This document shows, piece by piece, positions 1 to 64,000 of a stretch of 64,000 bases of DNA; positions within the stretch are counted from its first letter, which is position 1, and the number at the start of each line of letters is the position of its first letter. The position numbers were made by a program, and so were the translations under genes. The stretch is from NCBI GenBank assembly GCA_026770705.1, contig JANJGN010000189.1:744001-808000 (forward strand), in the 5' to 3' direction. The stretch is from Isurus oxyrinchus (Eukaryota). The notes below the pieces were generated by a model that was not told where the DNA came from, made no database searches, and saw nothing but the letters and a program-made list of their open reading frames with translations.

Positions 1-187
1 CTGAGGAAGTGCTGCACTGTCGGAGGATCAGTACAGAGGGAGTGCTGCACTGTTGGTGGGTCAGTACTGAGGGAGTGCTGCACTGTCGGAGGGTCAGTAC
101 TGAGGGAGTGCTGCACTGTCAGAGGGTCAGGACTGAGGGAGCGCTGCATTGTCGGATGGTCAGAACTGAGGGAGTGCTGCACTGTCA
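1..187. repeat. 33-bp minisatellite (cagtactgagggagtgctgcactgtcggagggt)n
   Basis: Direct tandem units; produces 11-aa periodic spurious ORFs. Confidence 0.95.
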
Positions 188-329
188 CATGTGGTTTCTA
201 TCATATGACATGAGAGAGAGCGTTAAACCTACTGAGACACGACCGACACTAGCGAGGCTGCACAATAATTTAACCCTATCAGTACCAGTAATTGATGTGA
301 GGATGTCTTCTGTTTCCATTTCTCTGTAG

Positions 330-578
330 GGTAAACAGAACGTGCTGATTACTGAGGCCCGGAACACAACCAGAGACACAACTAGTGAGGGGGAGACCCC
401 AGCTCCCCGGGATCTCTCTGAAAGTCCAGTGGGAGGCGATGCTGGACATGGGAACGCCGAAAATCCCGCCGAGCTTCTCTACGCCAATCCCCAAGTTTTG
501 AGGGTTTCCAGTGGTGATGGGTCTGTCCACAGGGAAGAGGAGACGGAATACGCACAGATCAGGTTCGAGCATAACTGA
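330..578 (+). CDS. Siglec-like terminal cytoplasmic exon, copy 1 (degenerate ITIM LLYANP + ITSM-like TEYAQI); rest of gene upstream of window
   Basis: Acceptor ttctctgtag|, phase 0, GKQNVLITEA...ELLYANPQV...EETEYAQIRFEHN*; paralogous to 3215 and 18961 exons. Confidence 0.85.
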   Translation, partial: GKQNVLITEARNTTRDTTSEGETPAPRDLSESPVGGDAGHGNAENPAELLYANPQVLRVSSGDGSVHREEETEYAQIRFEHN

Positions 579-1149
579 ATGTGAAATGGGGAATGGGAGT
601 GAGGAGGTGTGGGTGTGGGGGTAGGGATTGAGATTCCTGGGAACAGGAAATAACCCACCGGGGGACAGGGGGAGAGAGGGAGGAAGGGATGGAATTGGGC
701 TGCGGTTGGTGTGGTTTGGAATGAAATGCTTCTCCAGAGAGGACTGGATGCTGAGCCATTGGGGACCGAGATTCACTGTCTCTCTCTGTCTCTCTGTCTC
801 TCTCTCTCCCTCCCTCTCTCTGTCTTTCTTTCTGTGTCTGTCTCTCATTCTCTATCTCCAGCTCCTCCTTTAAGATGACCGTTAAGAACTGACTTTGTTG
901 ACTCAGCTGTTGGTCTCCTGTCCCTAATATCTCCTCTTGTGCCTCAGAGTCAGGTGAAGATGTGACTAACAATCCCCGGATGAGCCTTGGGACGTTTTGC
1001 TACATTGAAGGTGCTAAAGAAATGCAAGTTGTTGTAGTAACTCTGATCTGCTTCGATTAACAATGGAACCACAAAGGCTCCTTCGACAGGGCGTGTGTGC
1101 AGCAGGGTCACAGTAAATACATTGAGCTGTGAGATTTTTAATTCTTTCA

Positions 1150-1601
1150 TCGAATGTGGCTGTCACTGGTGATGTCAGCGTTAATGCCCATCTCTAATTG
1201 CCCTTGAGAAGGTGGTGGTGAGCTGCCTTCTTGACCCGCTGCGGTCCATGTGGTGTAGGTACACCCAAAGTGCTTTTAGAGAGGGAGTGCCAGGATTTTG
1301 ACCCAGCGACAGTGAAGGAACGGTGATATATTTCCAAGTCAGGATGGTGAGTGACTTGGAGGGGAACTTCCAGGTGGTGGTGTTCCCATGTGTCTGCTGT
1401 CCTTGTCCTTCTAGATGGTAGAGGTCGTGGGTTTGGAAGGTGCTGTTGAAGGAGCCTTGCTGAGTTGCTGCAGTGCATCTTGTAGATGGTACACACACTG
1501 CTGCCACTGTGTGTTCATGGTGGAGGGAGTGAATGTTTAATGTGGTGGATGGGGTGTCGATCAATCGGGCTGCTTTGTCCTGGATGGTGTCAAGCTTCTT
1601 G
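1150..1601 (-). mobile_element. CR1-type LINE 3' fragment
   Basis: Reverse complement of the RT C-terminus/3' tail (KLDTIQDKAARLI; gcagctcaccaccaccttctcaagggcaatt) seen in many copies in the window. Confidence 0.85.
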
Positions 1602-1734
1602 ATTCTGTGCTTTGTGCAGAAGTGGTTTAAAGAGACAGTCCAGTTGTCGGTGTAAGGTTACAGTGGGCTCTGTGTCTGTGCTGCACTGACTCTCTGCTAT
1701 ATGATAACCACAGTGTGATATTGTGTTATTGCAG

Positions 1735-1816
1735 GAGAAAGACAGCGATGGAGGAGAGAGTTTCAGGGACCAGAGACATTGCATTGACCCCCAGTCCACT
1801 CTCTGTGAAACACCAG
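1735..1816 (+). CDS. Siglec-like first cytoplasmic exon (phase 2 to 0), xRKTAMEERVSGTRDIALTPSPLSVKHQ
   Basis: ttattgcag| acceptor, cag|gtacag donor, 82 nt; phases fit between a phase-2 TM exon and the phase-0 terminal exon at 3215. Confidence 0.65.
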
Positions 1817-1938
1817 GTACAGGAACTGTTTACACTCACTCCAAAGCTTCAATCTCAGTGTGTAGACAACACATGTCCCAGATTCCCACTGATTTGTACC
1901 TGTGGAGTCAGCAATGGTTCAGTATCTCGCTGTCTCTC

Positions 1939-2693
1939 TGTTATTACACAGCAACTGGTAAAGGCTGTTGTTTAAAATCCCAGAGGGAAACTTTAAACAA
2001 CTGTCATAACCTATATTTCCCAGTGGAAATTTTGAGATGCATCTTTAAATTCAGGAATAAGACCATCAGTTCTTGAGATGGGTTTATATCAAACTACATG
2101 AGACATTTATTAATTTACACAAGTTAAACAAATGCACGTGGCTACAAACTAGTATTATCATAACTTTATAACAAATTCCCAAACTAATCTCCTCTAAGAT
2201 AACCCACAGACTTTAAGCAGATTCCAAGCGAAGCATTTTCACCTCACAAATTCCAAATGAGGTTCTTTTCACTTTGGTTCCTTTGCTAACAGGTGTAGGC
2301 TTACAGCTGCTTTGATGTTACAAGCCTCTGCTCTGCACACACAAAACTGCTCAAGTTATACGCAATGCTTCTCTTTGAATGTAAATTCTCATTGTATCAT
2401 CAGGACCTTTGAACTCCATCTCTTCTAACAATAAATCCCGTTTCATAGTATCAATTTTATTAGTAATATAAACATTGATTGGTTTAAGAATTCACTCCCA
2501 GGCTTTGAATCCTCCTTTTAAAAATGCAATATGCCTCTTTACCTCTTTGTTTACATCTCAAAGCTACTATACATCAAAGTCCCCAGACCGGCTGTCTTTA
2601 ATCCAATTAAAACACACACACACACACCCACAGACTAAACCTCTGTTTAAAAAGACAATTTCCATTTACAATACATACATGAATAGATTCATA
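1939..2693. mobile_element. Probable solo LTR-like repeat
   Basis: Similar to 5780-6314 and, inverted, to 24870-24950; boundaries approximate. Confidence 0.5.
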
Positions 2694-2839
2694 ATCCTTC
2701 CTCTCTCTTTCTCCCTCTCTCTCTCTTTCTCATCATGTCTCTGATTACAAGTTTCATGTTATTGAGCCTCACACCAGGCACCTGAGTGCAGAATCTAAGC
2801 CAGCACTCGCCAGAGACATTTCAGAGGGATTGCGAGACT

Positions 2840-3072
2840 GACAGAGGGTCAGTACTGAGAGAGTGCTGCACTGTCTGAGGGTCAGTACTGAGCGAGTGCT
2901 GCACTGTCGGAGGGTCAGTACTGAGGGAGTGCTGCACTGTCGGAGGGTCAGTATTGAGGGAGTGCTGCACTGTCAGAGGGTCTGTGCTGAGGGAGTGCTG
3001 CACTGTCGGATGGTCAGTATTGAGGGAGTGCTGCACTGTCAAAGGGTCAGTACTGAGGGAGTGCTGCATTGC
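2840..3072. repeat. 33-bp minisatellite
   Basis: Same unit as 1-187, again just upstream of a tail exon. Confidence 0.95.
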
Positions 3073-3214
3073 CATAGGTGGTGACTTTTATATGATATGA
3101 GAGAAATTTAAACCCACTGAGACATGACTGACACTAACGAGGCTGCACAATAATTTAACCCTATCAGTGCCAGTAAATGATGTGAGGATGCCTTCTGTTT
3201 CCATTTCTCTGTAG

Positions 3215-3463
3215 GGTAAACAGAACGTGCTGATTACTGAGCCCCGGAACACAACCAGAGACACAACTAGTGAGGGGGAGACCCCAGCTCCCCGGGGTCT
3301 CTCTGAAGGTCCAGTGGGAGGCGATGCTGGACATGGAATCCCTGACAATCCCAACGACCTTCTCTACGCCAATACGGAAGTCTTCAGGGTGCCCAGTGGT
3401 GATGGGTCTGTCCACAGGGAAGAGGAGACGGAATACGCACAGATCAGATTCAAGCGAAACTGA
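3215..3463 (+). CDS. Siglec-like terminal cytoplasmic exon, copy 2 (LLYANT + TEYAQI)
   Basis: Same acceptor and frame as 330 exon; GKQNVLITEP...DLLYANTEV...EETEYAQIRFKRN*. Confidence 0.85.
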   Translation, partial: GKQNVLITEPRNTTRDTTSEGETPAPRGLSEGPVGGDAGHGIPDNPNDLLYANTEVFRVPSGDGSVHREEETEYAQIRFKRN

Positions 3464-5084
3464 GTGTGAAACGGGGAGAGGGGGTGAGGATGTTTGTGGG
3501 TGGGGGCAGGGCTTAAGATTCCATGGAACACGAGACAACCCACTGGGGGACAGGGGGAGAGAGGGAGGAAGGGACTGAATGGATCTGTGGTTGGTGTGGT
3601 TTGGAATGAAATGTTTCCCCAGTGACGACTTGATGCTGAGTCATTGGGGACAGAGATTCAGTGTCACTCTCTCTCCTTCTCTGTCTCTCTATCTCTCTCC
3701 CCTTCTCTGTCTCTCTCTCTCTCTGTCTCTCTATCTCTCTTTCCTTCTCTGTCTGTCCCTCTCTCTCTATCTCTCTATCTCTCTCCCTCTGCTTCTCTAT
3801 CTCTCTCTCTCTCTCTCTTCCTTTAACATGGTCCTTATTAACTGGCTTTGTTAACTCAGCTTTTTGTCACCTGTCCCTAATATCTCATTATGTGTCTCAG
3901 AGATGGATTTATATGTGGTTAACAATCCCCTGAAGAGCTTTGGGATAGTTTGCTACATTATGGGTGCTATATAAATGCAAGTTGTAGTAGTAATATTGAT
4001 CTGCCTCGATTCAGAATGGAAACACGGAGGCTCCTGCGACAGGGCGTGTGTGCAACAGGCTCGCAATAAATGCATTGCACAGCAACAACTAAGCATGTCC
4101 TTTGATACTGATGCATCCCAGTCTTGCTGTGTGGACACATCACAACCGAGGGACTGCCTGACTGCGTGCAGCCAACATGGCCGAATAGTCATTAGCAGAA
4201 ATGTGACGTCACTGAACCTTGTTAACATTTCAGAAAGTGCTTTCTGAATTCTGCAACTTGTTTATTCTGTGATAGATTACAAGAAGCCTTTGCATTTTCT
4301 ATAATATTACATTTATTGTCACAAGGGATTGAAATGCCCAGATAACTCTGTACAGATATATTTTTATTAAACATCTTACTCTAGGACAACCTTCCTGCTC
4401 CAATCTGTTATTTCATATCATTGCATTTCCCCACCAAATTATCAAAAATTCCTGTGTCCACATTTATCATGAAAATTTCCCATGTAAACATGTCACACTG
4501 TACTTACACTCTCTTGCCAGTGGTGGTGCTGTAGGTGCACCAAATTCTTTCTCAGAGACTGCAGGACATCTCCCAGTTGTCTTTACAATATTATTAAGAT
4601 ACAGGAAATGGGGACAATCTTCACCCTGTGTTTACGATATTGTTAAGACAGAGAGCTGGTGAAACCTCCCCCCCTTCACAGAGTTGTGGGCAGGGTCAGT
4701 TCTGGCTGTGAGACCTCCACACTCATTCCACGCCCCCTGTTCATTTCCCCATCCCTGCTCTAACTTAGCGCTTTTACACATGAAGTGCGGGACCGACAGG
4801 AAAGTGTGGAAGGGCTGCCCATCGCAGCTGGAACAAGGATCCTGGCGGATCTACCAGGAAAGAATGGCGGAGTGGGGGAGGGGGAGCAGTGGGGTCAATA
4901 TCCACACCCTCCCCAACACCCCTATCACTGTCACTACCAAGAGGGAATATCAGTCTCGAGACAGAGGCCAGAGTGTGAGCAACTGAGACAAACTGAGACT
5001 GAAACCAGCATCAACCAGTGTCCCAGCAAATAAGGTCAGAGTAGGGGAAATGGGGAAAAGACAGAAAGGTTCTTAATCTGAATG

Positions 5085-5775
5085 CACGCAAGAGGGAATC
5101 TAATCATCTCTCCTTGATATTCAATGGCAGCACCATCACTGAATCCCTGAATATCAAAAGCCTGGGGGTTTCCATTGACGAGAATCTGAACTGGGTCAGC
5201 CACATAAACATTGTGGCTACAAGAGCAGCTCAGAGGCTGGGAATCCTGCGGTGAGTAACTCACCTCCTGACTCCTCAAATCCTGTCCTTCATCGACATAG
5301 CACAAGGCAGGAGTGTGAATGGAATACTCTCCACTTGCCTGGATGAGTGCAGCTCCAACAACACTCAAGAAGCTCGACACCACCCTGGACAAAGCAGCCC
5401 CGCCTGATTGGCTCCCCGTCAACCACAGCAACACTCACTCCCTCCATCGTCAATGCACAGTGGCAGCAGTGTGTCCCATCTACAACATGAACTTCAGCAA
5501 CTCAGCAAGGTTCCTTCAACAGCACCTTCCAATCCCACAACCTCTACCATTGAGAAGGACAAGGGCAGCAGGCATAGGGGAACACCACCACCTGGAAGTT
5601 CCCCTCCAAGCCACACATCATCCTGATTTTGAAATATATCGCCATTCCTTCACTGCCACTTGGTCAAAATCTTGGACTTCCTTCTCTAACTGCATTGTGG
5701 GTGTACCTACACCACATGGAGTGCAGAGGGTCCGGAAGGCAGCTCACCACCACCTTCTCAAGGTAATTAGGGATA
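5085..5775 (+). mobile_element. CR1-type LINE 3' fragment
   Basis: MEYSPLAWMSAAPTTLKKLDT RT C-terminal motif and 3' tail. Confidence 0.9.
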
Positions 5776-5779
5776 AAAC

Positions 5780-6314
5780 CATTGACATAATATAGACACC
5801 AGGCAAAGCACATTTGACATTACGAATTCTGAATGAGGTTCCTTTGCAAGTTGGTTGGAGGCTACAGGCTGGTTAGGTCTGAAATGCTCCTGCCTCACAC
5901 ACACAAACTCCTTCCTTTATATAGCTAGCTTTCCCTTTGAATGTAAATTTTCCATTGTATCACTCGGACTTCTGAACTCCAGCTCTTCGAACAATAAAAC
6001 CCCCTTTCATAGCACCAATTTCATTAGTAAGTTCAAGAAAAAACACATCTTTTGGCTCCTTCTAACTAGGTGCAAGATTTTACCCCCAGTCTTGAATGGT
6101 TTATTCAACAATTGCAAATGAACAATTTACTGTTCTCCTCACAATTCACCCAATTAACATCTCAAAACTACTAAACATCAAAGCACACAGACCAGCTGGC
6201 TTTAATCCAATTAAGACACACCCAGACACACACCTATACATGGACCACCACTAGAATTCTATTTGAAGATATTATTTCCAAGCACACGTTACACACAAAT
6301 ATATCTTCATGACA
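5780..6314. mobile_element. Partial LTR-like repeat
   Basis: Similar to 2210-2690; ends catgaca. Confidence 0.45.
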
Positions 6315-6735
6315 CTGGATTTCCAAAAGGCATTCGTTAAGGTGCCACATCAAAGGATACTGCACAGGGTGAAATTGGATGGTGTTGGGGGTGATATATT
6401 AATATGGAAGGAGGACTGGCTAACTGACAGGAAACAGAGAGCCAGGATAAATGGGTGATTTTCAGCTTGGTAAACTGTAACTAGTGGAGAGCCACAGGGA
6501 TCAGTGCTGAGGCCTCAACTATTCACTATCTACATTAGTGACTTGGATGAAGGGACTGACTGTACTGTAGGCAGATTTTCTGACTGTATGGTGAAGATAG
6601 GTAGGAAATATATCAGCTGGGCAGGAAAGCAAGTTGTGAGGAGGACACAAAGAGGCTGCAGAGGGAGATAAATAGTTTCAGTGAGTGGATAAAAAAATGA
6701 GTGGATGGAATATAAGGAGGGGAAATGTCAGGGTG
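6315..6735 (+). mobile_element. CR1 LINE RT fragment (second family)
   Basis: LDFQKAF.KVPH and PQGSVL motifs, degraded. Confidence 0.85.
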
Positions 6736-6819
6736 TCCAGCTGATCCTACTTGTTCTGTTCTTATATTCTTATACAGACACAGGGTTTACTGACAGTGCA
6801 CAGCAAAGTGCTGTTCTCT

Positions 6820-6977
6820 CACTTTGTTCCAACTTCCTCATTTTGACTCACAGAGACACATCAGCCCTTTCTAATTAAACACACAGAGGGAGCAGCACAG
6901 GAAGAGGTCATTCAGCCCAAGCAGAGCGTGTGGGCAGTTCCTCCCCAGGCGAGCAGTCGGACAGGTCCTGGGTAAGT
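6820..6977 (+). promoter_or_regulatory. Gene A putative promoter + non-coding first exon (ends 6971)
   Basis: acttcctcattt (Ets/PU.1-like), tgactca (AP-1), strong donor tgg|gtaagt; block repeated at 42.2, 48.0 and 48.6 kb. Confidence 0.6.
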
Positions 6978-7421
6978 AACGGAACGATTGGAATTCACTT
7001 CCACCACCAACACCGTCCTTTGTTGATGTTGTGACTTTATAAAGACAGATTCCAATGATTGATGCCTTTGAAAGATTTCTACTGATTATTGAGATCTGGG
7101 TGTGAGGCTCAAGTCTGTTGTACAGAACATCTTTCTAGCTCAAGGGATGATGGAAGTGCAGGGACATGAGCTTTGGGACATCCTGAGGTGGTGAAAGGTG
7201 CTATAGAAATGCAAGTCCTTCATTGTTTTTCTTTCTGAAAGCCTTGTAATTCTCTGCAGAGCACCAATCATCCCACAGAGAATCAAATTTGTCTGTGAAG
7301 ATATTCTCTAAAAGCAGTTCTGATCTCTCGAGAGCATTCGGACAAGAGGTGAATTCTCATTAACTCCTTTCTCTTTCAGAACTTCAGAGTTAGAAGCTGA
7401 GGAAATATCTGGGAGTGGACA

Positions 7422-7461
7422 ATGATCGGTAAATCTTACTTCCTCCTGTCACTTCTTCAAG
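7422..7461 (+). CDS. Gene A leader exon MIGKSYFLLSLLQ (exon starts 7380)
   Basis: ctctttcag| acceptor, ATG 7422, hydrophobic stretch, phase-1 donor caag|gtaata. Confidence 0.85.
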
Positions 7462-10398
7462 GTAATACCATCGTCAGCTCGGACAGATTTATGGTTAATA
7501 GTCTTTGTAAAAGATCATTCTTATTGAGCTCTGATAGGGAACTGATTCCGCAGTGATCCAGTGTACAAACTCACACCAAGTCCCATTCACCCATCACCCC
7601 TGTGTTCACTGATATACACTGACTCCCTGTCTGACAGCAGAATTGGAGGAGACCAGAGGTCTTGGAGGGTTGTAGGGGCTGGATGAGTTTACAGGGATAG
7701 GCAGGTTTGTAGCAGTGAGAGCAGAATCTTAAAATTCAGCTGCTGTCGGATGTTGGTCAGTGAGCGAAGGGGATTGATGGGTTGAGTAGAGAAGCAGGGA
7801 TAAAAACTGATGGATGAAGCCTATCCTAATGTGAGGTCTCCGATAGCAATGCCCTGAAATTTGTGTCTTTTGCTGATTTTAGACAGAATTTCCCATGAAG
7901 ACAACACAGCAGCCCCTAGAATAGACAGGCTGTTCAGTGTCACACTTCCTGTCCATTCTCACCTTGCTAGATACTTCAATAAGGGAGCAAGATAACTGAA
8001 AGAGAGAACAAAGGCAAAACTGTCTGTGTGTAAAGGTGTCAAATATTCTGAGTTATCATGAGTGTCTCTGATCTGCTGCATAGTTTAAATTTCACAGAAT
8101 CTGAGCACTTTGCAGCTCAGAGAGAGACCATTGACTCACTGCCTGAAAGGGCGGTGGAAGCAGATTCAACAGGAACTTTCAGAAGGGGAACTGGATAAAT
8201 ACTTGAAGGGAAATTTGCAGGGCTGTGTGAAAGGTGCTGGAGAGGAATTGGGAAAGAGCCAGCACATGCACGATGGGTCACATGAGCTCCTCCTGTGTTG
8301 TATCATTCGACAATCAGACAATTTTAGATCCTTATCAACAAATCTTCAGAATCCTGCTGAATCACAGATATTTCAGAAGGACAGGGAACATGAGGTTTCT
8401 GGTATCAACGCTTCATGTGGGGCCCAGTTCAGTTTGAACAAAAAAAATGACAACAGCATCTTTGAAAGTCATGAAACCAACACAGCGGCACCTCCGACAC
8501 ATGCAGAGCTCAGGCTAGAGGCGCTTTGTTAGTGTGTTTCACAGGGTCTGCTGGAGTAGGGTCAGTGCTGAGCTTGGGGACAAGTCAGTCTACAATGCTG
8601 CATCGGAATCAACAATACAACAATATAGGGTTTGGATCAGAAATAATCCCTTAGACAATGAGGATCCGAAGAGATTCCTTAGACAATGAGAATCCAAAGA
8701 GATTCCTTACTCCATTGGTTGTCTAACTGGGGTCCATGATTTTCCAAGGGGTCCTTGGCAGAATCAAATTATCGAGCAATAGTGTGTAAAACACCGGAGA
8801 GAACGGGAAAGGTGGGATCAATGGAAAACTGTTCACTCTGTTTACACTAATGGGAGTTAGTCTCAGTAATGGAGACCATGAAACTATCATCGATTGTCAT
8901 ACACACCCATCTGGTTCACTAATGGCCTTTAGGGAAGGAAATCTGCCGTCTATATCTGGTCTGGCCTACATGTGACTCCAGACTCATAGCAACGTGGTTC
9001 CTCTGAAATGTCCGAGCAAACCATCCAGTTCTCACCATGCTAGAAACTTCAATAAGGGAGTAAGATAACTGAAAGAGAGAAGGAAGGTAAAGCTGCTCTT
9101 GTGGATAGATGTCAAATATCCTGAGTGATCATGATTGTCTCTACTCTGCTACAGAGATTATGTCACGGGACATTAGAGATGGGCAGCAAATGCTGGCCTT
9201 GGCAGCGACGCCCACATCCCATGAATGAATACATTTACAAAATCTTATTACTTGGAAGGTGCAAGTGCAGGTTGTTATGATCCTTGAGCAGACCCTCTCA
9301 GCACTGACCCTACTCCAGCAGACCCTGTGAAACACACTAACAAAGCGCCTCTCGCCTGAGCTCTGCATGTGTCGGAGGTGCCGCTGTGGTGGGTTCATGA
9401 CTTTCAAAGATGGTGTTGTTTATTTGTTCAAACTGAACTGGGCCCCACACAAAACGCTGATACCAGAAACTTCTTGTTCCCTGTCCTTCTGAAATATCCG
9501 TGACTTCAGCAGGATTCTGAAGAGTTGCTGATGGAGGAACAGGCACCCAATTTTTTTTGATAATTTACAGTTAGGAACCAATAATATTTTGTTTCAAGTA
9601 GACGAGGTTTGAGATTTAAGATGCTTGCAAAGAGAATAAAGCTACAAGATTCCATGGCTTTTAAACAAATAAAAATAAACTTTACTGCACCAGCTCAGAA
9701 AGATAAAATAATTCACAATATCCACCTTATACCCTAACATTCTGGATTAATATGAGCTCATGTGAATTAACAGGCAAACTGTGGTCTCACAGCCACATTA
9801 TTCATTAAATTGTAAACGCAACCAAGATAGTGCCCATGGATTTCACAACAACCCACCCGGACATCAGTGAACACTGTCAGTCAACCAATCTCACTGAAAC
9901 TCTGTTTCTCTCATGAGGGATTCCAATCTTCAACTTCGAAGATCTTGCCTTGGAATTCTCTCCAAAAGTCGCTTCAACTCGGATGGCCTCAGTGACGTTC
10001 CACCTCACAGGGTTTCCATCTCTTCTCCTGAGGCTCCATTGCCCTGGATTCCCGACAATATACTCAAGCACCTCTAGGATTAGATGAAAGGTTTTGATTG
10101 ACTGGGTAGACAGAGAATGTTCCCTCTTGTGGGCAGGAGAATAACTAGAGGCCGAGTGATTGGTGATTCCTTAAACATTGAAGAGGGAATGAACACCAAT
10201 CAGATTGAATCAGATTAGCCAATCAGCTGTGTTGAAGAGCAGACAAGAATGTTAGGCTAATTAGTGATTCATGACGGTGATAATGGGGGGAGTTCTGAGG
10301 GCTCCTAATCCATTGTCCTGTCTTGTAAATCTGCACTGAATGGATCTCAATTGGTGGGTCTTGTAGACACTGTGTTGGGTGGAAGACTGGCTTCACTA

Positions 10399-10672
10399 AG
10401 GGGAAGCGGTAGCAGAGAGGTATTGTCACTGGGCTCGTATTCCAGAGGCCCAGGGTGATGCTCTGGGGCCCTGGGTGTGAATCCTATCACAGCAGATGAA
10501 TGGGATTAAAAAGCCTGGTTCACTGATCACCTATAGGGAAGGAAATCTGCCACCCTTACCCAGTCTGGCCTACATGTCACTCCAAACCCACAGCAATGTG
10601 GTTGACTCTTAAATACCTCTGATGGACATGGGATGGGCAATAAATCCCATGAATGAATAATTTGAAAAAAAG
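10399..10672 (+). mobile_element. SINE insertion with A-rich tail
   Basis: Present in gene A intron, absent at the paralogous site in gene C (~49725); body shared with 34680-34960 and 58270-58590. Confidence 0.75.
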
Positions 10673-10893
10673 CTAAACAGGTTCCTGAGGACCATGAGCC
10701 AATGTAGAATGAACTTGTCCACTCCTGCGTCCAAGATTCTCTTCCATCCATTGTGAAACCTTGGGGAGTTCCTTGTGTGTCCTGTAGATGGTCCACACTG
10801 CAGCCAATGTGCCCCAGTGATGGAGGGGGTGGATATCAAGTCTAGTGGATCGAAAAAACATCCAGAGTTAAATATTGATATTTCTCTCCCCAG

Positions 10894-11259
10894 TTGGACT
10901 GTCACAAGAGTGGAAAGGTGACACTCCACGAGAGGTGACAGCGCAGGAAGGTTCCTGTGTACAGATTCCCTGTCATTACAGTTATCCATCACATTTGGAA
11001 AACCAACCACGAGTTGGAGTCTGGTTTAATAATGAGGAATGGAGAACATCGTCTATAGCCTTTCACTCCAAGGATCACAGTCACGAGTTACCACGGTTCC
11101 ACCATCGGACCCGGCTGTCTGGAGACCTGAAAGATGGTGACTGTTCTCTGATTATAAATAACATCAGACGGGAAGATGCGGGACCTTATTTTTTCAGAAT
11201 AGAATTTGACAGCAGGAATAGTTACAGCTACTATCCTGTAACCCAGCTTCACGTTTCTG
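10894..11259 (+). CDS. Gene A Siglec V-set exon with essential Arg
   Basis: 366 nt, phase 1/1; VTAQEGSCVQIPCHYSYP..W..RLSGDLKDGDCSLII...DAGPYFFRIE: Siglec Cys pattern (B-E disulfide, no F-strand Cys) and the YFFR arginine. Confidence 0.95.
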
Positions 11260-11735
11260 GTAAGTGCTGTGTTATAATTACTCAACAATTCACATTCAAC
11301 ACTCAATGGGAAATAACACAAACTGTGACGTTTACATATTAACACAAAACACAGGTTATTATAACACATTGTCTTCATTCTCAATAACCTGCTGATAGCT
11401 TCCAGTTCAGTCCTAAAGCAACCTCTAATAATTACTTTAATATCAATGATTAAAAGCATTAACTGTATTATCAGGTTATCCACTCCCATCAATCTCTCCT
11501 GTCCTGTTTAAAAGTCTGACGTATCGATAAAAGAAAGATGTGCATTTCTGCAGCGCAATTTACCACCTCAGGAGGATCCAAATCCCTTCACAGCCAATGA
11601 AATTATTCCTGAATTGTGGTCACAGATGTTAAACACAGCAGGCAGTTTGTGCACAGCAAGATCCAACAAACCACAAGGTGATAAATCACCCAGATCACTG
11701 AGGAAATGAGAAGCCAGTGAACTCAAACCTCTGGT

Positions 11736-11867
11736 CTGATGAAGAGTCATACGGACTCGAAACGTTAACCCTGTCTTCCTCTCCACTGATACTGTCAGAC
11801 CTGCTGAGTCTTTCCAGCAATTTTTGTTTTGGTTTCAGATTTCCAGCATCCGCAGTATTCTGCTTTT
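11736..11867 (+). mobile_element. Penelope-like terminal-repeat fragment with minimal hammerhead core
   Basis: ctgatga-a-gagtc-atacg-gactc-gaaa-cgtt; flanked by ~20-bp duplication (11720-11739 / 11868-11887); similar to the end of the Penelope at 46606-46715. Confidence 0.7.
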
Positions 11868-12119
11868 AACTCCAATCTCTGGTCTGAGCCTCTTCTCTCA
11901 TCCAGTATTCTCAATTCACATGTCTCGGAGTGAACGTGTATTAAGCTGAGAGACAGAAACACTACTGCCAAAGAGCAAGAAAATCTTTCCTGATCATTGT
12001 AACCTCTCAGTTCTGATATCATCCTTGTAAAAGTGCTTTCTCTTGTGGGACTGTGATTTCTATTTGAACTGATGCTTCACATTATATTTCTCTAAAAGGA
12101 TCCATTTTCTGTCTGTTAG

Positions 12120-23544: not shown

Positions 23545-25740
23545 TACAACTTAACTAACAGACCAAAGACGTATTGAACTGTCTAAAAGTGATCTGTTTT
23601 TCAAAGAAATACAAGATTGTACACAGATCAAAAATGGCTGACACAAGTCACCTGATTGCTGATACTGTGAAGTTGATCACTTCTCTGGAAAGGTTCAAAT
23701 GAATTGCACTGCAGACCTGTTGCATGGAAGTTCACGCCTGGGGTGTGTCAGGGTCCACTTCAAACAGGGACACTCTTAAAAGGAAGGCATTAAAATGCAA
23801 AGTGCTGGACTTTGATCAGCTGTAGTTCAATCAAAACAGTGGGAACTGCTCACCAAGCAGAGAATCATCAGCCATTCAAAACCCCCTGTGGAGGATACAA
23901 TACCCCCGTCTCCTGTTGATTTATATCTTGAAATGCATCAAAGGTTTCAGAGATGCAAAGATAAAAAAATGGGAATATTTGGTCTATAACAATGAATGTA
24001 AAACATGCTGATCGAATTGACTTCAGGGATATACAGACAGGAGTTTAACAAACGGTTCTGCCAAGCAGATATTAGAGAAAGGAGGGGAAAAAGAAATATG
24101 GCAGTCTTCCACAAACACTGCTGGAAAAGAGCAGAAATGATTTCTCCCTCTCTCTCTCTCTGTCTGAAGCTAACAGAGTGTCTTCAACAATGTGCAAGTC
24201 TGAGCCAGATAAAATACAGGAATCTACAGAAAACCAACTAATTTAAAACAGCTTCAAACTTCACAGCCTACGCTGCAGTACAAGCAAACGACTCTTTTAA
24301 TTTTTTATTGGACTCTATAATTATNNNNNNNNNNNNNNNNNNNNNNNNNNNNNNNNNNNNNNNNNNNNNNNNNNNNNNNNNNNNNNNNNNNNNNNNNNNN
24401 NNNNNNNNNNNNNNNNNNNNNNNNNNNNNNNNNNNNNNNNNNNNNNNNNNNNNNNNNNNNNNNNNNNNNNNNNNNNNNNNNNNNNNNNNNNNNNNNNNNN
24501 NNNNNNNNNNNNNNNNNNNNNNNNNNNNNNNNNNNNNNNNNNNNNNNNNNNNNNNNNNNNNNNNNNNNNNNNNNNNNNNNNNNNNNNNNNNNNNNNNNNN
24601 NNNNNNNNNNNNNNNNNNNNNNNNNNNNNNNNNNNNNNNNNNNNNNGTCCCATTTTAATTATTTTTCCTCCAGTTAGGTAACTAATAAACTTACTCTTTC
24701 TTTGACTCCAACAAACATGGTTTAATTGGTTCATTCTTAACAATCAAAAAGACTTGTTTTGGAAATTGTATTTGGGGGAAAATATATTTTAAGCCTTTTT
24801 TTCAACCAACCATAATTACCTGTTAAACCTCTTAACCTCATTACTACTGAATTCAAAGCCCACATCTCAAAACATACAAGTTGCAAATTAGTTGTGACAG
24901 TTGTTTCAAGTTTCCCTCCAGGATTTGAACAGCTCAGCATTGTCATAACAGAGCTTCCTTCAACTTAGCCAATGAGCCAAAAATGTATTGAACTGTTTAA
25001 AGGAGACCTGTTTTTCAAAAGTACTAGATTAGGCACTGATCAAAAATGGCTGTCACGAGTCACCTGATTGCTGATACTGCAAACTTGATCACTTCTCTGG
25101 AAAGCTTCAAATGAATTGCACTACAGACATGTTGCATGAAAGTTCTCACTGAGGTGTGTCAGGGTCCACTTGAAACAGGGGCTCCCTTAAAAATGCAAAG
25201 CGCTGGACTCTGATCACTGTAGGTCTATCAAGCTAATGGGAACTGCTCACCATGCAGATATTCATCAATCATTCAAAACCCCTTGTGGAGGATGAAATGC
25301 CTCTATCTCCTGTTGATTTATATCTTGAAATGCATCAAATGTTTCAGAGATGCAAAGATCAAAAAAGGGATTACTTGGTCTGCGACAATGAATGCAAGAC
25401 ATGCTGATCGAATTCCCTTTGGGAATATACAGACAGGAGTTTAACAACAGGTTCTGTCAAGCAGATATAAGAAAAAGTAGGAGGAAAAAGAAAGATGGCA
25501 GTCATCCAAAAACACTGCTGGAAAAGAGCAGAAATTCTCTCTCTCTCTCTCTCTCTTTCTGAAGCTAACAGAGCGTCTTCAACAAAATGCAAATCTGAAT
25601 CAAATCACCACCAGGATGCCACAGGTAACCAATTAACTTTGAACAGCTGCAAACATCAAAAATCTACACCTCAAAGACAAGCAATTGTATTAATCATATA
25701 TTCTTTTAAATTTTTATTGGACTCTAACTTTTTAATTATG
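23545..25740. repeat. Two diverged direct copies of a ~0.8-kb LTR-like unit (23545-24324 and 24955-25740)
   Basis: Colinear similarity, e.g. gatcaaaaatggctg...cacctgattgctgatactg in both. Confidence 0.8.
24325..24646. other. Assembly gap
   Basis: N run. Confidence 1.
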
Positions 25741-26089
25741 ACTTGTGTGTCTGTGTGTGTATCTGTCTGTCTGCTTCTGTGAGTCAGTGTGTGTCTGTGT
25801 GTGTGTGTCTGGGTGAACATGTGTGAGTGAGTGTGTGTCTGTCTATGTACCCTTGTGAGTGAGTGTGTGTGTGTGTGTACCTGTGTGCGTGTGGATTGTC
25901 GCTTCTTTATTATTAACGTTATTTAAAAATAGTGATCACACAAGCCTGGCTCCTAAGGAGATGAAACTGCAAACAATTTACAGTAAAGTGAAATGTACAG
26001 GAATAATCTATTTATTTTGAGTTGATGATATATAATTATACATGAGGCATGTTGCTATTTTCAAACATCATCTGAAATATGGTAGGTTT

Positions 26090-26520
26090 GACAGAGCAGC
26101 ATTCCCTCAGTGCCCACCCTCTGACAGTGCAGCACTCCCTCAGAATTGACCCTTTGAGAGTGCAGCACTCCTTCAGTATTGACCCTCTGGGAGTGCAGCA
26201 CTCCCTCAGCACTGACCCTCTGGGAGTGCAGCTCTCCCTCAGTACTGACCCTCTGGAAGTGCAGCACTCCCTCAGTGCTAACCCTCCAACAGTGCAGCAC
26301 TCCCTCAGTACTGACCCTCTGACAGTGCAGCACTCCCTAAGTACTGACCTTCTGACAGTTCAGCACTGCCTCAGTACTGACCCTTTGACAGAGCAGGGTC
26401 TCCCTCAGTACTGACCTCCTGACAGCGCAGCACTCCCTCAATATTGACCCTCTGACAGTGCAGCACTCCCTCAATATTGACCCTCCAACAGTGCAGCACT
26501 CCCTCAGCACTCCCTCACTG
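26090..26520. repeat. 33-bp minisatellite (opposite orientation)
   Basis: cagtgcagcactccctcagtactgaccctctga units. Confidence 0.95.
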
Positions 26521-27047
26521 GGGAGAGTCCATCTGGGTTTTGAGCTGAAACCTTGAGACGGTTTGAAAACCCCAACCTGCTGTCTTGGAGAGAGAGAGAG
26601 AGAGAGTGAGTGCGTGTGTGAGAAAGAGAGACAATGTGTGTGTGAGAGAGTGGCAGTGCGTATGTGTGCGAGAGAGAAGGATAGAGAGAAAGAGAAAATG
26701 TGTGAGAGAGCAAAAGAGAGGTAGAGTGTGTGTGCATGAGAGAGTGAGGTAGCTGAATTGTGTGAGAGAGAGAGTGTGTGTGAGAGAAAGGGAATGTCTG
26801 TGTTAGAGAGAGAGCTTATGTGTGAGAGAGAAAGAAAGAGAGAGAATCTGTGGGTGTTAGATAGTGTGTGTGTGAAAGAGAGAGTGTGTATGTGAGAGAC
26901 CGTGTGCGTGAGAGCGTGTGTGTGTGTGTTTGAGAGAGAGGGTGTATGTGTTTGAGAGAAGGAGTGTGCGAGAGAGGGTGTGTGTATTTGAGAGGGAGTG
27001 TGTGTGTTTAAAAGAATGAACAAGAGAAAATGTGTGTACGTGTGTGT

Positions 27048-27083
<36 letters not shown>

Positions 27084-27109
27084 ATTCTGACTGAGCCGAG
27101 TTCACAGTT

Positions 27110-27521
27110 ACACACGTTGCTAGGGACCACTTTTCCGCCTCTCTGTCAGACTGTGTGTATCTGACAGCAGGTCAGGCAGAAATAGTCCAGAATGCGCTGT
27201 GGTTTTGTAGCATTGAAACAACGACATGAACTAAATGCGTGCTGCACCAAATAAAGACATGGAGTTACCACACCAAAAAACCACGTGACTTCCCCAGTTT
27301 CACATCTCTCTCAAACACAGGAAAACTGGGTTAACACTGACCCTCCTCCCAGAGCCAGTTCACCTCGTGTCCGATGCAGTCAGGAGAGGAAGATCATCTC
27401 TCCTCCGATCCTGCTAAACTGAACATTTCCAGAATTAGATCAGCTCCCTGAAGTGTCTCCAGTTAGACATTCATCTGACAGGATTGACTCTACAACCCTG
27501 GGGACTCATTCTCCTGTAAGT
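27110..27521 (+). promoter_or_regulatory. Candidate gene B promoter / non-coding first exon (donor after 27515)
   Basis: tgtggtt (RUNX), cacgtgac (E-box), acttcccc and caggaaa (Ets-like), then cct|gtaagt, 2.5 kb upstream of the leader exon. Confidence 0.4.
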
Positions 27522-27574
27522 AAAACACTTGCTGCTCCTGTCAAATCTCTTCTGTACAGCATGGTCTCTGGATG

Positions 27575-27838
27575 TCCCAGAACACTTTACAGTTGAGTTC
27601 ACCCTTTTTTCGAAGTGTGGTTACTGTTGTAATGTAGGAAACGCAGCAGCCAATTAGCGCACAGCAAGCTCCCACAAACAGCAATGTGATCACCTGTTTT
27701 TGGTGATGTTGGTTGAGGGATAAATATTGGTCCCAGGACACCGGGGAGATCTCCCCCCTGCTCTTCCTCCAAATAGTGGCTGTGGGATCTTTCACACTCG
27801 CCCGAGAGGGCAGACGGGGGACTCGGTTTAATGTCTAA
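27575..27838 (-). mobile_element. Deu-type SINE fragment
   Basis: Matches 63470-63720 and 61040-61400. Confidence 0.75.
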
Positions 27839-28604
27839 TATTGGACTAATCTCCAGGCGAGGTTGGCTGGATGGATTATTGACAAGGTCCATTCACCCTG
27901 TAAAGAGTTTCTCTGGTTTGAAATACCCGATCAAACATCGAGTTCTGTGTCTAAACCTTGTGTTGAAAAGACACCTTTCCAGCTCTTCACCTGCCATTAG
28001 CTTGTTGAGTCTTCACACGCTCCGTCTGTCCGTGACCAACCCCTCTTAGCTCATCCTTTCCTTGTCGTACATCGAGCTGTTCATCCTGACGGGTTCCATC
28101 CTTCCCAGTAACACTCCATCTCCGACATCAAACTAACTCCCAACACGTTGATGAATTGTATGGATTCCAGCGTCAGTTGGTTCTGTCTGAGGCTGTTTCT
28201 CTGATCGGGGACCGAGCTGTTCTGAACGGACATTGTGTTCAGCAGTTCTTATTGCAGATCAGGCTGTTCAACCAATGCTGCTGTTCACTGAGGTGACTCC
28301 GATTCTACATTCACACATTAATGATCTCATGTCCAGCAGCAAACATCTGAATGAAGCCAGGTTCAAGAAAAAACCCAGCTGCTTGATCCGACAGTTATCT
28401 GTTCAGGCATGGCCCCTTGTTCCAAATAACAAACATTATTTAAAAATAGTCATCACATGAGCCTGGTTAACAAGGAAATGAAACCATGAACAATTTGCAG
28501 TAAAGTGAAACATACAGGACTAATCTATTTATATTGAGCTGATGATATAGAATTTTAGATGAGGCATGTTGCTAATTTCAAACATCATCTGAATTACGGT
28601 AGTT

Positions 28605-29035
28605 CTGACAGTGCAGCACTCCCTCAGTACTGACCCTTTGACAGTGCAGCACTCCCTCAGTACTGACCCTCTGACAGTGCAGCACTCCCTCAGTACTGAC
28701 CCTCCGACAGTGCAGCACTCCCTCAGTACTGACCCTCTGACAGTGCAGCACTCCCTCAGTACTGACACTCTGACAGTGCAGCACTCCCTCAGTACTGATC
28801 CTCTGACCGTGCAGCACTCCCTCAGTACTGACACTCTGACAGTGCAGCACTCCCTTAGTACTGACCCATTGACAGTACAGCACTCCCTCAGTACTGACCC
28901 TCTGACTGTACAGCACTCCCTCAGTACTGACCCTCTGACAGTGCAGCACTCCCTCAGCCCTGACCCTCTGACAGTGCAGCACTCCCTCAGCACTGACCCT
29001 CTGACAGTGCAGCACCCCCTGAGCACTCCCTCACT
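28605..29035. repeat. 33-bp minisatellite
   Basis: ~13 units. Confidence 0.95.
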
Positions 29036-29099
29036 GGGGAGAATCTGCCTGGGTTTTGAGCTGAAATCATGAGCAGGTCTTAAATCCTTCCGTATCAGA

Positions 29100-29775
29100 G
29101 AGAAGAGGGAGAGAGTGTGAGAGAGAGAGAGAAAGAGAGGGAGAGAGAGACAGTGTGAGAGAGAAAAAGAGATAGAGAGAGTGTGTGCATGTGTGAGGGA
29201 GAGTGTGTGTGTATGAGGGAGAGAGTGTGCATGTGAGAGAGAGTGTGTTTGAGAGAGAGTGTGTGTGAGGGAGAGAATGCGTGTGTGAGAGAGAGTGTTT
29301 GAGACAGAGAGGGTGCTTGTGTGTGAGAGAGAATGTGCGAGAGAGAGAGAGGGTACTTGTGTGTGAGAGAGAGAAAGAGGGAGACAGCAGAAGAGCGAGA
29401 TAGAGAGAAATGGTGAAAGTTTGAGAGAGAGAGAATGAGTGTGTTTGAGAGAGAGAGATAGAGCAGAAGAGTGCGATAGAGAGATTGTGAGAGTTAGAGA
29501 GAGAATGTGTGTGTGAGAGAGAGAGAGAGATAGAGCAGAAGAGTGTGATAGAGAGAGATTGTGAGTGTTAGAGAGAGAATGTGTGTGTGTGTGAGAGAGA
29601 TAGAGCAGAAGAGTGTGATAGAGAGAGATTGTGAGTGTTAGAGAGAGAATGTGTGTGTGTGAGAGAGAGATAGAGCAGAAGAGTGTGATAGAGAGAGATT
29701 GTGAGTGTTAGAGAGAGAATGTGTGTGTGAGAGAGAGAGATAGAGCAGAAGAGTGTGATAGATAGAGATTGTGAG
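29100..29775. repeat. GA/GT-rich compound repeat with higher-order units
   Basis: gatagagcagaagagtgtgatagagagagattgtgagtgttagagagagaatgtgtg repeated. Confidence 0.9.
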
Positions 29776-30042
29776 GGCTAAACTCACTCAGAGAAAAAGC
29801 TGGACACCCAGCACAGGGAGTGAGGGAACAATGAATTTTTGCCGTCTTTGGTGAATCGGTTTGCGATGTCCCTTCTCAATCTCTCCTTCCTTGTCTTGAC
29901 ATTAGTTTATTCCCTGGGGCTGTTTAATTCCCTGAAAGGTGCCATTTAAACACAAGTTGTTGTTGTTTGAGGAAGAAACGCTGGGGACAATTTATGAAAA
30001 AGTCTCTGTCTTTATCATTTCCATTTAGATGAGGAACTGAAG

Positions 30043-30088
30043 ATGGGAGAGGTCGGTCTGATATTGATCTTCATCAGCTTGCTGCAAG
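30043..30088 (+). CDS. Gene B leader exon MGEVGLILIFISLLQ (exon starts 30029)
   Basis: ccatttag| acceptor, aagATGg context, phase-1 donor caag|gtac. Confidence 0.85.
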
Positions 30089-30404
30089 GTACAAATTCAT
30101 TACTGATCGGAACTCAGGGAATTGGATTCTTTCCTGGAGTGAGGAAGTGAACATTTAATTTTAGAGAACAGGGTTAGTGATCACACAGAGAGTGAGTGAT
30201 TAGCGAGTCAGAGAATATAGCAAAAGCAAAAGTCTCATATGGACTCGAAACACCAACTCTGTTCATCTCTCCACAGATGCTGTCAGACCTGCTGAGTTTT
30301 TCCAGCATTTTCTGTTTGTGCATCAGAGAGCTTGTTTCAATAGGAATGACAGTGCATTTATATAGCACCTTTAATGCAGTAAAACATCCTTATTGCTTCA
30401 CAGG

Positions 30405-30860
30405 ATTCCCCCACAAGGGGTAACATCCCCTCAGCATCCACCCTGTCAAACCACCCACCACCTCAGAATCTTATATGTTTCAATAAGATCACCTCTCATT
30501 CTTCTAAACTCCAATGGATACAGGGCCCAACCTGCTCAACATTTCCTCATAAGACAAACCCCCTTCATCCCAGGAATCAGCCCAGTGAACCTCCTCTGAA
30601 CTGCCTCCAATGCAGAGTCTATCCCTCCCTAAGTAAGGAGACCAGAACTGTACACACTGCTCCTGATACAATCTCACCAACGCCCTGTACAGTTGTAGCA
30701 AGACTTCCCTCCTTTTATACTCCATCCCTTTGCAATAAAGGCCAACATTCCACTTGCCTTCCTCATTCCGTGCTGTTCCTGAATGCTGACTTTCTGTGAT
30801 TCATGTACAAGGACACCCAGATCCCTCTGTGTCGCATTCTGTAGACTCTCTCCATTGAAG
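30405..30860 (-). mobile_element. CR1 LINE fragment
   Basis: MEYKRREVLLQLYRALVR..CVQFWSPY. Confidence 0.9.
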
Positions 30861-30908
30861 TAATATTCTGCTTTTTGATGTCCTGTCCCCTCCCTTGTTG
30901 CCTTTCAG

Positions 30909-31265
30909 GAGTGACGTCAGAGGGATGGTCTATGAAGGCACTGTCTCGGAGGGCCATCAGCAGCTCTTGTGTGGTTATTCCGTGTAGCTTTGACTTTCCT
31001 TCCCACTCTTACACAGCACTGCATGGAGCTTGGTATAAATATTGGTATAGATGGAAATATACCATCACATACACCAAAGATCCCAACTATGCGATGGCCA
31101 CATTCGTGGGACGTGCTAAAATAATCGGTGACTTGGAAGGGAAGAATTGTTCGGTGAGGATTGACAGTCTCAGAGCTGAAGACAGTGATGTGTATTACTT
31201 CTACGTGGATGCGGAGGGCTACACAGATCACACTTTTACACAACCAGTCCAACTCCAGGTTCTTG
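30909..31265 (+). CDS. Gene B MAG-like Siglec V-set exon, essential Arg replaced by Tyr
   Basis: 357 nt, phase 1/1; SCVVIPCSFDFP..LHGAWY..FVGRAKIIGDLEGKNCSV..YYFYVDAEGYTDHTF. Confidence 0.92.
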
Positions 31266-31397
31266 GTAAGTCCCAGTTCCTTTCACACTCAGTCTATCAG
31301 CACAAGGGGGTCATGTTCTCATCTCAGAGCCAGGCAGTCATGGGTTGAATTCCTGCTCCAGGAGATGTCAGAACAAAGTCCAGTATGTGATCTGGTG

Positions 31398-31816
31398 CAG
31401 TACTGAGGGAGTTCCACACTGTCAGAGGGTCAGTAATGAGGGAGTGCTGCACTGTCGGAGGGTCAGTACTGAGGGAGTGCTGCACTGTCAGAGGGTCAGT
31501 ACTGAGCGAGTGCCACACTGTCAGAGCATCAGTACTGCGGGAGTGCTGCACTGTCGGACGGTCAGTACTGAGGGAGTGCTACACTGTCGGAGGGTGAGTA
31601 CTGAGGGAGTGCTGCACTGTCACCGGGTCAGTACTGATGGAGTGCTGTACTGTCGGAGGGTCAGTACTGAGGGAGTGCTGCACTGTCGGAGGGTCAGTAC
31701 TGATGGAGTGCTGTACTGTCGGAGGGTCAGTACAGGGGGAGTTCTGCACTGTCGGAGGGTGAGTACCGAGGGGGTGCTGCACCTTTGGGGGGTCAGTATT
31801 GAGGGAGTGCTGCACC
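31398..31816. repeat. 33-bp minisatellite
   Basis: Tandem units. Confidence 0.95.
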
Positions 31817-31994
31817 ATTGGGGGGGTCTTTGCCGAGTGAGTGCTGCTCTGTCTGAGAATCATCACTTGTATCAAAACATTTTTAACTTTACTGTTGTTC
31901 CCACTTCAGCTGCAACTGCTCCACATCCCCATGTGTTAACTGGAGCATGTCAGCCTGGAGTTACGTGGAATTGCAGAGCAGAATCTGCTCTCAC

Positions 31995-33310
31995 ACATTG
32001 AAGCTGGCAATCGCTAAGTGTCCCTCAGTGATGATGTTTTCTGATGGAATGAAACTTGGCAAAGCCGTGGGTAGTGATAAGGAGAGATTGGGCATGAGAG
32101 GGGCAGGATCAGTGTGAGGTGGGCAGACACATGGCTGATGCAGTTCAGCGCAGTGTCGTGTGAAGTGACGCACTTTGTCAGGATGAATACAGACAGATAT
32201 TGGACAGTAATGATTTGGACAGGTGTAGGTGAGCAGAGACCTGGGCGTCTCTCTGCACTCATTCTGAAAGTTTAAAGGACAACTTGTTGAGGTGATGAAG
32301 AAAGAAAATGTCTTCCTTGTGTTAACAGACTGAGGAACCCAGTTAAAAGCAAAGAGATCATGCGGGAACTTTATAAATCACTGGTTAGAACTCAGCTGGA
32401 ATATTGTTCAGAACGCTGGGCCTCCACACTTCAGGAAAGATGTAAGAGCTTCAGAAAGGGTGTCCAAGAGGACAAAACTGTAAAAACTGGGACATAAGAG
32501 TCCTGCTCCAAACTGGTCTTGTATAGCTTAACATATAACAGTGGTAAAACTGGGAAATAAGAGTACTGGTCCAAACTGGTCTTGCATAGCTTAATATAGA
32601 ACACCAGTTAAACTGGGAAATAAGAGTACTGGTCCAAACTGGTCTTGTATAGAATAATATAGAACACCAGTGAAACTGCGAGATAAGAGTCCTGGTCCAA
32701 ACTGGTCTTGTATAGAATAATATAGAACACCAGTGAAACTGCGAGATAAGAGTCCTGGTCCAAACTGGTCTTGTATAGAATAATATAGAACACCAGTAAA
32801 ACTGCGAGATAAGAGTACTGATCTGAACTGATTTTTTGCTTCTGGGTGGAGAGGAGATTGAGCAGAATGGGTCCAGGGATGAGGGCTTTTAGCTACAAGG
32901 TTGGGTTGGAGGAGCTGGGGTTGTTCTCCTTGGAACAAAGGAGATTGAGGGGGGATCTGATCGAGGTGTACAAGATGATGATGGGTTTAGATAAGGTAGA
33001 CGAAGAGAAGATGTTGCCATTAGCTGATGGTACAAGGACCGGGGGACACAGATTGAAGGTTGTGGGTGGGGGGCGATGTGAGGAGGAACTTTTTTACACA
33101 GCGAGTGGTAATGAGCTGGAACTCGCTGCCTACGAGGATGGTGGAAGTGGAGACGATGAACAATTTCAAAAGGAAATTGGACGGACAATTGGAAATAAAC
33201 TCACAGGGATACGAGGACAGAGCGGGGGGAATGGGACTGATTGGATTGCTCTACAGAGAGACAGCATGAACTGGATGGGCCAATGGCCTCCTTCTGTGTT
33301 CTGAGTGTCT
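31995..33310 (+). mobile_element. Degraded CR1 LINE 3' part
   Basis: LYKSLVRTQLEYC; LGLFSLEQRRLRGDLIEVYK; FFTQRVV..WNSLP. Confidence 0.85.
32480..32825. repeat. 63-bp tandem repeat (~5.5 copies) inside LINE
   Basis: aaactggtcttgtatagaataatatagaacaccagtgaaactgcgagataagagtcctggtcc. Confidence 0.9.
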
Positions 33311-33389
33311 GTGACCCTATTGAAAAATCAGAGGACAAATACAAATTGTTTTCTGCTTGTCAGTTAACATCTGGAACTTTCTATTACAG

Positions 33390-33677
33390 ATGCTCCAGAT
33401 AAGCCAGTTATTGTGCTCCTGAAGGATTTACAGGAGGGGACTCCTGCACATATCATCTGTAAATGCCTCTACACCTGCCCTGATAACCACCCCAATCTAA
33501 CCTGGAGTGAATTGCTGACTTCATCGGTCAGCAACATTACAGAGAACGGTGGTGAGGTTTCCGCTCTACTGACCTTTAACCCTTCGTTCAAGCATCATGG
33601 ACGAACTCTCCGCTGTACGTGCGACTACCCTCAAACCAGCCATCGAGTGGTCAGCTCCGTTACTCTGAGTGTAAAGT
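33390..33677 (+). CDS. Gene B Siglec domain-2 exon
   Basis: 288 nt, phase 1/1; DAPDKPVI..ICKCLYTCPDNHPNLTW..LTFNPSFKHHGRTLRCTCDYP. Confidence 0.92.
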
Positions 33678-34185
33678 GTAAGTATTGATTAGAACATCAT
33701 GCTTGTGATGGAGGGGGAGTCGGTCTCCTATTAAATCAGGCATTGGAGAAGGCGCAAGTTGGATTGACAAGGATGATTCCAGAACTGAGAGGTTATAACT
33801 ATCAGGAAAGACTGAACAAGCTGGGATTCTTTTCTCTAGAAAAGAGAAGGCTGAGGGGGTGACCTCATCGAGGTCCTTAAAATGGTGAAAGGGTTTCGAT
33901 AGGGTAGATGTAGAGAAGATGTTTCCACTTGTCGGAGTGACGAAGAGTTAGGGGCCATCAATATAAGATCATCACTAATAAAATGGTGCACACTGCTAAC
34001 AATGTGCGTTCATGGTGGAGGGAGTGAATGTTGAAGATGGTGGGTGGGATGCCAATCAATCGGGCTGCTTTGTCCTGGATGGTGTCGAGCTTCTTGAGTG
34101 TTGTTGGAGCCGCACTCATCCCGGCAACTGGAGAGAATTCCATCACACTCAGTGTTTAATGTGTTGATAATTTTGTATTTGAAAG

Positions 34186-34443
34186 ATTCTCCTCACAACA
34201 CGTCTGTCAGGATGATACTGGAAAAAGGAAAGGTGATTTCTCTAAGTTGTTCCAGTGACGGGAATCCAGCAGTCCACAATTTCACCTGGTTTAAGATCTC
34301 CCAAGGAAAGGTGATGAATCTCGCGCTCGCTGGTCAAACTATTACAGTTCCTTATGGATTCGATGAGGAAATCTCCTACTACTGTGAAGCAACAAGTATC
34401 CTGGGCAGTTCCCAGTCTCTGCCCATTAGAATTCCCACTGAAT
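34186..34443 (+). CDS. Gene B C2-set exon (CD22-like)
   Basis: 258 nt, phase 1/1; YSPHNTSV..SLSCSSDGNPAVHNFTWFK..YYCEATSILGSSQS. Confidence 0.9.
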
Positions 34444-35039
34444 GTGAGTAATTTCAATCCTGACTTTTAAACAATTCCACATCTTGTCCAAACTCCGAGG
34501 TGAACCAAATCTCCCCTTGGGTGTTGCTGAAAACATGCTGTCGAAGGTTTCAATCCTCGTCAGGACAGAGTCACGAGAAAACCCAATCTCAAAGGGAACA
34601 GCCATTTCTGATGCGGGGGAAGAGGGCGTGCTGATTGGCTGGCAAGTCGACATTTCTCCACAGTTTGTTCACAATTCTCAGTGATGGTCACCATGAAACT
34701 ACCAGATTGTTGTAAAAACCCATCTGGGCCAGTAATCTCCTTTAGGGAGGGAATTCTGCCATCCTTACCCGGTCTGGCCTACATGTGACTCCTGACCCAC
34801 AGCCATGTGGGGGAATCTTAACTGCCCCTCTGAATGGGCCGGGCATGCCACTCAGTTGTATTCGAGCGGGCGGCTCACCACCGCCTTCTCAAGGGGCAAC
34901 TAGGGATGGGCAATAAACGCTGGCCCTGCCAGTGATGCCCACATTACTGAATGAATTCCAATAGAAGAGGAATCCTCCCATTCTAGAGATTGGCGATCCA
35001 TACACTGGGCTGACATTCCCAGTCATTCAATAATCAGCC

Positions 35040-35770
35040 TGTTCCCCCATTCAATCAGATCACGGCTGGTCTGTATATTAACCCCATCCACCCAGCTCGG
35101 TTCCTTAAACCTTAAACACCCCCGGACCCAACAGAAATCTCCCAATGTCAGTTTTGAAATTTACAATTGACCCCTCCCAGCCTCGACAGCTTTTTCTGGG
35201 GGAGAGAGTTCCAGATTTCCACCCCCCCTTTGTGTGAAGAATTGCTTCCTGACATCACCCCCTGAACGGCCTGGCTCCAATTTTAAGATTCTGCCCCCTT
35301 GTTCTGGACCCCCCCTCACCTCACCCCCACCCCCACCCCCCACCCCCACCCTCACGCCCACCCCCACCCCCACCCCCCACCCCCACCCCCACCCCAACCC
35401 CCTCACCTCACCCCCACCACCAGGGGAAATAGTTTCTCTCTATCGACCCCATCAAATCCTTTAATCATCTTAAACCCCTCGATTAGATCACCCCTTAATC
35501 TTCAAGACTCGAGGGAACACAAGCCTGGTCTGTGCAACCTGTCCTCAGAATTTAACCCTTTCAGCCCCGGGATCGTTCTGGTGACTCTGGGCTGCAGCCC
35601 CTCGGAGGGCAATATACCCTCCCTGAGGGGCGGGACCCACAACTGAAGCCACTAACTGCAGGTGGGCTCTGAGCAGAGATTTATAACCTGACGCATCTCT
35701 CCGAGCCTCTTTGTATTCCCACTTCCTTGGGGTAAAGGCCCCTATTCCATCTGAATTCTCTATTGCTACG
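35040..35770 (-). mobile_element. CR1 LINE 3' fragment with C-rich expansion
   Basis: Inverted copy of 21910-22420. Confidence 0.85.
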
Positions 35771-35789
35771 GTGTGACTGACACGGGATA

Positions 35790-38104
35790 TATTAATGGGT
35801 GGTTTTCCTCTGAACTGTATCTCAGAATAAATGATCCCCTGGAAAACAGTGACCATAACCTGGTACAATTCAGCATTCCCTCTGAGACTGAGAAACTTGG
35901 GTCGGAAACAACTGTGCTGGACTTAAATAAGTGTAATTACAAAGGAATAAGGACAGGGTTGTCTGGAGTGGACTGGGAAAGGGGTTTAGCAGAAAAGATG
36001 CTGGATGAACAATGGCAGATCTTTAAGAAAATATCTCATGACTCACAACAAAGATATATCCTGGTGAGGAAGAAGGATTGTAGGAAGAGAATAAACCAAC
36101 CTGGGTTACCCAAAGAAGTTAAGGCGTGTGTCAAATTGAAAGAGAAACCATGCAATATGGTTAGTGGTAAGCCAGAGGATTGGGAACGTTTTAAAAACCA
36201 ACAGAAGATGACCAAAAAATAAATAAAGAGGCAGAAAACTATGTAAACTAGCAAATTATAAAAAAAGGACAGTAAAAGCTTCTTTAAATATATAAAAAGG
36301 GAGAGAGAGACCAAAGTGAACATAGGCCCCTGAGAGAACTAGGCTGGGGAAATAATAATGAGGAGCCAGGAAATGACAGAGGAGTTGAATAAATACTTTG
36401 CATCAGTCTTCACGGTAGAACACACTAATAGCATTCCAAAAATACTAAATAATCAAGGGGCAAAAGGGGGGTGGGGGGAGGAAATAAATACAGTAACTAT
36501 CACTAGAGAATAATACTAGGGAAAGTCATGGGTCTCAAGGCTGATAGGTCCCCTGGACCTGATAGGTTGCATCTTAGGATATTAAAGGAAGTAGATGCAG
36601 AGATAGTGGATGCACTGGTTTTAATCTTCCAAGAATCCTTAGATTCTGGGAAACTCCCAGAGGATTGGAAATCTGCCAAAGTAACACCCATATTCAAAAA
36701 GGGAGGGAGACAACAAACAGGTAACTATAGGCCAGTTAGCTTAACATCTGTCATTGGGAACATGTTAGAGTCCATTATAAAGGATGTAATAGCAGACTAT
36801 TTAGAAATGCATAATTTAATCACACACAGGCTTCATGAAGGGGAAATCATGCATGACAAATTTATTAGAATTCCTTGAGGAGATAACAAACAGGATAGAT
36901 AAAGGGGAACCAGTAGATGTAATATATTTGGATTTCCAAAAGTTGTTCAGTAAATTACCACATATAAGGCTACTTAATAAGATAAGAGCCCATGGTGTTG
37001 GGGGCAGTATATTAGCATGGATAGAGGATCGACTAACTAAGAGAAGACAGAGATTTGAGATAAGGGGGGCATTTTCAGGATGTCAACCTGTGGAGTGCCA
37101 CAGGGATCAGTGCTGGGGCCACAATTATTTACAATATATATTAATGACTTGGATGAGGGAAATTAATGTACTTTCGCCAAGTTTGCGGATGACACAAAAA
37201 TAGATGGGAAGGCAAGTGGTGAGGGTGACACGAAGAGTCTACAGAGGGACATAGACAGGTTCAGTGAGTGGACATCAACTTGGCAGATGGAATATAATGT
37301 GGGAAAATGTGAGCTGCTGCACTGTGGCAGGATGTATAGAGGAGCTGAATATTATTTCAATGGAGAAAGACATTGGAAAGGTGAAGCATATTGGAATTTG
37401 GGGGTCATCAGAAAGATAACTTACAAGTTCAACAGTTAATAGGGAAGGCAGGTGGAATGTTGGCCTTTATTTCAAAGGGAATGGAGTATAAAAATAGGGA
37501 AGTCTTGCTAAAACTATACAAGGCACTAGTTAGACCACACCTAGAATACTGTGAGCAGTTTTGGTTCCCTTATCTAAGGAAAGATGTACTGGCATTGGAG
37601 GCAGTCCAGAGAAGGTTCACTAGGTTGATCCCAGTAATGGAGGGATTTTCATATGAGGAGAGGTTGAGTAGGATGGGCCTGTACTCATTGGAGTTTAGGA
37701 GAATGAGAGGTGACCTTATTGAAACATATAAGATTCTTAGGGTGCTTGACAGGGTAGATGCTGAGAGGTTGTTTCCCCTTGTGGGAGAGTCTAGGACCAG
37801 AGGGCATAATCTCAGAGTAAGGGGTCACCCATTTAAGACAGAGATGAGGAGTTTCTTCTCTCAGAGGGTAGTGAATGTGTGGAATTCTTTACTGCAGAGA
37901 GCTGCAGAGGCTGGGTCATTAATTATATTCAAGGCTGAGATACACAGTTTTTTAATCAGTCAGGGAATCAAAGGCTATGGGGAAGAGGCAGGAAAGTGGA
38001 GTTGAGGATTGTCAGATCAGCCATGGTGTCATTGAATGGCGGAGCAGAGTTGATTGGTCGAATGGCCTCCTTCTGCTCTGACGTCTTGTGGTCTTATGGT
38101 CTTA
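35790..38104 (+). mobile_element. CR1 LINE ORF2 (5'-truncated, frameshifted)
   Basis: SDHN, SPGPD, NYRPVSLTS, YLDFQK, KFADDTK, LVRPHLEYC and tail ttatggtcttat. Confidence 0.97.
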
Positions 38105-38105
38105 T

Positions 38106-38996
38106 CACCCTCCAACAGTGCAGATCTCCCTAATTACTGATCCTCCAACAGTGCAGCACTCCCTCAGTACTGACCCTCCGACAGTGCAGCACTCCCTCAG
38201 TACTGACCCTGCAACAGTGCAGCACTCTTCCAGCACTGACCCTCCGACAATGCAGCACTTCCTCAGTAATGACCCTCCGACAGAGCAGCACTCCCTCAGT
38301 ACTGAACATCTGACAGTGCAGCAATCTTCCAATCCTGACCCTCCGACAGTGCAGCATTCTTCCAGTACTGACCCTCCGACAGTGCAGCATTCCCTCAGTA
38401 CTGACCCTCCGACAGTGCATCACTCCCTCAGTACTGACCATCCAACAGTGCAGCACTCCTTCAGTACTGACCATCTGACAGTGCAGCACTCCCTCAGTAC
38501 TGACCATCCAACAGTGCTGCACTCCCTCAGTACTGACCCTCTGACAGTGCAGTACTCTCTCAGTACTGACCCTCTGACAGTGCAGCACTCCCTCAGTACT
38601 GACCCTCTGACAATGCAGCACTCTCTCAGTACTGATCCTCCGACATTGCAGCACTCCCTCAGTACTGACCATCCAACAGTGCAGCACTCCATCAGTACTG
38701 AACCTCCAACAGTGCAGCACTCCCTCAGTACTGACCATCCAACAGTGCAGCACTCCCTCAGTACTGACCATCCAACAGTGCAGCACTCCCTCAGTACTGA
38801 CCCTCCGACAGTGCCGCACTCCCTCAGTACTGACCATCCAACTGTGCAGCACTCCCTCAGTACTCATTCTCCGACAGTGAAGTACTCGCTCAATACTGAC
38901 TATGCGGCAGTGCAGCTTTCACAGTACCCACCCTCCAACAGTGCAGCACTCCCTCAGTACTGACCCTCTGACAGTACAGCACTCCCTCAGTACTGA
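38106..38996. repeat. 33-bp minisatellite (~27 units)
   Basis: Tandem units; source of the 291-aa spurious ORF. Confidence 0.95.
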
Positions 38997-39127
38997 GCTG
39001 TAGTGACTGCCTGAATTAAGTGCTTTGTGGTGAAGGAACCTACATTGATATCAGACCTTTCACATTCTCAGTGTCTCTCAAAGTGCTTCACAGACAATGT
39101 AAGTAACTGATCTTTATTTGTTTTCAG

Positions 39128-39409
39128 ACACACCACAGAATCTCTCAATTAATTCTCTTGATATGATTAACGTTTCATCGATCAATATAATTGAGGGGAA
39201 TTCTGCAGTGATAATCTGCTCTGTCGAGAGCTTCCCAGCTTCTAACCTGACGTGGCGACATCTTAATGTCCCAATGAACAGAACAAGTTCCAACAATGAT
39301 CTGTGGTTGGTGATTCCTCACGTTACATCCAGGGACACTGGAGACTATCAGTGTGTGGCAGAGAATGAACATGGAGCAGTGGAGGGGTTCATAACCATCA
39401 CTGTGGAAC
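39128..39409 (+). CDS. Gene B C2 exon, gene-A repeat type
   Basis: 282 nt open, near-identical to 16715-16996. Confidence 0.9.
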
Positions 39410-39888
39410 GTGAGTTACACAGACTTCAACAACTCTCTCAGATTTGAACACATATACATAAATGCACTTCCACACGCACTCACTGCACTGGAGTCTTGGT
39501 GTCAGCTCCAATTCTGGATGGAACGAAGGTAAACTCCAGATCAACAAGACCCTGAATTGGATGACCAAACTCCTGAACAGTGAATTGTAGATTTACCCCT
39601 CAGTGCTCCATCAATCAAATACAATTCATTGCCTGTAAAGGCTTGGCGAAATCCTGAGGATGTGAATGAAAGTTTCTTTCATTCTAGATTGATAGCACCT
39701 CAACTGGTGGGGGAATGCAACTGCAGTGTGACAGTTTACATAGGCAGTGTCCATTATAAATGTGACAGAGGAACTTATGCTGAGGAAGGTGCCTGGAATT
39801 GTATTCAGACATCAGATACGGAGAGATGATACATGGAGTCTTGATGTGCATTGTGCTTGCTCACTCTAAAATCTTTATATGTTTTTAG

Positions 39889-40170
39889 ATGCTCCACAGA
39901 ACCTCTCAATTACTTCTCTTGATATGATTAACGCTTCATCGATCAATATAATTGAGGGGAATTCTACAGTGATAATCTGCTCTGTCGAGAGCTTCCCAGC
40001 TTCTAACCTGACGTGGCGACATCTTAATGTCCCAATGAACAGAACAAGTTCCAACAATGAGCTGTGGTTGGTGATTCCTCACGTTACATCCAGGGACACT
40101 GGAGACTATCAGTGTGTGGCAGAGAATGAACATGGAGCAGTGGAGGGATTCATAACCATCACTGTGGAAC
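39889..40170 (+). CDS. Gene B C2 exon, gene-A repeat type
   Basis: 282 nt open, AG/GT intact. Confidence 0.9.
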
Positions 40171-40204
40171 GTGAGTTACACAGAATTCTACATTCTCTTG
40201 TTAT

Positions 40205-41225
40205 TAGCTCATGGGACGTGGGCATTGTTGACAAGGCCAGAAATTATTGCCCATCTGTAACTGCCCCTTGAGAAGGTGGTGGTGAGCTGCCTTCTTTAAC
40301 CACTGCAGTCCATGTGGTGTAGGCACACCAACAGTGCTGTTAGGGAGGGAGTTCCAGGATTTTGACCCAACGACGGTGAAGGAACGGCCGATATAGTTCC
40401 AAGTCCCAGGGCAGACCACCACCTCATGTTGATTTCCAAGTCACACACCTCACTGACTTGGAACTGTCTTGGTGGAAGAGGTTAAGGGTTTGGAAGGTGC
40501 AGTCGAAGAAGCTTTGGTGAGTTGCTGCAGTGCATCTTGTAGATGGTGCATACACTGCTGCCATTGTGTGCCAGTGGTGGAGGGTATGAATGTTTATGCT
40601 GGTGGATGGGCTGTCGATCAAACAAGCTGCTCCTGGATGGTGTCGAGCTTCTTGAGTGTTGTTGGAGCTGCACTCATCCAGCCAAGTGGAGATTATTCCA
40701 TCACAATCCTGACTTGTGCCTTGTCGATGGTGGACAGGCTTTGGAGAGTCAGGAGGTGAGTTACTCACCGCAGAGTTCCCAGCCTCTTACCCGTTCTTGT
40801 AACCACATTATTTCCTGTTGCCGGGTTGTTGCCAGGGCCAATAGCCTTTGCTGTATCCAGTATCATCAGCTGATTCCTGATGTCACGTGGAGTCAATCGA
40901 ATTGTCTGAAAGCTGACATCTGTGATGCTGGGACCCTCTGGAGGAGGCCGAGATGGAGCATCCACTCAGCACTTCTGGCTGAACATGGTTGCCAATGCTT
41001 CAGCCTTGTCGTTTGCACTGATGTGCTGAGCTCCCCCATCATTAAGGATGGGGATATTTGTGGAACATCCTCCTCCTGTTAGATCTTTAATTGTCCATCA
41101 CCATTCATGACTGGATGTGGCAGGACTGCAGAGCTTAGATCTGACCCGTTGGTTGTGGGATCGCTTTGCTCTGTCTATAGCATGTTGTTTCCGTTGTTTG
41201 GTGTGTATGTAGTCCTGTGTGTCAC
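40205..41225 (-). mobile_element. CR1-type LINE fragments
   Basis: Same family as 1150-1601 and 56300-58260. Confidence 0.85.
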
Positions 41226-41436
41226 CTCAGCAGCTTGACACCCCTGTTATATGTGAATCCTCCTTATAGAAACCTGCATGTACATGGATATTATCAATAA
41301 ATATTACATAGATAAATGTTATTTGTATAGACCTTTCATGCATAGACAATATCACTTCACAAGTTCAGAATTACTACATGTACATAGGGAACCATTCTCA
41401 AACTGTACCGGAGTCATTCATTGGCTGATTTTACAG

Positions 41437-41533
41437 GGCGAGATTCCAATGAATGGAAAGCAGGATTGCTTGGAGCTGGAATCTGTTTGAGTGTTGGACT
41501 GAGTGGATTCTTCATCTTCAAGTGTGTGAGAAA
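41437..41533 (+). CDS. Gene B transmembrane exon (phase 1 to 2)
   Basis: ttttacag| ... aa|gtaagt; RRDSNEWK-AGLLGAGICLSVGLSGFFIF-KCVR: 20-aa uncharged span followed by basic residues. Confidence 0.85.
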
Positions 41534-41984
41534 GTAAGTGTGAAGGTTTAATTGGTTGTTTTCAAAAATGTTTTCTTCAACCTTCTCTCCTTATAGAAAG
41601 AACTTGCATTTCTATAGCACCTTTTACAATCCAAAACCCTTCACAGCCCCTGAAGAGTTTTGATGTTCACCTACTGTTTAACATCTCATCCAACACTCAC
41701 TGTTTCACAACTCAGTCCTGTAACTGGCAGGGTTGACCCGGACCATAAGATACCTTGTGACCTCCTGAGTTTGTGAAAGGTGCGATATAAATGAAAACCT
41801 TTCTTTTGTTAGTGAATACAATCTCTTTCCTTTTTCCATGTTTCATTCACTCTCTCTTACCTCCACTAATGCTCTCCTTCTCATTCTCTCTCTCATTCAC
41901 TCTCTCTCCAATCTCCACTAATGCTCTCCTTCTCATTCTTTCTCTCGTCCTCTTACACGTTGTTCAGTCTCTCACATTTTTAAG

Positions 41985-42045
41985 GAGCGCTGAGCTACAT
42001 CTGCTCCTTCAGAAGATCCACCTCAACACCTGGATTGAGCAGTGA
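41985..42045 (+). CDS. Candidate short terminal exon KSAELHLLLQKIHLNTWIEQ*
   Basis: Long pyrimidine tract then tttttaag|; open in phase 2; no homology support. Confidence 0.3.
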
Positions 42046-42169
42046 ATTGAAACTCGCTCAACGACTGCTCAGCTTTACACAGGAATCACGTCACAGAGTC
42101 AGGACACAAAGGGTTAACAGTTTGTTAACAACACAACACTAAGGCCCTACGTTTCAATGAAAGGGTTTT

Positions 42170-42487
42170 CACAATTGTTCCCCAATTCCTGATTTGACTC
42201 ACAGAGACACATCAACCCTTTCTAATTAAACACACAGAGGGAGCAGCACAGGAAGAGGTCATTCAGCCCAAGCAGAGCGTGTGGGCAGTTCCTCCCCAGG
42301 CGAGCAGTCGGACAGGTACTGGGTAAGTAACGGAACGATTGGAATTCACTTCCACCACCAACACCGTCCTTTGTTGATGTTGTGACTTTATAAAGACAGA
42401 TTCCAATGATTGATGCCTTTGAAAGATTTCTACTGATTATTGAGATCTGGGTGTGAGGCTCAAGTCTGTTGTACAGAACATCTTTCT
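42170..42487 (+). promoter_or_regulatory. Orphan copy of gene A promoter/exon 1 (exon ends 42322)
   Basis: Near-identical to 6820-7137. Confidence 0.7.
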
Positions 42488-42833
42488 GGTTAAATTATGC
42501 AGACAGGTTACACACAGTCTACGATTATATTCACTCGGGTCTAGAAGATTTAGGAGGGATCTAATTGAGGGGTTCAAACTGATTAAACACTCGATAGGGT
42601 CGATAGAGAGAAGCTATTCCCTCGGGTGGGGGTGGGTGGTGGGGGTCGGGTGGAGTCCAGAACAAGGGGGCTGGAACTTCAGATTGGAGCCAGGCCGTTC
42701 AGGGGTGATGTCAGGAAGCACTTCTTCACACAAAGGGGAGTGGAAATCTGGAACTCTCTCCCCAATAATCAAACCCAACACCGAATACACATCATGTTGA
42801 TTGTCATTCTGTCCATTTACATCTCTATTTCGG

Positions 42834-42920
42834 AAGAGAGGTGAGGGGAAAGCAGGAATCAAATCGAACCACCGTGTTGATGAATATCGAGGTCATGTTT
42901 ATGAAAACTGTGAGCGTGGT
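42834..42920 (+). pseudogene. Degenerate cytoplasmic exon KRGEGKAGIKSNHRVDEYRGHVYENCE
   Basis: Aligns with the 44724 exon (KSN...YxNC); acceptor cag>cgg; 3' end runs into LINE sequence. Confidence 0.55.
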
Positions 42921-43073
42921 TGGGCTTTGAGGAATCAGGTGAGTCACACACCACAGGATCCCCAGCCTCTCAGCTGCTCCAGTAGCCTGGTTATTGATAT
43001 GGCTGCTCCAGTCCTGTATCTGCAATGTTTTATACAGTCACTCCCAAACCCAACCAAACTCACACCCAACACC

Positions 43074-44625
43074 ATTCAGAATCAATAATCAAACCCCGAT
43101 CAGAATCAATAATCAAACCCCGTTCAGAATCAATAATCAAACCCCGTTCAGAATCAATAATCACACCCCGTTCAGAATCAATAATCAAACCCCGTTCAGT
43201 ATCAATAACCAAACTCCGTTCAGTAACAATAATAAAACCCGTTCAGAATCAATAATCAAACCCCGATCAGTATCAATAATCAAACCCCGTTCAGAATTAA
43301 TAATCAAACCCCTTTCAGAATCAATAATCAATCCCCGTTCAGTATCAATAAACAAACCCCGTTCAGTATCAATAATCAAACCCTGTTCAGAATTAATAAT
43401 CAAACCCCTTTCAGAATCAATAATCAATCCCCGTTCAGTATCAATAAACAAACCCAGTTCAGAATTAATAATCAAACCCCGTTCAGAATCAATAATCAAA
43501 CCGCGTACAGAATCAATAATCAATCCCCGTTCAGTATACATAATCAAACCCCGTTCAGTATCAATAAACCAACCCCGTTTAGTATCAATAATCAAACCCC
43601 TTTCAGAATCAATAATCAATCCCCGTTCAGTATCAATAAACAAACCCCGTTCAGAATTAATAATCAAACCCCGCTCAGTATCAATAATCAAACCGCGTTC
43701 AGAATCAATAATCAAACCCCGTTCAGTATACATAATCAAACCCCGTTCAGTATCAATAATCCAACCCCGTTTAGTATCAATAATCAAACCCCATTCAGAA
43801 TCAATAATCAAACCCCTTTCAGAATCAATAATCAAAACCCAGTTCAGAATCAAGAATCAAACACCGTTCAGTATCAATAATCAAACCCCGTTCAGAATCA
43901 ATAATCAAACACTGTTCAGAATCAATAATCAAACCCCATTCAGTATCAATAATCAAACTCCGTTCAGGATCAATAATCAAACACCGTTCAGAATCAATAA
44001 TCAAACCCCGTTCAATATCAATAATCAAACCCCGTTCAATATCAATAATCTAACTTCGTTCAGGATCAATAATCAAACCCCGTTCAGATTCAATAATCAA
44101 AACCCTTTCAGAATCAATAATCAAACCCCATTCAGTATCAATAATCAAACCCCGTTCAGTATCAATAATCAAACCCTGTTCAGAATTAAAAATCAAACCT
44201 GTTCAGTATCAATAATCTAATCCCGTTCAGAATCAATAATCAAACCCCGTTCAGAATTAAAAATCAAACCCCGTTCAGTATCAATAATCTAACCCCGTTC
44301 AGTATTAAAAATCAAACCCCGTTCAGTATCAATAATCTAACCCCGTTCAGTATCAATAATCAAACCCCATTCAGTATCAATAATCAAACCCCGTTCAGAA
44401 TCAATAATCAAACCCTGTTCAGTATCAATAATCAAACTACGTTCAGGATCAATAATCAAACTCCGTTCAGATTCAATAATCAAAACCCATTCAGAATAAA
44501 TAATCAAACCCTTTTCATTATCAATAATCAAACCCCGTTCAGAATTAAAAATCAAACCCCGTTCAGAATCAATAATCAAACATCGTTCAGGATCAATAAT
44601 CAAACCCCGTTCAGTATCAATAATT
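43074..44625. repeat. 24-bp satellite (tcagaatcaataatcaaaccccgt)n, ~64 units
   Basis: Direct tandem units; 8-aa periodic ORFs. Confidence 0.97.
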
Positions 44626-44723
44626 AACGTATCTATTGTGGATGGAATTTTTTGATTTGGATCAATGATACTAAACACTGATCACTCTGATTTTCACTCT
44701 GATCATTTCTGTTTCTATTACAG

Positions 44724-44840
44724 AAGAAAGATGAGAAGGATCTGGAAATGAAATCTAACCGCGGAGTCAATCCTGATACAGATGATGATCTTTACGCAAA
44801 CTGTGATTTTGCCAAGGATTCTGTTTATGGGAATTTATAA
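44724..44840 (+). CDS. Terminal cytoplasmic exon KKDEKDLEMKSNRGVNPDTDDDLYANCDFAKDSVYGNL*
   Basis: ctattacag| acceptor; phase-0 frame has acidic DLYANC and ITIM-like SVYGNL. Confidence 0.7.
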   Translation, partial: KKDEKDLEMKSNRGVNPDTDDDLYANCDFAKDSVYGNL

Positions 44841-45947
44841 ACTGAGCAAGAATGAGACACACACAGTGTGGGGAGAATACAGAACGGGAGAATCATTCAA
44901 AACTCCAATTTACCTTCCTAATATCCACAGGAACTCACTCCCAGGAAATAGATTTAAACCTCTTGTTACAATCTGATGGAATTTCTTCGGAATGATCTAT
45001 CCAGGATGATTGTCTGTGGGTTTCAATTTGAACATCCTCCTTCAGAATTGTCCCTCACTGTTGGAAACATCCTTCTCTCCATTCTGATTGTAAATATCTT
45101 TAGATATCGTTCGATGATGTACCAGGACATAACGGACAAATTCAATCCCGTGTCCGTGATTATGAGTTAATTTTCATTCTGTTATTCACCTTCCTGTCTG
45201 TCAGTATTTACAGAATATTCATCAGCCAGTGTAGACTTCAGGAAATGCAGGATCGGTGGATAATTGGAGCAGAGGAGATTGGCAAAATTTACTCAGCATT
45301 TTGTAGTCAAATGTATTTTCAGATATATATTTGGATTTTACACTTCATCGTTAAACAGCGAAACGAACAAGAATCTGGGAAACAGGGAAACAATTTGATT
45401 GGAGAGTTGAGAAATTCTCTGCAGCTTAGAGGATAACAGATGTGCTACAGTGCCACCACTGGTGGGAGGACATCATTTCAGCGTGACATGTTTACATTGA
45501 TGTTGCCAATGAACATTGGAAACTATGATGTGAAAAATTGGTTGCAGGTTTATCTTCTTCAATATGTCATTGGATGGATGAGACAGCTTTGATAACAGAA
45601 TGAGATAGAGCTGCAATAAACCACCATTTTAGTCCTTCACACTTGGAGAGTACAATTAGCATCCATCCTGATGGTGAGTGGATGGGTGGACTTTGCGATG
45701 TGTTACAGATTACAGAGACCAACATCCTCGATCCTGTTTCCGCTCTGTGTTTGATGAGATACTTGATTCAAAGATTGGGAAAATAAATAATCCTCCTGCA
45801 TTGATCTGTAACTGGTCATTTCCTCTATCAATGCCCTGAGGATAGATTTGGGTTCGCGGTCCAAAATCAGGCACATGCTTTGACTGCCCATTGAATCGGA
45901 ACAGGAGGAGGCCCCCTTGAGCGTGCTACACAGGAACAAGAGAGCAC

Positions 45948-46162
45948 CTGAAATAAAAACAGAAAATGCTGGAGAAACTGAGTAGGTCTGGCAGCATCTG
46001 TGCAGAGATAAACAGAATAAACATTTCGAGTCCGTATGACCCTTCTTCAGAGTCTCAAAGCAAAAACTCTGTTTCTCTCTCCACAGCTGCTGCCAGACCT
46101 GCTGAGTTAATGCAGCATTTTCTGTGTTTATTTCAGATTTACAGCATCTGCAGTATTTATTT
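45948..46162. mobile_element. Inverted pair of Penelope-like terminal repeats
   Basis: 45948-46055 on minus (degenerate hammerhead core) and 46065-46162 on plus. Confidence 0.7.
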
Positions 46163-46174
46163 TTAATGAGAGGA

Positions 46175-47860
46175 GGACATTCAGCTCCTCGAGCCTGTTA
46201 CACAGGAACAGGAGGAGGCCCATTCTGTTCCCTTAAGCCTGTTACACAGGAACAGGAGGAGGCCCATTCTGTCCCCTTGAACCTGTTACACAGGAACAGG
46301 AGGAGGCCTATTCACCCTTCTCGAGCCTGTTACACAGGAACAGGAGGAGGCCCATTCACCCTCCTCGAGTCTTTTACAGAGGAACAGGAGGAGGCCCATT
46401 CTGTCCCCTTGAACGTGTTACACAGGAACAGGAGGAGGCCCATTCACCCTCCTCGAGCCTGTTACACAGGAACAGGAGGAGGCCCATTCTGTCCCCTTGA
46501 GCCTGTTACACAGGTACAGGAGACCCATTCAGCCTCCACAAGCTTGTTACACAGGAACATTAGGGGCTCCATTCAGCCACTCAAGCCTGTTCCACATGAA
46601 CGGGAACAAAAACAAAAATAGCTGGAAAAACTCAGCAGGTCTGACAGGATCTGCGGAGAGGAACACACTTGATGTTTTGGGTCTGTAAGACTCTTCATCA
46701 GAACTAAGGGAATCGAGAAATGAGGTGACGTTTTAGCTGGTAGAGGGGGGTGGGGCAGGTAGAGCTGGATTGTGGGCCAGTGATAGGTGGAGGTAAAGAA
46801 GAGGTTGCCAAAGATGTGATAGACAAAAGGACAAAGGGGTGTTGACGGTGGTGATATTATCTGAGGAATGTGCTAATGGGGACATTAAGGGTAGAAAGCA
46901 GGACGAGCAAGAGACAGATAGTCCTAGTGGGGGTGGGGTGGGGGAAAGGATTGAAATAGGCTAAAAGGTAGAGATACAACAACAGATGTAAAACATTTAA
47001 AAATAATGGAAATAGGTGGGAAAAGAAAAATATATGATTAAAAAAAATATTAAAAATGATAAATTAATGGAAAAGGGAGATTGGAAAGGGGGTGGGGATG
47101 GAGGAGACAGTTCATGATCTGAAATTGTTGAACTCAATATTCAGTCGGGAAGGCTGTAAAGTGCCAGGTCGGAAGATGAGGTGCTGTTCCTCCAGTTTGT
47201 GTTGGGCTTCACTGGAACAATGCAGCAGGCCAAGGACGGACATGTGGGCATGAGAGCAGGGTGGGGTGTTAAAATGGCAAGCGACAGGGAAGTCTGGGTC
47301 ATGCTTGTGGACAGACCGGAGGTGTTCATCAGAGCGATCACCCAGTCTGTGTTTGGTCTGTCCCATGTAGAGGAGACCACATTGGGAGCAGTGAATGCAG
47401 TAGATTAAATTGAGGGAAGTGCAAGTGAAATGCTGCTTCCAATGATGCTCCTAATGTACTCGAGCCTGGTACACAGGAACTGGGGATGGCCAATTCAGCC
47501 CCTTTAGCCTTTTACACAGGAACAGGAGGAGGCCCACTCAGCCCCATGAGCCTGGTACACAGTGAGAGAAGGAGGCCATTCAGCCCCCATGAGCCTGTTA
47601 CACAGGAACAGGAGGAGGCCCATTCAGCCCCTCGAGCCTGTTACACAGAAACAGGAGGAGGCCCATTCAGCCCCTCGAGCCTTTTACACAGGAACAGGAG
47701 GAGACCCATTGTGCCCCATGAGCCTGTTACACAGAAACAGGAGGAGGCCCATTCAGCCCCTCGAGCCTGTTACACAGGAACAGGAGGAGGCCTATTCACC
47801 CTCCTCGTGCCTGTTACACAGGAACAGGAGGAGGCCCAGTCAACCCCTCGAGCTTGTTGC
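46175..47860. repeat. ~43-bp minisatellite resembling the antisense CR1 3' tail, split by a Penelope insertion
   Basis: gagcctgttacacaggaacaggaggaggcccattcagcccctc units at 46175-46600 and 47455-47860. Confidence 0.9.
46606..47441 (-). mobile_element. Penelope-like retroelement 3' part (GIY-YIG endonuclease + terminal repeat)
   Basis: NLIYCIHCSQCGLLYMGQTKHRLGDR..EH..PVACHFN..LEEQHLIF..LQP..LN. Confidence 0.9.
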
Positions 47861-47949
47861 ATGTGAACAGTCAATGGCCCTTCAAAAACATTCTTGGCAC
47901 GCAAAGGGTTAACAGTTTTCTAACAGTGCGAGGCAAAGAGCATCTTTTT

Positions 47950-48180
47950 CACTTGGTACCAAGCACTTCCTCATTTTGACTCACAGTGACACATCCACCC
48001 TTTTTAATTAAACACAAATAGGGAGCAGCACAGGAAGAGGTCATTCAGCCCAAGCAGAGCGTGTGGGCAGTTCCTCCCCAGGCGAGCAGTCGGACAGGTC
48101 CGGGGTAAGTAACGGAATGATTGGAAATCACGGGGGGAGTTCTGAGGGCTCCTAATCCATTGTCCTGTCTTGTAAATCAG
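47950..48180 (+). pseudogene. Third promoter/exon-1 copy fused to intron sequence matching 10286-10335
   Basis: Exon ends 48104; the leader exon region is deleted. Confidence 0.65.
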
Positions 48181-48599
48181 CACCTTAATACTGACCCTTC
48201 AACAGTGCGGCACTCCCTCAGTACTGATCCTCCAACATTGCAGCACTCCCTGATTAATGTCCCTCTGACAGTGCAGCACTCCCTCAGTACTCACCCTCAA
48301 ACAGTGGAGATCTCCCTCAGTACTGACCTTACAATAGTGCAGTAATGACCATCCGACAGTGCAGCACTCCCTCAGGACTGACACTGGGCAGTTTCAGTCT
48401 ACTCTGTGGGGCAGACGTCCCCTGAATGGGGTCTTGAATCCCACAACATTCTGACCCCCTGAATTTGGCTGTGAAACCCACTAACCCACAGGAGAAACTC
48501 CTGGTCAATGACTGTCCACCTGTGAGCAGAAATATCACCACAGGGTCAGGACACAAAGGGTTAACAGTTCACCAACATCTCAAAACATGAGCTGGTCTG

Positions 48600-48758
48600 T
48601 CACTTTGATCCAACTTCCTCATTTTGACTCACAGAGACACATCAACCCTTTCTCATTAAATACACAGAGGGAGCAGCACAGGAAGAGGTCATTCAGCCCA
48701 AGCAGAGCGTGTGGGCAGTTCCTCCCCAGGCGAGCAGTCGGACAGGTCCTGGGTAAGT
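48600..48758 (+). promoter_or_regulatory. Gene C promoter/non-coding exon 1 (ends 48752)
   Basis: Near-identical to 6820-6977. Confidence 0.65.
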
Positions 48759-49180
48759 AACGGAACGATTGGAATTCACTTCCACCACCAACACCGTCCT
48801 TTGTTGATGTTGTGACTTTATAAAGACAGATTCCAATGACTGATGCCTTTGAAAGATTTCTACTGATTATTGAGATCTGGGTGTGAGGCTCAAGTCTGTT
48901 GTACAGAACATCTTTCTAGCTCAAGGGATGAGGGAAGTGCAGAGACATGAGCTTTGGGATGCCCTGAGGTGGTGAAAGGTGCTATAGAAATGCAAATCCT
49001 TCATTGTTTGTCTTTCTTAAAGCCTTGTAACTCTCTGCAGAGCACCTATCATCCCACAGAGAATCAAATTAGTCTGTGAAGACATTGTCTAAAAGCAGTT
49101 CTGATCTCTCGAAAGGTGCTGGACAAGAGGTGAGGTCTCATTAACTCCTTTCTCTTTCACAGCTTGAGAGTGAGAAGTGG

Positions 49181-49241
49181 ATGGAATATCTGGGAGTGGA
49201 CAATGATCGGGAAATCTACTTCCTCTTGTCACTTCTCCAAG
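49181..49241 (+). pseudogene. Gene C leader exon; 1-nt deletion after the ancestral ATG (49203), in-frame upstream ATG at 49181
   Basis: tcttac>tctac relative to gene A; MEYLGVDNDREIYFLLSLLQ. Confidence 0.75.
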
Positions 49242-49944
49242 GTAATATCATCGTCAGCTTGGACAGATTTATAGTTAACAGTCTTTGTAAAAGATCATTC
49301 TTATCTCTTTATCTCTGTAACCTCCTGCAACGCAACCAATCAACTTCCCAGATCTCTGTGTTACTCCAATTCTGGCCTCTTGACCATCCCCCAATTCCCA
49401 TCACTCCAATACTGGCGGCCGTGCCTACAGCTGCCTGGGACCTGAGCTCTGGAATTCACTCCCTAAACCTCGGCGATGGAGGAGATCAGAGGGTTTCATT
49501 TTACTGAGAATCACCACGACCACATCACAGCTGCAGTGAGAATAGACAGAGAGTCCAGCCCTCACACTTCCTGCACAGTTTCACCATAGCAACCACAATA
49601 TGGAAATTTAAAAATACTGAAAGTTAAACTGAAGCTCAGCCCATTCAGTGTTGAGAGATGAGATATTTACACAGTTTCCCTGTGTATCTTGTAGACACTG
49701 TGTTGGATGGAAGACTGGCTTCACTAAACAGGGTCCTGAGGACCATGAGCCAATGTAGAATGAACTTGTCCACTCCTGAGTCCAGGATTCTCTTCTATCT
49801 GTTGTGAAACCTTGGGGAGTTCCTTGTGTGTCCTGTAGATGGTCCACACTGCAGCCACTGTGCCCCAGTGATGGAGGGGGTGGATATCGAGTCTAGTGGA
49901 TCTACAAACCATCCAGAGTCAAATATTGATATTTCTCTCCCCAG

Positions 49945-50318
49945 TTGGACAGTCACAAGAGTGGAAAGGTGACACTCCACGAGAGGTGACAGCACAGGAA
50001 GGTTCATGTGTACAGATTCCATGTCATTACAGTTACTTATCAAATTTCGTAGGGAGATCACGTGCAGAATCTGGTTGAAAGGAATAGATGGGAACCCACA
50101 GCCTAAATGGTCTATAGCCTTTCACTCCGAGGGTCACAATCACAGGGATCAAAGATTCCGCCATCGTACCCAGCTGTCTGGAGACCTGAAAGATGGCGAC
50201 TGTTCCCTGATTATAAACAACATCAGACGGGAAGATGCAGGACCTTATTTTTTCAGAATAGAGTTTGACAGCAGGAATTGTTACAGCTACTATCCTGTAA
50301 CCCAGCTTCACGTTTCTG
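49945..50318 (+). pseudogene. Gene C V-set exon with 1-nt frameshift near 50067
   Basis: 374 nt; paralog of 10894-11259; YFFR arginine retained. Confidence 0.9.
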
Positions 50319-50841
50319 GTAAGTACTGTGTTATAATTACTCAACAATTCACATCCAACACTCAATGGGAAATAACACAAACTGTGATGTTTACATAATA
50401 ACACAAAACACAGCTTATTATAACACACTGTCTGATTCTCAATAACCTGGTGATAGCTTCCAGTTCAGTCCCAAAGCAACCTCTAAAAATCACTTTAATA
50501 TCAATGATGAAAAGCATTAACTGTACCGACATCTTTCATTCTACATCAGCACTCCCTCAGCGCAGACCCTCTGACAGTGCAGCCCGTTCTCAGTATCCAC
50601 ATTCTCAGGCCACTCAAAGTGCTTCACAGTCGATAGAAGTTAATTGATCTTTATATGATTATTGCTGAATGAAGAGACAAGCTGTCTAAACTTCTCATAT
50701 CGCAAACAGCATTCTCCATGGCAACACCTCCACCTATCAGAGACCACTTGCCAACCAATCAGCACTGTCTTTCCATGAAGTATAAATTGTTGTTCACTTT
50801 CTGTTGGTAATCGTGCGAACGGGGTTCTTGATTCCTGCCAT

Positions 50842-50994
50842 GACATCTGAATGTCCAAATGAACAGAACAAGTTCCAACAATGAGCTGTGGTTGCTGATT
50901 CCTCACGTTACATCCAGGGACACTGGCGACTATCAGTGTGTGGCAGAGAATGAACATGGAGCAGTGGAGGGGTTCATAACCATCACTGTGGAAT
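50842..50994 (+). pseudogene. Gene C 3' half of a C2 repeat exon
   Basis: MNRTSSNNELWLLIPHVTSRDTGDYQC..ITVE|gtgagt; 5' half replaced by unrelated sequence; domain-2 exon absent. Confidence 0.85.
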
Positions 50995-52657
50995 GTGAGT
51001 GTACACAGACTTCAACATCTCTCTCAGATTCGAATACTACACAAACACCCTCAAACGTACAGACCTAAATAGACACGTGCAGACACACATATATGACCAC
51101 ACACAAAGACACACTCACAAACAAACACACTAGCACAAGACTCCCTCATGGGTTACCTGACCTCCCTCAGTACTGCACTGGAGCGTGGGCTGAATTCTGG
51201 GATTTGTGTTCCCATTCATATTTATAGAAGAATATGGAAATTACTCATACAAACACTCAGATGCATAGAGGCACTCATAGATACTCTCTGCTTCTCCAAC
51301 TCTCTCTCTCCCTTTAAGGAGCTACCTGAAACCTAACCCGTTGACGAAGAACTAGTCCCAACTCCTCTTTATCTGATTCTGTGATTTTTTTGTGAATCTG
51401 AGAGTAAGAGAGAGTTGGAGAGGTTTAGTAAGAGAATTCCTGCTGATGAAAAGCTTACATCCTGTTCTCACTATTTCCGTGCCCATTATGTCCAAAGCCC
51501 CTGTTTATAGTGATGACTGCCTATGTAAACGTCACGCTGTAGTTACAGTCTCCCACCAGTGGTGGCATTGTAGCACTTAATCCTTGTGTTTCCCAGCTTT
51601 TCAAGCAAATCTACTTCCCAGTTTGCTACACAAGCTGTGAGTTCATCGGAATTCAATTATTTCTCAAACGGTAGATTTGATAATTCATTTTATTGAAAAC
51701 TTCCTCAGTGCCTCCCTGAAGGGTTCACACTCTCTGGGAAGCAGGAATAGGCTGGATGTTGGGGAGTTCATCTTTTCCCAGAGAGTAGGGATCCTCGGGA
51801 ATGTGCTGTCAGTGGGTGTGGTGGTTGCTGTCTCTCTGTCACCTTCAAGAGGGATCTGGAGTGGTTACTGACTGGGGGAGAGATCATGGAAGCGGAGAAT
51901 GATACAGCACAGGAGGAGGCCATTCAGCCCATTGAGACTGTGCCAGGTCTTTCAATGTTCTATCCAATCAGATCCACTAACCACCACTCCACTTTGCCCC
52001 CATCTTCCTCCTTCAAGTGTTTATCCAATTTCCCTTTTGAAAGTTCCTATTGAATCTGCTTCCGCTGCCCTTTCAGGCAGCACCTTCCAGATCACAACAA
52101 CTCGCTCTGTCAAAACAAATTCTCCTCATCTCCCCCTCCGGTTCGTCAATCTGTGTCCCTCTGGTTACCGACCCTCCTGCCCCTTAAATACATCGATACT
52201 GTTCACATCAACCACTCCCTGTGGGATCGAGTTCCACATTCTCCCCTCTCTCTGGGTAAAGATTGGAACTGTTTATTAAGCGGGGGGTGTAAGTCCGTGG
52301 GGGAGTTCATCTCGATCCTCCCTGATTCGCACACACGTCCGAGATGGATTTCAACCCTGCACTAAACGTTTCCAGAATTTTCTACAGCACAATCCTGTAC
52401 ACATTGATGGAGAGAAACATTGGACAGGGAGTCCAACAGCACAATGATCCATTCTCACCAATGTTCCACGCTAAGGGGAAAGTTCCGATTGTCCACTCTT
52501 AGAGTGTTTACAATGAAAACATTCATTCCACATTGAATCCCAGTGGATGGGTCAATATTACAGCAAATGTTGCAGTGATATGAAGCTTGATTGTTCAGCC
52601 AGAGTGAGAGATTGAAAGCGGAGAGTCAGTGATGATTTCTTTCTGTGTGTTCTCTAG

Positions 52658-52796
52658 ACAGTGGAGGAGAGATTCTGCACGTGATCCTGATCCTGGGAAT
52701 ACGAGCTGTGATATTCCTTTGGCTGTGGTTATCACTATCGCTGGAGTCTGTGTCTGGGAGAGACAAACAGTGAAAGGAAGTCGACAGACTGTTTGA
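52658..52796 (+). pseudogene. Gene C TM exon with intramembrane Arg and short tail (activating type)
   Basis: ttctctag|, phase 1: SGGEILHVILILGIRAVIFL then WLWLSLSLESVSGRDKQ* as read, or LAVVITIAGVCVWERQTVKGSRQTV* with one T restored. Confidence 0.7.
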
Positions 52797-52924
52797 AGCT
52801 TTGTACAGCAACAATCTGGTCAGTCAGTGCGGACAAATAACGTGTGATGTTGGGTTAAGTGTAATGAAACAGGTCAGTGTCCTGGTTAGAATCACCTTCG
52901 TATCAGAGAGGCATTCCAGGACAG

Positions 52925-53500
52925 TGGGAGACCATTCAGCCCATTGAGTCCATGTTGTCTCTCTGTAGAGCAATCCACTCAGTCCCATTCCCCCGCTCTA
53001 TCCCCGTATCCCTGCAAGTTTATTTCCCCTCAAGTGTCCATCCAATTTCTTTTTGAAATTGTTCATCGTCTCCGCTTCCACCATCCTCGTAGGCAGCGAG
53101 TTCCAGCTCATTACCACTCGCTGTGTAAAAAAGTTCCTCCTCACATCCCCCCTCTGCCCAAAATCTTCAATCTGTGTCCCCCAGTCCTTGTACCATCAGC
53201 TAATGGCAACAGCTTCTCTTTGTCTACCTGATCTAAACCCATCATCATCTTGTACACCTCGATCAGATCCCCCCTCAATCTCCTTTGCTCCAAGGAGTAC
53301 AACCCCAGCTTCTCCAACCCAACCTTGTAGCTAAAATCCCTCATCCCTGGACCCATTCTGCTCAATCTCCTCCCCACCCTCTCAAGGACCCTCACTTCCT
53401 TCCCAAAATGAGGAGACCAGAACTGGACACAATGCTCTAGCTGTGACCTAACCAGAGCTTTATAAATGTTCAGCATAACCTCCCTGTGTTTGTACTCAAT
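52925..53500 (-). mobile_element. CR1 LINE 3' fragment
   Basis: YKALVRSQLEHCVQFWSP..RRLRGDLIEVYK. Confidence 0.9.
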
Positions 53501-54220
53501 CCTTCGATTTATGAAAAGCTTATTCTTTCCATCAGCACAAACAGCAATTTCCAAGCGGACTCCCATCAGCAGACAGAGTGCAATGAAACATCGGCATGCC
53601 TGCTTCTTAATGTACGGAGAGAAACCTGGAACAAGAGATTCTCCTTCTTCTCCTCAGCAAGCTGAAACTTCTCCTTATACCTGGTGCTCCCCAGTCCTGC
53701 TGTGTGGACACATCATAACCACGGCATTGTCTGGCTGTGTGCAGCCAACATGGTCGAATAGGAATGAACAGAAATGTGCCGTTGCTAAACTCTGTTCTCT
53801 GATTGGAATGTGCTTTCTGAATGCTGCACCTTTTTCATGCTGCGATAGATTGTAAGAAGCATTTGGCTTATGAATAAAATTACATTGATTAACACAAGTG
53901 ATTAAAATGTTCAGGCTGTTCTGTAGATATTTAAAGATTAAAATTCTTGTTTTGCTGCAAAATTCTTGGCTCAAAGACATTACTTCATGTTGTCACATTT
54001 TCCAATCAGATGAATTCCTCTGTCCATCTTTATAATAGAAATTTCCAATGTAAACATGTCACATTGTAGCTGCACAAACTTGCCAGTGGCTGGTGTGATA
54101 TCAAAGCAGTCAGCTGTCGAGAAACAGCGAGAAATATTCCTGTTGTGTGCATGAACTTCATGTTAGCATGAGACACAGGCATCAGATGCAATTTTGTGCA
54201 ATTTGTACAATGTTCTTTAG

Positions 54221-54805
54221 ACAGCGCAGCACTCCCTCAGTACTGACCCTCCAACAGCGCAGCACTCCCTCAGATTAGACCCTCCTACAGTGCAGCAGTC
54301 CTTCAGATCAGACCCTCCGACAATGCAGCACTCCCTCAGTTCAAACCCTCCGACAGTGCAGCACTCCCTCAGTTCAGACCCTCCGACTGTGCAGCACTCC
54401 CTCAGTCCAAACCCTCAGACAGTGCAGCACTCCCTCAGTTCAGAACCTCCGACAGTGCAGCACTCTCTCAGTTCAGACCCTCCATCAGTGCAGCACTCCC
54501 TCATTTCAGACCCTCCAACAGTGCAGCACTCCCTCAGTTCAGACCCTCCGACAGTGCAGCACTCCTTCAGTTCAAACCCTCCGACAGTGCAGCACTCCCT
54601 CAGTTCAAACCCTCCGACAGTGCAGCACTCCCTCATTTCAGAGCCTCCGACAGTGCAGCACTCCCTCAGTTCAGAGCCTCCGACAGTGCAGCACTCCCTC
54701 AGTTCAGACCCTCCGACAGTGCAGCACTCCCTCAGTTCAGACCCTCTGACAGTGCAGCACTCCCTCAGGACTGAACCTCCGACAGTGCCGCACTACCTCA
54801 GTACT
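54221..54805. repeat. 33-bp minisatellite variant (ttcagaccc)
   Basis: Locally homogenised variant of the same unit. Confidence 0.95.
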
Positions 54806-56299
54806 TCTCTGCCGATGCTGCCAGACCTGCTGAGTTTTTCCAGGTATTTCTGTTTCTGTTTCTGTTTTGGCTTTCCAGCATCTGCAGTTTTTTTGCTTTT
54901 AGTGCTGGGCAGTTCCTCAGCAAGGATTTGGGCCACAAAACATTGCGAGTGCTGTGGGTCTGCGCCACGATTTAGAGAGCTGTGCTTGGCATGCCTATTC
55001 TAGTCCCAGTCCAGTGTGGTGGGGACAGCCTGGCAGTCCTGGGTTGGTGGTGCCCAGCATGGTGTGCAGGACGTGGTCAGTCCCTCACACACGTCCATCC
55101 TGGGGGTGGGTGGCTTGATACTAGGCCGCAGGTGGCACAATCCCAGTCAGGGGAGGCATCTGCAGCCGGTCAATGGGGAGCAGGTAATATAGAGAGTAGG
55201 GGTGGGGGTGGGAATCGAGGGGGGCCGGTGGTCTCTGTAAGTCACAGTACAATGGGCCTCTAGTTGGAGAGAGGTCAGGTCTACATGGGGCATTGGGATG
55301 TCAACATCATACTGTCTAGGGAGGAGGACTGGGATGTCAACCCCGAACACAATAAGATCAAGGATTAGAGAGGAAGGGAGGAGACTGATTGGAAGGAGGG
55401 GAATGTGCACATTATGCTCCTCCAGCACGATGGGAGGGACTGTGATGGTTACGGGGGTGGGGGGGGTGAAGTGGGAGGGGATAGAAGCTTACCTGGTGGT
55501 ATTGCCTCAGCCTCACCCTTTTTCAAGCTGATCCAATGTCGCAGTTGAAGAATAAGCTACAAAACAAATTGGCAGGGGAGGTCTCCCAGGGCCTGTGGGA
55601 GACATCACCCACTGCATCTTCGGCCTGTTTGAAGGGGCACCCGAACAATTCCGGCTTTTCCAAATGATGAGGAAGACACAGCTGCACCCCGAGTCCCCTA
55701 CTGGGGATCCAGAAGGTTGCAATAGCGCTGCGAGGGACTCATGGGCTCCACAGTGACTCCCTAATTAGCGACTGGAAGGTTTATGTTCATTTATCTTTAT
55801 TATCCGTTCATATTGAGCAATGGAGCTCCTGATTTGTCACCTTTCTGTACCTCGTCCAATGCTTCTGTTATCAGGACTTCCACATCGATGTGAAAGAGCC
55901 ATGATGATAGCAGACAGTCGCACAATGGGAATAGCACTAGGCCAGTGATCCAGAGGCCCAGGTGAATGCTTTGAAGGCACGGGTTCAAATCCCACCACGG
56001 CAGCTGGAGGAATTTCAATTCGATTAATCAATAAATTTAATTGATTGATACATTTTTTTCTTATTCATTTCAGGGATGTTGGTGTCGCTGACTAGGCCAG
56101 TATTTGTTGCCCATCCCCAATTGCCTTTGAGAACATCTGGATATCTGAGTTAGGATCAGGAGTAGGTCACTCAGTCCCTCGAACCTGCTCCGCCATTCAG
56201 TAAGATCATGGCTGATCTGATTGTCACCTCAACCTCACATTCCTGCCTAACCCCAATGACCTTTCACCCCCTTGTTAATCAAGAATCTATCTAGCTCTG

Positions 56300-58260
56300 T
56301 GGAAGGGGAGCCAATCAATCGGGCTGCTTTGTCCTGGATGGTGTCGAGCTTCTTGAGTGTTGTTGGAGCTGCACTCATCCAGGCATGTGGAGAGTATTCC
56401 ATCACACTCCTGACTTGTGCGTTGTAGATGGTGGACAGGCTTTGGGGAGTCAGGAGGTGAGTTACTGTCTGCAGGGTTCCCAGCCTCTGACCTGCTCTTG
56501 CAGCCACAGTGTTTATATGGCTGGTCCAGTTCAGTTTCTGCTCAATGGTAACTCCCAGGATGTTGATATTGGGGGATTCATTGATGGTAATGCCATTGAA
56601 TGTCAAGGGGCTATGGTTATGAATGGTCTGTGGAATACTCTGGTACAAAATTTCAACACTCGGACTCCAGATGCAATATTCAAGTGGTTCCTTTATTAGG
56701 CATGTGGGGAGCAAACGCTGGGCAGTCCAGGTGCTTCTCCATCGAGGTTCAAATGAGCACAGTTTATATATTTTTACTCTCAGTTACAAGGTAATGGTAT
56801 TAGTTAGACAAAGGCCACAGCACAATGACCCTCCGGTGGGCTGATAATTGTGTTCTTGTACAGTAATTACAGGGCAGAGACTGGCTATTGTCCTTTTGAG
56901 ACAGCAAAGAATCTATGTTTGTTCGATACAAAAGGTTTCTGGGGGCTGACTGGATGTGGTTCAAGGCCATCGGACGGTGTGAAATAAACTTCCCCATTTC
57001 TTGATTAAGTCACCCAGTGTCCTTGTGTGTGTGTCTCCCATTTCCTCATTGCAAATTTCCAACTGAGCCCTTAGTACAGGTTTTTAAGTTTTCACGTAAG
57101 GATGTGTACGCTTTGGCGCCCTAGCTGCTGGTCCTGGCTGGCTCTTGAACATAAATCCAAATTTTCTGCACCTTCAATTAGATTCTCTCTTGTTGGAGCT
57201 GGTCATTGCCTGGTACTTGTGTGGCATGAATGTTACTTGTCACCTGTCAGCCCAAGCCTGGATGTTGTCCAGGTCTTGCTGCATTTGGACATAACTTGCT
57301 TCAGTATCTGAGGAGCTGTGAATGGTGCTGAACATTGTGCAAATATCAGCAAACATCCCCACTTCTGACCTTATGATGGAAGGAAGGTCATTGATGAAGC
57401 AGTTGAAGATGTTTGAGCCTAGGACACTACCCTGAGTAACTCCTGCAGTGATGTCCTGGAACTGAGATGATTGACCCCCAATAATCACAACCATCGTCCT
57501 TTGTGCTGGGTATGACTCCAAGCAGCGGAGAGTTTTCCCCCGATTCCCATTGACTCCAGTTTTGCTCGGGCTCCTTGATTTGCCACACTCAGTCAAATGC
57601 TGCCTTGATGTCAAGGGCAGTCCCTCTCACCTCTGGAGTTCAGCTCATTTGTGCATGTTTGAACCAAGGCTGTAATGAGGCCAGGAGCTGAATGATCCTG
57701 GTGGAACACAAACTGAGCGTCAGTGAGCAGGTTCTTGGTAAGCAGGTGCTGCTTGCAAGCGCTGTTGATGACCCCTTCCATCACTTTAATAATGATCAAG
57801 AATAGACTGCTGGGGAATTGGCTGGGTTGGATTTGTCCTGCTTTTTGTGTACAGGACGTACCCCATAGCCGGGTAGTTGCCAGTGTTGCAGCTGTACTAG
57901 AAAATTCCAGAAAAGCTTGGCTAGGGGCGCAGCAAGTTCTGGAGCACAAGTCTTCAGTACTATTGCCAGAATATTGTCAGGGCCTGGAGCCTTTGCAATA
58001 TCCAGTGCCTTCAGCCCTTTCTTGATGTCACGTGGAATTAATCGAATTGGCTAAAGATTGGCATCTCTGATGCTGGGGACCTCAGGAGGAGGCCGAGATG
58101 GATCACCCACTCAGCACTTCTGGCTGAAGATTGTTGCGCATGCTTCAGTCTTGTCTTTTGCACCGATGTGCTGGGCTCCTCCATCATTGAGGATGGGGAT
58201 ATTTGTGGAGCCTCCTCCTCCAGTGAGTTGTTTAATTGTCCACGACTGGATGTGACATCT
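56300..58260 (-). mobile_element. CR1-type LINE RT region, interrupted by an LTR
   Basis: AGVTQGSVLG..FINDLPS..MFAD; VRSVMEYSP..KLDTIQDKAARLI. Confidence 0.92.
56620..57176 (-). mobile_element. Solo LTR, ERV1-like termini
   Basis: TGAA...TTCA ends, 4-bp flanks gtta/atta, TATA and AATAAA on minus strand; splits the LINE. Confidence 0.7.
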
Positions 58261-59893
58261 GGAATGCCAAGCTAGTCTCAGTAATGGTGACCATGAAACT
58301 AAGGCCAATTGTTGCAAAACCCCATCTGGGTCACTAATGCCCTTTGGGGAAGGAAACCTGCCGTCCTTACCCATTCTGGCCTACGTGTGACTCCTGACCC
58401 ACAGCAATGTGGTTGACTCTTAACTGGCCCCTGAAATGGCCGAGCAAGCCACTGAGTTATATCAAAACCCGCCACAGACCAGTCAAACCAGGTGAACTGC
58501 AGCACTTCGAAAAGGCAGCTCAGCACCCCCTTCTCAAGGGGTCAGTCAGGAACAGGTAACAAACGCTGTCCACATCCCGTGAAAGAATTTTGGTAAAAAG
58601 GTAGCCGTGTATCACCACCCACGGCCAGCGCCAACCCCCCCACCCCTACCTGATTGCACCAGTTTCAGATTACACCAGGTCAATGAACGGATAGAAACCC
58701 AAACCAATGAGATGAGCACAGAGAAGGATCAAGCCAGAGAGAGTTGGTGGGAAGAATTGGGAAAGCAACAAAAAAGGCAGAGCGGACACTAACACTATAA
58801 CAAAGTAAAGACCAGAGGAGGAAGGAAGCAAGTGCGAAGAGGAATTGAGAGCAGAGCTGGTAGGCTGCTTGTCGATGCCAAGGAACCTCCATAGGTCACA
58901 CCCACAGTGCTGTTGGGGAGGGTGATACATGATTTTGACCCAGGATCATCAAGTGTTGCACTGGCAGAGCCTTTAAAGTAAAGGGACCTTCACTACCCGT
59001 GTCCCCTGCCCAACAAAGCTGTTGACATGCCGAGTCCAACTGTACAGGCAACCTCCAGACAGTTGACTACAAAGGCCATTGCAGCTGCTGAATATGACTT
59101 CCAGTTTCAAAACCTTCATGAATACAAGGATGGGGGATTCAGCAGGAATATTCCTGCACATCCTGTGGCAGATCCTGTAAATAAAAGGGACCTTCACTCA
59201 CTCCTCAAAGCTGCTGACCTGCTGATTCACATCTACAGGCAACCTCCAAACAGTCGACTAGAGAAGACAATGCAGCTGCTGAATGTGACTCCTAGTTTCA
59301 AACCCTTCACTCTGGAAAGAAGGAATCCAGAGCAATGGGCCTCACTATGATACTTGACAGAAACTGATTTTAACTCTCATCTCTAAGTATTATTTTTCCT
59401 TTGCTTACATTTTAATCCTTGCACCTGATGGCTTTATCGCTTCAACTTAAATAACTTTCAGCAGGAGCCAGGTTCAAATTGAATGGACAAGCAGGCTTGG
59501 GGGGCCAAAAGGCCTACTCCTGCTTCTGTTCATTTTTATTTGTGTTGTTATGTAGTGGAACTAGAGAGGTTATAGCAGTTATGAGAACATTAAGCAAACA
59601 GCAGCAAGAATTGAACACCTATGTTGTGGTTTATGAAAAGGTTTTCAACCTGGTCAACTGGTAAAATCTGTTGAAAGTGGGCTATCATGGCGTGTGCCCT
59701 TTGTGAGATATTTGTAACAACGTTCTCGATGCCGGAACAGCTTGCATTGAACAAAGCTGATCTTTACCCAGAACTTCAGAGGAAGGGGGGACAATTGTTC
59801 CCTGGTGTGGGGGGGGCATGGTGGGGGGGGAGGGTGAGGGGGAGACAAGTAGCCTGAAATACCAAGCCAGACACTTTGTGAAGACAAAAGTTG

Positions 59894-59899
59894 TTTATT
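59894..59899 (-). terminator. Candidate HAMP polyadenylation signal
   Basis: AATAAA on minus strand ~0.9 kb past the stop. Confidence 0.35.
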
Positions 59900-60099
59900 C
59901 ATTTTTTTTTACAAAGCACAATATTTACAATTAAAGTCCCGACAAGATGATGGTGAATCATGAACACATTGTCGGGGTGAATCTGTGCCCGGGAGCATAA
60001 AGCAGCAAAATCAGGAGCCCGCTTTACATCTCTCTGTATTTTAATTATCATTAACCCCAGTAACATCCATTCAAATGACTTAGTCATAAGATTCCTCAC

Positions 60100-60437
60100 A
60101 CATTCACTTGCACACTCACACACCCACACCCACACAGACACACTGACACACTCACTCATTCACATTGACACACACTGACACAGTCACACACACCCACACA
60201 GACACACTGACACACTCACTCATTCACATTGACACACACTGACAGTCACACACACCCACACAGACACACTGACACACTCACTCATTCACATTGACACACA
60301 CTGACAGTCACACACACCCACACAGATACACTGACACACTCACTCATTCACATTGACACACACTGACACAGTCACACACACCCACACAGACACACTGACA
60401 CACTCACTCATTCACATTGACACACACATATTGACAG

Positions 60438-60470
<33 letters not shown>
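60100..60470. repeat. CA-rich ~60-bp tandem repeat
   Basis: cacccacacagacacactgacacactcactcattcacattgacacacactgacagt units. Confidence 0.9.
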
Positions 60471-60472
<2 letters not shown>

Positions 60473-60800
60473 CATAAAGACAGACACAAACACAGTCACG
60501 TGAGGTGAATAGTGTCGATGTATTTAAGGGGAAGCTGGATAAACACACGAGGGAGAAATGAATAGAAGGATATGGTGATGGGGTGAGATGGAGAAGGGGT
60601 GGGCGGAGACTCGTGTGGAGCAGAAACTCCAGCATGGAGCAGATGGGCCAAATGGCTTCTTTCCCTGCTGTAAAACGCAGGTAAAGTTTCAGTTGGAATT
60701 AATGAACAGGGCCTGTGTGAAATAGATTGCTAAGCAGTAGATAAGGAGGGGAGAGGCTGTGGCATGGTGCAGGATGACCTTGCGTGAATGAGGCCAGGGT

Positions 60801-60917
60801 CTAAAACATGCAGCAGATACCACAAGTCTCATTTGGTTCTCTCCAATTACAGCAGTTACAGCAGAATCTGCAGTGCCGCTGTCTGCTCATTCTCTTCTGG
60901 CGCTGCAGCAAGGAGCC
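60801..60917 (-). CDS. HAMP: Hepcidin exon 3: GSLLQRQKR|MSRQRHCRFCCNCCNWREPNETCGICCMF*
   Basis: cttttccag| acceptor, furin site RQKR, hepcidin pattern C-x2-CC-x-CC-xn-C-G-x-CC-x-F then stop. Confidence 0.95.
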   Translation of the reverse strand, partial: GSLLQRQKRMSRQRHCRFCCNCCNWREPNETCGICCMF

Positions 60918-61009
60918 CTGGAAAAGCAGGGGCACAATAGGTGAGAACATTCCGGAAAGAAAGAAGGCATCATTTCAATCAGGCGCGTCATTGGAAGGAG
61001 GATGGCGCA

Positions 61010-61820
61010 TTTCTCTAGCACCTTTCCCCTCCTCAGGATGGCCCAAAATGTTCAACAGCTGATGGAAGGACTTTTTCTGAAGTGAGCTCACCGCTGTAAT
61101 GTAGGAAACGCAGCAGGCAATTCACGCACAGCAAGATCCCACAAACAGAAATGTGATAATGGCCCCATTTTCAGTTTTTTTACCAATGTCAGTTGAGGGA
61201 TAAATGTTTGCCCCAGGAAAGTGGACATAACTCCACCCCATCCAGCCCCCACCACCCCCTCCACACATACCCCCAACTCCTGACGCACTTCATCTAAATT
61301 GTGGCCATGGAATCCTCTATATCCACCTGAGAGGGCAGATTGGTTGCCCCAGTTTAATGTCTCATCTGAAAGACAGCGCCTTCAACAGTGCAGCACCCCC
61401 TCAGTACTGACCCTCCGACTGTGCAGCACTCCCTCAGTACTGACTCTGACAATGCAGCACATCCTCAGTACTGACCCTCCAACAGTGCAGCACTCCCTCA
61501 AGACTGACCCTCTGACAATGCAACACTCCCTCAGTACTGACCCTCCGACTGTGCATCCCCCCGCCGGTACTGACCCTTCGACAGTGCAACACTCCCTCAA
61601 GACTGACCCTCTGACAATGCAGCACTCCCTCAGTACTAACCCTCTGACAATGCAGCACTCCCTCAGTACTGACCCTCTGACAATGCAGCACTCCCTCAGT
61701 ACTGACCCTCCGACAGCTCGGTAATTTCTCAATTACGCCTGGTGGTCCTTTTAACTCAGAGCTGAGAGTCGCAGAGAATCGAGCAGACACCCTGAACTGA
61801 CACTTGCAGTGCAAGTACTG
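61010..61820 (-). mobile_element. Deu-type SINE with internal 33-bp expansion (61383-61716)
   Basis: Minus strand reads cagtactgagggggtgctgcactgttgaaggcgctgtctttcagatgagacattaaac...tctgccctctcaggtgga. Confidence 0.75.
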
Positions 61821-63264
61821 GGAGCGCGCTGGTCATTATCATGCTGCTGTCTGTGAGATCTTACTGTGCGCCAATGGCTGATTCTTTTCCCACATTACAT
61901 CAGTGACCTCACATGAAAGAAAAAAGCACTTGATTGTCTGCGAAACACTTTGGGACGTCCTGATGTGTTGGAAGGCGCTAGAGAAATGCAAGTCCTCTTT
62001 GTCTTTCACTCGATCCTCTAAGGTGTCTGTTGATTAACCAGCCTCTCGGTGTATGATGTAGGCCTGGTTATAAACAGGTAGAAGGATCAAATATCAAAAG
62101 TGCTTTGGCTGACAGTCAAACCGATTGTGCATTCGGAGAGATTAGATACGGTCTGCGCACAATGACTCCAGTCTCTGGCACTGACGGCCGCCTGGGGTCT
62201 CCCTTCCACATAACACTCACAACTTGCATTTACACAGCGCCTCTGACATTGCAAAATGTCCCAGCCCACATTACCGGAGCATAAATCAGAGAGAAGTCTA
62301 ACACTGAGTCACATATGGAGATATTAGGGATAGGTGACCAAAAGCTTGGTCAAAGATGTCAGTTTTTAAGGAACGTCTTAAAGGAGAGAGAGAGAGAAAG
62401 AGAGAGAGGCAGAGAGGTTAAGGGAGGGTATTCCGGAGCTCAGGGCCCCAGGCAGCTGAAGGCACGGCCACCAATGGTGGAGCGATGGGAATCAGGGGGA
62501 CCCGGGAGATGCAGTAATGTCAGAGATTTTGGAGGAACATCGGGACCGGAGGAGGTGTTCTCCTGCTCCATATCTCTCTCTCTCTTCCTCTCATCCACTC
62601 CTCCTCTCCCTATCTCTCTCTCTCCTACTCTTCCTCTCAATTGCCCTCTCTCCCAATCTTTCTCTCCTCTCTCCCTTTTCCTGTCTCTCTCCCTCTCTCT
62701 CTCCCTGTCTCATTCTCCCACTCTGTATCTCTCCCTCTCTCTCACACTATTTTTGTAACTTTCGCTCACTCTGTAACTCTCGCTTTCCTGTTAATTTCTC
62801 TCTCTTGGACAATCTCTCTTCCCTTTTCACTTTCCCTCACTCTGCATCTCTTTAATTTCTCCCTCTGTCACTCTCTCCTACCTATGTTCTTTCCCTTTCA
62901 CCCCTCCCCGTCCCACTCTCTGTCTCTCTCTTCCAATCCCTCCCTCCCCCATTCCATCCCTCTCTCCGACTCTCGACTCCCAGCCTCTCTTTAACCCACT
63001 CCCAGGCTGGATCAGTCTCCCTCTCACTATTCCCGGCGTGGGTTACATTTAAAATTCCTGTGGGGATATGTTCACTTCCTTGGAATTGCCTCTTCCCAGC
63101 TTTGCAAAAAAAGGGGGGGGGGGCGGGGGGGGTCTCGATTTCAAACATGCCTCCTGAGTATAACCGAGACAGACTGCCACTGAAATCAGCTTGAAATCAG
63201 AAAACTTTCTGTGGAAGAAACGAGCAGGGAGAAACCTTAAAATAAGGAATGAATTTCCACCTAC

Positions 63265-63321
63265 CGTGTCCGGGGAATCCACAGATTTCTCAATCGTCGA
63301 AGAACCTAAAGCAGTGTCAAC
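63265..63321 (-). CDS. HAMP: Hepcidin exon 2 (pro-region) VDTALGSSTIEKSVDSPDT
   Basis: ttctttctttttgcag| acceptor, acg|gtaggt donor, 57 nt, phase 0/0, in frame with exon 3; exon 1 presumably beyond the window end. Confidence 0.75.
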
Positions 63322-63419
63322 CTGCAAAAAGAAAGAATTTATCAGGGAGAAAGTGAGAGGAGGATTGAGGGAGAGGGAGAGAGAGAGAGAGAGGTACAGG
63401 AGAGAGAGAGGGAGGAGGA

Positions 63420-63976
63420 CAGACTTGCATTTCTCTAACGCCTTTCACCACATCCCAAAGCATTTCACAGCCACTGAAGGATGTTTTTGAAGTGCACTCA
63501 CACTGTAGGAAATGTGGCAGCTGATTTGTGCACAGCAAGATCCCACAAATAGCAATGTGATCATGGCCTAGATCATCTGTTTTTGGTGATGTTGGGTGAG
63601 GGATAAATATTGGTGCCAGGACACCGGGGAGAACACCCCCTGCTCTTCCTCCAAATAGTGGCTGTGGGATCTTTCACACCCGCCCGAGAGGGCAGACGGG
63701 GGACTCAGTTTAATGTCTCATTCAACATTGTTGCGCTCCCTCAGTACTAACCCTTTGACACTGCAGCACTCCCTTAGTATTAACCCTTCGATAGTGCTGC
63801 GCTCCCTCAGTACTGTCCCTCCGTCAGTGCAGCTCTATTTCAGTACTAACCCTTCGACACAGCGGCACTCCCTCAGTACTGACCTCCGACAGTATAGCAC
63901 TCCCTCAGTACTGTCCCTCCAATAGTGCAACACTTCCACACTACTGACCCTCTGAGAGTGCAGCACTCCCTCAGCA
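63420..63976 (-). mobile_element. Deu-type SINE with 33-bp expansion (63722-63976)
   Basis: Same layout as 61010-61820. Confidence 0.75.
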
Positions 63977-64000
63977 CGGAGCGTTGATCTACATTATGGG

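Follow-up and report, generated by a model that had tools for sequence, protein, structure and literature searches.

A review (PMC9630641, citing Bornhofft et al. 2018) presents Siglec-1, -2, -4 and -15 as ancient, conserved Siglecs and counts the CD33-related genes, among them the paired ones, as a variable set with marked species differences. In the human pairs Siglec-5/14 and Siglec-11/16, the similarity of the paired genes extends into the introns (PMC4042635; PMC13358205). No paper on a paired Siglec-type design in sharks was found in the literature. The 64,000-nucleotide stretch of DNA analysed here (the window) contains three neighbouring Siglec-type genes, A, B and C, in which every exon described in the original prediction is present and lies on the + strand. 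Like human Siglec-5/14 and -11/16, genes of the window are linked (gene A at 7.4-19.2 kb and gene C at 48.7-52.8 kb, same + strand), have related V-set heads, and are followed by an ITIM+ITSM exon in one case and by an exon for a short tail behind a basic transmembrane (TM) segment in the other. However, the human heads are near-identical, whereas those of A and C share 79.7% protein identity and differ in a divergent C-C' patch; moreover, as assembled, gene A, the inhibitory partner, has no TM exon, and gene C, the activating one, is frame-broken and lacks a C2 exon. The linkage and related heads of the predicted paired-Siglec architecture stand, but the on/off pair is not intact in the window: gene A has no membrane anchor, and the assembled gene C carries three breaks.

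The cluster exons gave a Pfam V-set match at E 1e-13, a best PDB match to Siglec-5 at E 1.7e-15, and matches to shark homologues with E values down to 1e-162, at which levels the exon homology is not due to chance. The best PDB matches of the heads were Siglec-5, CD33, MAG, Siglec-8 and sialoadhesin, and the nearest proteins were RefSeq models of basking shark and white shark, in agreement with the predicted Siglec type and cartilaginous fish host. The locus is a genuine shark cluster of several Siglec-like genes. Genes A, B and C are built from duplicated exon modules reused as cassettes, and all Ig exons of the cluster are phase 1-1. LINE and satellite insertions are abundant in the cluster. 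Between A and B, repeat-rich DNA contains two assembly gaps (23118-23417 and 24325-24646), and the exon homology search of the window placed no family exon near them; the cluster is read across its gaps as assembled, with no letters filled in and continuity assumed.

Shark and ray RefSeq models are built from the leader, V, C2, stalk, TM, linker and tail modules seen here, at 66-97% identity per exon; these models are automatic predictions, some of them probably fused, and genes A and C of the window are less complete. The models compared were Cetorhinus maximus Siglec-12 X3 (XP_078389734), Carcharodon carcharias CD33-like (XP_041037179 and XP_041037180), Chiloscyllium punctatum Siglec-13 (XP_072409577) and Scyliorhinus torazame Siglec-12 (XP_072326180). 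All three tail types (ITIM/ITSM, Arg-TM and YxN) were found among the RefSeq homologues of annotated sharks and rays. A search of relatives for an intact Arg-TM Siglec, the absence of which would have counted against the original prediction, found intact forms in the Scyliorhinus and Chiloscyllium models and in four more, so that the prediction withstands this test. A paired design is therefore plausible at the level of the shark family, where automatic annotation already predicts it.

Gene B is the sole complete gene of the window, and combines a MAG-like head without the essential Arg, an A-type stalk, a neutral TM and a YxN tail. Its exons, all on the + strand, comprise a leader (30043..30088; MGEVGLILIFISLLQ), a V-set exon (30909..31265), two C2 exons (33390..33677 and 34186..34443), two stalk exons (39128..39409, A-type and about 95% identical to s5/s6 of gene A, and 39889..40170), a neutral TM exon (41437..41533; AGLLGAGICLSVGLSGFFIF, with KCVRK and phase 2 out), an 85-nt cytoplasmic exon (42238..42322; GSSTGRGHSAQAERVGSSSPGEQSDRYW) and a terminal exon (44724..44840; KKDEKDLEMKSNRGVNPDTDDDLYANCDFAKDSVYGNL, ending in a stop). 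The divergence of B from A and its shared stalk were both borne out, with 30% amino acid identity between the V domains and 90-95% identity between the stalk exons. MAG (Siglec-4) is the best match to the V domain of B (E 1.2e-14), with YYFYVD aligned to YYFRGD; unlike in MAG, Tyr occupies the site of the essential Arg, and the 3' half belongs to the A-type family rather than being MAG-like. The TM exon is 96.7% identical to that of a Carcharodon model (P0012). Two YxN tyrosines lie in the terminal exon, the last of which also fits the ITIM consensus. B-type tails end in IY/VYxN motifs that also fit ITIMs, like the YxN of CD22 (Siglec-2), a receptor that binds Grb2 at its YxN site and whose V domain is distant from that of gene A (PDB E 1e-5).

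Gene A begins with a leader-bearing exon (7380..7461, +; ATG at 7422, MIGKSYFLLSLLQ, phase 1 donor), followed by a V-set exon (10894..11259, +) and a C2-set exon (12129..12416, +; 93% identical to Carcharodon P0019). The essential F-strand Arg lies in YFFRIE, which aligns with YFFRVE of Siglec-5 and YFFRME of CD33; it is kept in C and replaced by Tyr in B. The V domain has three Cys, in SCVQIPC and GDCSL, with none on the F strand, and the C2 domain has three, in VSC, TTC and LSC, so that gene A is predicted to have the three-Cys Siglec pattern of a B-E intrasheet pair with an extra Cys in V and another in C2. Six stalk Ig exon units follow in tandem (12636..18045, +; all phase 1-1): a 93-nt mini-exon s1 (12636-12728), s2 with an in-frame TAG (13421-13702), s3 (14360-14641), s4 (15450-15731), whose DxGxYxC Ig core motif has Asp at the site of the conserved Tyr, s5 (16715-16996) and s6 (17764-18045). 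An assembly gap (18053..18234), whose assembled length may not be its true length, begins 7 nt past the s6 donor. To its right, 18235-18457 matches the intron after s4 (15837-16062) at 93.8% identity, so that both flanks belong to a single stalk-unit intron, and no reading frame crosses the gap. A 33-bp satellite array (18454..18741, +) forms an exact border, at which stalk-intron homology stops and tail-cassette homology starts.

Behind this border, the tail exon (18961..19209, +) is an intact 82-codon ORF with consensus ITIM (LFYANI) and ITSM (TEYAQI) and a phase 0 acceptor; the other two copies of the cassette lack the ITIM. Both lie upstream, on the + strand, in a gene designated Z: copy 1 (330..578) encodes ELLYANP, which no longer fits the ITIM consensus, and a retained ITSM, TEYAQI, before its stop, and copy 2 (3215..3463) encodes DLLYANT (ITIM lost), TEYAQI and a stop. 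Copy 2 is 83% identical to the tail of Carcharodon P0151 and is in frame with an ITIM-type linker (cyt1) exon (1735..1816, +; RRKTAMEERVSGTRDIALTPSPLSVKHQ; phase 2 in, phase 0 out), located by tblastn to P0004/P0019 and by reading of its splice sites. The duplicated unit around the two tails (1-853 and 2888-3740) is 87% identical. Homology and TM searches of the assembled window found no TM or linker exon between s6 and the tail exon of gene A. A direct splice from s6 would lead phase 1 into phase 0, read CGG TAA and stop after one codon, and because of its phase 0 acceptor the exon is unreachable in frame from any phase-1 Ig exon. Consequently, the ITIM+ITSM exon predicted for A exists, but its use as the end of A finds no in-frame route in the phases read from the DNA, which comes close to overturning that part of the prediction. 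The arrangement of CD33-related Siglecs, an ITIM and distal ITSM in frame with a TM, is absent from gene A and present in relatives (P0004, P0011 and P0013). Gene A is best explained as a truncated member without TM and linker exons, with a soluble protein as its best product, or as a dead gene.

As predicted, the two related V-set genes A and C share their 5' module (6785-7524 and 48591-49304, 94%), leader exon and V-flanking introns (94-95%), with 94-97% identity in the 5' exon, leader and V flanks. The V domains are the exception: a 115-nt C-C' patch (10986-11100) shows 62% DNA identity between A and C against 94-95% in the rest, which accounts for their 79.7% protein identity. The C-C' region sets specificity in known Siglecs. 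The shared 5' module, originally taken for a promoter, is a recycled coding exon, namely a copy of the 85-nt cytoplasmic exon of B that is spliced to the leader exon in RNA contigs, and the promoter was rejected. The copy upstream of A (6887..6971, +) lies within a module that is 97.8% identical to 42175-42487, an RNA-type contig splices the copy upstream of C (48668..48752, +) to 49163 at GT..AG sites, and a partial extra copy (48020..48104, +) has lost its acceptor. Of the predicted assembly from modules, duplication as cassettes is supported.

Gene C is made up of a leader-bearing exon (49163..49241, +), a V-set exon (49945..50318, +), a stalk-exon relic (50842..51000, +) and an Arg-TM short-tail exon (52658..52796, +); the exon homology search of the window found no C2 exon in it. 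Compared with A, the leader has lost one nucleotide at 49216, which disrupts its A-type reading; an upstream ATG (49181) reads MEYLGVDNDREIYFLLSLLQ. The 374-nt V exon is out of frame as assembled and runs into stops, and the relic retains the 3' half only, without an acceptor and in an incompatible phase. The Arg-TM end predicted for C is present as an exon conserved in relatives (P0006 and P0020), but as assembled it is frame-shifted: it reads SGGEILHVILILGIRAVIFLWLWLSLSLESVSGRDKQ, with a stop at 52773, and its frame departs from that of two shark homologues at 52717-52719.

The region of gene C was compared with contigs (their kinds guessed) from public runs of the closest organism. Judged from the share of sequence words in common, the divergence of these runs from the window is about 2% (organism A) or 3.7% (organism B), a level at which contigs placed on C exons may derive from paralogues. 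A T behind 50064, present in all of X5, part of X1 and a contig of X6, opens the V domain with its Arg. A G behind 52719 is present in four of four runs and gives ...GIRAVIFLVAVVITIAGVCVWERQTVKGSRQTV with a stop at 52796, matching shark homologues; the letters of the window at 52719 occur in none of the four, which fits a sequence error or a real allele alike. At least one break is real, because the leader deletion at 49216 is common to X1 and X6. Two splice joints (GT..AG) were seen: 48751->49162, from the 85-nt exon to the leader exon of C, in an RNA-type contig of X6, and 49239->49943, from leader to V, in X17. No run contig joins the V exon of C to the Arg-TM exon; the sole junction seen, at a loose end of an X6 RNA-type contig, joins precisely to the Arg-TM exon a C2 exon, which is absent from C. 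Since the public-run contigs carry missing letters, assembly errors or rare alleles explain the frame breaks more probably than an old pseudogene does. Gene C is best explained as a member of activating type that retains leader, V and Arg-TM only.

A V-domain tree (95 V domains, 123 columns, automatic reference names) placed A in an elasmobranch clade (support 91) that holds all three tail types. The tetrapod CD33-related clade was separate (SH-aLRT 99), shark CD22-like genes formed another clade, and the backbone was unresolved; with this topology, orthology of the shark genes to mammalian CD33-related Siglecs is not shown. Both groups have the same Arg V-set, three-Cys pattern, extra Cys in C2 and last-exon LxYxxI...TEYxxI near the C-terminus. 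What sets the shark family apart is its arrays of stalk exons in tandem and a third type of tail, YxN.

Taken as a whole, the window probably shows part of a large Siglec-type family that is specific to elasmobranchs and expanded in tandem, in a lamniform-like shark, with B complete, A truncated and C an activating-type member with missing letters. From established Siglec biology, the F-strand Arg of the V-set head would bind sialylated glycans, and the exons behind the Ig domains would set the signal: an ITIM+ITSM tail would recruit SHP phosphatases, an acidic ITAM adaptor (DAP12 or FcR gamma type) would pair with an Arg-bearing membrane exon that has a tail of 12-13 residues, and a neutral membrane exon would lead to a YxN tail. 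Such a family would evolve by duplicating and re-joining exon cassettes; cassette borders coincide with 33-bp satellite arrays, and satellite-mediated recombination may be the route of exchange. The 5' exon common to A and C is a recycled copy of the cytoplasmic exon of B.

That A and C are instead both dead relics of birth and death, the live genes being B and the upstream gene with its tail at 1735-3463, is a possibility we consider doubtful. The missing TM, stopped s2 and damaged s4 of A, the three frame breaks, lost C2 and stalk relic of C, and the many LINE and satellite insertions are all consistent with it; however, outside the three single-letter deletions the exons of C are clean, with Cys and Arg residues kept, frame-intact contigs specific to its divergent patch exist (X5, 98.8% identity; X6, spliced from the leader), and X6 carries an intact Arg-TM exon contig with the adjacent intron 99.4% identical. 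A working inhibitory/activating pair, with the TM and linker of A hidden in the gap at 18053-18234 and the breaks of C due to assembly errors, is unlikely. The gap adjoins the last stalk exon, the tail exon of A is intact where the other copies lost their ITIM, run contigs hold the letters missing from C, and relatives have both receptor types, yet the right flank of the gap passes from stalk intron to satellite to tail cassette, and a TM and linker would need to sit where the searches found none; s2 has a stop and s4 lacks the conserved Tyr, C has no C2 exon, the heads differ in the very patch that sets specificity, and the leader deletion recurs in two runs. Least probable is that A-type and B-type heads serve as alternative 5' cassettes on one 3' half (39128-40170, TM and YxN tail), as in clustered genes with variable first exons. 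The uniform 1-1 phase of Ig exons would allow this, A has no TM of its own, and in the white-shark model P0012 a leader, V and C2 of A-type (C2 93%) are followed by a TM and tail of B-type (TM 96.7%); against it, contigs compared with the gene C region show no supporting joint, and an intron of >20 kb would have to contain a whole other head and tail exon. The expanding shark family thus remains our preferred reading, and we extend it only tentatively to the proposal that the large Siglec-type family of elasmobranchs arose separately from the tetrapod CD33-related one, with heads, stalks and three signalling ends exchanged at satellites and a cytoplasmic exon recycled as a 5' exon.

Gene-level claims on the assembly GCA_026770705.1 call for read-level checks. 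The window itself is of smaller value: its truncated gene, its recycled exons and its cassettes bounded by satellites show the decay and rebuilding of such clusters. If the wider proposal is true, the pairing of on and off lectin receptors has at least two origins among jawed vertebrates. A modular Siglec-type family in sharks, whose ends are inhibitory, activating-type or YxN, would place this design, by descent or by re-invention, in the oldest living jawed vertebrates and would offer a natural system for the study of exon-cassette exchange.

Exons were used singly as queries. The V exon of gene A, the first of three neighbouring Siglec-type genes (A, B and C, in window order), matched the Pfam V-set family (1e-13) and also a CD22-like first Ig family. 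Its PDB matches to Siglec-5 (1.7e-15), CD33, MAG, Siglec-8 and sialoadhesin were of similar strength, and those to Siglec-15 and CD22 far weaker. Its YFFRIE motif aligned to YFFR(V/M)E, the site of the essential arginine, and the V and C2 domains each carry the three Cys typical of Siglecs. The V of gene B best matched MAG and has Tyr at the position of MAG's Arg. A search with the gene A V exon against 1.84 billion representatives returned 326 matches below 1e-10, the best being RefSeq models named Siglec-10/12/13, CD33-like or MAG-like from Cetorhinus, Carcharodon, Scyliorhinus, Chiloscyllium, Stegostoma, Pristis and Hemitrygon, followed by bony-fish and tetrapod Siglec-type proteins. Among annotated species, lamniforms come closest (V 80% identical to Cetorhinus; C2 and TM exons 93–97% to Carcharodon). 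Since the best matches are shark and ray models, the host is a shark, in agreement with the probable cartilaginous fish of the original prediction.

Homologous shark and ray protein models carry three types of tail: (i) a transmembrane (TM) exon followed by a linker exon (ITIM-type cyt1) and an LxYxxI...TEYAQI tail (P0004, P0011, P0013 and P0019); (ii) an Arg-bearing TM with a tail of 13–17 residues (P0006 from Scyliorhinus and P0020 from Chiloscyllium); and (iii) a neutral TM with a YxN tail (P0012, P0007 and P0025). The Arg-TM end of P0020, used as a query, returned four more models, from Chiloscyllium and Hemiscyllium. Intact Arg-TM Siglec-type models, whose presence in relatives had been proposed as a check, therefore exist. 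In a quick IQ-TREE analysis of 95 V domains over 123 columns, gene A fell in an elasmobranch clade (support 91) in which ITIM, Arg-TM and YxN members are intermixed; tetrapod CD33-type sequences formed a separate clade (99), gene B had a long branch close to the CD22/MAG-like genes of fish, and the backbone was unresolved. The comparison originally suggested with CD33-related Siglecs thus places gene A among elasmobranch sequences but apart from the tetrapod CD33-type; with automatic names, some multi-V models and few columns, orthology to CD33-related Siglecs is no more than possible.

The window is vertebrate DNA rich in repeats, with three N runs, and its + strand carries every family exon. 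Self-comparison and alignment bore out the duplicated modules predicted: a shared 5' module (6785-7524 and 48591-49304, 94% identity) with shorter copies at 42175-42487 (97.8%) and 47915-48131; a V-region duplication (10673-11467 and 49724-50525, 89.8%); and a 1.1-kb unit with a 282-nt Ig exon, present six times at 12.6–18.0 kb, twice at 39.1–40.2 kb and in part at 50842-51043. A 33-bp satellite forms at least 11 arrays in both orientations (1-330, 2837-3068, 18454-18741, 26089-26511, 28604-29027, 31398-31815, 38107-38996, 48170-48400, 54220-54802, 61385-61715 and 63700-64000). Each of the three ITIM/ITSM tail exons has one of them directly on its 5' side, and others are in gene B introns and between 5' exon copies; the arrays are possible substrates for unequal recombination. 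LINE-type reverse-transcriptase ORFs occupy 35700-38005 (+), 20414-20836 (+) and 56247-57949 (-), and two arrays of a 43/44-bp satellite (46170-46605 and 47459-47858) separate genes B and C.

As assembled, gene B is the only complete gene. On the + strand it comprises a leader (30043-30088), V (30909-31265), two C2 exons (33390-33677 and 34186-34443) followed by an intron with LINE and satellite, two stalk exons (39128-39409 and 39889-40170), a neutral TM (41437-41533), an 85-nt cytoplasmic exon (42238-42322; coding, in frame) and a terminal exon (44724-44840) ending ...DLYANCDFAKDSVYGNL and a stop; every exon fits in phase. In the intron that separates the MAG-like head from the A-type stalk exons, a LINE ORF adjoins a 0.9-kb satellite; here the halves of this mosaic gene meet. 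Some way downstream, 65 copies of a 24-bp satellite (43068-44624) fill most of the last intron. A tblastn search with P0012 and P0007 identified the 85-nt core of the 5' module shared by A and C as the cytoplasmic exon downstream of the neutral TM, and the copies 5' of A and C are 97–98% identical to that of gene B. The 5' module is thus shared, but what had been taken for a promoter is a recycled coding exon and not a promoter motif. The copy seems to serve as a 5' exon, because in an RNA-type contig of X6, a public sequencing run, the gene C copy is spliced GT..AG (48751->49162) to the leader-bearing exon, and a contig of run X17 is similar. A homology of the A/C leader exon with the gene B terminal exon was rejected, DNA similarity being absent.

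Upstream gene Z, whose head lies outside the window, has a linker exon at 1735-1816 (+) and two tail cassettes (ITIM/ITSM-tail exon units) at 330-578 and 3215-3463 (+). A 2.9-kb tandem duplication bears both tail exons, of which only 3215-3463 is in line with the linker exon; TEYAQI is kept in both and the ITIM consensus is lost, its position reading LLYANP and LLYANT. Gene A, also on the + strand, has a leader (7422-7461, MIGKSYFLLSLLQ), V (10894-11259), C2 (12129-12416) and six stalk exons, s1 to s6. The first (12636-12728) is a 93-nt in-frame mini-exon with both splice sites kept; it arose when the 282-nt exon lost an internal stretch between two GAGGGG repeats. A TAG is present in s2, Asp replaces the conserved Tyr of the DxGxYxC Ig core motif in s4, and s3, s5 and s6 are clean.

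Gene A had been predicted to end in an ITIM+ITSM exon, which is not supported as assembled. The canonical order in relatives is TM, linker exon (as in gene Z) and tail, and neither TM nor linker exon lies between the end of s6 (18045) and the tail exon (18961-19209); a hydropathy scan and tblastn with 179 family proteins found no TM exon there and elsewhere only that of gene B. A direct join reads CGG TAA, a stop, because the phases, 1 at the end of s6 and 0 at the start of the tail exon, do not fit. Cryptic acceptors within the tail exon for the phase-1 donor were also considered and rejected: the five AG sites have poor pyrimidine tracts, and a TM would still be absent. An assembly gap (18053-18234) starts 7 nt into the intron, and the sequence on its right shares 93.8% identity with the intron that follows s4, at a matching point about 100 nt beyond the exon. 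This stalk-intron homology ends at 18454-18457, exactly where the 33-bp satellite starts, and beyond this point the similarity is to the other two tail cassettes, at 97% across the 107 nt immediately preceding the exon. Gene A therefore has the appearance of a stalk array fused, at the satellite, to a tail cassette.

Gene C (+) consists of the 5' exon (48668-48752), a leader exon (49163-49241), a 374-nt V exon (49945-50318) that runs into stops, a stalk relic without acceptor (50842-51000) and an Arg-TM exon from 52658. Relative to gene A, the leader has a 1-nt deletion, with which the upstream ATG at 49181 shares its frame with the hydrophobic core of the leader, MEYLGVDNDREIYFLLSLLQ; the white-shark model P0019 begins at the same ATG but continues out of frame. 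Against P0006 and P0020, the Arg-TM exon follows one frame to 52716 and another from 52719. The end originally predicted, 52796, coincides with the second frame's stop; the prediction had thus read across the break: the short-tail exon exists, but its frame changes at 52716-52719 as assembled.

Contigs of four runs (X1, X5, X6 and X17; kinds guessed) were aligned to 48560-52900 only. All four have an extra G behind 52719, with which the exon reads SGGEILHVILILGIRAVIFLVAVVITIAGVCVWERQTVKGSRQTV and then a stop; none has the state of the window. An extra T behind 50064, found in X5 (its only contig, 98.8% identical across the divergent patch particular to gene C), part of X1 and one X6 contig, gives an open 375-nt V exon with Arg. 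The alternative +T at 50097 (one X1 contig) was rejected, since the V frame stays closed. At 49216, X17 and part of X5 have an extra T, and X1 and X6 agree with the deletion in the window. A leader-to-V join (49239->49943, GT..AG) is present in X17. An X6 contig joins the leader donor (49241) in frame to a cryptic acceptor at about 50053 inside the V exon, which thereby loses 108 nt at its start, with strands A-B and both N-terminal Cys. The intron adjoining the Arg-TM exon is present in X6 at 99.4% identity, and in an X6 contig an exact C2 exon end precedes the Arg-TM exon by a phase-1 splice, from a gene having the C2 that gene C lacks. Shared-word fractions put the run-window divergence at about 2% (organism A) or 3.7% (organism B), the contigs being possibly paralogous; the best DNA-type run covers only 54% of the 31-letter words of 48560-52900 (about 2% divergence, an estimate), and all runs show the same seven substitutions at 52307-52405. 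The window and the runs may represent different individuals or close species; alternatively, the cluster may be very polymorphic. On our reading, the activating-type exon is real, and in the closest organism it is intact and expressed; for two of the three gene C breaks, errors or rare alleles are more likely, and the link from the gene C V to the Arg-TM exon is putative.

Mammalian paired Siglecs are well described (PMC4042635, PMC13358205), and a review presents Siglec-1, -2, -4 and -15 as an ancient set (PMC9630641). The heads of Siglec-5/14 are near-identical, whereas those of A and C are far from that (79.7% V protein identity). Their DNA is 94–95% identical in the V flanks and both V-exon ends and 62% identical, with indels, at 10986-11100, the C-C' region. 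The C-C' loop sets specificity in known Siglecs. This patch could be a tract copied from another paralogue or reflect strong diversification. The on/off pair proposed for A and C is not supported as assembled, A being without TM and C frame-broken and without C2.

Literature searches found no paper on shark Siglec clusters, the only relevant text being a passing mention in a whale-shark genome paper, and all module combinations are already predicted by RefSeq in many sharks and rays. The cluster is a real, instructive member of a family known by annotation and apparently undescribed in papers. From established Siglec biology, the Arg-bearing heads of A and C would bind sialoglycans and that of gene B would not. 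SHP phosphatases would be recruited to ITIM/ITSM tails and Grb2-type SH2 domains would dock on the YxN tail, and the Arg-TM form would depend on an acidic ITAM adaptor. Two features would favour cassette exchange among these genes: the Ig exons are uniformly phase 1-1, and 33-bp satellite arrays, which may mediate recombination, occur at eleven places.

What the first reader, a model, noticed from the sequence alone, without database searches (positions are those of the whole stretch)
30909..31265. MAG-like V domain with Tyr replacing the essential Arg and an aromatic/basic C-C' segment
Seen: YYFYVDAEGYTDHTF (TAC at 31202-31204) aligns with MAG's YYFRGDLGGYNQYTF as I recall it; Arg to TAC needs at least two substitutions and all gene B Ig exons are open. 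The C strand reads WYKYWYRWKY. Known: the F-strand Arg salt-bridges sialic acid. Inference: a functional Siglec-fold receptor repurposed for a non-sialic ligand.
Basis: partly seen in the sequence, partly recalled or inferred. Interest (0 to 1): 0.7.

Follow-up and report, generated by a model that had tools for sequence, protein, structure and literature searches.

The report
Ancient tyrosine-for-arginine shark Siglec receptor
This intact shark immune-receptor gene has tyrosine where Siglecs keep the arginine that grips sialic acid, a swap shared by every shark and ray relative found together with an unusually fixed tryptophan-rich loop, so it likely senses a different, still unknown and unchanging surface molecule.

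Summary
Observation confirmed. The V exon (30909-31265) has TAC/Tyr at the position of MAG Arg118 and belongs to an open 603-aa gene (leader, V, four C2, TM, tail ending in an ITIM match). The swap is old, not decay of this copy. Tyr stands in 33 of 33 close protein records from 16 named shark, skate and ray species, and in 16 of 16 full-length copies in this genome. Public contigs show spliced forms of the family. The AlphaFold model (pLDDT 90) is a Siglec V fold. The C-C' loop, variable in most Siglecs, carries invariant Y-W-x-x-W-K-Y, and Ala replaces the bulky residue beside the Tyr. 'MAG-like' is only the best hit: the trees do not resolve the sister group. The same head sits on three different stalks and tails, and about 100 further copies are truncated relics. 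Likely an inhibitory-type receptor with a rebuilt aromatic pocket for a conserved non-canonical ligand. A lipid or glycolipid head group is my lead guess, untested. Arg-less Siglecs are known in primates, and this scan noted Arg-less shark Siglec branches before on other DNA (unchecked whether the same clade). New variant of a known kind.

The parts
30043..30088 (+). Leader (signal peptide) exon of gene B
   Evidence: tblastn with P0001; GT donor, in frame; joined to the V exon in contigs of runs X5 and X6
30909..31265 (+). V-set exon, Tyr-type Siglec head (the finding)
   Evidence: model pLDDT 90.1, best folds sialoadhesin and MAG at Z 18.5 and 18.4
31202..31204 (+). TAC codon: Tyr98 at the essential-Arg site of strand F
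   Evidence: TAC in 6 and TAT in 10 of 16 full-length genome copies
31031..31060 (+). End of strand C and C-C' loop (residues 41-50), with invariant W41, K43, Y44, W45, W48, K49, Y50
33390..33677 (+). Domain 2 (C2-set) exon, with the Cys that would pair with V-domain Cys36 of the full protein
   Evidence: pairing inferred from MAG homology
34186..34443 (+). C2 exon 2 (the unit repeated 5-11 times in other copies)
39128..39409 (+). C2 exon 3
39889..40170 (+). C2 exon 4
41437..41533 (+). Transmembrane exon, no charged residue in the hydrophobic core
42238..42322 (+). Cytoplasmic exon 1
42837..42938 (+). Optional in-frame cytoplasmic exon with a further Tyr motif
   Evidence: present in Carcharodon isoform P0008, absent from P0009
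44724..44840 (+). Last coding exon: DLYANC motif and terminal ITIM match SVYGNL, then stop

Best explanation
Gene B is an intact member of an old shark-and-ray lineage of Siglec-fold receptors with Tyr in place of the sialic-acid-binding Arg, and it likely docks on a chemically unchanging membrane-surface ligand (lead guess: a lipid or glycolipid head group) through a rebuilt aromatic face and its Trp/Lys loop, then would signal through its tail tyrosines as an inhibitory receptor. Shown: the open 603-aa gene, Tyr fixation, the invariant loop, the Siglec fold of the model, splicing of the family, and three stalk/tail types under one head. Inferred: loss of the carboxylate salt bridge; Ala40 making room for the Tyr ring; ligand contact by Tyr98, Trp45, Trp48 and Lys49; SHP-1/2 recruitment by SVYGNL; the ligand class.
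For: Tyr in 33 of 33 records at 55% identity or more, from 16 named species (10 sharks, 6 batoids) and one unnamed record (names). One clade at 100/100 and 100/99. V domains of 17 rows (window plus one per species) line up without a gap at 60-70% identity; 5 of 7 loop columns are invariant against 17 of 59 other non-strand columns (Fisher p 0.036, region chosen after seeing it). The C-C' region is more conserved than the whole domain here (0.77 vs 0.71) and in MAG (0.78 vs 0.62) but less in shark Arg-type Siglecs (0.51 vs 0.65). A fixed loop fits a ligand that does not evolve. Ala40 in 25 of 26 Tyr-type domains against 1 of 183 Arg-type. Among 16 full-length genome copies, 10 synonymous against 11 non-synonymous variants, pN/pS 0.29, binomial p 0.007. 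Precedent: Siglec-6 binds the bilayer through Lys126-Trp127, with W127A losing about 95% of glycolipid-liposome binding and R122A only about 25% (PMC12953582, passages and abstract read). Arg mutants of the human Siglecs that bound cell lines showed negligible binding (PMC7547722, passages).
Against: No binding data. The Siglec-6 Lys-Trp pair lies a few residues after its Arg, not in the C-C' loop, so the precedent is by chemistry and not by position. Half of the sialic-acid pocket is kept (Trp6 invariant, His/Tyr107, mostly Thr108). The V domain has no net positive charge (0 here, -5 to +2 in five relatives). A strict ITIM match is present in only 4 of 18 relatives' annotated tails, several of them incomplete. 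The selection test uses related copies and ignores CpG bias.
Confidence: 0.4

Rival explanations
1. The aromatic GFCC' face is a protein interface: the head binds a conserved host protein or itself (homodimer or homophilic adhesion), as CD2/SLAM-family, CEACAM and PD-1-type V domains do (recalled).
For: Residues 42, 44, 48, 50, 96, 98 and 109 are aromatic in nearly all members, on the face that forms V-V interfaces in other Ig domains (recalled). Very long stalks of 11 repeated C2 exons in two copies suit cell-cell contact.
Against: Protein-protein immune interfaces usually drift with their partners (general knowledge), whereas this loop is nearly frozen from sharks to rays. No partner gene was identified.
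Confidence: 0.27
2. A re-tuned lectin for a neutral or sulfated glycan: Tyr98 and the Trp pair stack on sugar rings in the old pocket.
For: A-strand Trp6 and G-strand His/Tyr107 are kept; the loop is conserved as in MAG, whose Tyr65 contacts the glycan (PMC7226832, passages).
Against: Few invariant polar residues line the site: positions 100-106 vary.
Confidence: 0.13
3. It still binds sialosides, by a non-canonical site or with Lys49 taking over, as Siglec-6 does.
For: [quoted passage not shown] Lys49 is invariant.
Against: Those Siglecs keep their Arg and need it for free glycans. Here Tyr is fixed and Ala40 co-varies. The FG loop is acidic (D100, E102, D106).
Confidence: 0.12
4. No true ligand: a structural, tonic-signalling or decaying by-product of an unstable array, like human Siglec-XII.
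For: About 100 of about 118 copies of this exon in the genome are truncated. Siglec-XII lost its Arg and bound none of the cell lines tested.
Against: Invariant surface-loop residues across 16 species, spliced transcripts in two organisms, and open leader and V exons in all 16 full-length copies.
Confidence: 0.08

Closest known systems
MAG / Siglec-4 and sialoadhesin / Siglec-1 V domains
   Same: Best sequence and fold matches (E 1.2e-14; Z 18.4-18.5, rmsd 1.5-1.7 A over 112-114 residues). Same three V-domain Cys, Phe in place of the F-strand Cys, A-strand Trp, and a conserved C-C' loop as in MAG.
   Different: Arg replaced by Tyr; MAG's Asn125 and Tyr127 sites are variable and His/Tyr; about 30% identity; not shown to be the MAG orthologue; multicopy, with swapped tails.
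Human Siglec-XII (Arg to Cys)
   Same: Siglec architecture and ITIM-type tail without the essential Arg (PMC11343606, passages).
   Different: Siglec-XII's loss is human-specific and the gene is being eliminated. Here the loss predates the shark-ray split, is fixed, and comes with co-varying conserved residues.
Human Siglec-6 non-canonical glycolipid and bilayer binding
   Same: A surface Trp next to a Lys; partial independence from Arg (PMC12953582, PMC10122656; passages).
   Different: Siglec-6 keeps its Arg and its Lys-Trp lies just after it in sequence; here the Trp/Lys motif is in the C-C' loop.
Uncharacterised bony-vertebrate Siglec-like clade with Trp at the Arg site (records named CD22-like or MAG-like from turtle, tailed frog and tilapia)
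   Same: Aromatic residue at the Arg site (36 of 261 other domains); Tyr at positions 44 and 50; sister to this clade at 90/92 in one tree.
   Different: Only 25-35% identical and lacks the two loop Trp. The grouping did not hold with domain 2 added, and AU tests reject neither it nor the alternatives.
Primate paired Siglecs (Siglec-5/14, -11/16)
   Same: One head on different tails: Siglec-5/14 and -11/16 share V domains (PMC7547722); here one Tyr head sits on three stalk/tail types.
   Different: None of the Tyr-head TM segments examined has a charged residue in its hydrophobic core, so no activating twin was found.

Membership tests
Siglec family | N-terminal V-set domain followed by C2-set domains, type I membrane protein | tested here: met
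   603-aa model; Pfam V-set above cut-off, Ig families for C2 exons 2 and 3, none for domain 2
Siglec family | Siglec-type V fold with intra-sheet B-E disulfide and no F-strand Cys | tested here: met
   C25 and C80 invariant, Phe97 on strand F; top fold matches all Siglecs; the bond itself is inferred
Siglec family | Cys pair for the domain 1-domain 2 disulfide | tested here: met
   V Cys20 invariant; the domain-2 CP motif Cys matches that of MAG in 6 of 6 members checked; one genome copy lacks domain 2
Siglec family | Essential F-strand Arg | tested here: not met
   Tyr in the window, in 16 of 16 genome copies and in 33 of 33 relatives
Siglec family | Aromatic residues on strands A and G flanking the pocket | tested here: inconclusive
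   Trp6 in 25 of 26; position 107 His in 22, Tyr in 4
Siglec family | Sialic-acid-dependent binding | not testable with these tools
   needs a binding assay
Inhibitory (ITIM) Siglecs | Cytoplasmic ITIM [I/V/L/S]xYxx[L/V] and uncharged TM | tested here: met
   SVYGNL at the C terminus; pattern as given in PMC7226832; phosphatase binding untested
MAG (Siglec-4) orthologues | Groups with MAG in trees; keeps R118, Y65, N125, Y127, T128 | tested here: not met
   R118 lost, N125 site variable; grouping unsupported but not rejected (FastTree 0.65, SH-aLRT 46, AU p 0.34)
Bony-vertebrate Trp-type Siglec-like clade | Monophyly with that clade | tested here: inconclusive
   90/92; unresolved; AU p 0.41 and 0.33

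The most novel reading that the evidence does not exclude
Jawed vertebrates had from the start a second, non-sialic arm of the Siglec family with an aromatic residue at the Arg site (Tyr in sharks and rays, Trp in teleosts, amphibians and turtles; no mammalian member seen here). The shark form is a Siglec fold turned into a membrane-lipid or neutral-glycolipid sensor whose fixed head is swapped between different stalks and signalling tails inside an array of hundreds of genes.
Probability: 0.15. Interest if true: 0.8.

Novelty: new variant of a known kind. Interest (0 to 1): 0.52.

Why it matters
Natural Arg-less Siglecs are known mainly as recent primate losses of uncertain use. A lineage that has kept Tyr and a frozen Trp-rich loop from sharks to rays gives a clean natural test of what the Siglec fold can recognise without sialic acid, and names the residues to mutate. 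It also warns that shark genes annotated as MAG-, CD22- or sialoadhesin-like include receptors that probably are not sialic-acid lectins. The genome holds at least 150 Arg-type and 16 full Tyr-type V exons, a Siglec array far larger than the human set, though haplotype duplication in the assembly may inflate the counts.

Tried and rejected
Recent decay of this copy: rejected. Artefact of alignment register: rejected; the flanking residues align without gaps and gene A has Arg in the same column. MAG orthology: not supported. Searches of this genome with reptile-type MAG queries found no exon above 44% identity (150 of 948 and 71 of 2295 candidates scored), which does not show absence. A search with a Trp-clade protein (P0129) found only one 39% match. 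The first structure prediction with 21 sequences was poor (pLDDT 63.8) and was not used. The protein search at near lengths found nothing. The protein atlas gave only generic V-set and Siglec clusters. The run search listed no holder on record as RNA; the runs laid are RNA by guess only, and contig depth was not used to rank expression. One search was run in the wrong frame and replaced. An apparent second Arg-to-Tyr case in P0232 was a gap artefact; the protein has Arg. The DNA that follows the break in truncated copies resembles a retroelement gag by recall only; Pfam and PDB gave no match. Literature: ten searches listed no paper on shark Siglecs lacking Arg; only open-licence PMC and bioRxiv are covered, and no supplements were read.

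Full report
The observation. Window 30909-31265 is a 357-nt phase-1 exon with AG and GT ends. It encodes a V-set domain (Pfam V-set, 32 bits, cut-off 26). The codon at 31202-31204 is TAC, Tyr98 of the exon's frame. HMMER aligns it column for column with the Arg of MAG, sialoadhesin and Siglec-5, and the Arg-type V exon of neighbouring gene A has Arg in the same column. Arg to Tyr takes at least two base changes, from CGC or CGT.

The gene. Homologues place ten coding exons between 30043 and 44840. Nine of them splice with canonical ends into an open 603-aa protein: leader, V, four C2 domains, an uncharged TM core, and a tail with DLYANC and a terminal ITIM match SVYGNL. It is 94% identical over all 603 residues to a Carcharodon record (P0009). 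The tenth exon (42837-42938) can be added in frame. The host is a shark close to Carcharodon and Cetorhinus (V domains 91-97% identical).

The Tyr is ancient. Three homologue searches and a scan of 1.8 billion representatives show a sharp gap: members at 62% identity or more, everything else at 40% or less. All 33 records at 55% or more have Tyr. They include isoforms and near-duplicates and come from 16 named species: Carcharodon, Cetorhinus, Scyliorhinus, Hemiscyllium, two Chiloscyllium, Rhincodon, Stegostoma, Heptranchias, Pristiophorus, Pristis, Mobula, Hemitrygon, Amblyraja, Leucoraja and Rhinoraja, plus one unnamed record. No chimaera or bony-fish member appeared. Among 261 other Siglec-like V domains the site is Arg in 186, Trp in 36 and Tyr in 1. 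The clade is one side of a branch at 100/100 on V alone (9 of 64 rows) and 100/99 on domains 1 and 2 (6 of 35 rows). Trees used subsets chosen to span the groups; rows lacking a normal domain 2 were dropped.

Its sister is not resolved. FastTree joined it to MAG at 0.65. The careful V tree joined it to a bony-vertebrate clade with Trp at the Arg site at 90/92. A smaller tree gave MAG at 46. The two-domain trees left a polytomy. AU tests rejected none of MAG, the Trp clade or the shark Arg-type clade (p 0.05-0.41). 'MAG-like' is therefore a best hit, not orthology.

The pocket looks rebuilt rather than broken. With 83 sequences AlphaFold gave pLDDT 90.1. The closest solved folds are sialoadhesin and MAG (Z 18.5 and 18.4, rmsd 1.7 and 1.5 A); many rows of the alignment were Siglecs, so this is expected. 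Strand C ends at 43 and C' starts at 51. Across the window and one record per species (17 rows, no gaps, mean identity 0.70), 40 of 114 columns are invariant, among them Y44, W45, W48, K49 and Y50 in the loop, and Y96 and Y98 on strand F. The C-C' loop is described as highly variable across Siglecs and as setting specificity (PMC12953582, passages read). It is variable in shark Arg-type domains (0.51) but not here (0.77) or in MAG (0.78). Two Trp in the nine residues after the C-strand Trp occur in 26 of 26 Tyr-type and 1 of 258 other domains. Position 40, which by V-domain strand register (recalled) lies beside residue 98, is Ala in 25 of 26 against 1 of 183 Arg-type domains. Of MAG's five sialic-acid contacts (PMC7226832, passages), Arg118 is lost, Asn125 is variable, Tyr127 is His or Tyr, Thr128 is mostly kept and Tyr65 aligns to a mostly aromatic site. 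Against a strongly basic surface: residue 47 varies and the domain's net charge is about zero.

Copies in this genome. Of 150 scored matches (951 candidates), 16 are full-length Tyr-type V exons at 95-99% identity and 103 stop at codon 95-97. All 16 have Tyr, as TAC in 6 and TAT in 10; pN/pS is 0.29, with 10 synonymous and 11 non-synonymous variants (p 0.007; copies are related, 10 distinct exons). For the 15 other copies I mapped 20-30 kb each. Eight have the window's body and tail with all exons open, one of them lacking domain 2. One has a broken C2 exon and an incomplete tail. Four have 5-6 repeats of C2 exon 2, two with one frameshifted repeat, and the TM and tail type used by Arg-type genes. 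Two have 11 repeats and a third TM type. An Arg-type V was also seen upstream of the window's kind of tail. Heads and tails are thus exchanged as modules. The truncated copies share one junction (98 exact matches), stop three codons later, and in three cases examined have no C2 exon in the next 7-8 kb. Their pN/pS is 0.56 (15 copies; p 0.12), so I read them as one old breakage spread by segmental duplication. Arg-type V exons number at least 150 (all 150 scored), and 30 of 30 inspected keep Arg. Counts may include unpurged haplotypes.

Expression. No listed run is on record as RNA. In runs guessed to be RNA, contigs cover the exon and stop at its ends. One contig in run X6 (organism B) carries the end of the leader exon, the whole V exon and the start of domain 2; one in X4 (organism A) joins V to domain 2; X5 joins leader to V. 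The Tyr codon is TAC or TAT in them. This shows spliced transcripts of the family in two organisms. It does not identify this copy, tissue or level. The truncated form also appears in X3 and X4.

Mechanism. Functional receptor without the canonical salt bridge: about 0.9. The ligand is open. A loop frozen from sharks to rays argues for a ligand that does not evolve. Exposed Trp with Lys is how Siglec-6 engages bilayers (PMC12953582; PMC10122656, passages). I therefore lead with a lipid or glycolipid head group (0.40), then a protein or homophilic partner (0.27), a neutral glycan (0.13), non-canonical sialoside binding (0.12) and no ligand (0.08). Inhibitory signalling rests on a motif match only.

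Novelty. Loss of the essential Arg is known in human Siglec-XII (PMC11343606 and PMC7547722, passages). Ten searches of the open library listed nothing on shark Siglecs without it; the whale-shark genome paper mentions Siglecs once, as a jawed-vertebrate gain (PMC8455134, passage). PMC13262535 and PMC7916940 were checked by passages and did not bear on it. Earlier notes of this scan report Arg-less Siglec branches of sharks and rays in other genomes. Three concern 381-letter stretches against 357 here, and a look-up by this sequence found no look-alike, so they may be another clade; I did not test this. Verdict: real, old and conserved; a new variant of a known kind, with a testable but unknown ligand.

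Noticed in passing
G000 contigs C52, C71, C121, C150, C189, C323, C385, C546, C557, C646, C724, C838, C926, C1130, C1184, C1343: A very large Siglec array: at least 150 Arg-type V exons, 16 full and about 100 truncated Tyr-type V exons, in both orientations. Unpurged haplotypes may inflate it.
   Followed up: partly
L017-L032, L063-L066 (e.g. G000:C52:89307-89609): Truncated Tyr-type copies keep the leader exon and V to codon 96, then run into foreign DNA that resembles a retroelement gag by recall (no Pfam or PDB match). The junction is also in contigs of runs X3 and X4.
   Followed up: partly
G000 whole-genome searches; L067 = G000:C8:88359467-88362766: No canonical MAG V exon was found; the best match (41-44%) is a lone Arg-bearing Siglec V exon on C8 that falls in no group of the tree. 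Whether sharks lack MAG is open.
   Followed up: partly
proteins P0027, P0060, P0090, P0096, P0122 and others: A bony-vertebrate Siglec-like clade (turtle, tailed frog, caecilian, teleosts) with Trp, or Gly/Ile/Ser, at the Arg site; one side of a branch at 96/90 and 100/99; not described in the papers seen.
   Followed up: partly
window 7413-19209: Gene A: leader, Arg-type V (10894-11258 region), domain 2, then six C2 repeats of which one is internally deleted (12638), one has a stop (13423-13701) and one lacks its second Cys (15452-15733); no TM exon was found before its last tail exon at 18961-19209, though an N stretch lies at 18053-18234.
   Followed up: partly
window 49914-50993: Frameshifted Arg-type V exon followed by a 5'-truncated C2 exon: a pseudogene.
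   Followed up: partly
window 330-578, 1715-1825, 3215-3463, 6885-6971, 48000-48098, 48660-48752: Orphan or duplicated cytoplasmic exons of both tail types, showing exon-level duplication in the array.
   Followed up: no
window 43068-44624: 24-bp minisatellite of about 65 copies in the last intron of gene B; 33-bp satellite arrays at 28604-29027, 31398-31815 and 38107-38996.
   Followed up: no
G000:C121:1419380 and C150:1149024 onward: Two Tyr-head genes with 11 tandem open copies of one 258-nt C2 exon at about 1.7-kb spacing, predicting a stalk of 14 Ig domains.
   Followed up: partly

Follow-up and report, generated by a model that had tools for sequence, protein, structure and literature searches.

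The window, the whole 64,000-nucleotide stretch of Isurus oxyrinchus DNA analysed here, carries members of a Siglec-like receptor family whose genes have three kinds of signalling end: an uncharged transmembrane (TM) segment with an ITIM/ITSM-like tail, a second uncharged TM with a YxN tail, and a TM containing an arginine with a short tail. The two types without this Arg have no basic residue in the TM core and carry Tyr in their tails. At the start of the window, an ITIM/ITSM-like tail exon (330..578, forward strand, with a duplicate at 3215–3463) belongs to an inhibitory gene whose two V exons and TM exon lie 2–10 kb before the window start. An inhibitory-type neighbour (7422..19209, forward strand) consists of a leader (7422–7461), a V exon (10894–11259), a second Ig exon (12120–12416), five C2 exons and an ITIM exon (18961–19209); no TM or first tail exon was found in its readable sequence, and positions 18053–18234 are N. 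This neighbour is possibly a deletion pseudogene or a secreted form, and locus L066 on contig C52 likewise has an ITIM exon without a TM. The YxN type of end occupies 41437..44840 (forward strand), with its uncharged TM exon at 41437–41533 followed by tail exons with YxN motifs. The gene under study comprises a leader exon (49181..49241), a Siglec-type V-set exon of 374 nt (49945..50318), the 3′ half of a C2 exon (50842..50998) and a TM-Arg exon (52658..52818), all on the forward strand. It is broken at several points upstream of the TM: the usual ATG of the leader (49203) is in a different frame from the donor, the in-frame ATG being one farther 5′ at 49181; the V exon has a frameshift near 50065, and its F-strand Arg codon is present and out of frame; the second Ig exon, which lies 5′ of the C2 remnant in intact copies, is missing. 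The remnant itself, which lacks an acceptor, is found in most activating copies.

Divergent V, C and C exons at 30845–34448 (about 32% to the main Siglec-like V) lie upstream of main-family C2 exons and the TM of the YxN type; four partial copies of this unit occur in a contiguous 600 kb tile of the array, and it may represent a chimeric gene or a second subfamily. In the YxN type, the first tail exon (42182–42330) is homologous, at 94–96%, to a block that many genes carry 5′ of their leader exon, with examples in the window at 6810–6979, 47965–48112 and 48591–48760; one sequence may double as a 5′ UTR exon and a tail exon. In many inhibitory genes the tail unit (short exon plus ITIM exon) is doubled or tripled in tandem, as at 330–578 and 3215–3463 and in the C52 tile; the membrane-proximal Tyr motifs vary among the repeated units, which could yield alternative tails. 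Minisatellites with 24-bp and 33-bp units are intronic and intergenic (43066–44627, 54217–54805 and 38104–38996).

The TM-Arg exon begins at a phase-1 acceptor (ttctctag/AC at 52656–52659, with a pyrimidine tract before the AG at 52656–52657). In the copy as assembled, the frame from 52660 reads SGGEILHVILILGIRAVIFL and then WLWLSLSLESVSGRDKQ up to a stop at 52771–52773. The TM Arg codon, CGA, lies at 52702–52704, and the rest of the TM helix with a 12-residue Tyr-free tail falls in the neighbouring frame, which ends at the intact-frame stop (52794–52796). The best 19-residue Kyte-Doolittle mean is 2.44 in the window copy as assembled and 2.95 in intact copies, so the segment is hydrophobic whether or not the frame is restored, as the sequence-only reading had held; its intramembrane Arg and short Tyr-free tail are likewise borne out. 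The exon ends at a donor GT (52819–52820), where an intron within the 3′ UTR (52819..53535, forward strand, GT/AG) starts 22 nt past the intact stop; a contig of run X17 joins 52818 directly to 53536, and an interspersed repeat (52921–53379) lies inside the intron. The last 3′ UTR exon and its flank (53536..54095, forward strand) contain an AATAAA signal at 53873–53878. The block shared with the ITIM genes, which the same reading had reported, was found again at 53681–54095: this segment matches 4108–4528 at 72.8%, and 53733–53898 matches 19235–19403 at 78.7%. The part common to activating and ITIM genes is 3′ UTR only. A decayed ITIM exon as the source of the 3′ UTR exon was rejected on alignment scores (22 and 18, against shuffled means of 21 and 20), and so was a derivation of the TM-Arg exon from the other TM exons of the family (24 and 20, against 19.4 and 19.5).

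One G is missing after position 52719. It is present in all 19 other paralogous loci examined, each with an unbroken TM, and the window copy is the single instance of the deletion in the assembly. The 1-nt deletion that had been suspected in a T run is therefore there in the assembly, the lost base being this G rather than a T of the run. There is a considerable chance, somewhat below even, that the loss is an assembly error and that the TM exon is intact in the animal, in a gene still broken upstream. The contigs of the three covering DNA runs (X1, X4 and X6) and of four out of four RNA-type runs carry the G form alone, which favours an error; contigs drop rare variants, however, 34 pieces were unseen and the runs perhaps come from other individuals, and another copy, locus L034, has a private frameshift of its own.

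The identity of the ectodomain was examined with the intact V exon at 10894. Its best PDB matches were Siglec-5, CD33 and MAG (E 2e-15 to 4e-14; bit scores of 60, 57 and 56), with Siglec-8 and sialoadhesin also matched and Siglec-15 weaker (E 2e-8). Pfam V-set and Ig_CD22 both scored above cut-off, and the second Ig exon matched C2-set_2 (E 4e-9). The B-strand and E-strand cysteines align with those of Siglec-5, as does the essential F-strand Arg, which a motif match placed in 57 of 66 intact V exons (seven have another residue and two were unparsed). These results indicate that the V domains are of Siglec type. Among 116 relatives, every named protein is that of a shark or ray, with lamniform sharks supplying the closest (93%); such proteins are already in public annotation under automatic Siglec-like names. 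Seven of the 116 have an Arg TM, and none of these seven is from a ray.

The results of an exact search for a 28-mer over the Arg codon showed 212 matches in the 4.98 Gb assembly and none for the reversed control; synonymous Arg codons (CGC, CGG and CGT) and copies with altered flanks are outside this count. Five further copies have Gln at the position, and no copy has a changed first base. The inhibitory TM exon gave 185 exact matches and the ITIM-tail exon, often doubled in tandem, 250. The arrays are multi-megabase: one 4.17 Mb scaffold holds 64 Arg and 57 inhibitory TM matches, and a contiguous 600 kb contains 11 TM-Arg, 11 inhibitory and three YxN-type TM exons with 31 V exons, intermixed on both strands. 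Four pairs among 32 loci are 99.6–99.9% alike over 9.9 kb, and the count may include alleles or false duplications; the exact-match totals are therefore upper bounds on the haploid number, with diverged copies missed. Word depth over the exon in the X1 contigs (4200–4600, against 9–13 in rare-variant contigs) fits a high copy number, though it is not a copy-number measure. One ITIM-tail match (C2:177209372) falls on a chromosome-scale contig, away from the unplaced scaffolds that hold the array, and may be an orphan copy or point to where the array resides.

An intact activating gene runs from a leader through one to three V-set exons and a second Ig exon, usually with the half C2 remnant, to the Arg exon. 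In contigs from three of four runs of presumed RNA nature, the second Ig exon runs directly into the Arg exon at its acceptor, the contigs not naming the transcribed copy. Models were made for 46 activating genes, and 18 of these are free of lesions. In a sample drawn irrespective of likeness to the window (the 11 in the 600 kb tile plus the first 20 in the C52 listing), 12 of 31 genes are intact and 19 broken, and a leader lies within range in three of the 12. Scored on ectodomain and TM, 8 of the 11 inhibitory genes in the tile are intact, a difference from the activating genes that is not significant (Fisher p 0.08). Four activating loci (L024, L035, L085 and L086) have three tandem V exons, some mutually identical. 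At L081, L082, L083 and position 1144719 of the C52 tile, a near-identical lineage, no Ig exon was found to separate the leader from the TM-Arg exon downstream of it.

Activating and ITIM genes appear to draw on one pool of V exons, as paired receptors do. On a tree of the 66 intact V exons (broken ones excluded, bootstrap incompletely settled), the activating label changes 18 times, against 21.0 for shuffled labels, and 52 of 500 shuffles were as low; well-supported branches force at least six of the label changes, and one activating/inhibitory V pair is 0.0055 changes per site apart. The activating genes show what marks the activating member of a receptor pair: a basic TM residue, a short tail without a Tyr motif, and a V domain in common with an ITIM partner. 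The V exons encode 62 distinct proteins (pN 0.096, pS 0.145), which vary mainly from the BC loop to C-C′ and in the F-G stretch, and the second Ig exon (0.017 and 0.025) and TM exon (0.011 and 0.004) are near uniform. No pN/pS excess indicative of positive selection on V was found (0.66) in a pairwise test, which is a blunt one. Nucleotide diversity of the TM-Arg exon is 0.012, and it is 0.010 and 0.012 in the adjacent 200 nt of intron. Because the exon surpasses this intron sequence in no way in conservation, the uniformity of the Arg within the genome (212 of 217 copies) reflects recent amplification and not selection on the Arg.

Comparison between species gave a different kind of evidence. 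A search of 1.84 billion representative proteins with the 45-residue exon product returned ten matches, one of them a repeat-derived chance match. The others include Siglec-like proteins (Scyliorhinus, Chiloscyllium), CD22-like C2 arrays (Chiloscyllium, Hemiscyllium), a single-V protein (Rhincodon) and two SLAM-type proteins, both partial predictions (Scyliorhinus torazame and Mustelus asterias). A word-indexed search for longer proteins with an Arg TM found none among 17 candidates, though such proteins exist, and is uninformative. In the alignment of genera from three shark orders (Carcharodon, Scyliorhinus, Mustelus, Chiloscyllium, Hemiscyllium and Rhincodon), the Arg and the motif LGIRA are invariant in 12 of 12 rows at 54–96% identity, and the neighbouring residues vary. 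The sequence-only reading had tied its activating-type terminal exon, a partner of the ITIM genes, to splicing at this acceptor in paralogs and to conservation of the Arg. Both were found, in the junctions of the RNA-type runs and in the retention of the Arg across the genome and the aligned proteins.

The same exon also occurs in Isurus outside the Siglec-like array. On the chromosome-scale contig C21, a SLAM-type C2 exon is followed by the TM-Arg exon, and the segment of the window before its own exon (52362..52657, forward strand) has its homologue in the intron that precedes the TM exon in this SLAM-family gene. Exon and about 300 bp of upstream intron align between the window and C21 at 67.5% over 434 bp (blastn E 1e-31; local score 252, shuffled maximum 33). 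The other Siglec exon queries gave no match within 80 kb on C21, and the intact V exon of the neighbouring C21 paralog matches SLAMF6 and SLAMF5, with no significant match to a Siglec V. In the C21 Arg gene, a stop interrupts the V exon and the TM has acquired polar substitutions. From this homology we infer that the TM-Arg exon and its intron form an activating cassette shuffled between unrelated Ig receptor families. The C21 genes lie in a small SLAM-family cluster (C21:89407742-89456025, L180–L185), where one V-C2 gene is open and one with a stopped V ends in TM-Arg, possibly a SLAM pair. Further SLAM/CD2-like C2 exons on small contigs (C795, C962, C87, C133, C219, C225 and others) suggest another expanded Ig family.

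Known receptor systems share some of these properties. Siglec-15, present from fish to mammals, resembles the shark proteins in having a V domain, one further Ig domain and a basic residue in the TM; it is not known to form an expanded array. Its TM residue is Lys, which binds DAP10/12 (PMC7226832), whereas that of the shark is Arg. The primate pairs Siglec-5/14 and Siglec-11/16 are like the shark genes in that a Siglec-type V domain is common to ITIM and short-tailed partners, that the TM residue is basic and that the partner ectodomains are homogenised (PMC13358205, PMC4042635). Unlike these pairs, the shark genes carry one to three tandem V exons, and the gene in the window is a multi-copy pseudogene rather than a null allele; in scale, two human pairs among about 15 Siglecs stand against more than 400 TM exons in the shark. 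The chicken CHIR genes likewise form a massive array of activating, inhibitory and pseudogene members grown by block duplication, with 103 loci and 41 pseudogenes (PMC1458963). CHIR are LRC-type C2 receptors, whereas the shark genes are Siglec-like, and by exon count the shark array is about four times larger, a ratio subject to haplotype redundancy. In macaques, the Arg TM region of KIR2DL4 was recombined onto KIR3D to give an FcR-gamma-coupled receptor (PMC8102735). That exchange took place within one family, whereas the shark cassette is found across Siglec-like, CD22-like C2-array and SLAM-family genes on different chromosomes.

We consider it quite probable that the window holds a frameshifted copy of the Arg TM exon that ends more than 200 Siglec-like genes, intact copies of which are likely to be activating receptors that signal via an ITAM adaptor. 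Such adaptors are recruited by receptors that combine a basic TM residue and a short tail (PMC13358205), and the shark Arg would pair with the aspartates of an adaptor dimer, FcR-gamma being likelier than DAP12. Early in galeomorph sharks, the cassette would have passed from one Ig receptor family to another, unrelated one, and segmental duplication with V-exon swapping would then have amplified it. Many activating copies would decay, as 19 of the 31 sampled have, the gene in the window among them, and the intact members may act against pathogens that use sialic acid to engage the inhibitory ones.

For the adaptor itself, FcR-gamma or CD3-zeta is the rather probable choice. FcR-gamma-like and CD3-zeta-like TM exons with Asp are present in the genome by Pfam match; we take these names from that match and from sequence features. 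Two FcR-gamma-like TM exons on small contigs, L068 (C1723) and L069 (C1648), encode identical products with flanks about 92% alike and are duplicate or haplotype copies. A predicted complex between the intact TM peptide and a pair of FcR-gamma-like TM exon products scored 0.14 (mark 0.34) and is evidence in neither direction. In type I receptors, an Arg near the N-terminal end of the helix goes with FcR-gamma and a central Lys with DAP12, whose partners have their basic residue at position 7–12 (PMC1440944); macaque Arg-KIRs couple to FcR-gamma and not DAP12 (PMC8102735). Coupling to DAP12 or DAP10, as in mammalian activating Siglecs, seems distinctly less probable. It has the precedent of Siglec-14, -15 and -16, which couple to DAP12 (PMC13358205, PMC4042635; for human Siglec-14, PMC4042635), and the Arg at position 7–8 of the best hydrophobic segment falls inside the 7–12 range. 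The type I Arg receptors and macaque KIRs speak for FcR-gamma instead, and if a helix of 21–23 residues ends at Trp33, the Arg (residue 15) moves to position 3–5, in the N-terminal quarter. A genome search for the DAP10 family gave 16 weak matches, none convincing (best E 0.41), from which absence is not implied.

That there is no adaptor at all has a small chance. Similarly unlikely is a non-signalling Arg that snorkels at the edge of the membrane or serves in protein retention, in which case the short-tailed products would be decoys or adhesion molecules that were copied along with the array. The lack of visible purifying selection within the genome, the 19 broken copies among 31 and the five copies with Gln are in keeping with it, but LGIRA is invariant over three shark orders and unrelated ectodomains while its neighbours change, and the other two TM types, with their Tyr tails, have no basic residue in the core. 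An Arg that recruits an ITAM adaptor remains our preferred reading.

The gene in the window has its own history within this array. Its V length class and second-Ig loss recur at seven loci on five contigs (the window, C121, three on C52, C646 and C557). Since the V frameshift and second-Ig loss are common to these seven paralogous loci, the gene would belong to an amplified pseudogene lineage that was dead before its private 1-nt loss; the G would have been lost later than the upstream lesions, unless the loss is an assembly error. The C121 copy matches at 97.6% over 8.6 kb and shares the upstream lesions, its TM exon being intact; it was rejected as an allelic haplotype, the different gene order marking it as a paralog. 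The sequence-only reading had seen here the activating partner, disabled on one haplotype as in the SIGLEC14/16 null alleles, and had proposed a search for intact alleles; the closest copy checked, C121, is not an allele, and there are more than 200 such exons, with the upstream lesions shared by six other loci. A single partner gene with a segregating null allele like SIGLEC14 or SIGLEC16 is very unlikely and already largely refuted: the G deletion is seen once in the assembly and large immune arrays usually differ between haplotypes, but the V frameshift and second-Ig loss stand at seven paralogous loci on five contigs and are not confined to one allele of a functional locus, the C121 paralog is broken alike with its TM exon intact, and 12 of 31 sampled activating genes are intact. 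A SIGLEC14-type null allele is a fusion-deletion polymorphism at one locus (PMC4042635), and the comparison fits ill because the gene in the window is part of a multi-copy pseudogene lineage. As one dead array member, this copy is of little import alone.

A search of the full-text literature, covering few subscription papers and no supplements (e.g. whale shark gene-family tables, which may list such genes), found no paper on shark paired Siglecs, the array or the shared exon. The relevant passages of a whale shark paper mention Siglecs once (PMC8455134), and those of PMC7226832 describe fish as without CD33-related Siglecs, sharks being unmentioned there. The finding is the array and the cross-family cassette, of which the copy in the window is an ordinary dead member. 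The broader proposal is evenly poised: that galeomorph sharks have a transferable activation cassette on Siglec-like, CD22-like and SLAM-family receptors, and that the lineage of this shark has amplified it into an array of several hundred paired genes with shuffled tandem V heads, which would be the largest Siglec repertoire so far, FcR-gamma-signalling and arisen apart from the mammalian CD33-related expansion. New adaptor coupling has been explained by independent point mutations (PMC1440944); in contrast to that account, one activating exon common at the DNA level to unrelated families would be a direct case of cross-family shuffling of a signalling module. Hundreds of paired Siglec-like genes in a shark would mean that the arms race between inhibitory and activating Siglecs predates mammals or arose twice.

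Follow-up and report, generated by a model that had tools for sequence, protein, structure and literature searches.

Near the end of a 64-kb stretch of shark DNA (the window, which was analysed at its full length), a 49-codon open reading frame on the minus strand, at 60801-60950, resembles a hepcidin with an unusually long loop. The locus raises two questions: whether this frame belongs to a hepcidin gene, and, if so, whether its product controls ferroportin as the mammalian iron hormone does or has been turned to another use.

A hepcidin-family sequence in the last exon

The frame translates as MFSPIVPLLFQ followed by GSLLQRQKRMSRQRHCRFCCNCCNWREPNETCGICCMF and a stop. Exon 3 comprises its last 38 codons, reading GSLLQRQKR-MSRQRHCRFCCNCCNWREPNETCGICCMF-stop; the stop codon occupies 60801-60803, and the exon is preceded by an AG acceptor at 60918-60919 behind a polypyrimidine tract. 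The Pfam profile Hepcidin (PF06446) matches this ORF at 32 bits (E 1.5e-07), above its curated gathering cut-off of 27, and the alignment places 35 residues on 31 profile positions, that is, with a net insertion of four. The cysteines of the peptide form the pattern C-RF-CC-N-CC-NWREPNET-C-GI-CC. The motif C-x2-CC-x-CC-x(2-12)-C-x2-CC has a single match in the six frames of the whole 64-kb window, where about 1.8e-5 matches are expected from the local cysteine frequency, and none was obtained in 300 shuffles. The 29-residue, eight-cysteine peptide that the original prediction had placed behind RQKR is thereby borne out: the exon-3 ORF is a genuine hepcidin-family sequence, far beyond chance.

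That the frame is nothing but a chance cysteine-rich ORF in repeat-rich DNA, belonging to no gene, could be argued from its length of only 49 codons, from the repeats that surround it, and from the lack of a match in two large protein libraries. This explanation has practically no probability left, being refuted by the Pfam score above the cut-off, by the motif expectation of about 2e-5 per window, and by contigs spliced at the predicted borders, which are described below. As to the libraries, no candidates came back when the 57-codon stop-to-stop frame was used in a word-indexed protein search, a blank that is uninformative for a short cysteine-rich query. An exhaustive HMMER search with the 38-residue exon-3 peptide against 1.84 billion representatives gave nothing at E<=0.001, which is a weak test, as it missed even the teleost hepcidins with CRFCCNCC. 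In an exact-sequence look-up the 49-residue ORF was absent from the collection, which for so short a query is uninformative. The ESM Atlas gave as its best match a hepcidin cluster at 0.81, which is no more than a lead. A single-sequence AlphaFold2 model is helical, with a pLDDT of 74 and five models that disagree, and is unreliable for a small disulfide-rich peptide.

Several properties of the predicted mature peptide bear on its function. Overlapping the RQKR/MSRQRH stretch there is a second minimal convertase site, RMSR, which had been pointed out in the original prediction and is indeed present in the sequence. What it would yield calls for a correction: the peptide predicted from cleavage after RMSR would have 26 residues and start with QRH, so that it would carry His at position 3, with no hydrophobic residues before Cys1. 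The computed net charge of the 29-residue form is about +1.5 to +2 (about +1.5 at pH 7), with a pI of 8.2. By a hand count on the human sequence quoted in the original prediction, human hepcidin-25 is at least as cationic; since its charge is no higher than that of the human hormone, the shark peptide is not notably cationic. The N-E-T sequon sits ten residues from the C-terminus. A sequon at this distance can be glycosylated by oligosaccharyltransferase, though inefficiently. Glycosylation at N-E-T is possible, as judged from the motif.

Gene structure, splicing and neighbourhood

The contigs of four sequencing runs were compared with positions 60601-64000; two of these runs, X1 and X4, come from one sample (S1), and their designation as RNA was guessed. 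Contig word depth amounts to 2e5-7e5 over exon 3, the 3' UTR, and exon 2, and to approximately 650-1200 over the introns. Such depth cannot rank the parts of a gene and is used here only to argue for the nature of X1 and X4: with the spliced form hundreds of times deeper than the introns, they are not genomic DNA. In the DNA-type run X6 (organism B), contigs over the exons are absent, and dips of depth in that run are not interpretable.

The window covers the 3' UTR and the last two exons, 2 and 3, of what is probably a three-exon gene of the hepcidin family, which lies on the minus strand among Siglec-type immunoglobulin exons (Table 1).

Table 1. Positions of the hepcidin-family gene parts, peptide elements and neighbouring exons in the window
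Feature	Positions	Strand	Description and evidence
Two Ig C2-like exons	14350-16003	+	Ig_3 at 44 and 32 bits; Pfam
V-set exon	30875-31348	+	31 bits; weak CD22-like first-Ig match at 23.4 bits (cut-off 27); Pfam
3' UTR	60601..60800	-	Exon-level contigs cover 60601-60837; X4 record 9 extends past the start of the stretch
Exon 3, coding part	60804..60917	-	End of pro-region GSLLQRQKR and 29-residue 8-Cys peptide; translation, Pfam, RNA-type contigs over the exon
Cys5-Cys6 loop NWREPNET	60810..60833	-	8 residues, N-E-T sequon inside; translation
RQKR furin-type site, then MSRQRH	60873..60902	-	Six residues before Cys1; translation; convertase role predicted from the R-X-K/R-R rule
Intron 2	60918..63264	-	2347 nt; GT 63264-63263, AG 60919-60918; sequence, skipped exactly by joints in contigs
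Exon 2	63265..63321	-	57 nt, phase 0 at both ends, VDTALGSSTIEKSVDSPDT; sole open frame of three; acceptor tttttgcag|G, donor ACG|gtaggt; RNA-type contigs
Intron 1, 3' part	63322..64000	-	Contains second SINE-like element; contigs depart from the window exactly at 63322

The joint between exons 2 and 3 (60917/63265), which skips exactly 60918-63264 with GT..AG on the minus strand, was found in nine contigs of X1 and one contig of X4, although the shorter side of these contigs measures only 22-29 letters and thus falls under the 31-letter rule. It coincides with the predicted borders, is corroborated by loose ends at 60918, and connects the frame of exon 2 with that of exon 3 in phase 0. In translations and searches the two exons were treated one by one. 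At the other end of exon 2, whose first base, 63321, is the upper limit set by the original prediction, nine contigs of X1 and one of X4 leave the window sequence at 63322 for an upstream exon. Past this point they continue with 30 unlike letters, which on the minus strand and in the frame of exon 2 translate as ...AAESLLLLVE and so give the upstream exon a hydrophobic run; the end of exon 1 expected from this continuation is ...GCAGCTGAGTCACTTCTTCTCCTTGTCGAG. No exon 1 was found in 63322-64000, which is occupied by a SINE-like repeat, so that exon 1 and the promoter are placed beyond base 64000. Of the three-exon layout, exons 2 and 3 and the splice between them are supported directly, and exon 1 is known only as a contig continuation outside the window. 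Overall, the hepcidin family is spliced and strongly transcribed, and transcripts with the exact exon letters and borders of the window copy exist.

One further contig of X1 joins the exon-2 donor (63265) to a cryptic AG at 62064-62065 in intron 2 and resumes at 62063 on the minus strand; its frame reads AYIIHREAG and then stops, which makes it a minor, non-productive isoform without the hepcidin domain.

Downstream of the coding part, the 3' UTR extends at least to 60601, and in one contig about 50 nt further; no AATAAA occurs downstream of the hepcidin stop before about 59897. Just beyond the 3' UTR lies a CA-rich minisatellite (60121-60469; 62-nt units, 5.5 copies, 94% alike). Intron 2 carries a CT-rich tract and a SINE-like element whose tail is built of 33-nt tandem repeats. 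This element (61040-61740) and the one in intron 1 (63440-63980) have the same orientation, share a 65-nt core that is 82% alike, and both end in such a tail, with the 33-nt unit present 10 and 7 times, respectively; the huge contig depth of the corresponding bins in all four runs marks them as a high-copy repeat. A G-run at 63112-63132, also in intron 2, needs 10 gap letters in one contig, and its length is either variable between copies or uncertain in the assembly.

The mammalian hepcidin gene lies in the arrangement HAMP-MAG-CD22. The Siglec-type immunoglobulin exons beside the shark gene would fit this arrangement, with the CD22-like match remaining below its threshold; USF2 was not seen in the window. 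The canonical paralogue that the original prediction had envisaged nearby did not turn up either, as the 64 kb of the window contain one hepcidin motif. Elsewhere in the window, a 408-codon ORF at 42994-44220 on the plus strand has no credible Pfam family and two sub-threshold matches, and may be low-complexity or repeat-derived. Runs of N are found at 18053-18234 (182), 23118-23417 (300), and 24325-24646 (322).

Copy number and source of the transcripts

Three forms of the last two codons are present in sample S1: MF, as in the window; IF (60807 C>T), seen in X1; and IY, seen in X4, where 60805 A>T is added to 60807 C>T. If S1 represents a single animal, one diploid locus cannot supply all three haplotypes, and at least two near-identical copies must therefore be expressed. 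The expressed versions also differ in the 3' UTR, at 60639, 60650, and 60658. At 63266 the commonest junction contig has A, and the G of the window is the minor version; the change converts the last codon of exon 2 from ACG to ATG (Thr>Met).

No indexed run contains the stretch exactly, and the best holder has a fraction of 0.52 of the sampled words, as expected at about 2% divergence. In the introns, the positions at which X1 and the window differ show the other letter only, at 27/27 places (2-3.6% over three contigs), and many of these letters of X1 are found in the DNA-type run of a second organism. Since none of these places shows the letter of the window copy, the RNA contigs do not prove that this copy is itself transcribed; they may stem from a sister copy or a closely related species. 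Of what the original prediction implied by looking for an exon 1 and a transcript, the spliced transcripts and the upstream exon are there in the contigs, and it is their assignment to the window copy that did not follow.

The window copy could even be silent or defective, for example with its exon 1 or promoter missing or damaged, all of the RNA then belonging to sister copies or to a closely related species. Not a single X1 contig with its intron letters at the 27 differing places, a best run whose share of words fits a divergence of about 2%, a G at 63266 that is the minor version, and an exon 1 outside the window are all in line with such a copy. However, neither exon 2 nor exon 3 of this copy has a frame defect, both being intact and bordered by consensus splice sites, contigs with its exact exon letters and junction are present, and, because contigs drop rare variants, missing letters do not prove absence. 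We consider it unlikely that the copy is silent or defective.

Function and comparison with known hepcidins

The comparison was made with the human sequence quoted in the original prediction and with the sea bass peptides (PMC5665920), the 21 positions outside the loop being aligned by hand. With the shark peptide as reference, 14/21 of these positions are identical in sea bass Hamp2, 13/21 in sea bass Hamp1, and 10/21 in human hepcidin-25. The Cys5-Cys6 loop has eight residues in the shark peptide, with N-E-T inside, against four in human, exactly as had been claimed from the translation, and five in both sea bass peptides. In all four peptides the convertase site is separated from Cys1 by six residues. 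Within these six, only Ser2 is common to the shark peptide and either bass peptide; positions 3, 4, and 6 are R, Q, and H in shark, compared with H, F, and I in human and H, L, and L in Hamp1. Hence the N-terminus is not of the iron type, and the earlier statement that it lacks His3 and the hydrophobic residues proved correct (MSRQRH versus DTHFPI and QSHLSL).

In sea bass, ferroportin is lowered by Hamp1 (QSHLSL-C...) but not by Hamp2 (HSSPGG-C...), whose N-terminus is non-canonical (PMC5665920). When hepcidin is bound to ferroportin, its conserved N- and C-termini are buried, and its loop, which is highly variable, is largely extracellular (Nemeth and Ganz, PMC8235187). The origin of hepcidin has been put, together with that of its binding cysteine on ferroportin, in early jawed vertebrates (PMC8235187). 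For sharks, hepcidin was reported in the nurse-shark plasma proteome with no sequence given, and the supplement of that study has no hepcidin text (PMC9207270). In the searchable literature we found no shark hepcidin sequence or function, no loop motif NWREPNET in print, and no glycosylated hepcidin.

By analogy with these systems we lean towards the view that the shark form is a diverged, amplified paralogue without classical ferroportin control, a functional analogue of teleost Hamp2 that probably acts in host defence. As in other members of the family, the precursor would be secreted, and a furin-type convertase would then cleave it behind RQKR and perhaps behind RMSR as well. The mature peptide would fold as the four-disulfide hepcidin hairpin, with 8 residues at the tip in place of 4-5; an insertion at the tip of the hairpin should be tolerated. 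The absence of ferroportin control is suggested by MSRQRH, which has neither the His3 nor the hydrophobic residues 4 and 6 common to iron-regulating hepcidins. In addition, the basic penultimate residue is lost, with Met in its place, which argues against an iron function. The defence-type reading is drawn from the analogy with sea bass Hamp2 and from the amplification, and both features of the Hamp2 type, a non-canonical N-terminus and multiple copies (at least two of them expressed), are found in the shark form. Against defence one could hold the spacing of six residues between RQKR and Cys1, as in iron-regulating hepcidins, and a possible co-evolution of shark ferroportin; the net charge of about +1.5 to +2 is also unlike that of a strongly cationic antimicrobial peptide.

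Alternatively, the long-loop form might be the ordinary iron-regulating hepcidin of the lineage, its termini binding a co-evolved ferroportin and its loop protruding outside the transporter. The Siglec-type exons in the window recall the neighbourhood of mammalian HAMP, the contig word depth over the exons is very high, and both the spacing of six before Cys1 and the CCxF at the C-terminus agree with sea bass Hamp1. Moreover, cleavage after RMSR would give a Q-R-H N-terminus that recalls the Q-S-H of teleosts. The loop itself does not decide the matter: as a variable part that stays extracellular when ferroportin is bound (PMC8235187), it leaves room for an iron hormone, and a long loop, even a glycosylated one, is no argument against iron function, so that its use in the original prediction as a hint of lost iron control is weakened. 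On the other hand, positions 3, 4, and 6 of the shark peptide are not the H, F/L, and I/L of human hepcidin and sea bass Hamp1, Met has replaced the penultimate basic residue, and iron-type hepcidins are usually single-copy, whereas the shark form is multi-copy. With these points taken together, a role as the ordinary iron hormone of the lineage, which the original prediction had named as a refuting outcome, seems to us somewhat unlikely, and a defence-type paralogue remains the reading that we prefer.

A more far-reaching claim would be that this shark lineage has the long-loop peptide as its principal hepcidin in circulation, N-glycosylated at the tip of the hairpin and produced from amplified, near-identical genes among Siglec genes. 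We regard it as quite improbable. If true, it would be the first glycosylated hepcidin, and the receptor-facing N-terminus would be either unfixed as yet or re-written in cartilaginous fish. A shark hepcidin that is amplified and strongly transcribed, and in which the N-terminus is rewritten and the loop doubled and possibly glycosylated, bears both on the form of the ancestral contact between hormone and receptor and on whether the split between iron and defence hepcidins arose more than once.

Compared with the known hepcidins, the shark peptide stands as follows. Human hepcidin-25 (HAMP), the ferroportin-binding iron hormone, has the same eight-cysteine frame with a furin-type site six residues before Cys1, its mature peptide is encoded in the last of three exons, and its gene has Siglec-type neighbours, a layout and a neighbourhood that the shark gene would share. 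It differs in the loop of 4 residues without N-E-T, in the N-terminus DTHFPI, and in the C-terminus KT, where the shark form has 8 residues, MSRQRH, and MF, and is multi-copy. Sea bass Hamp1 (QSHLSLCRWCCNCCRGNKGCGFCCKF; PMC5665920) has in common with it the core CR[FW]CCNCC and CGxCCxF and a stretch of six residues before Cys1, but begins with Q-S-H-L-S-L, has a 5-residue loop, and lowers ferroportin (PMC5665920).

The closest likeness is to sea bass Hamp2 and the hepcidin of hybrid striped bass (PDB 1S6W; PMC5665920), which share with the shark form CRFCCNCC, a non-canonical N-terminus, and membership of a multi-copy family, and differ in the 5-residue loop PNMSG, reported without a sequon. 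Among solved structures, 1S6W is also the best match of the shark peptide (E 0.35), with CRFCCNCC identical and the loop longer by a net three residues. An independent origin of teleost Hamp2 is probable, so that the likeness would be one of the manner of working and not of orthology.
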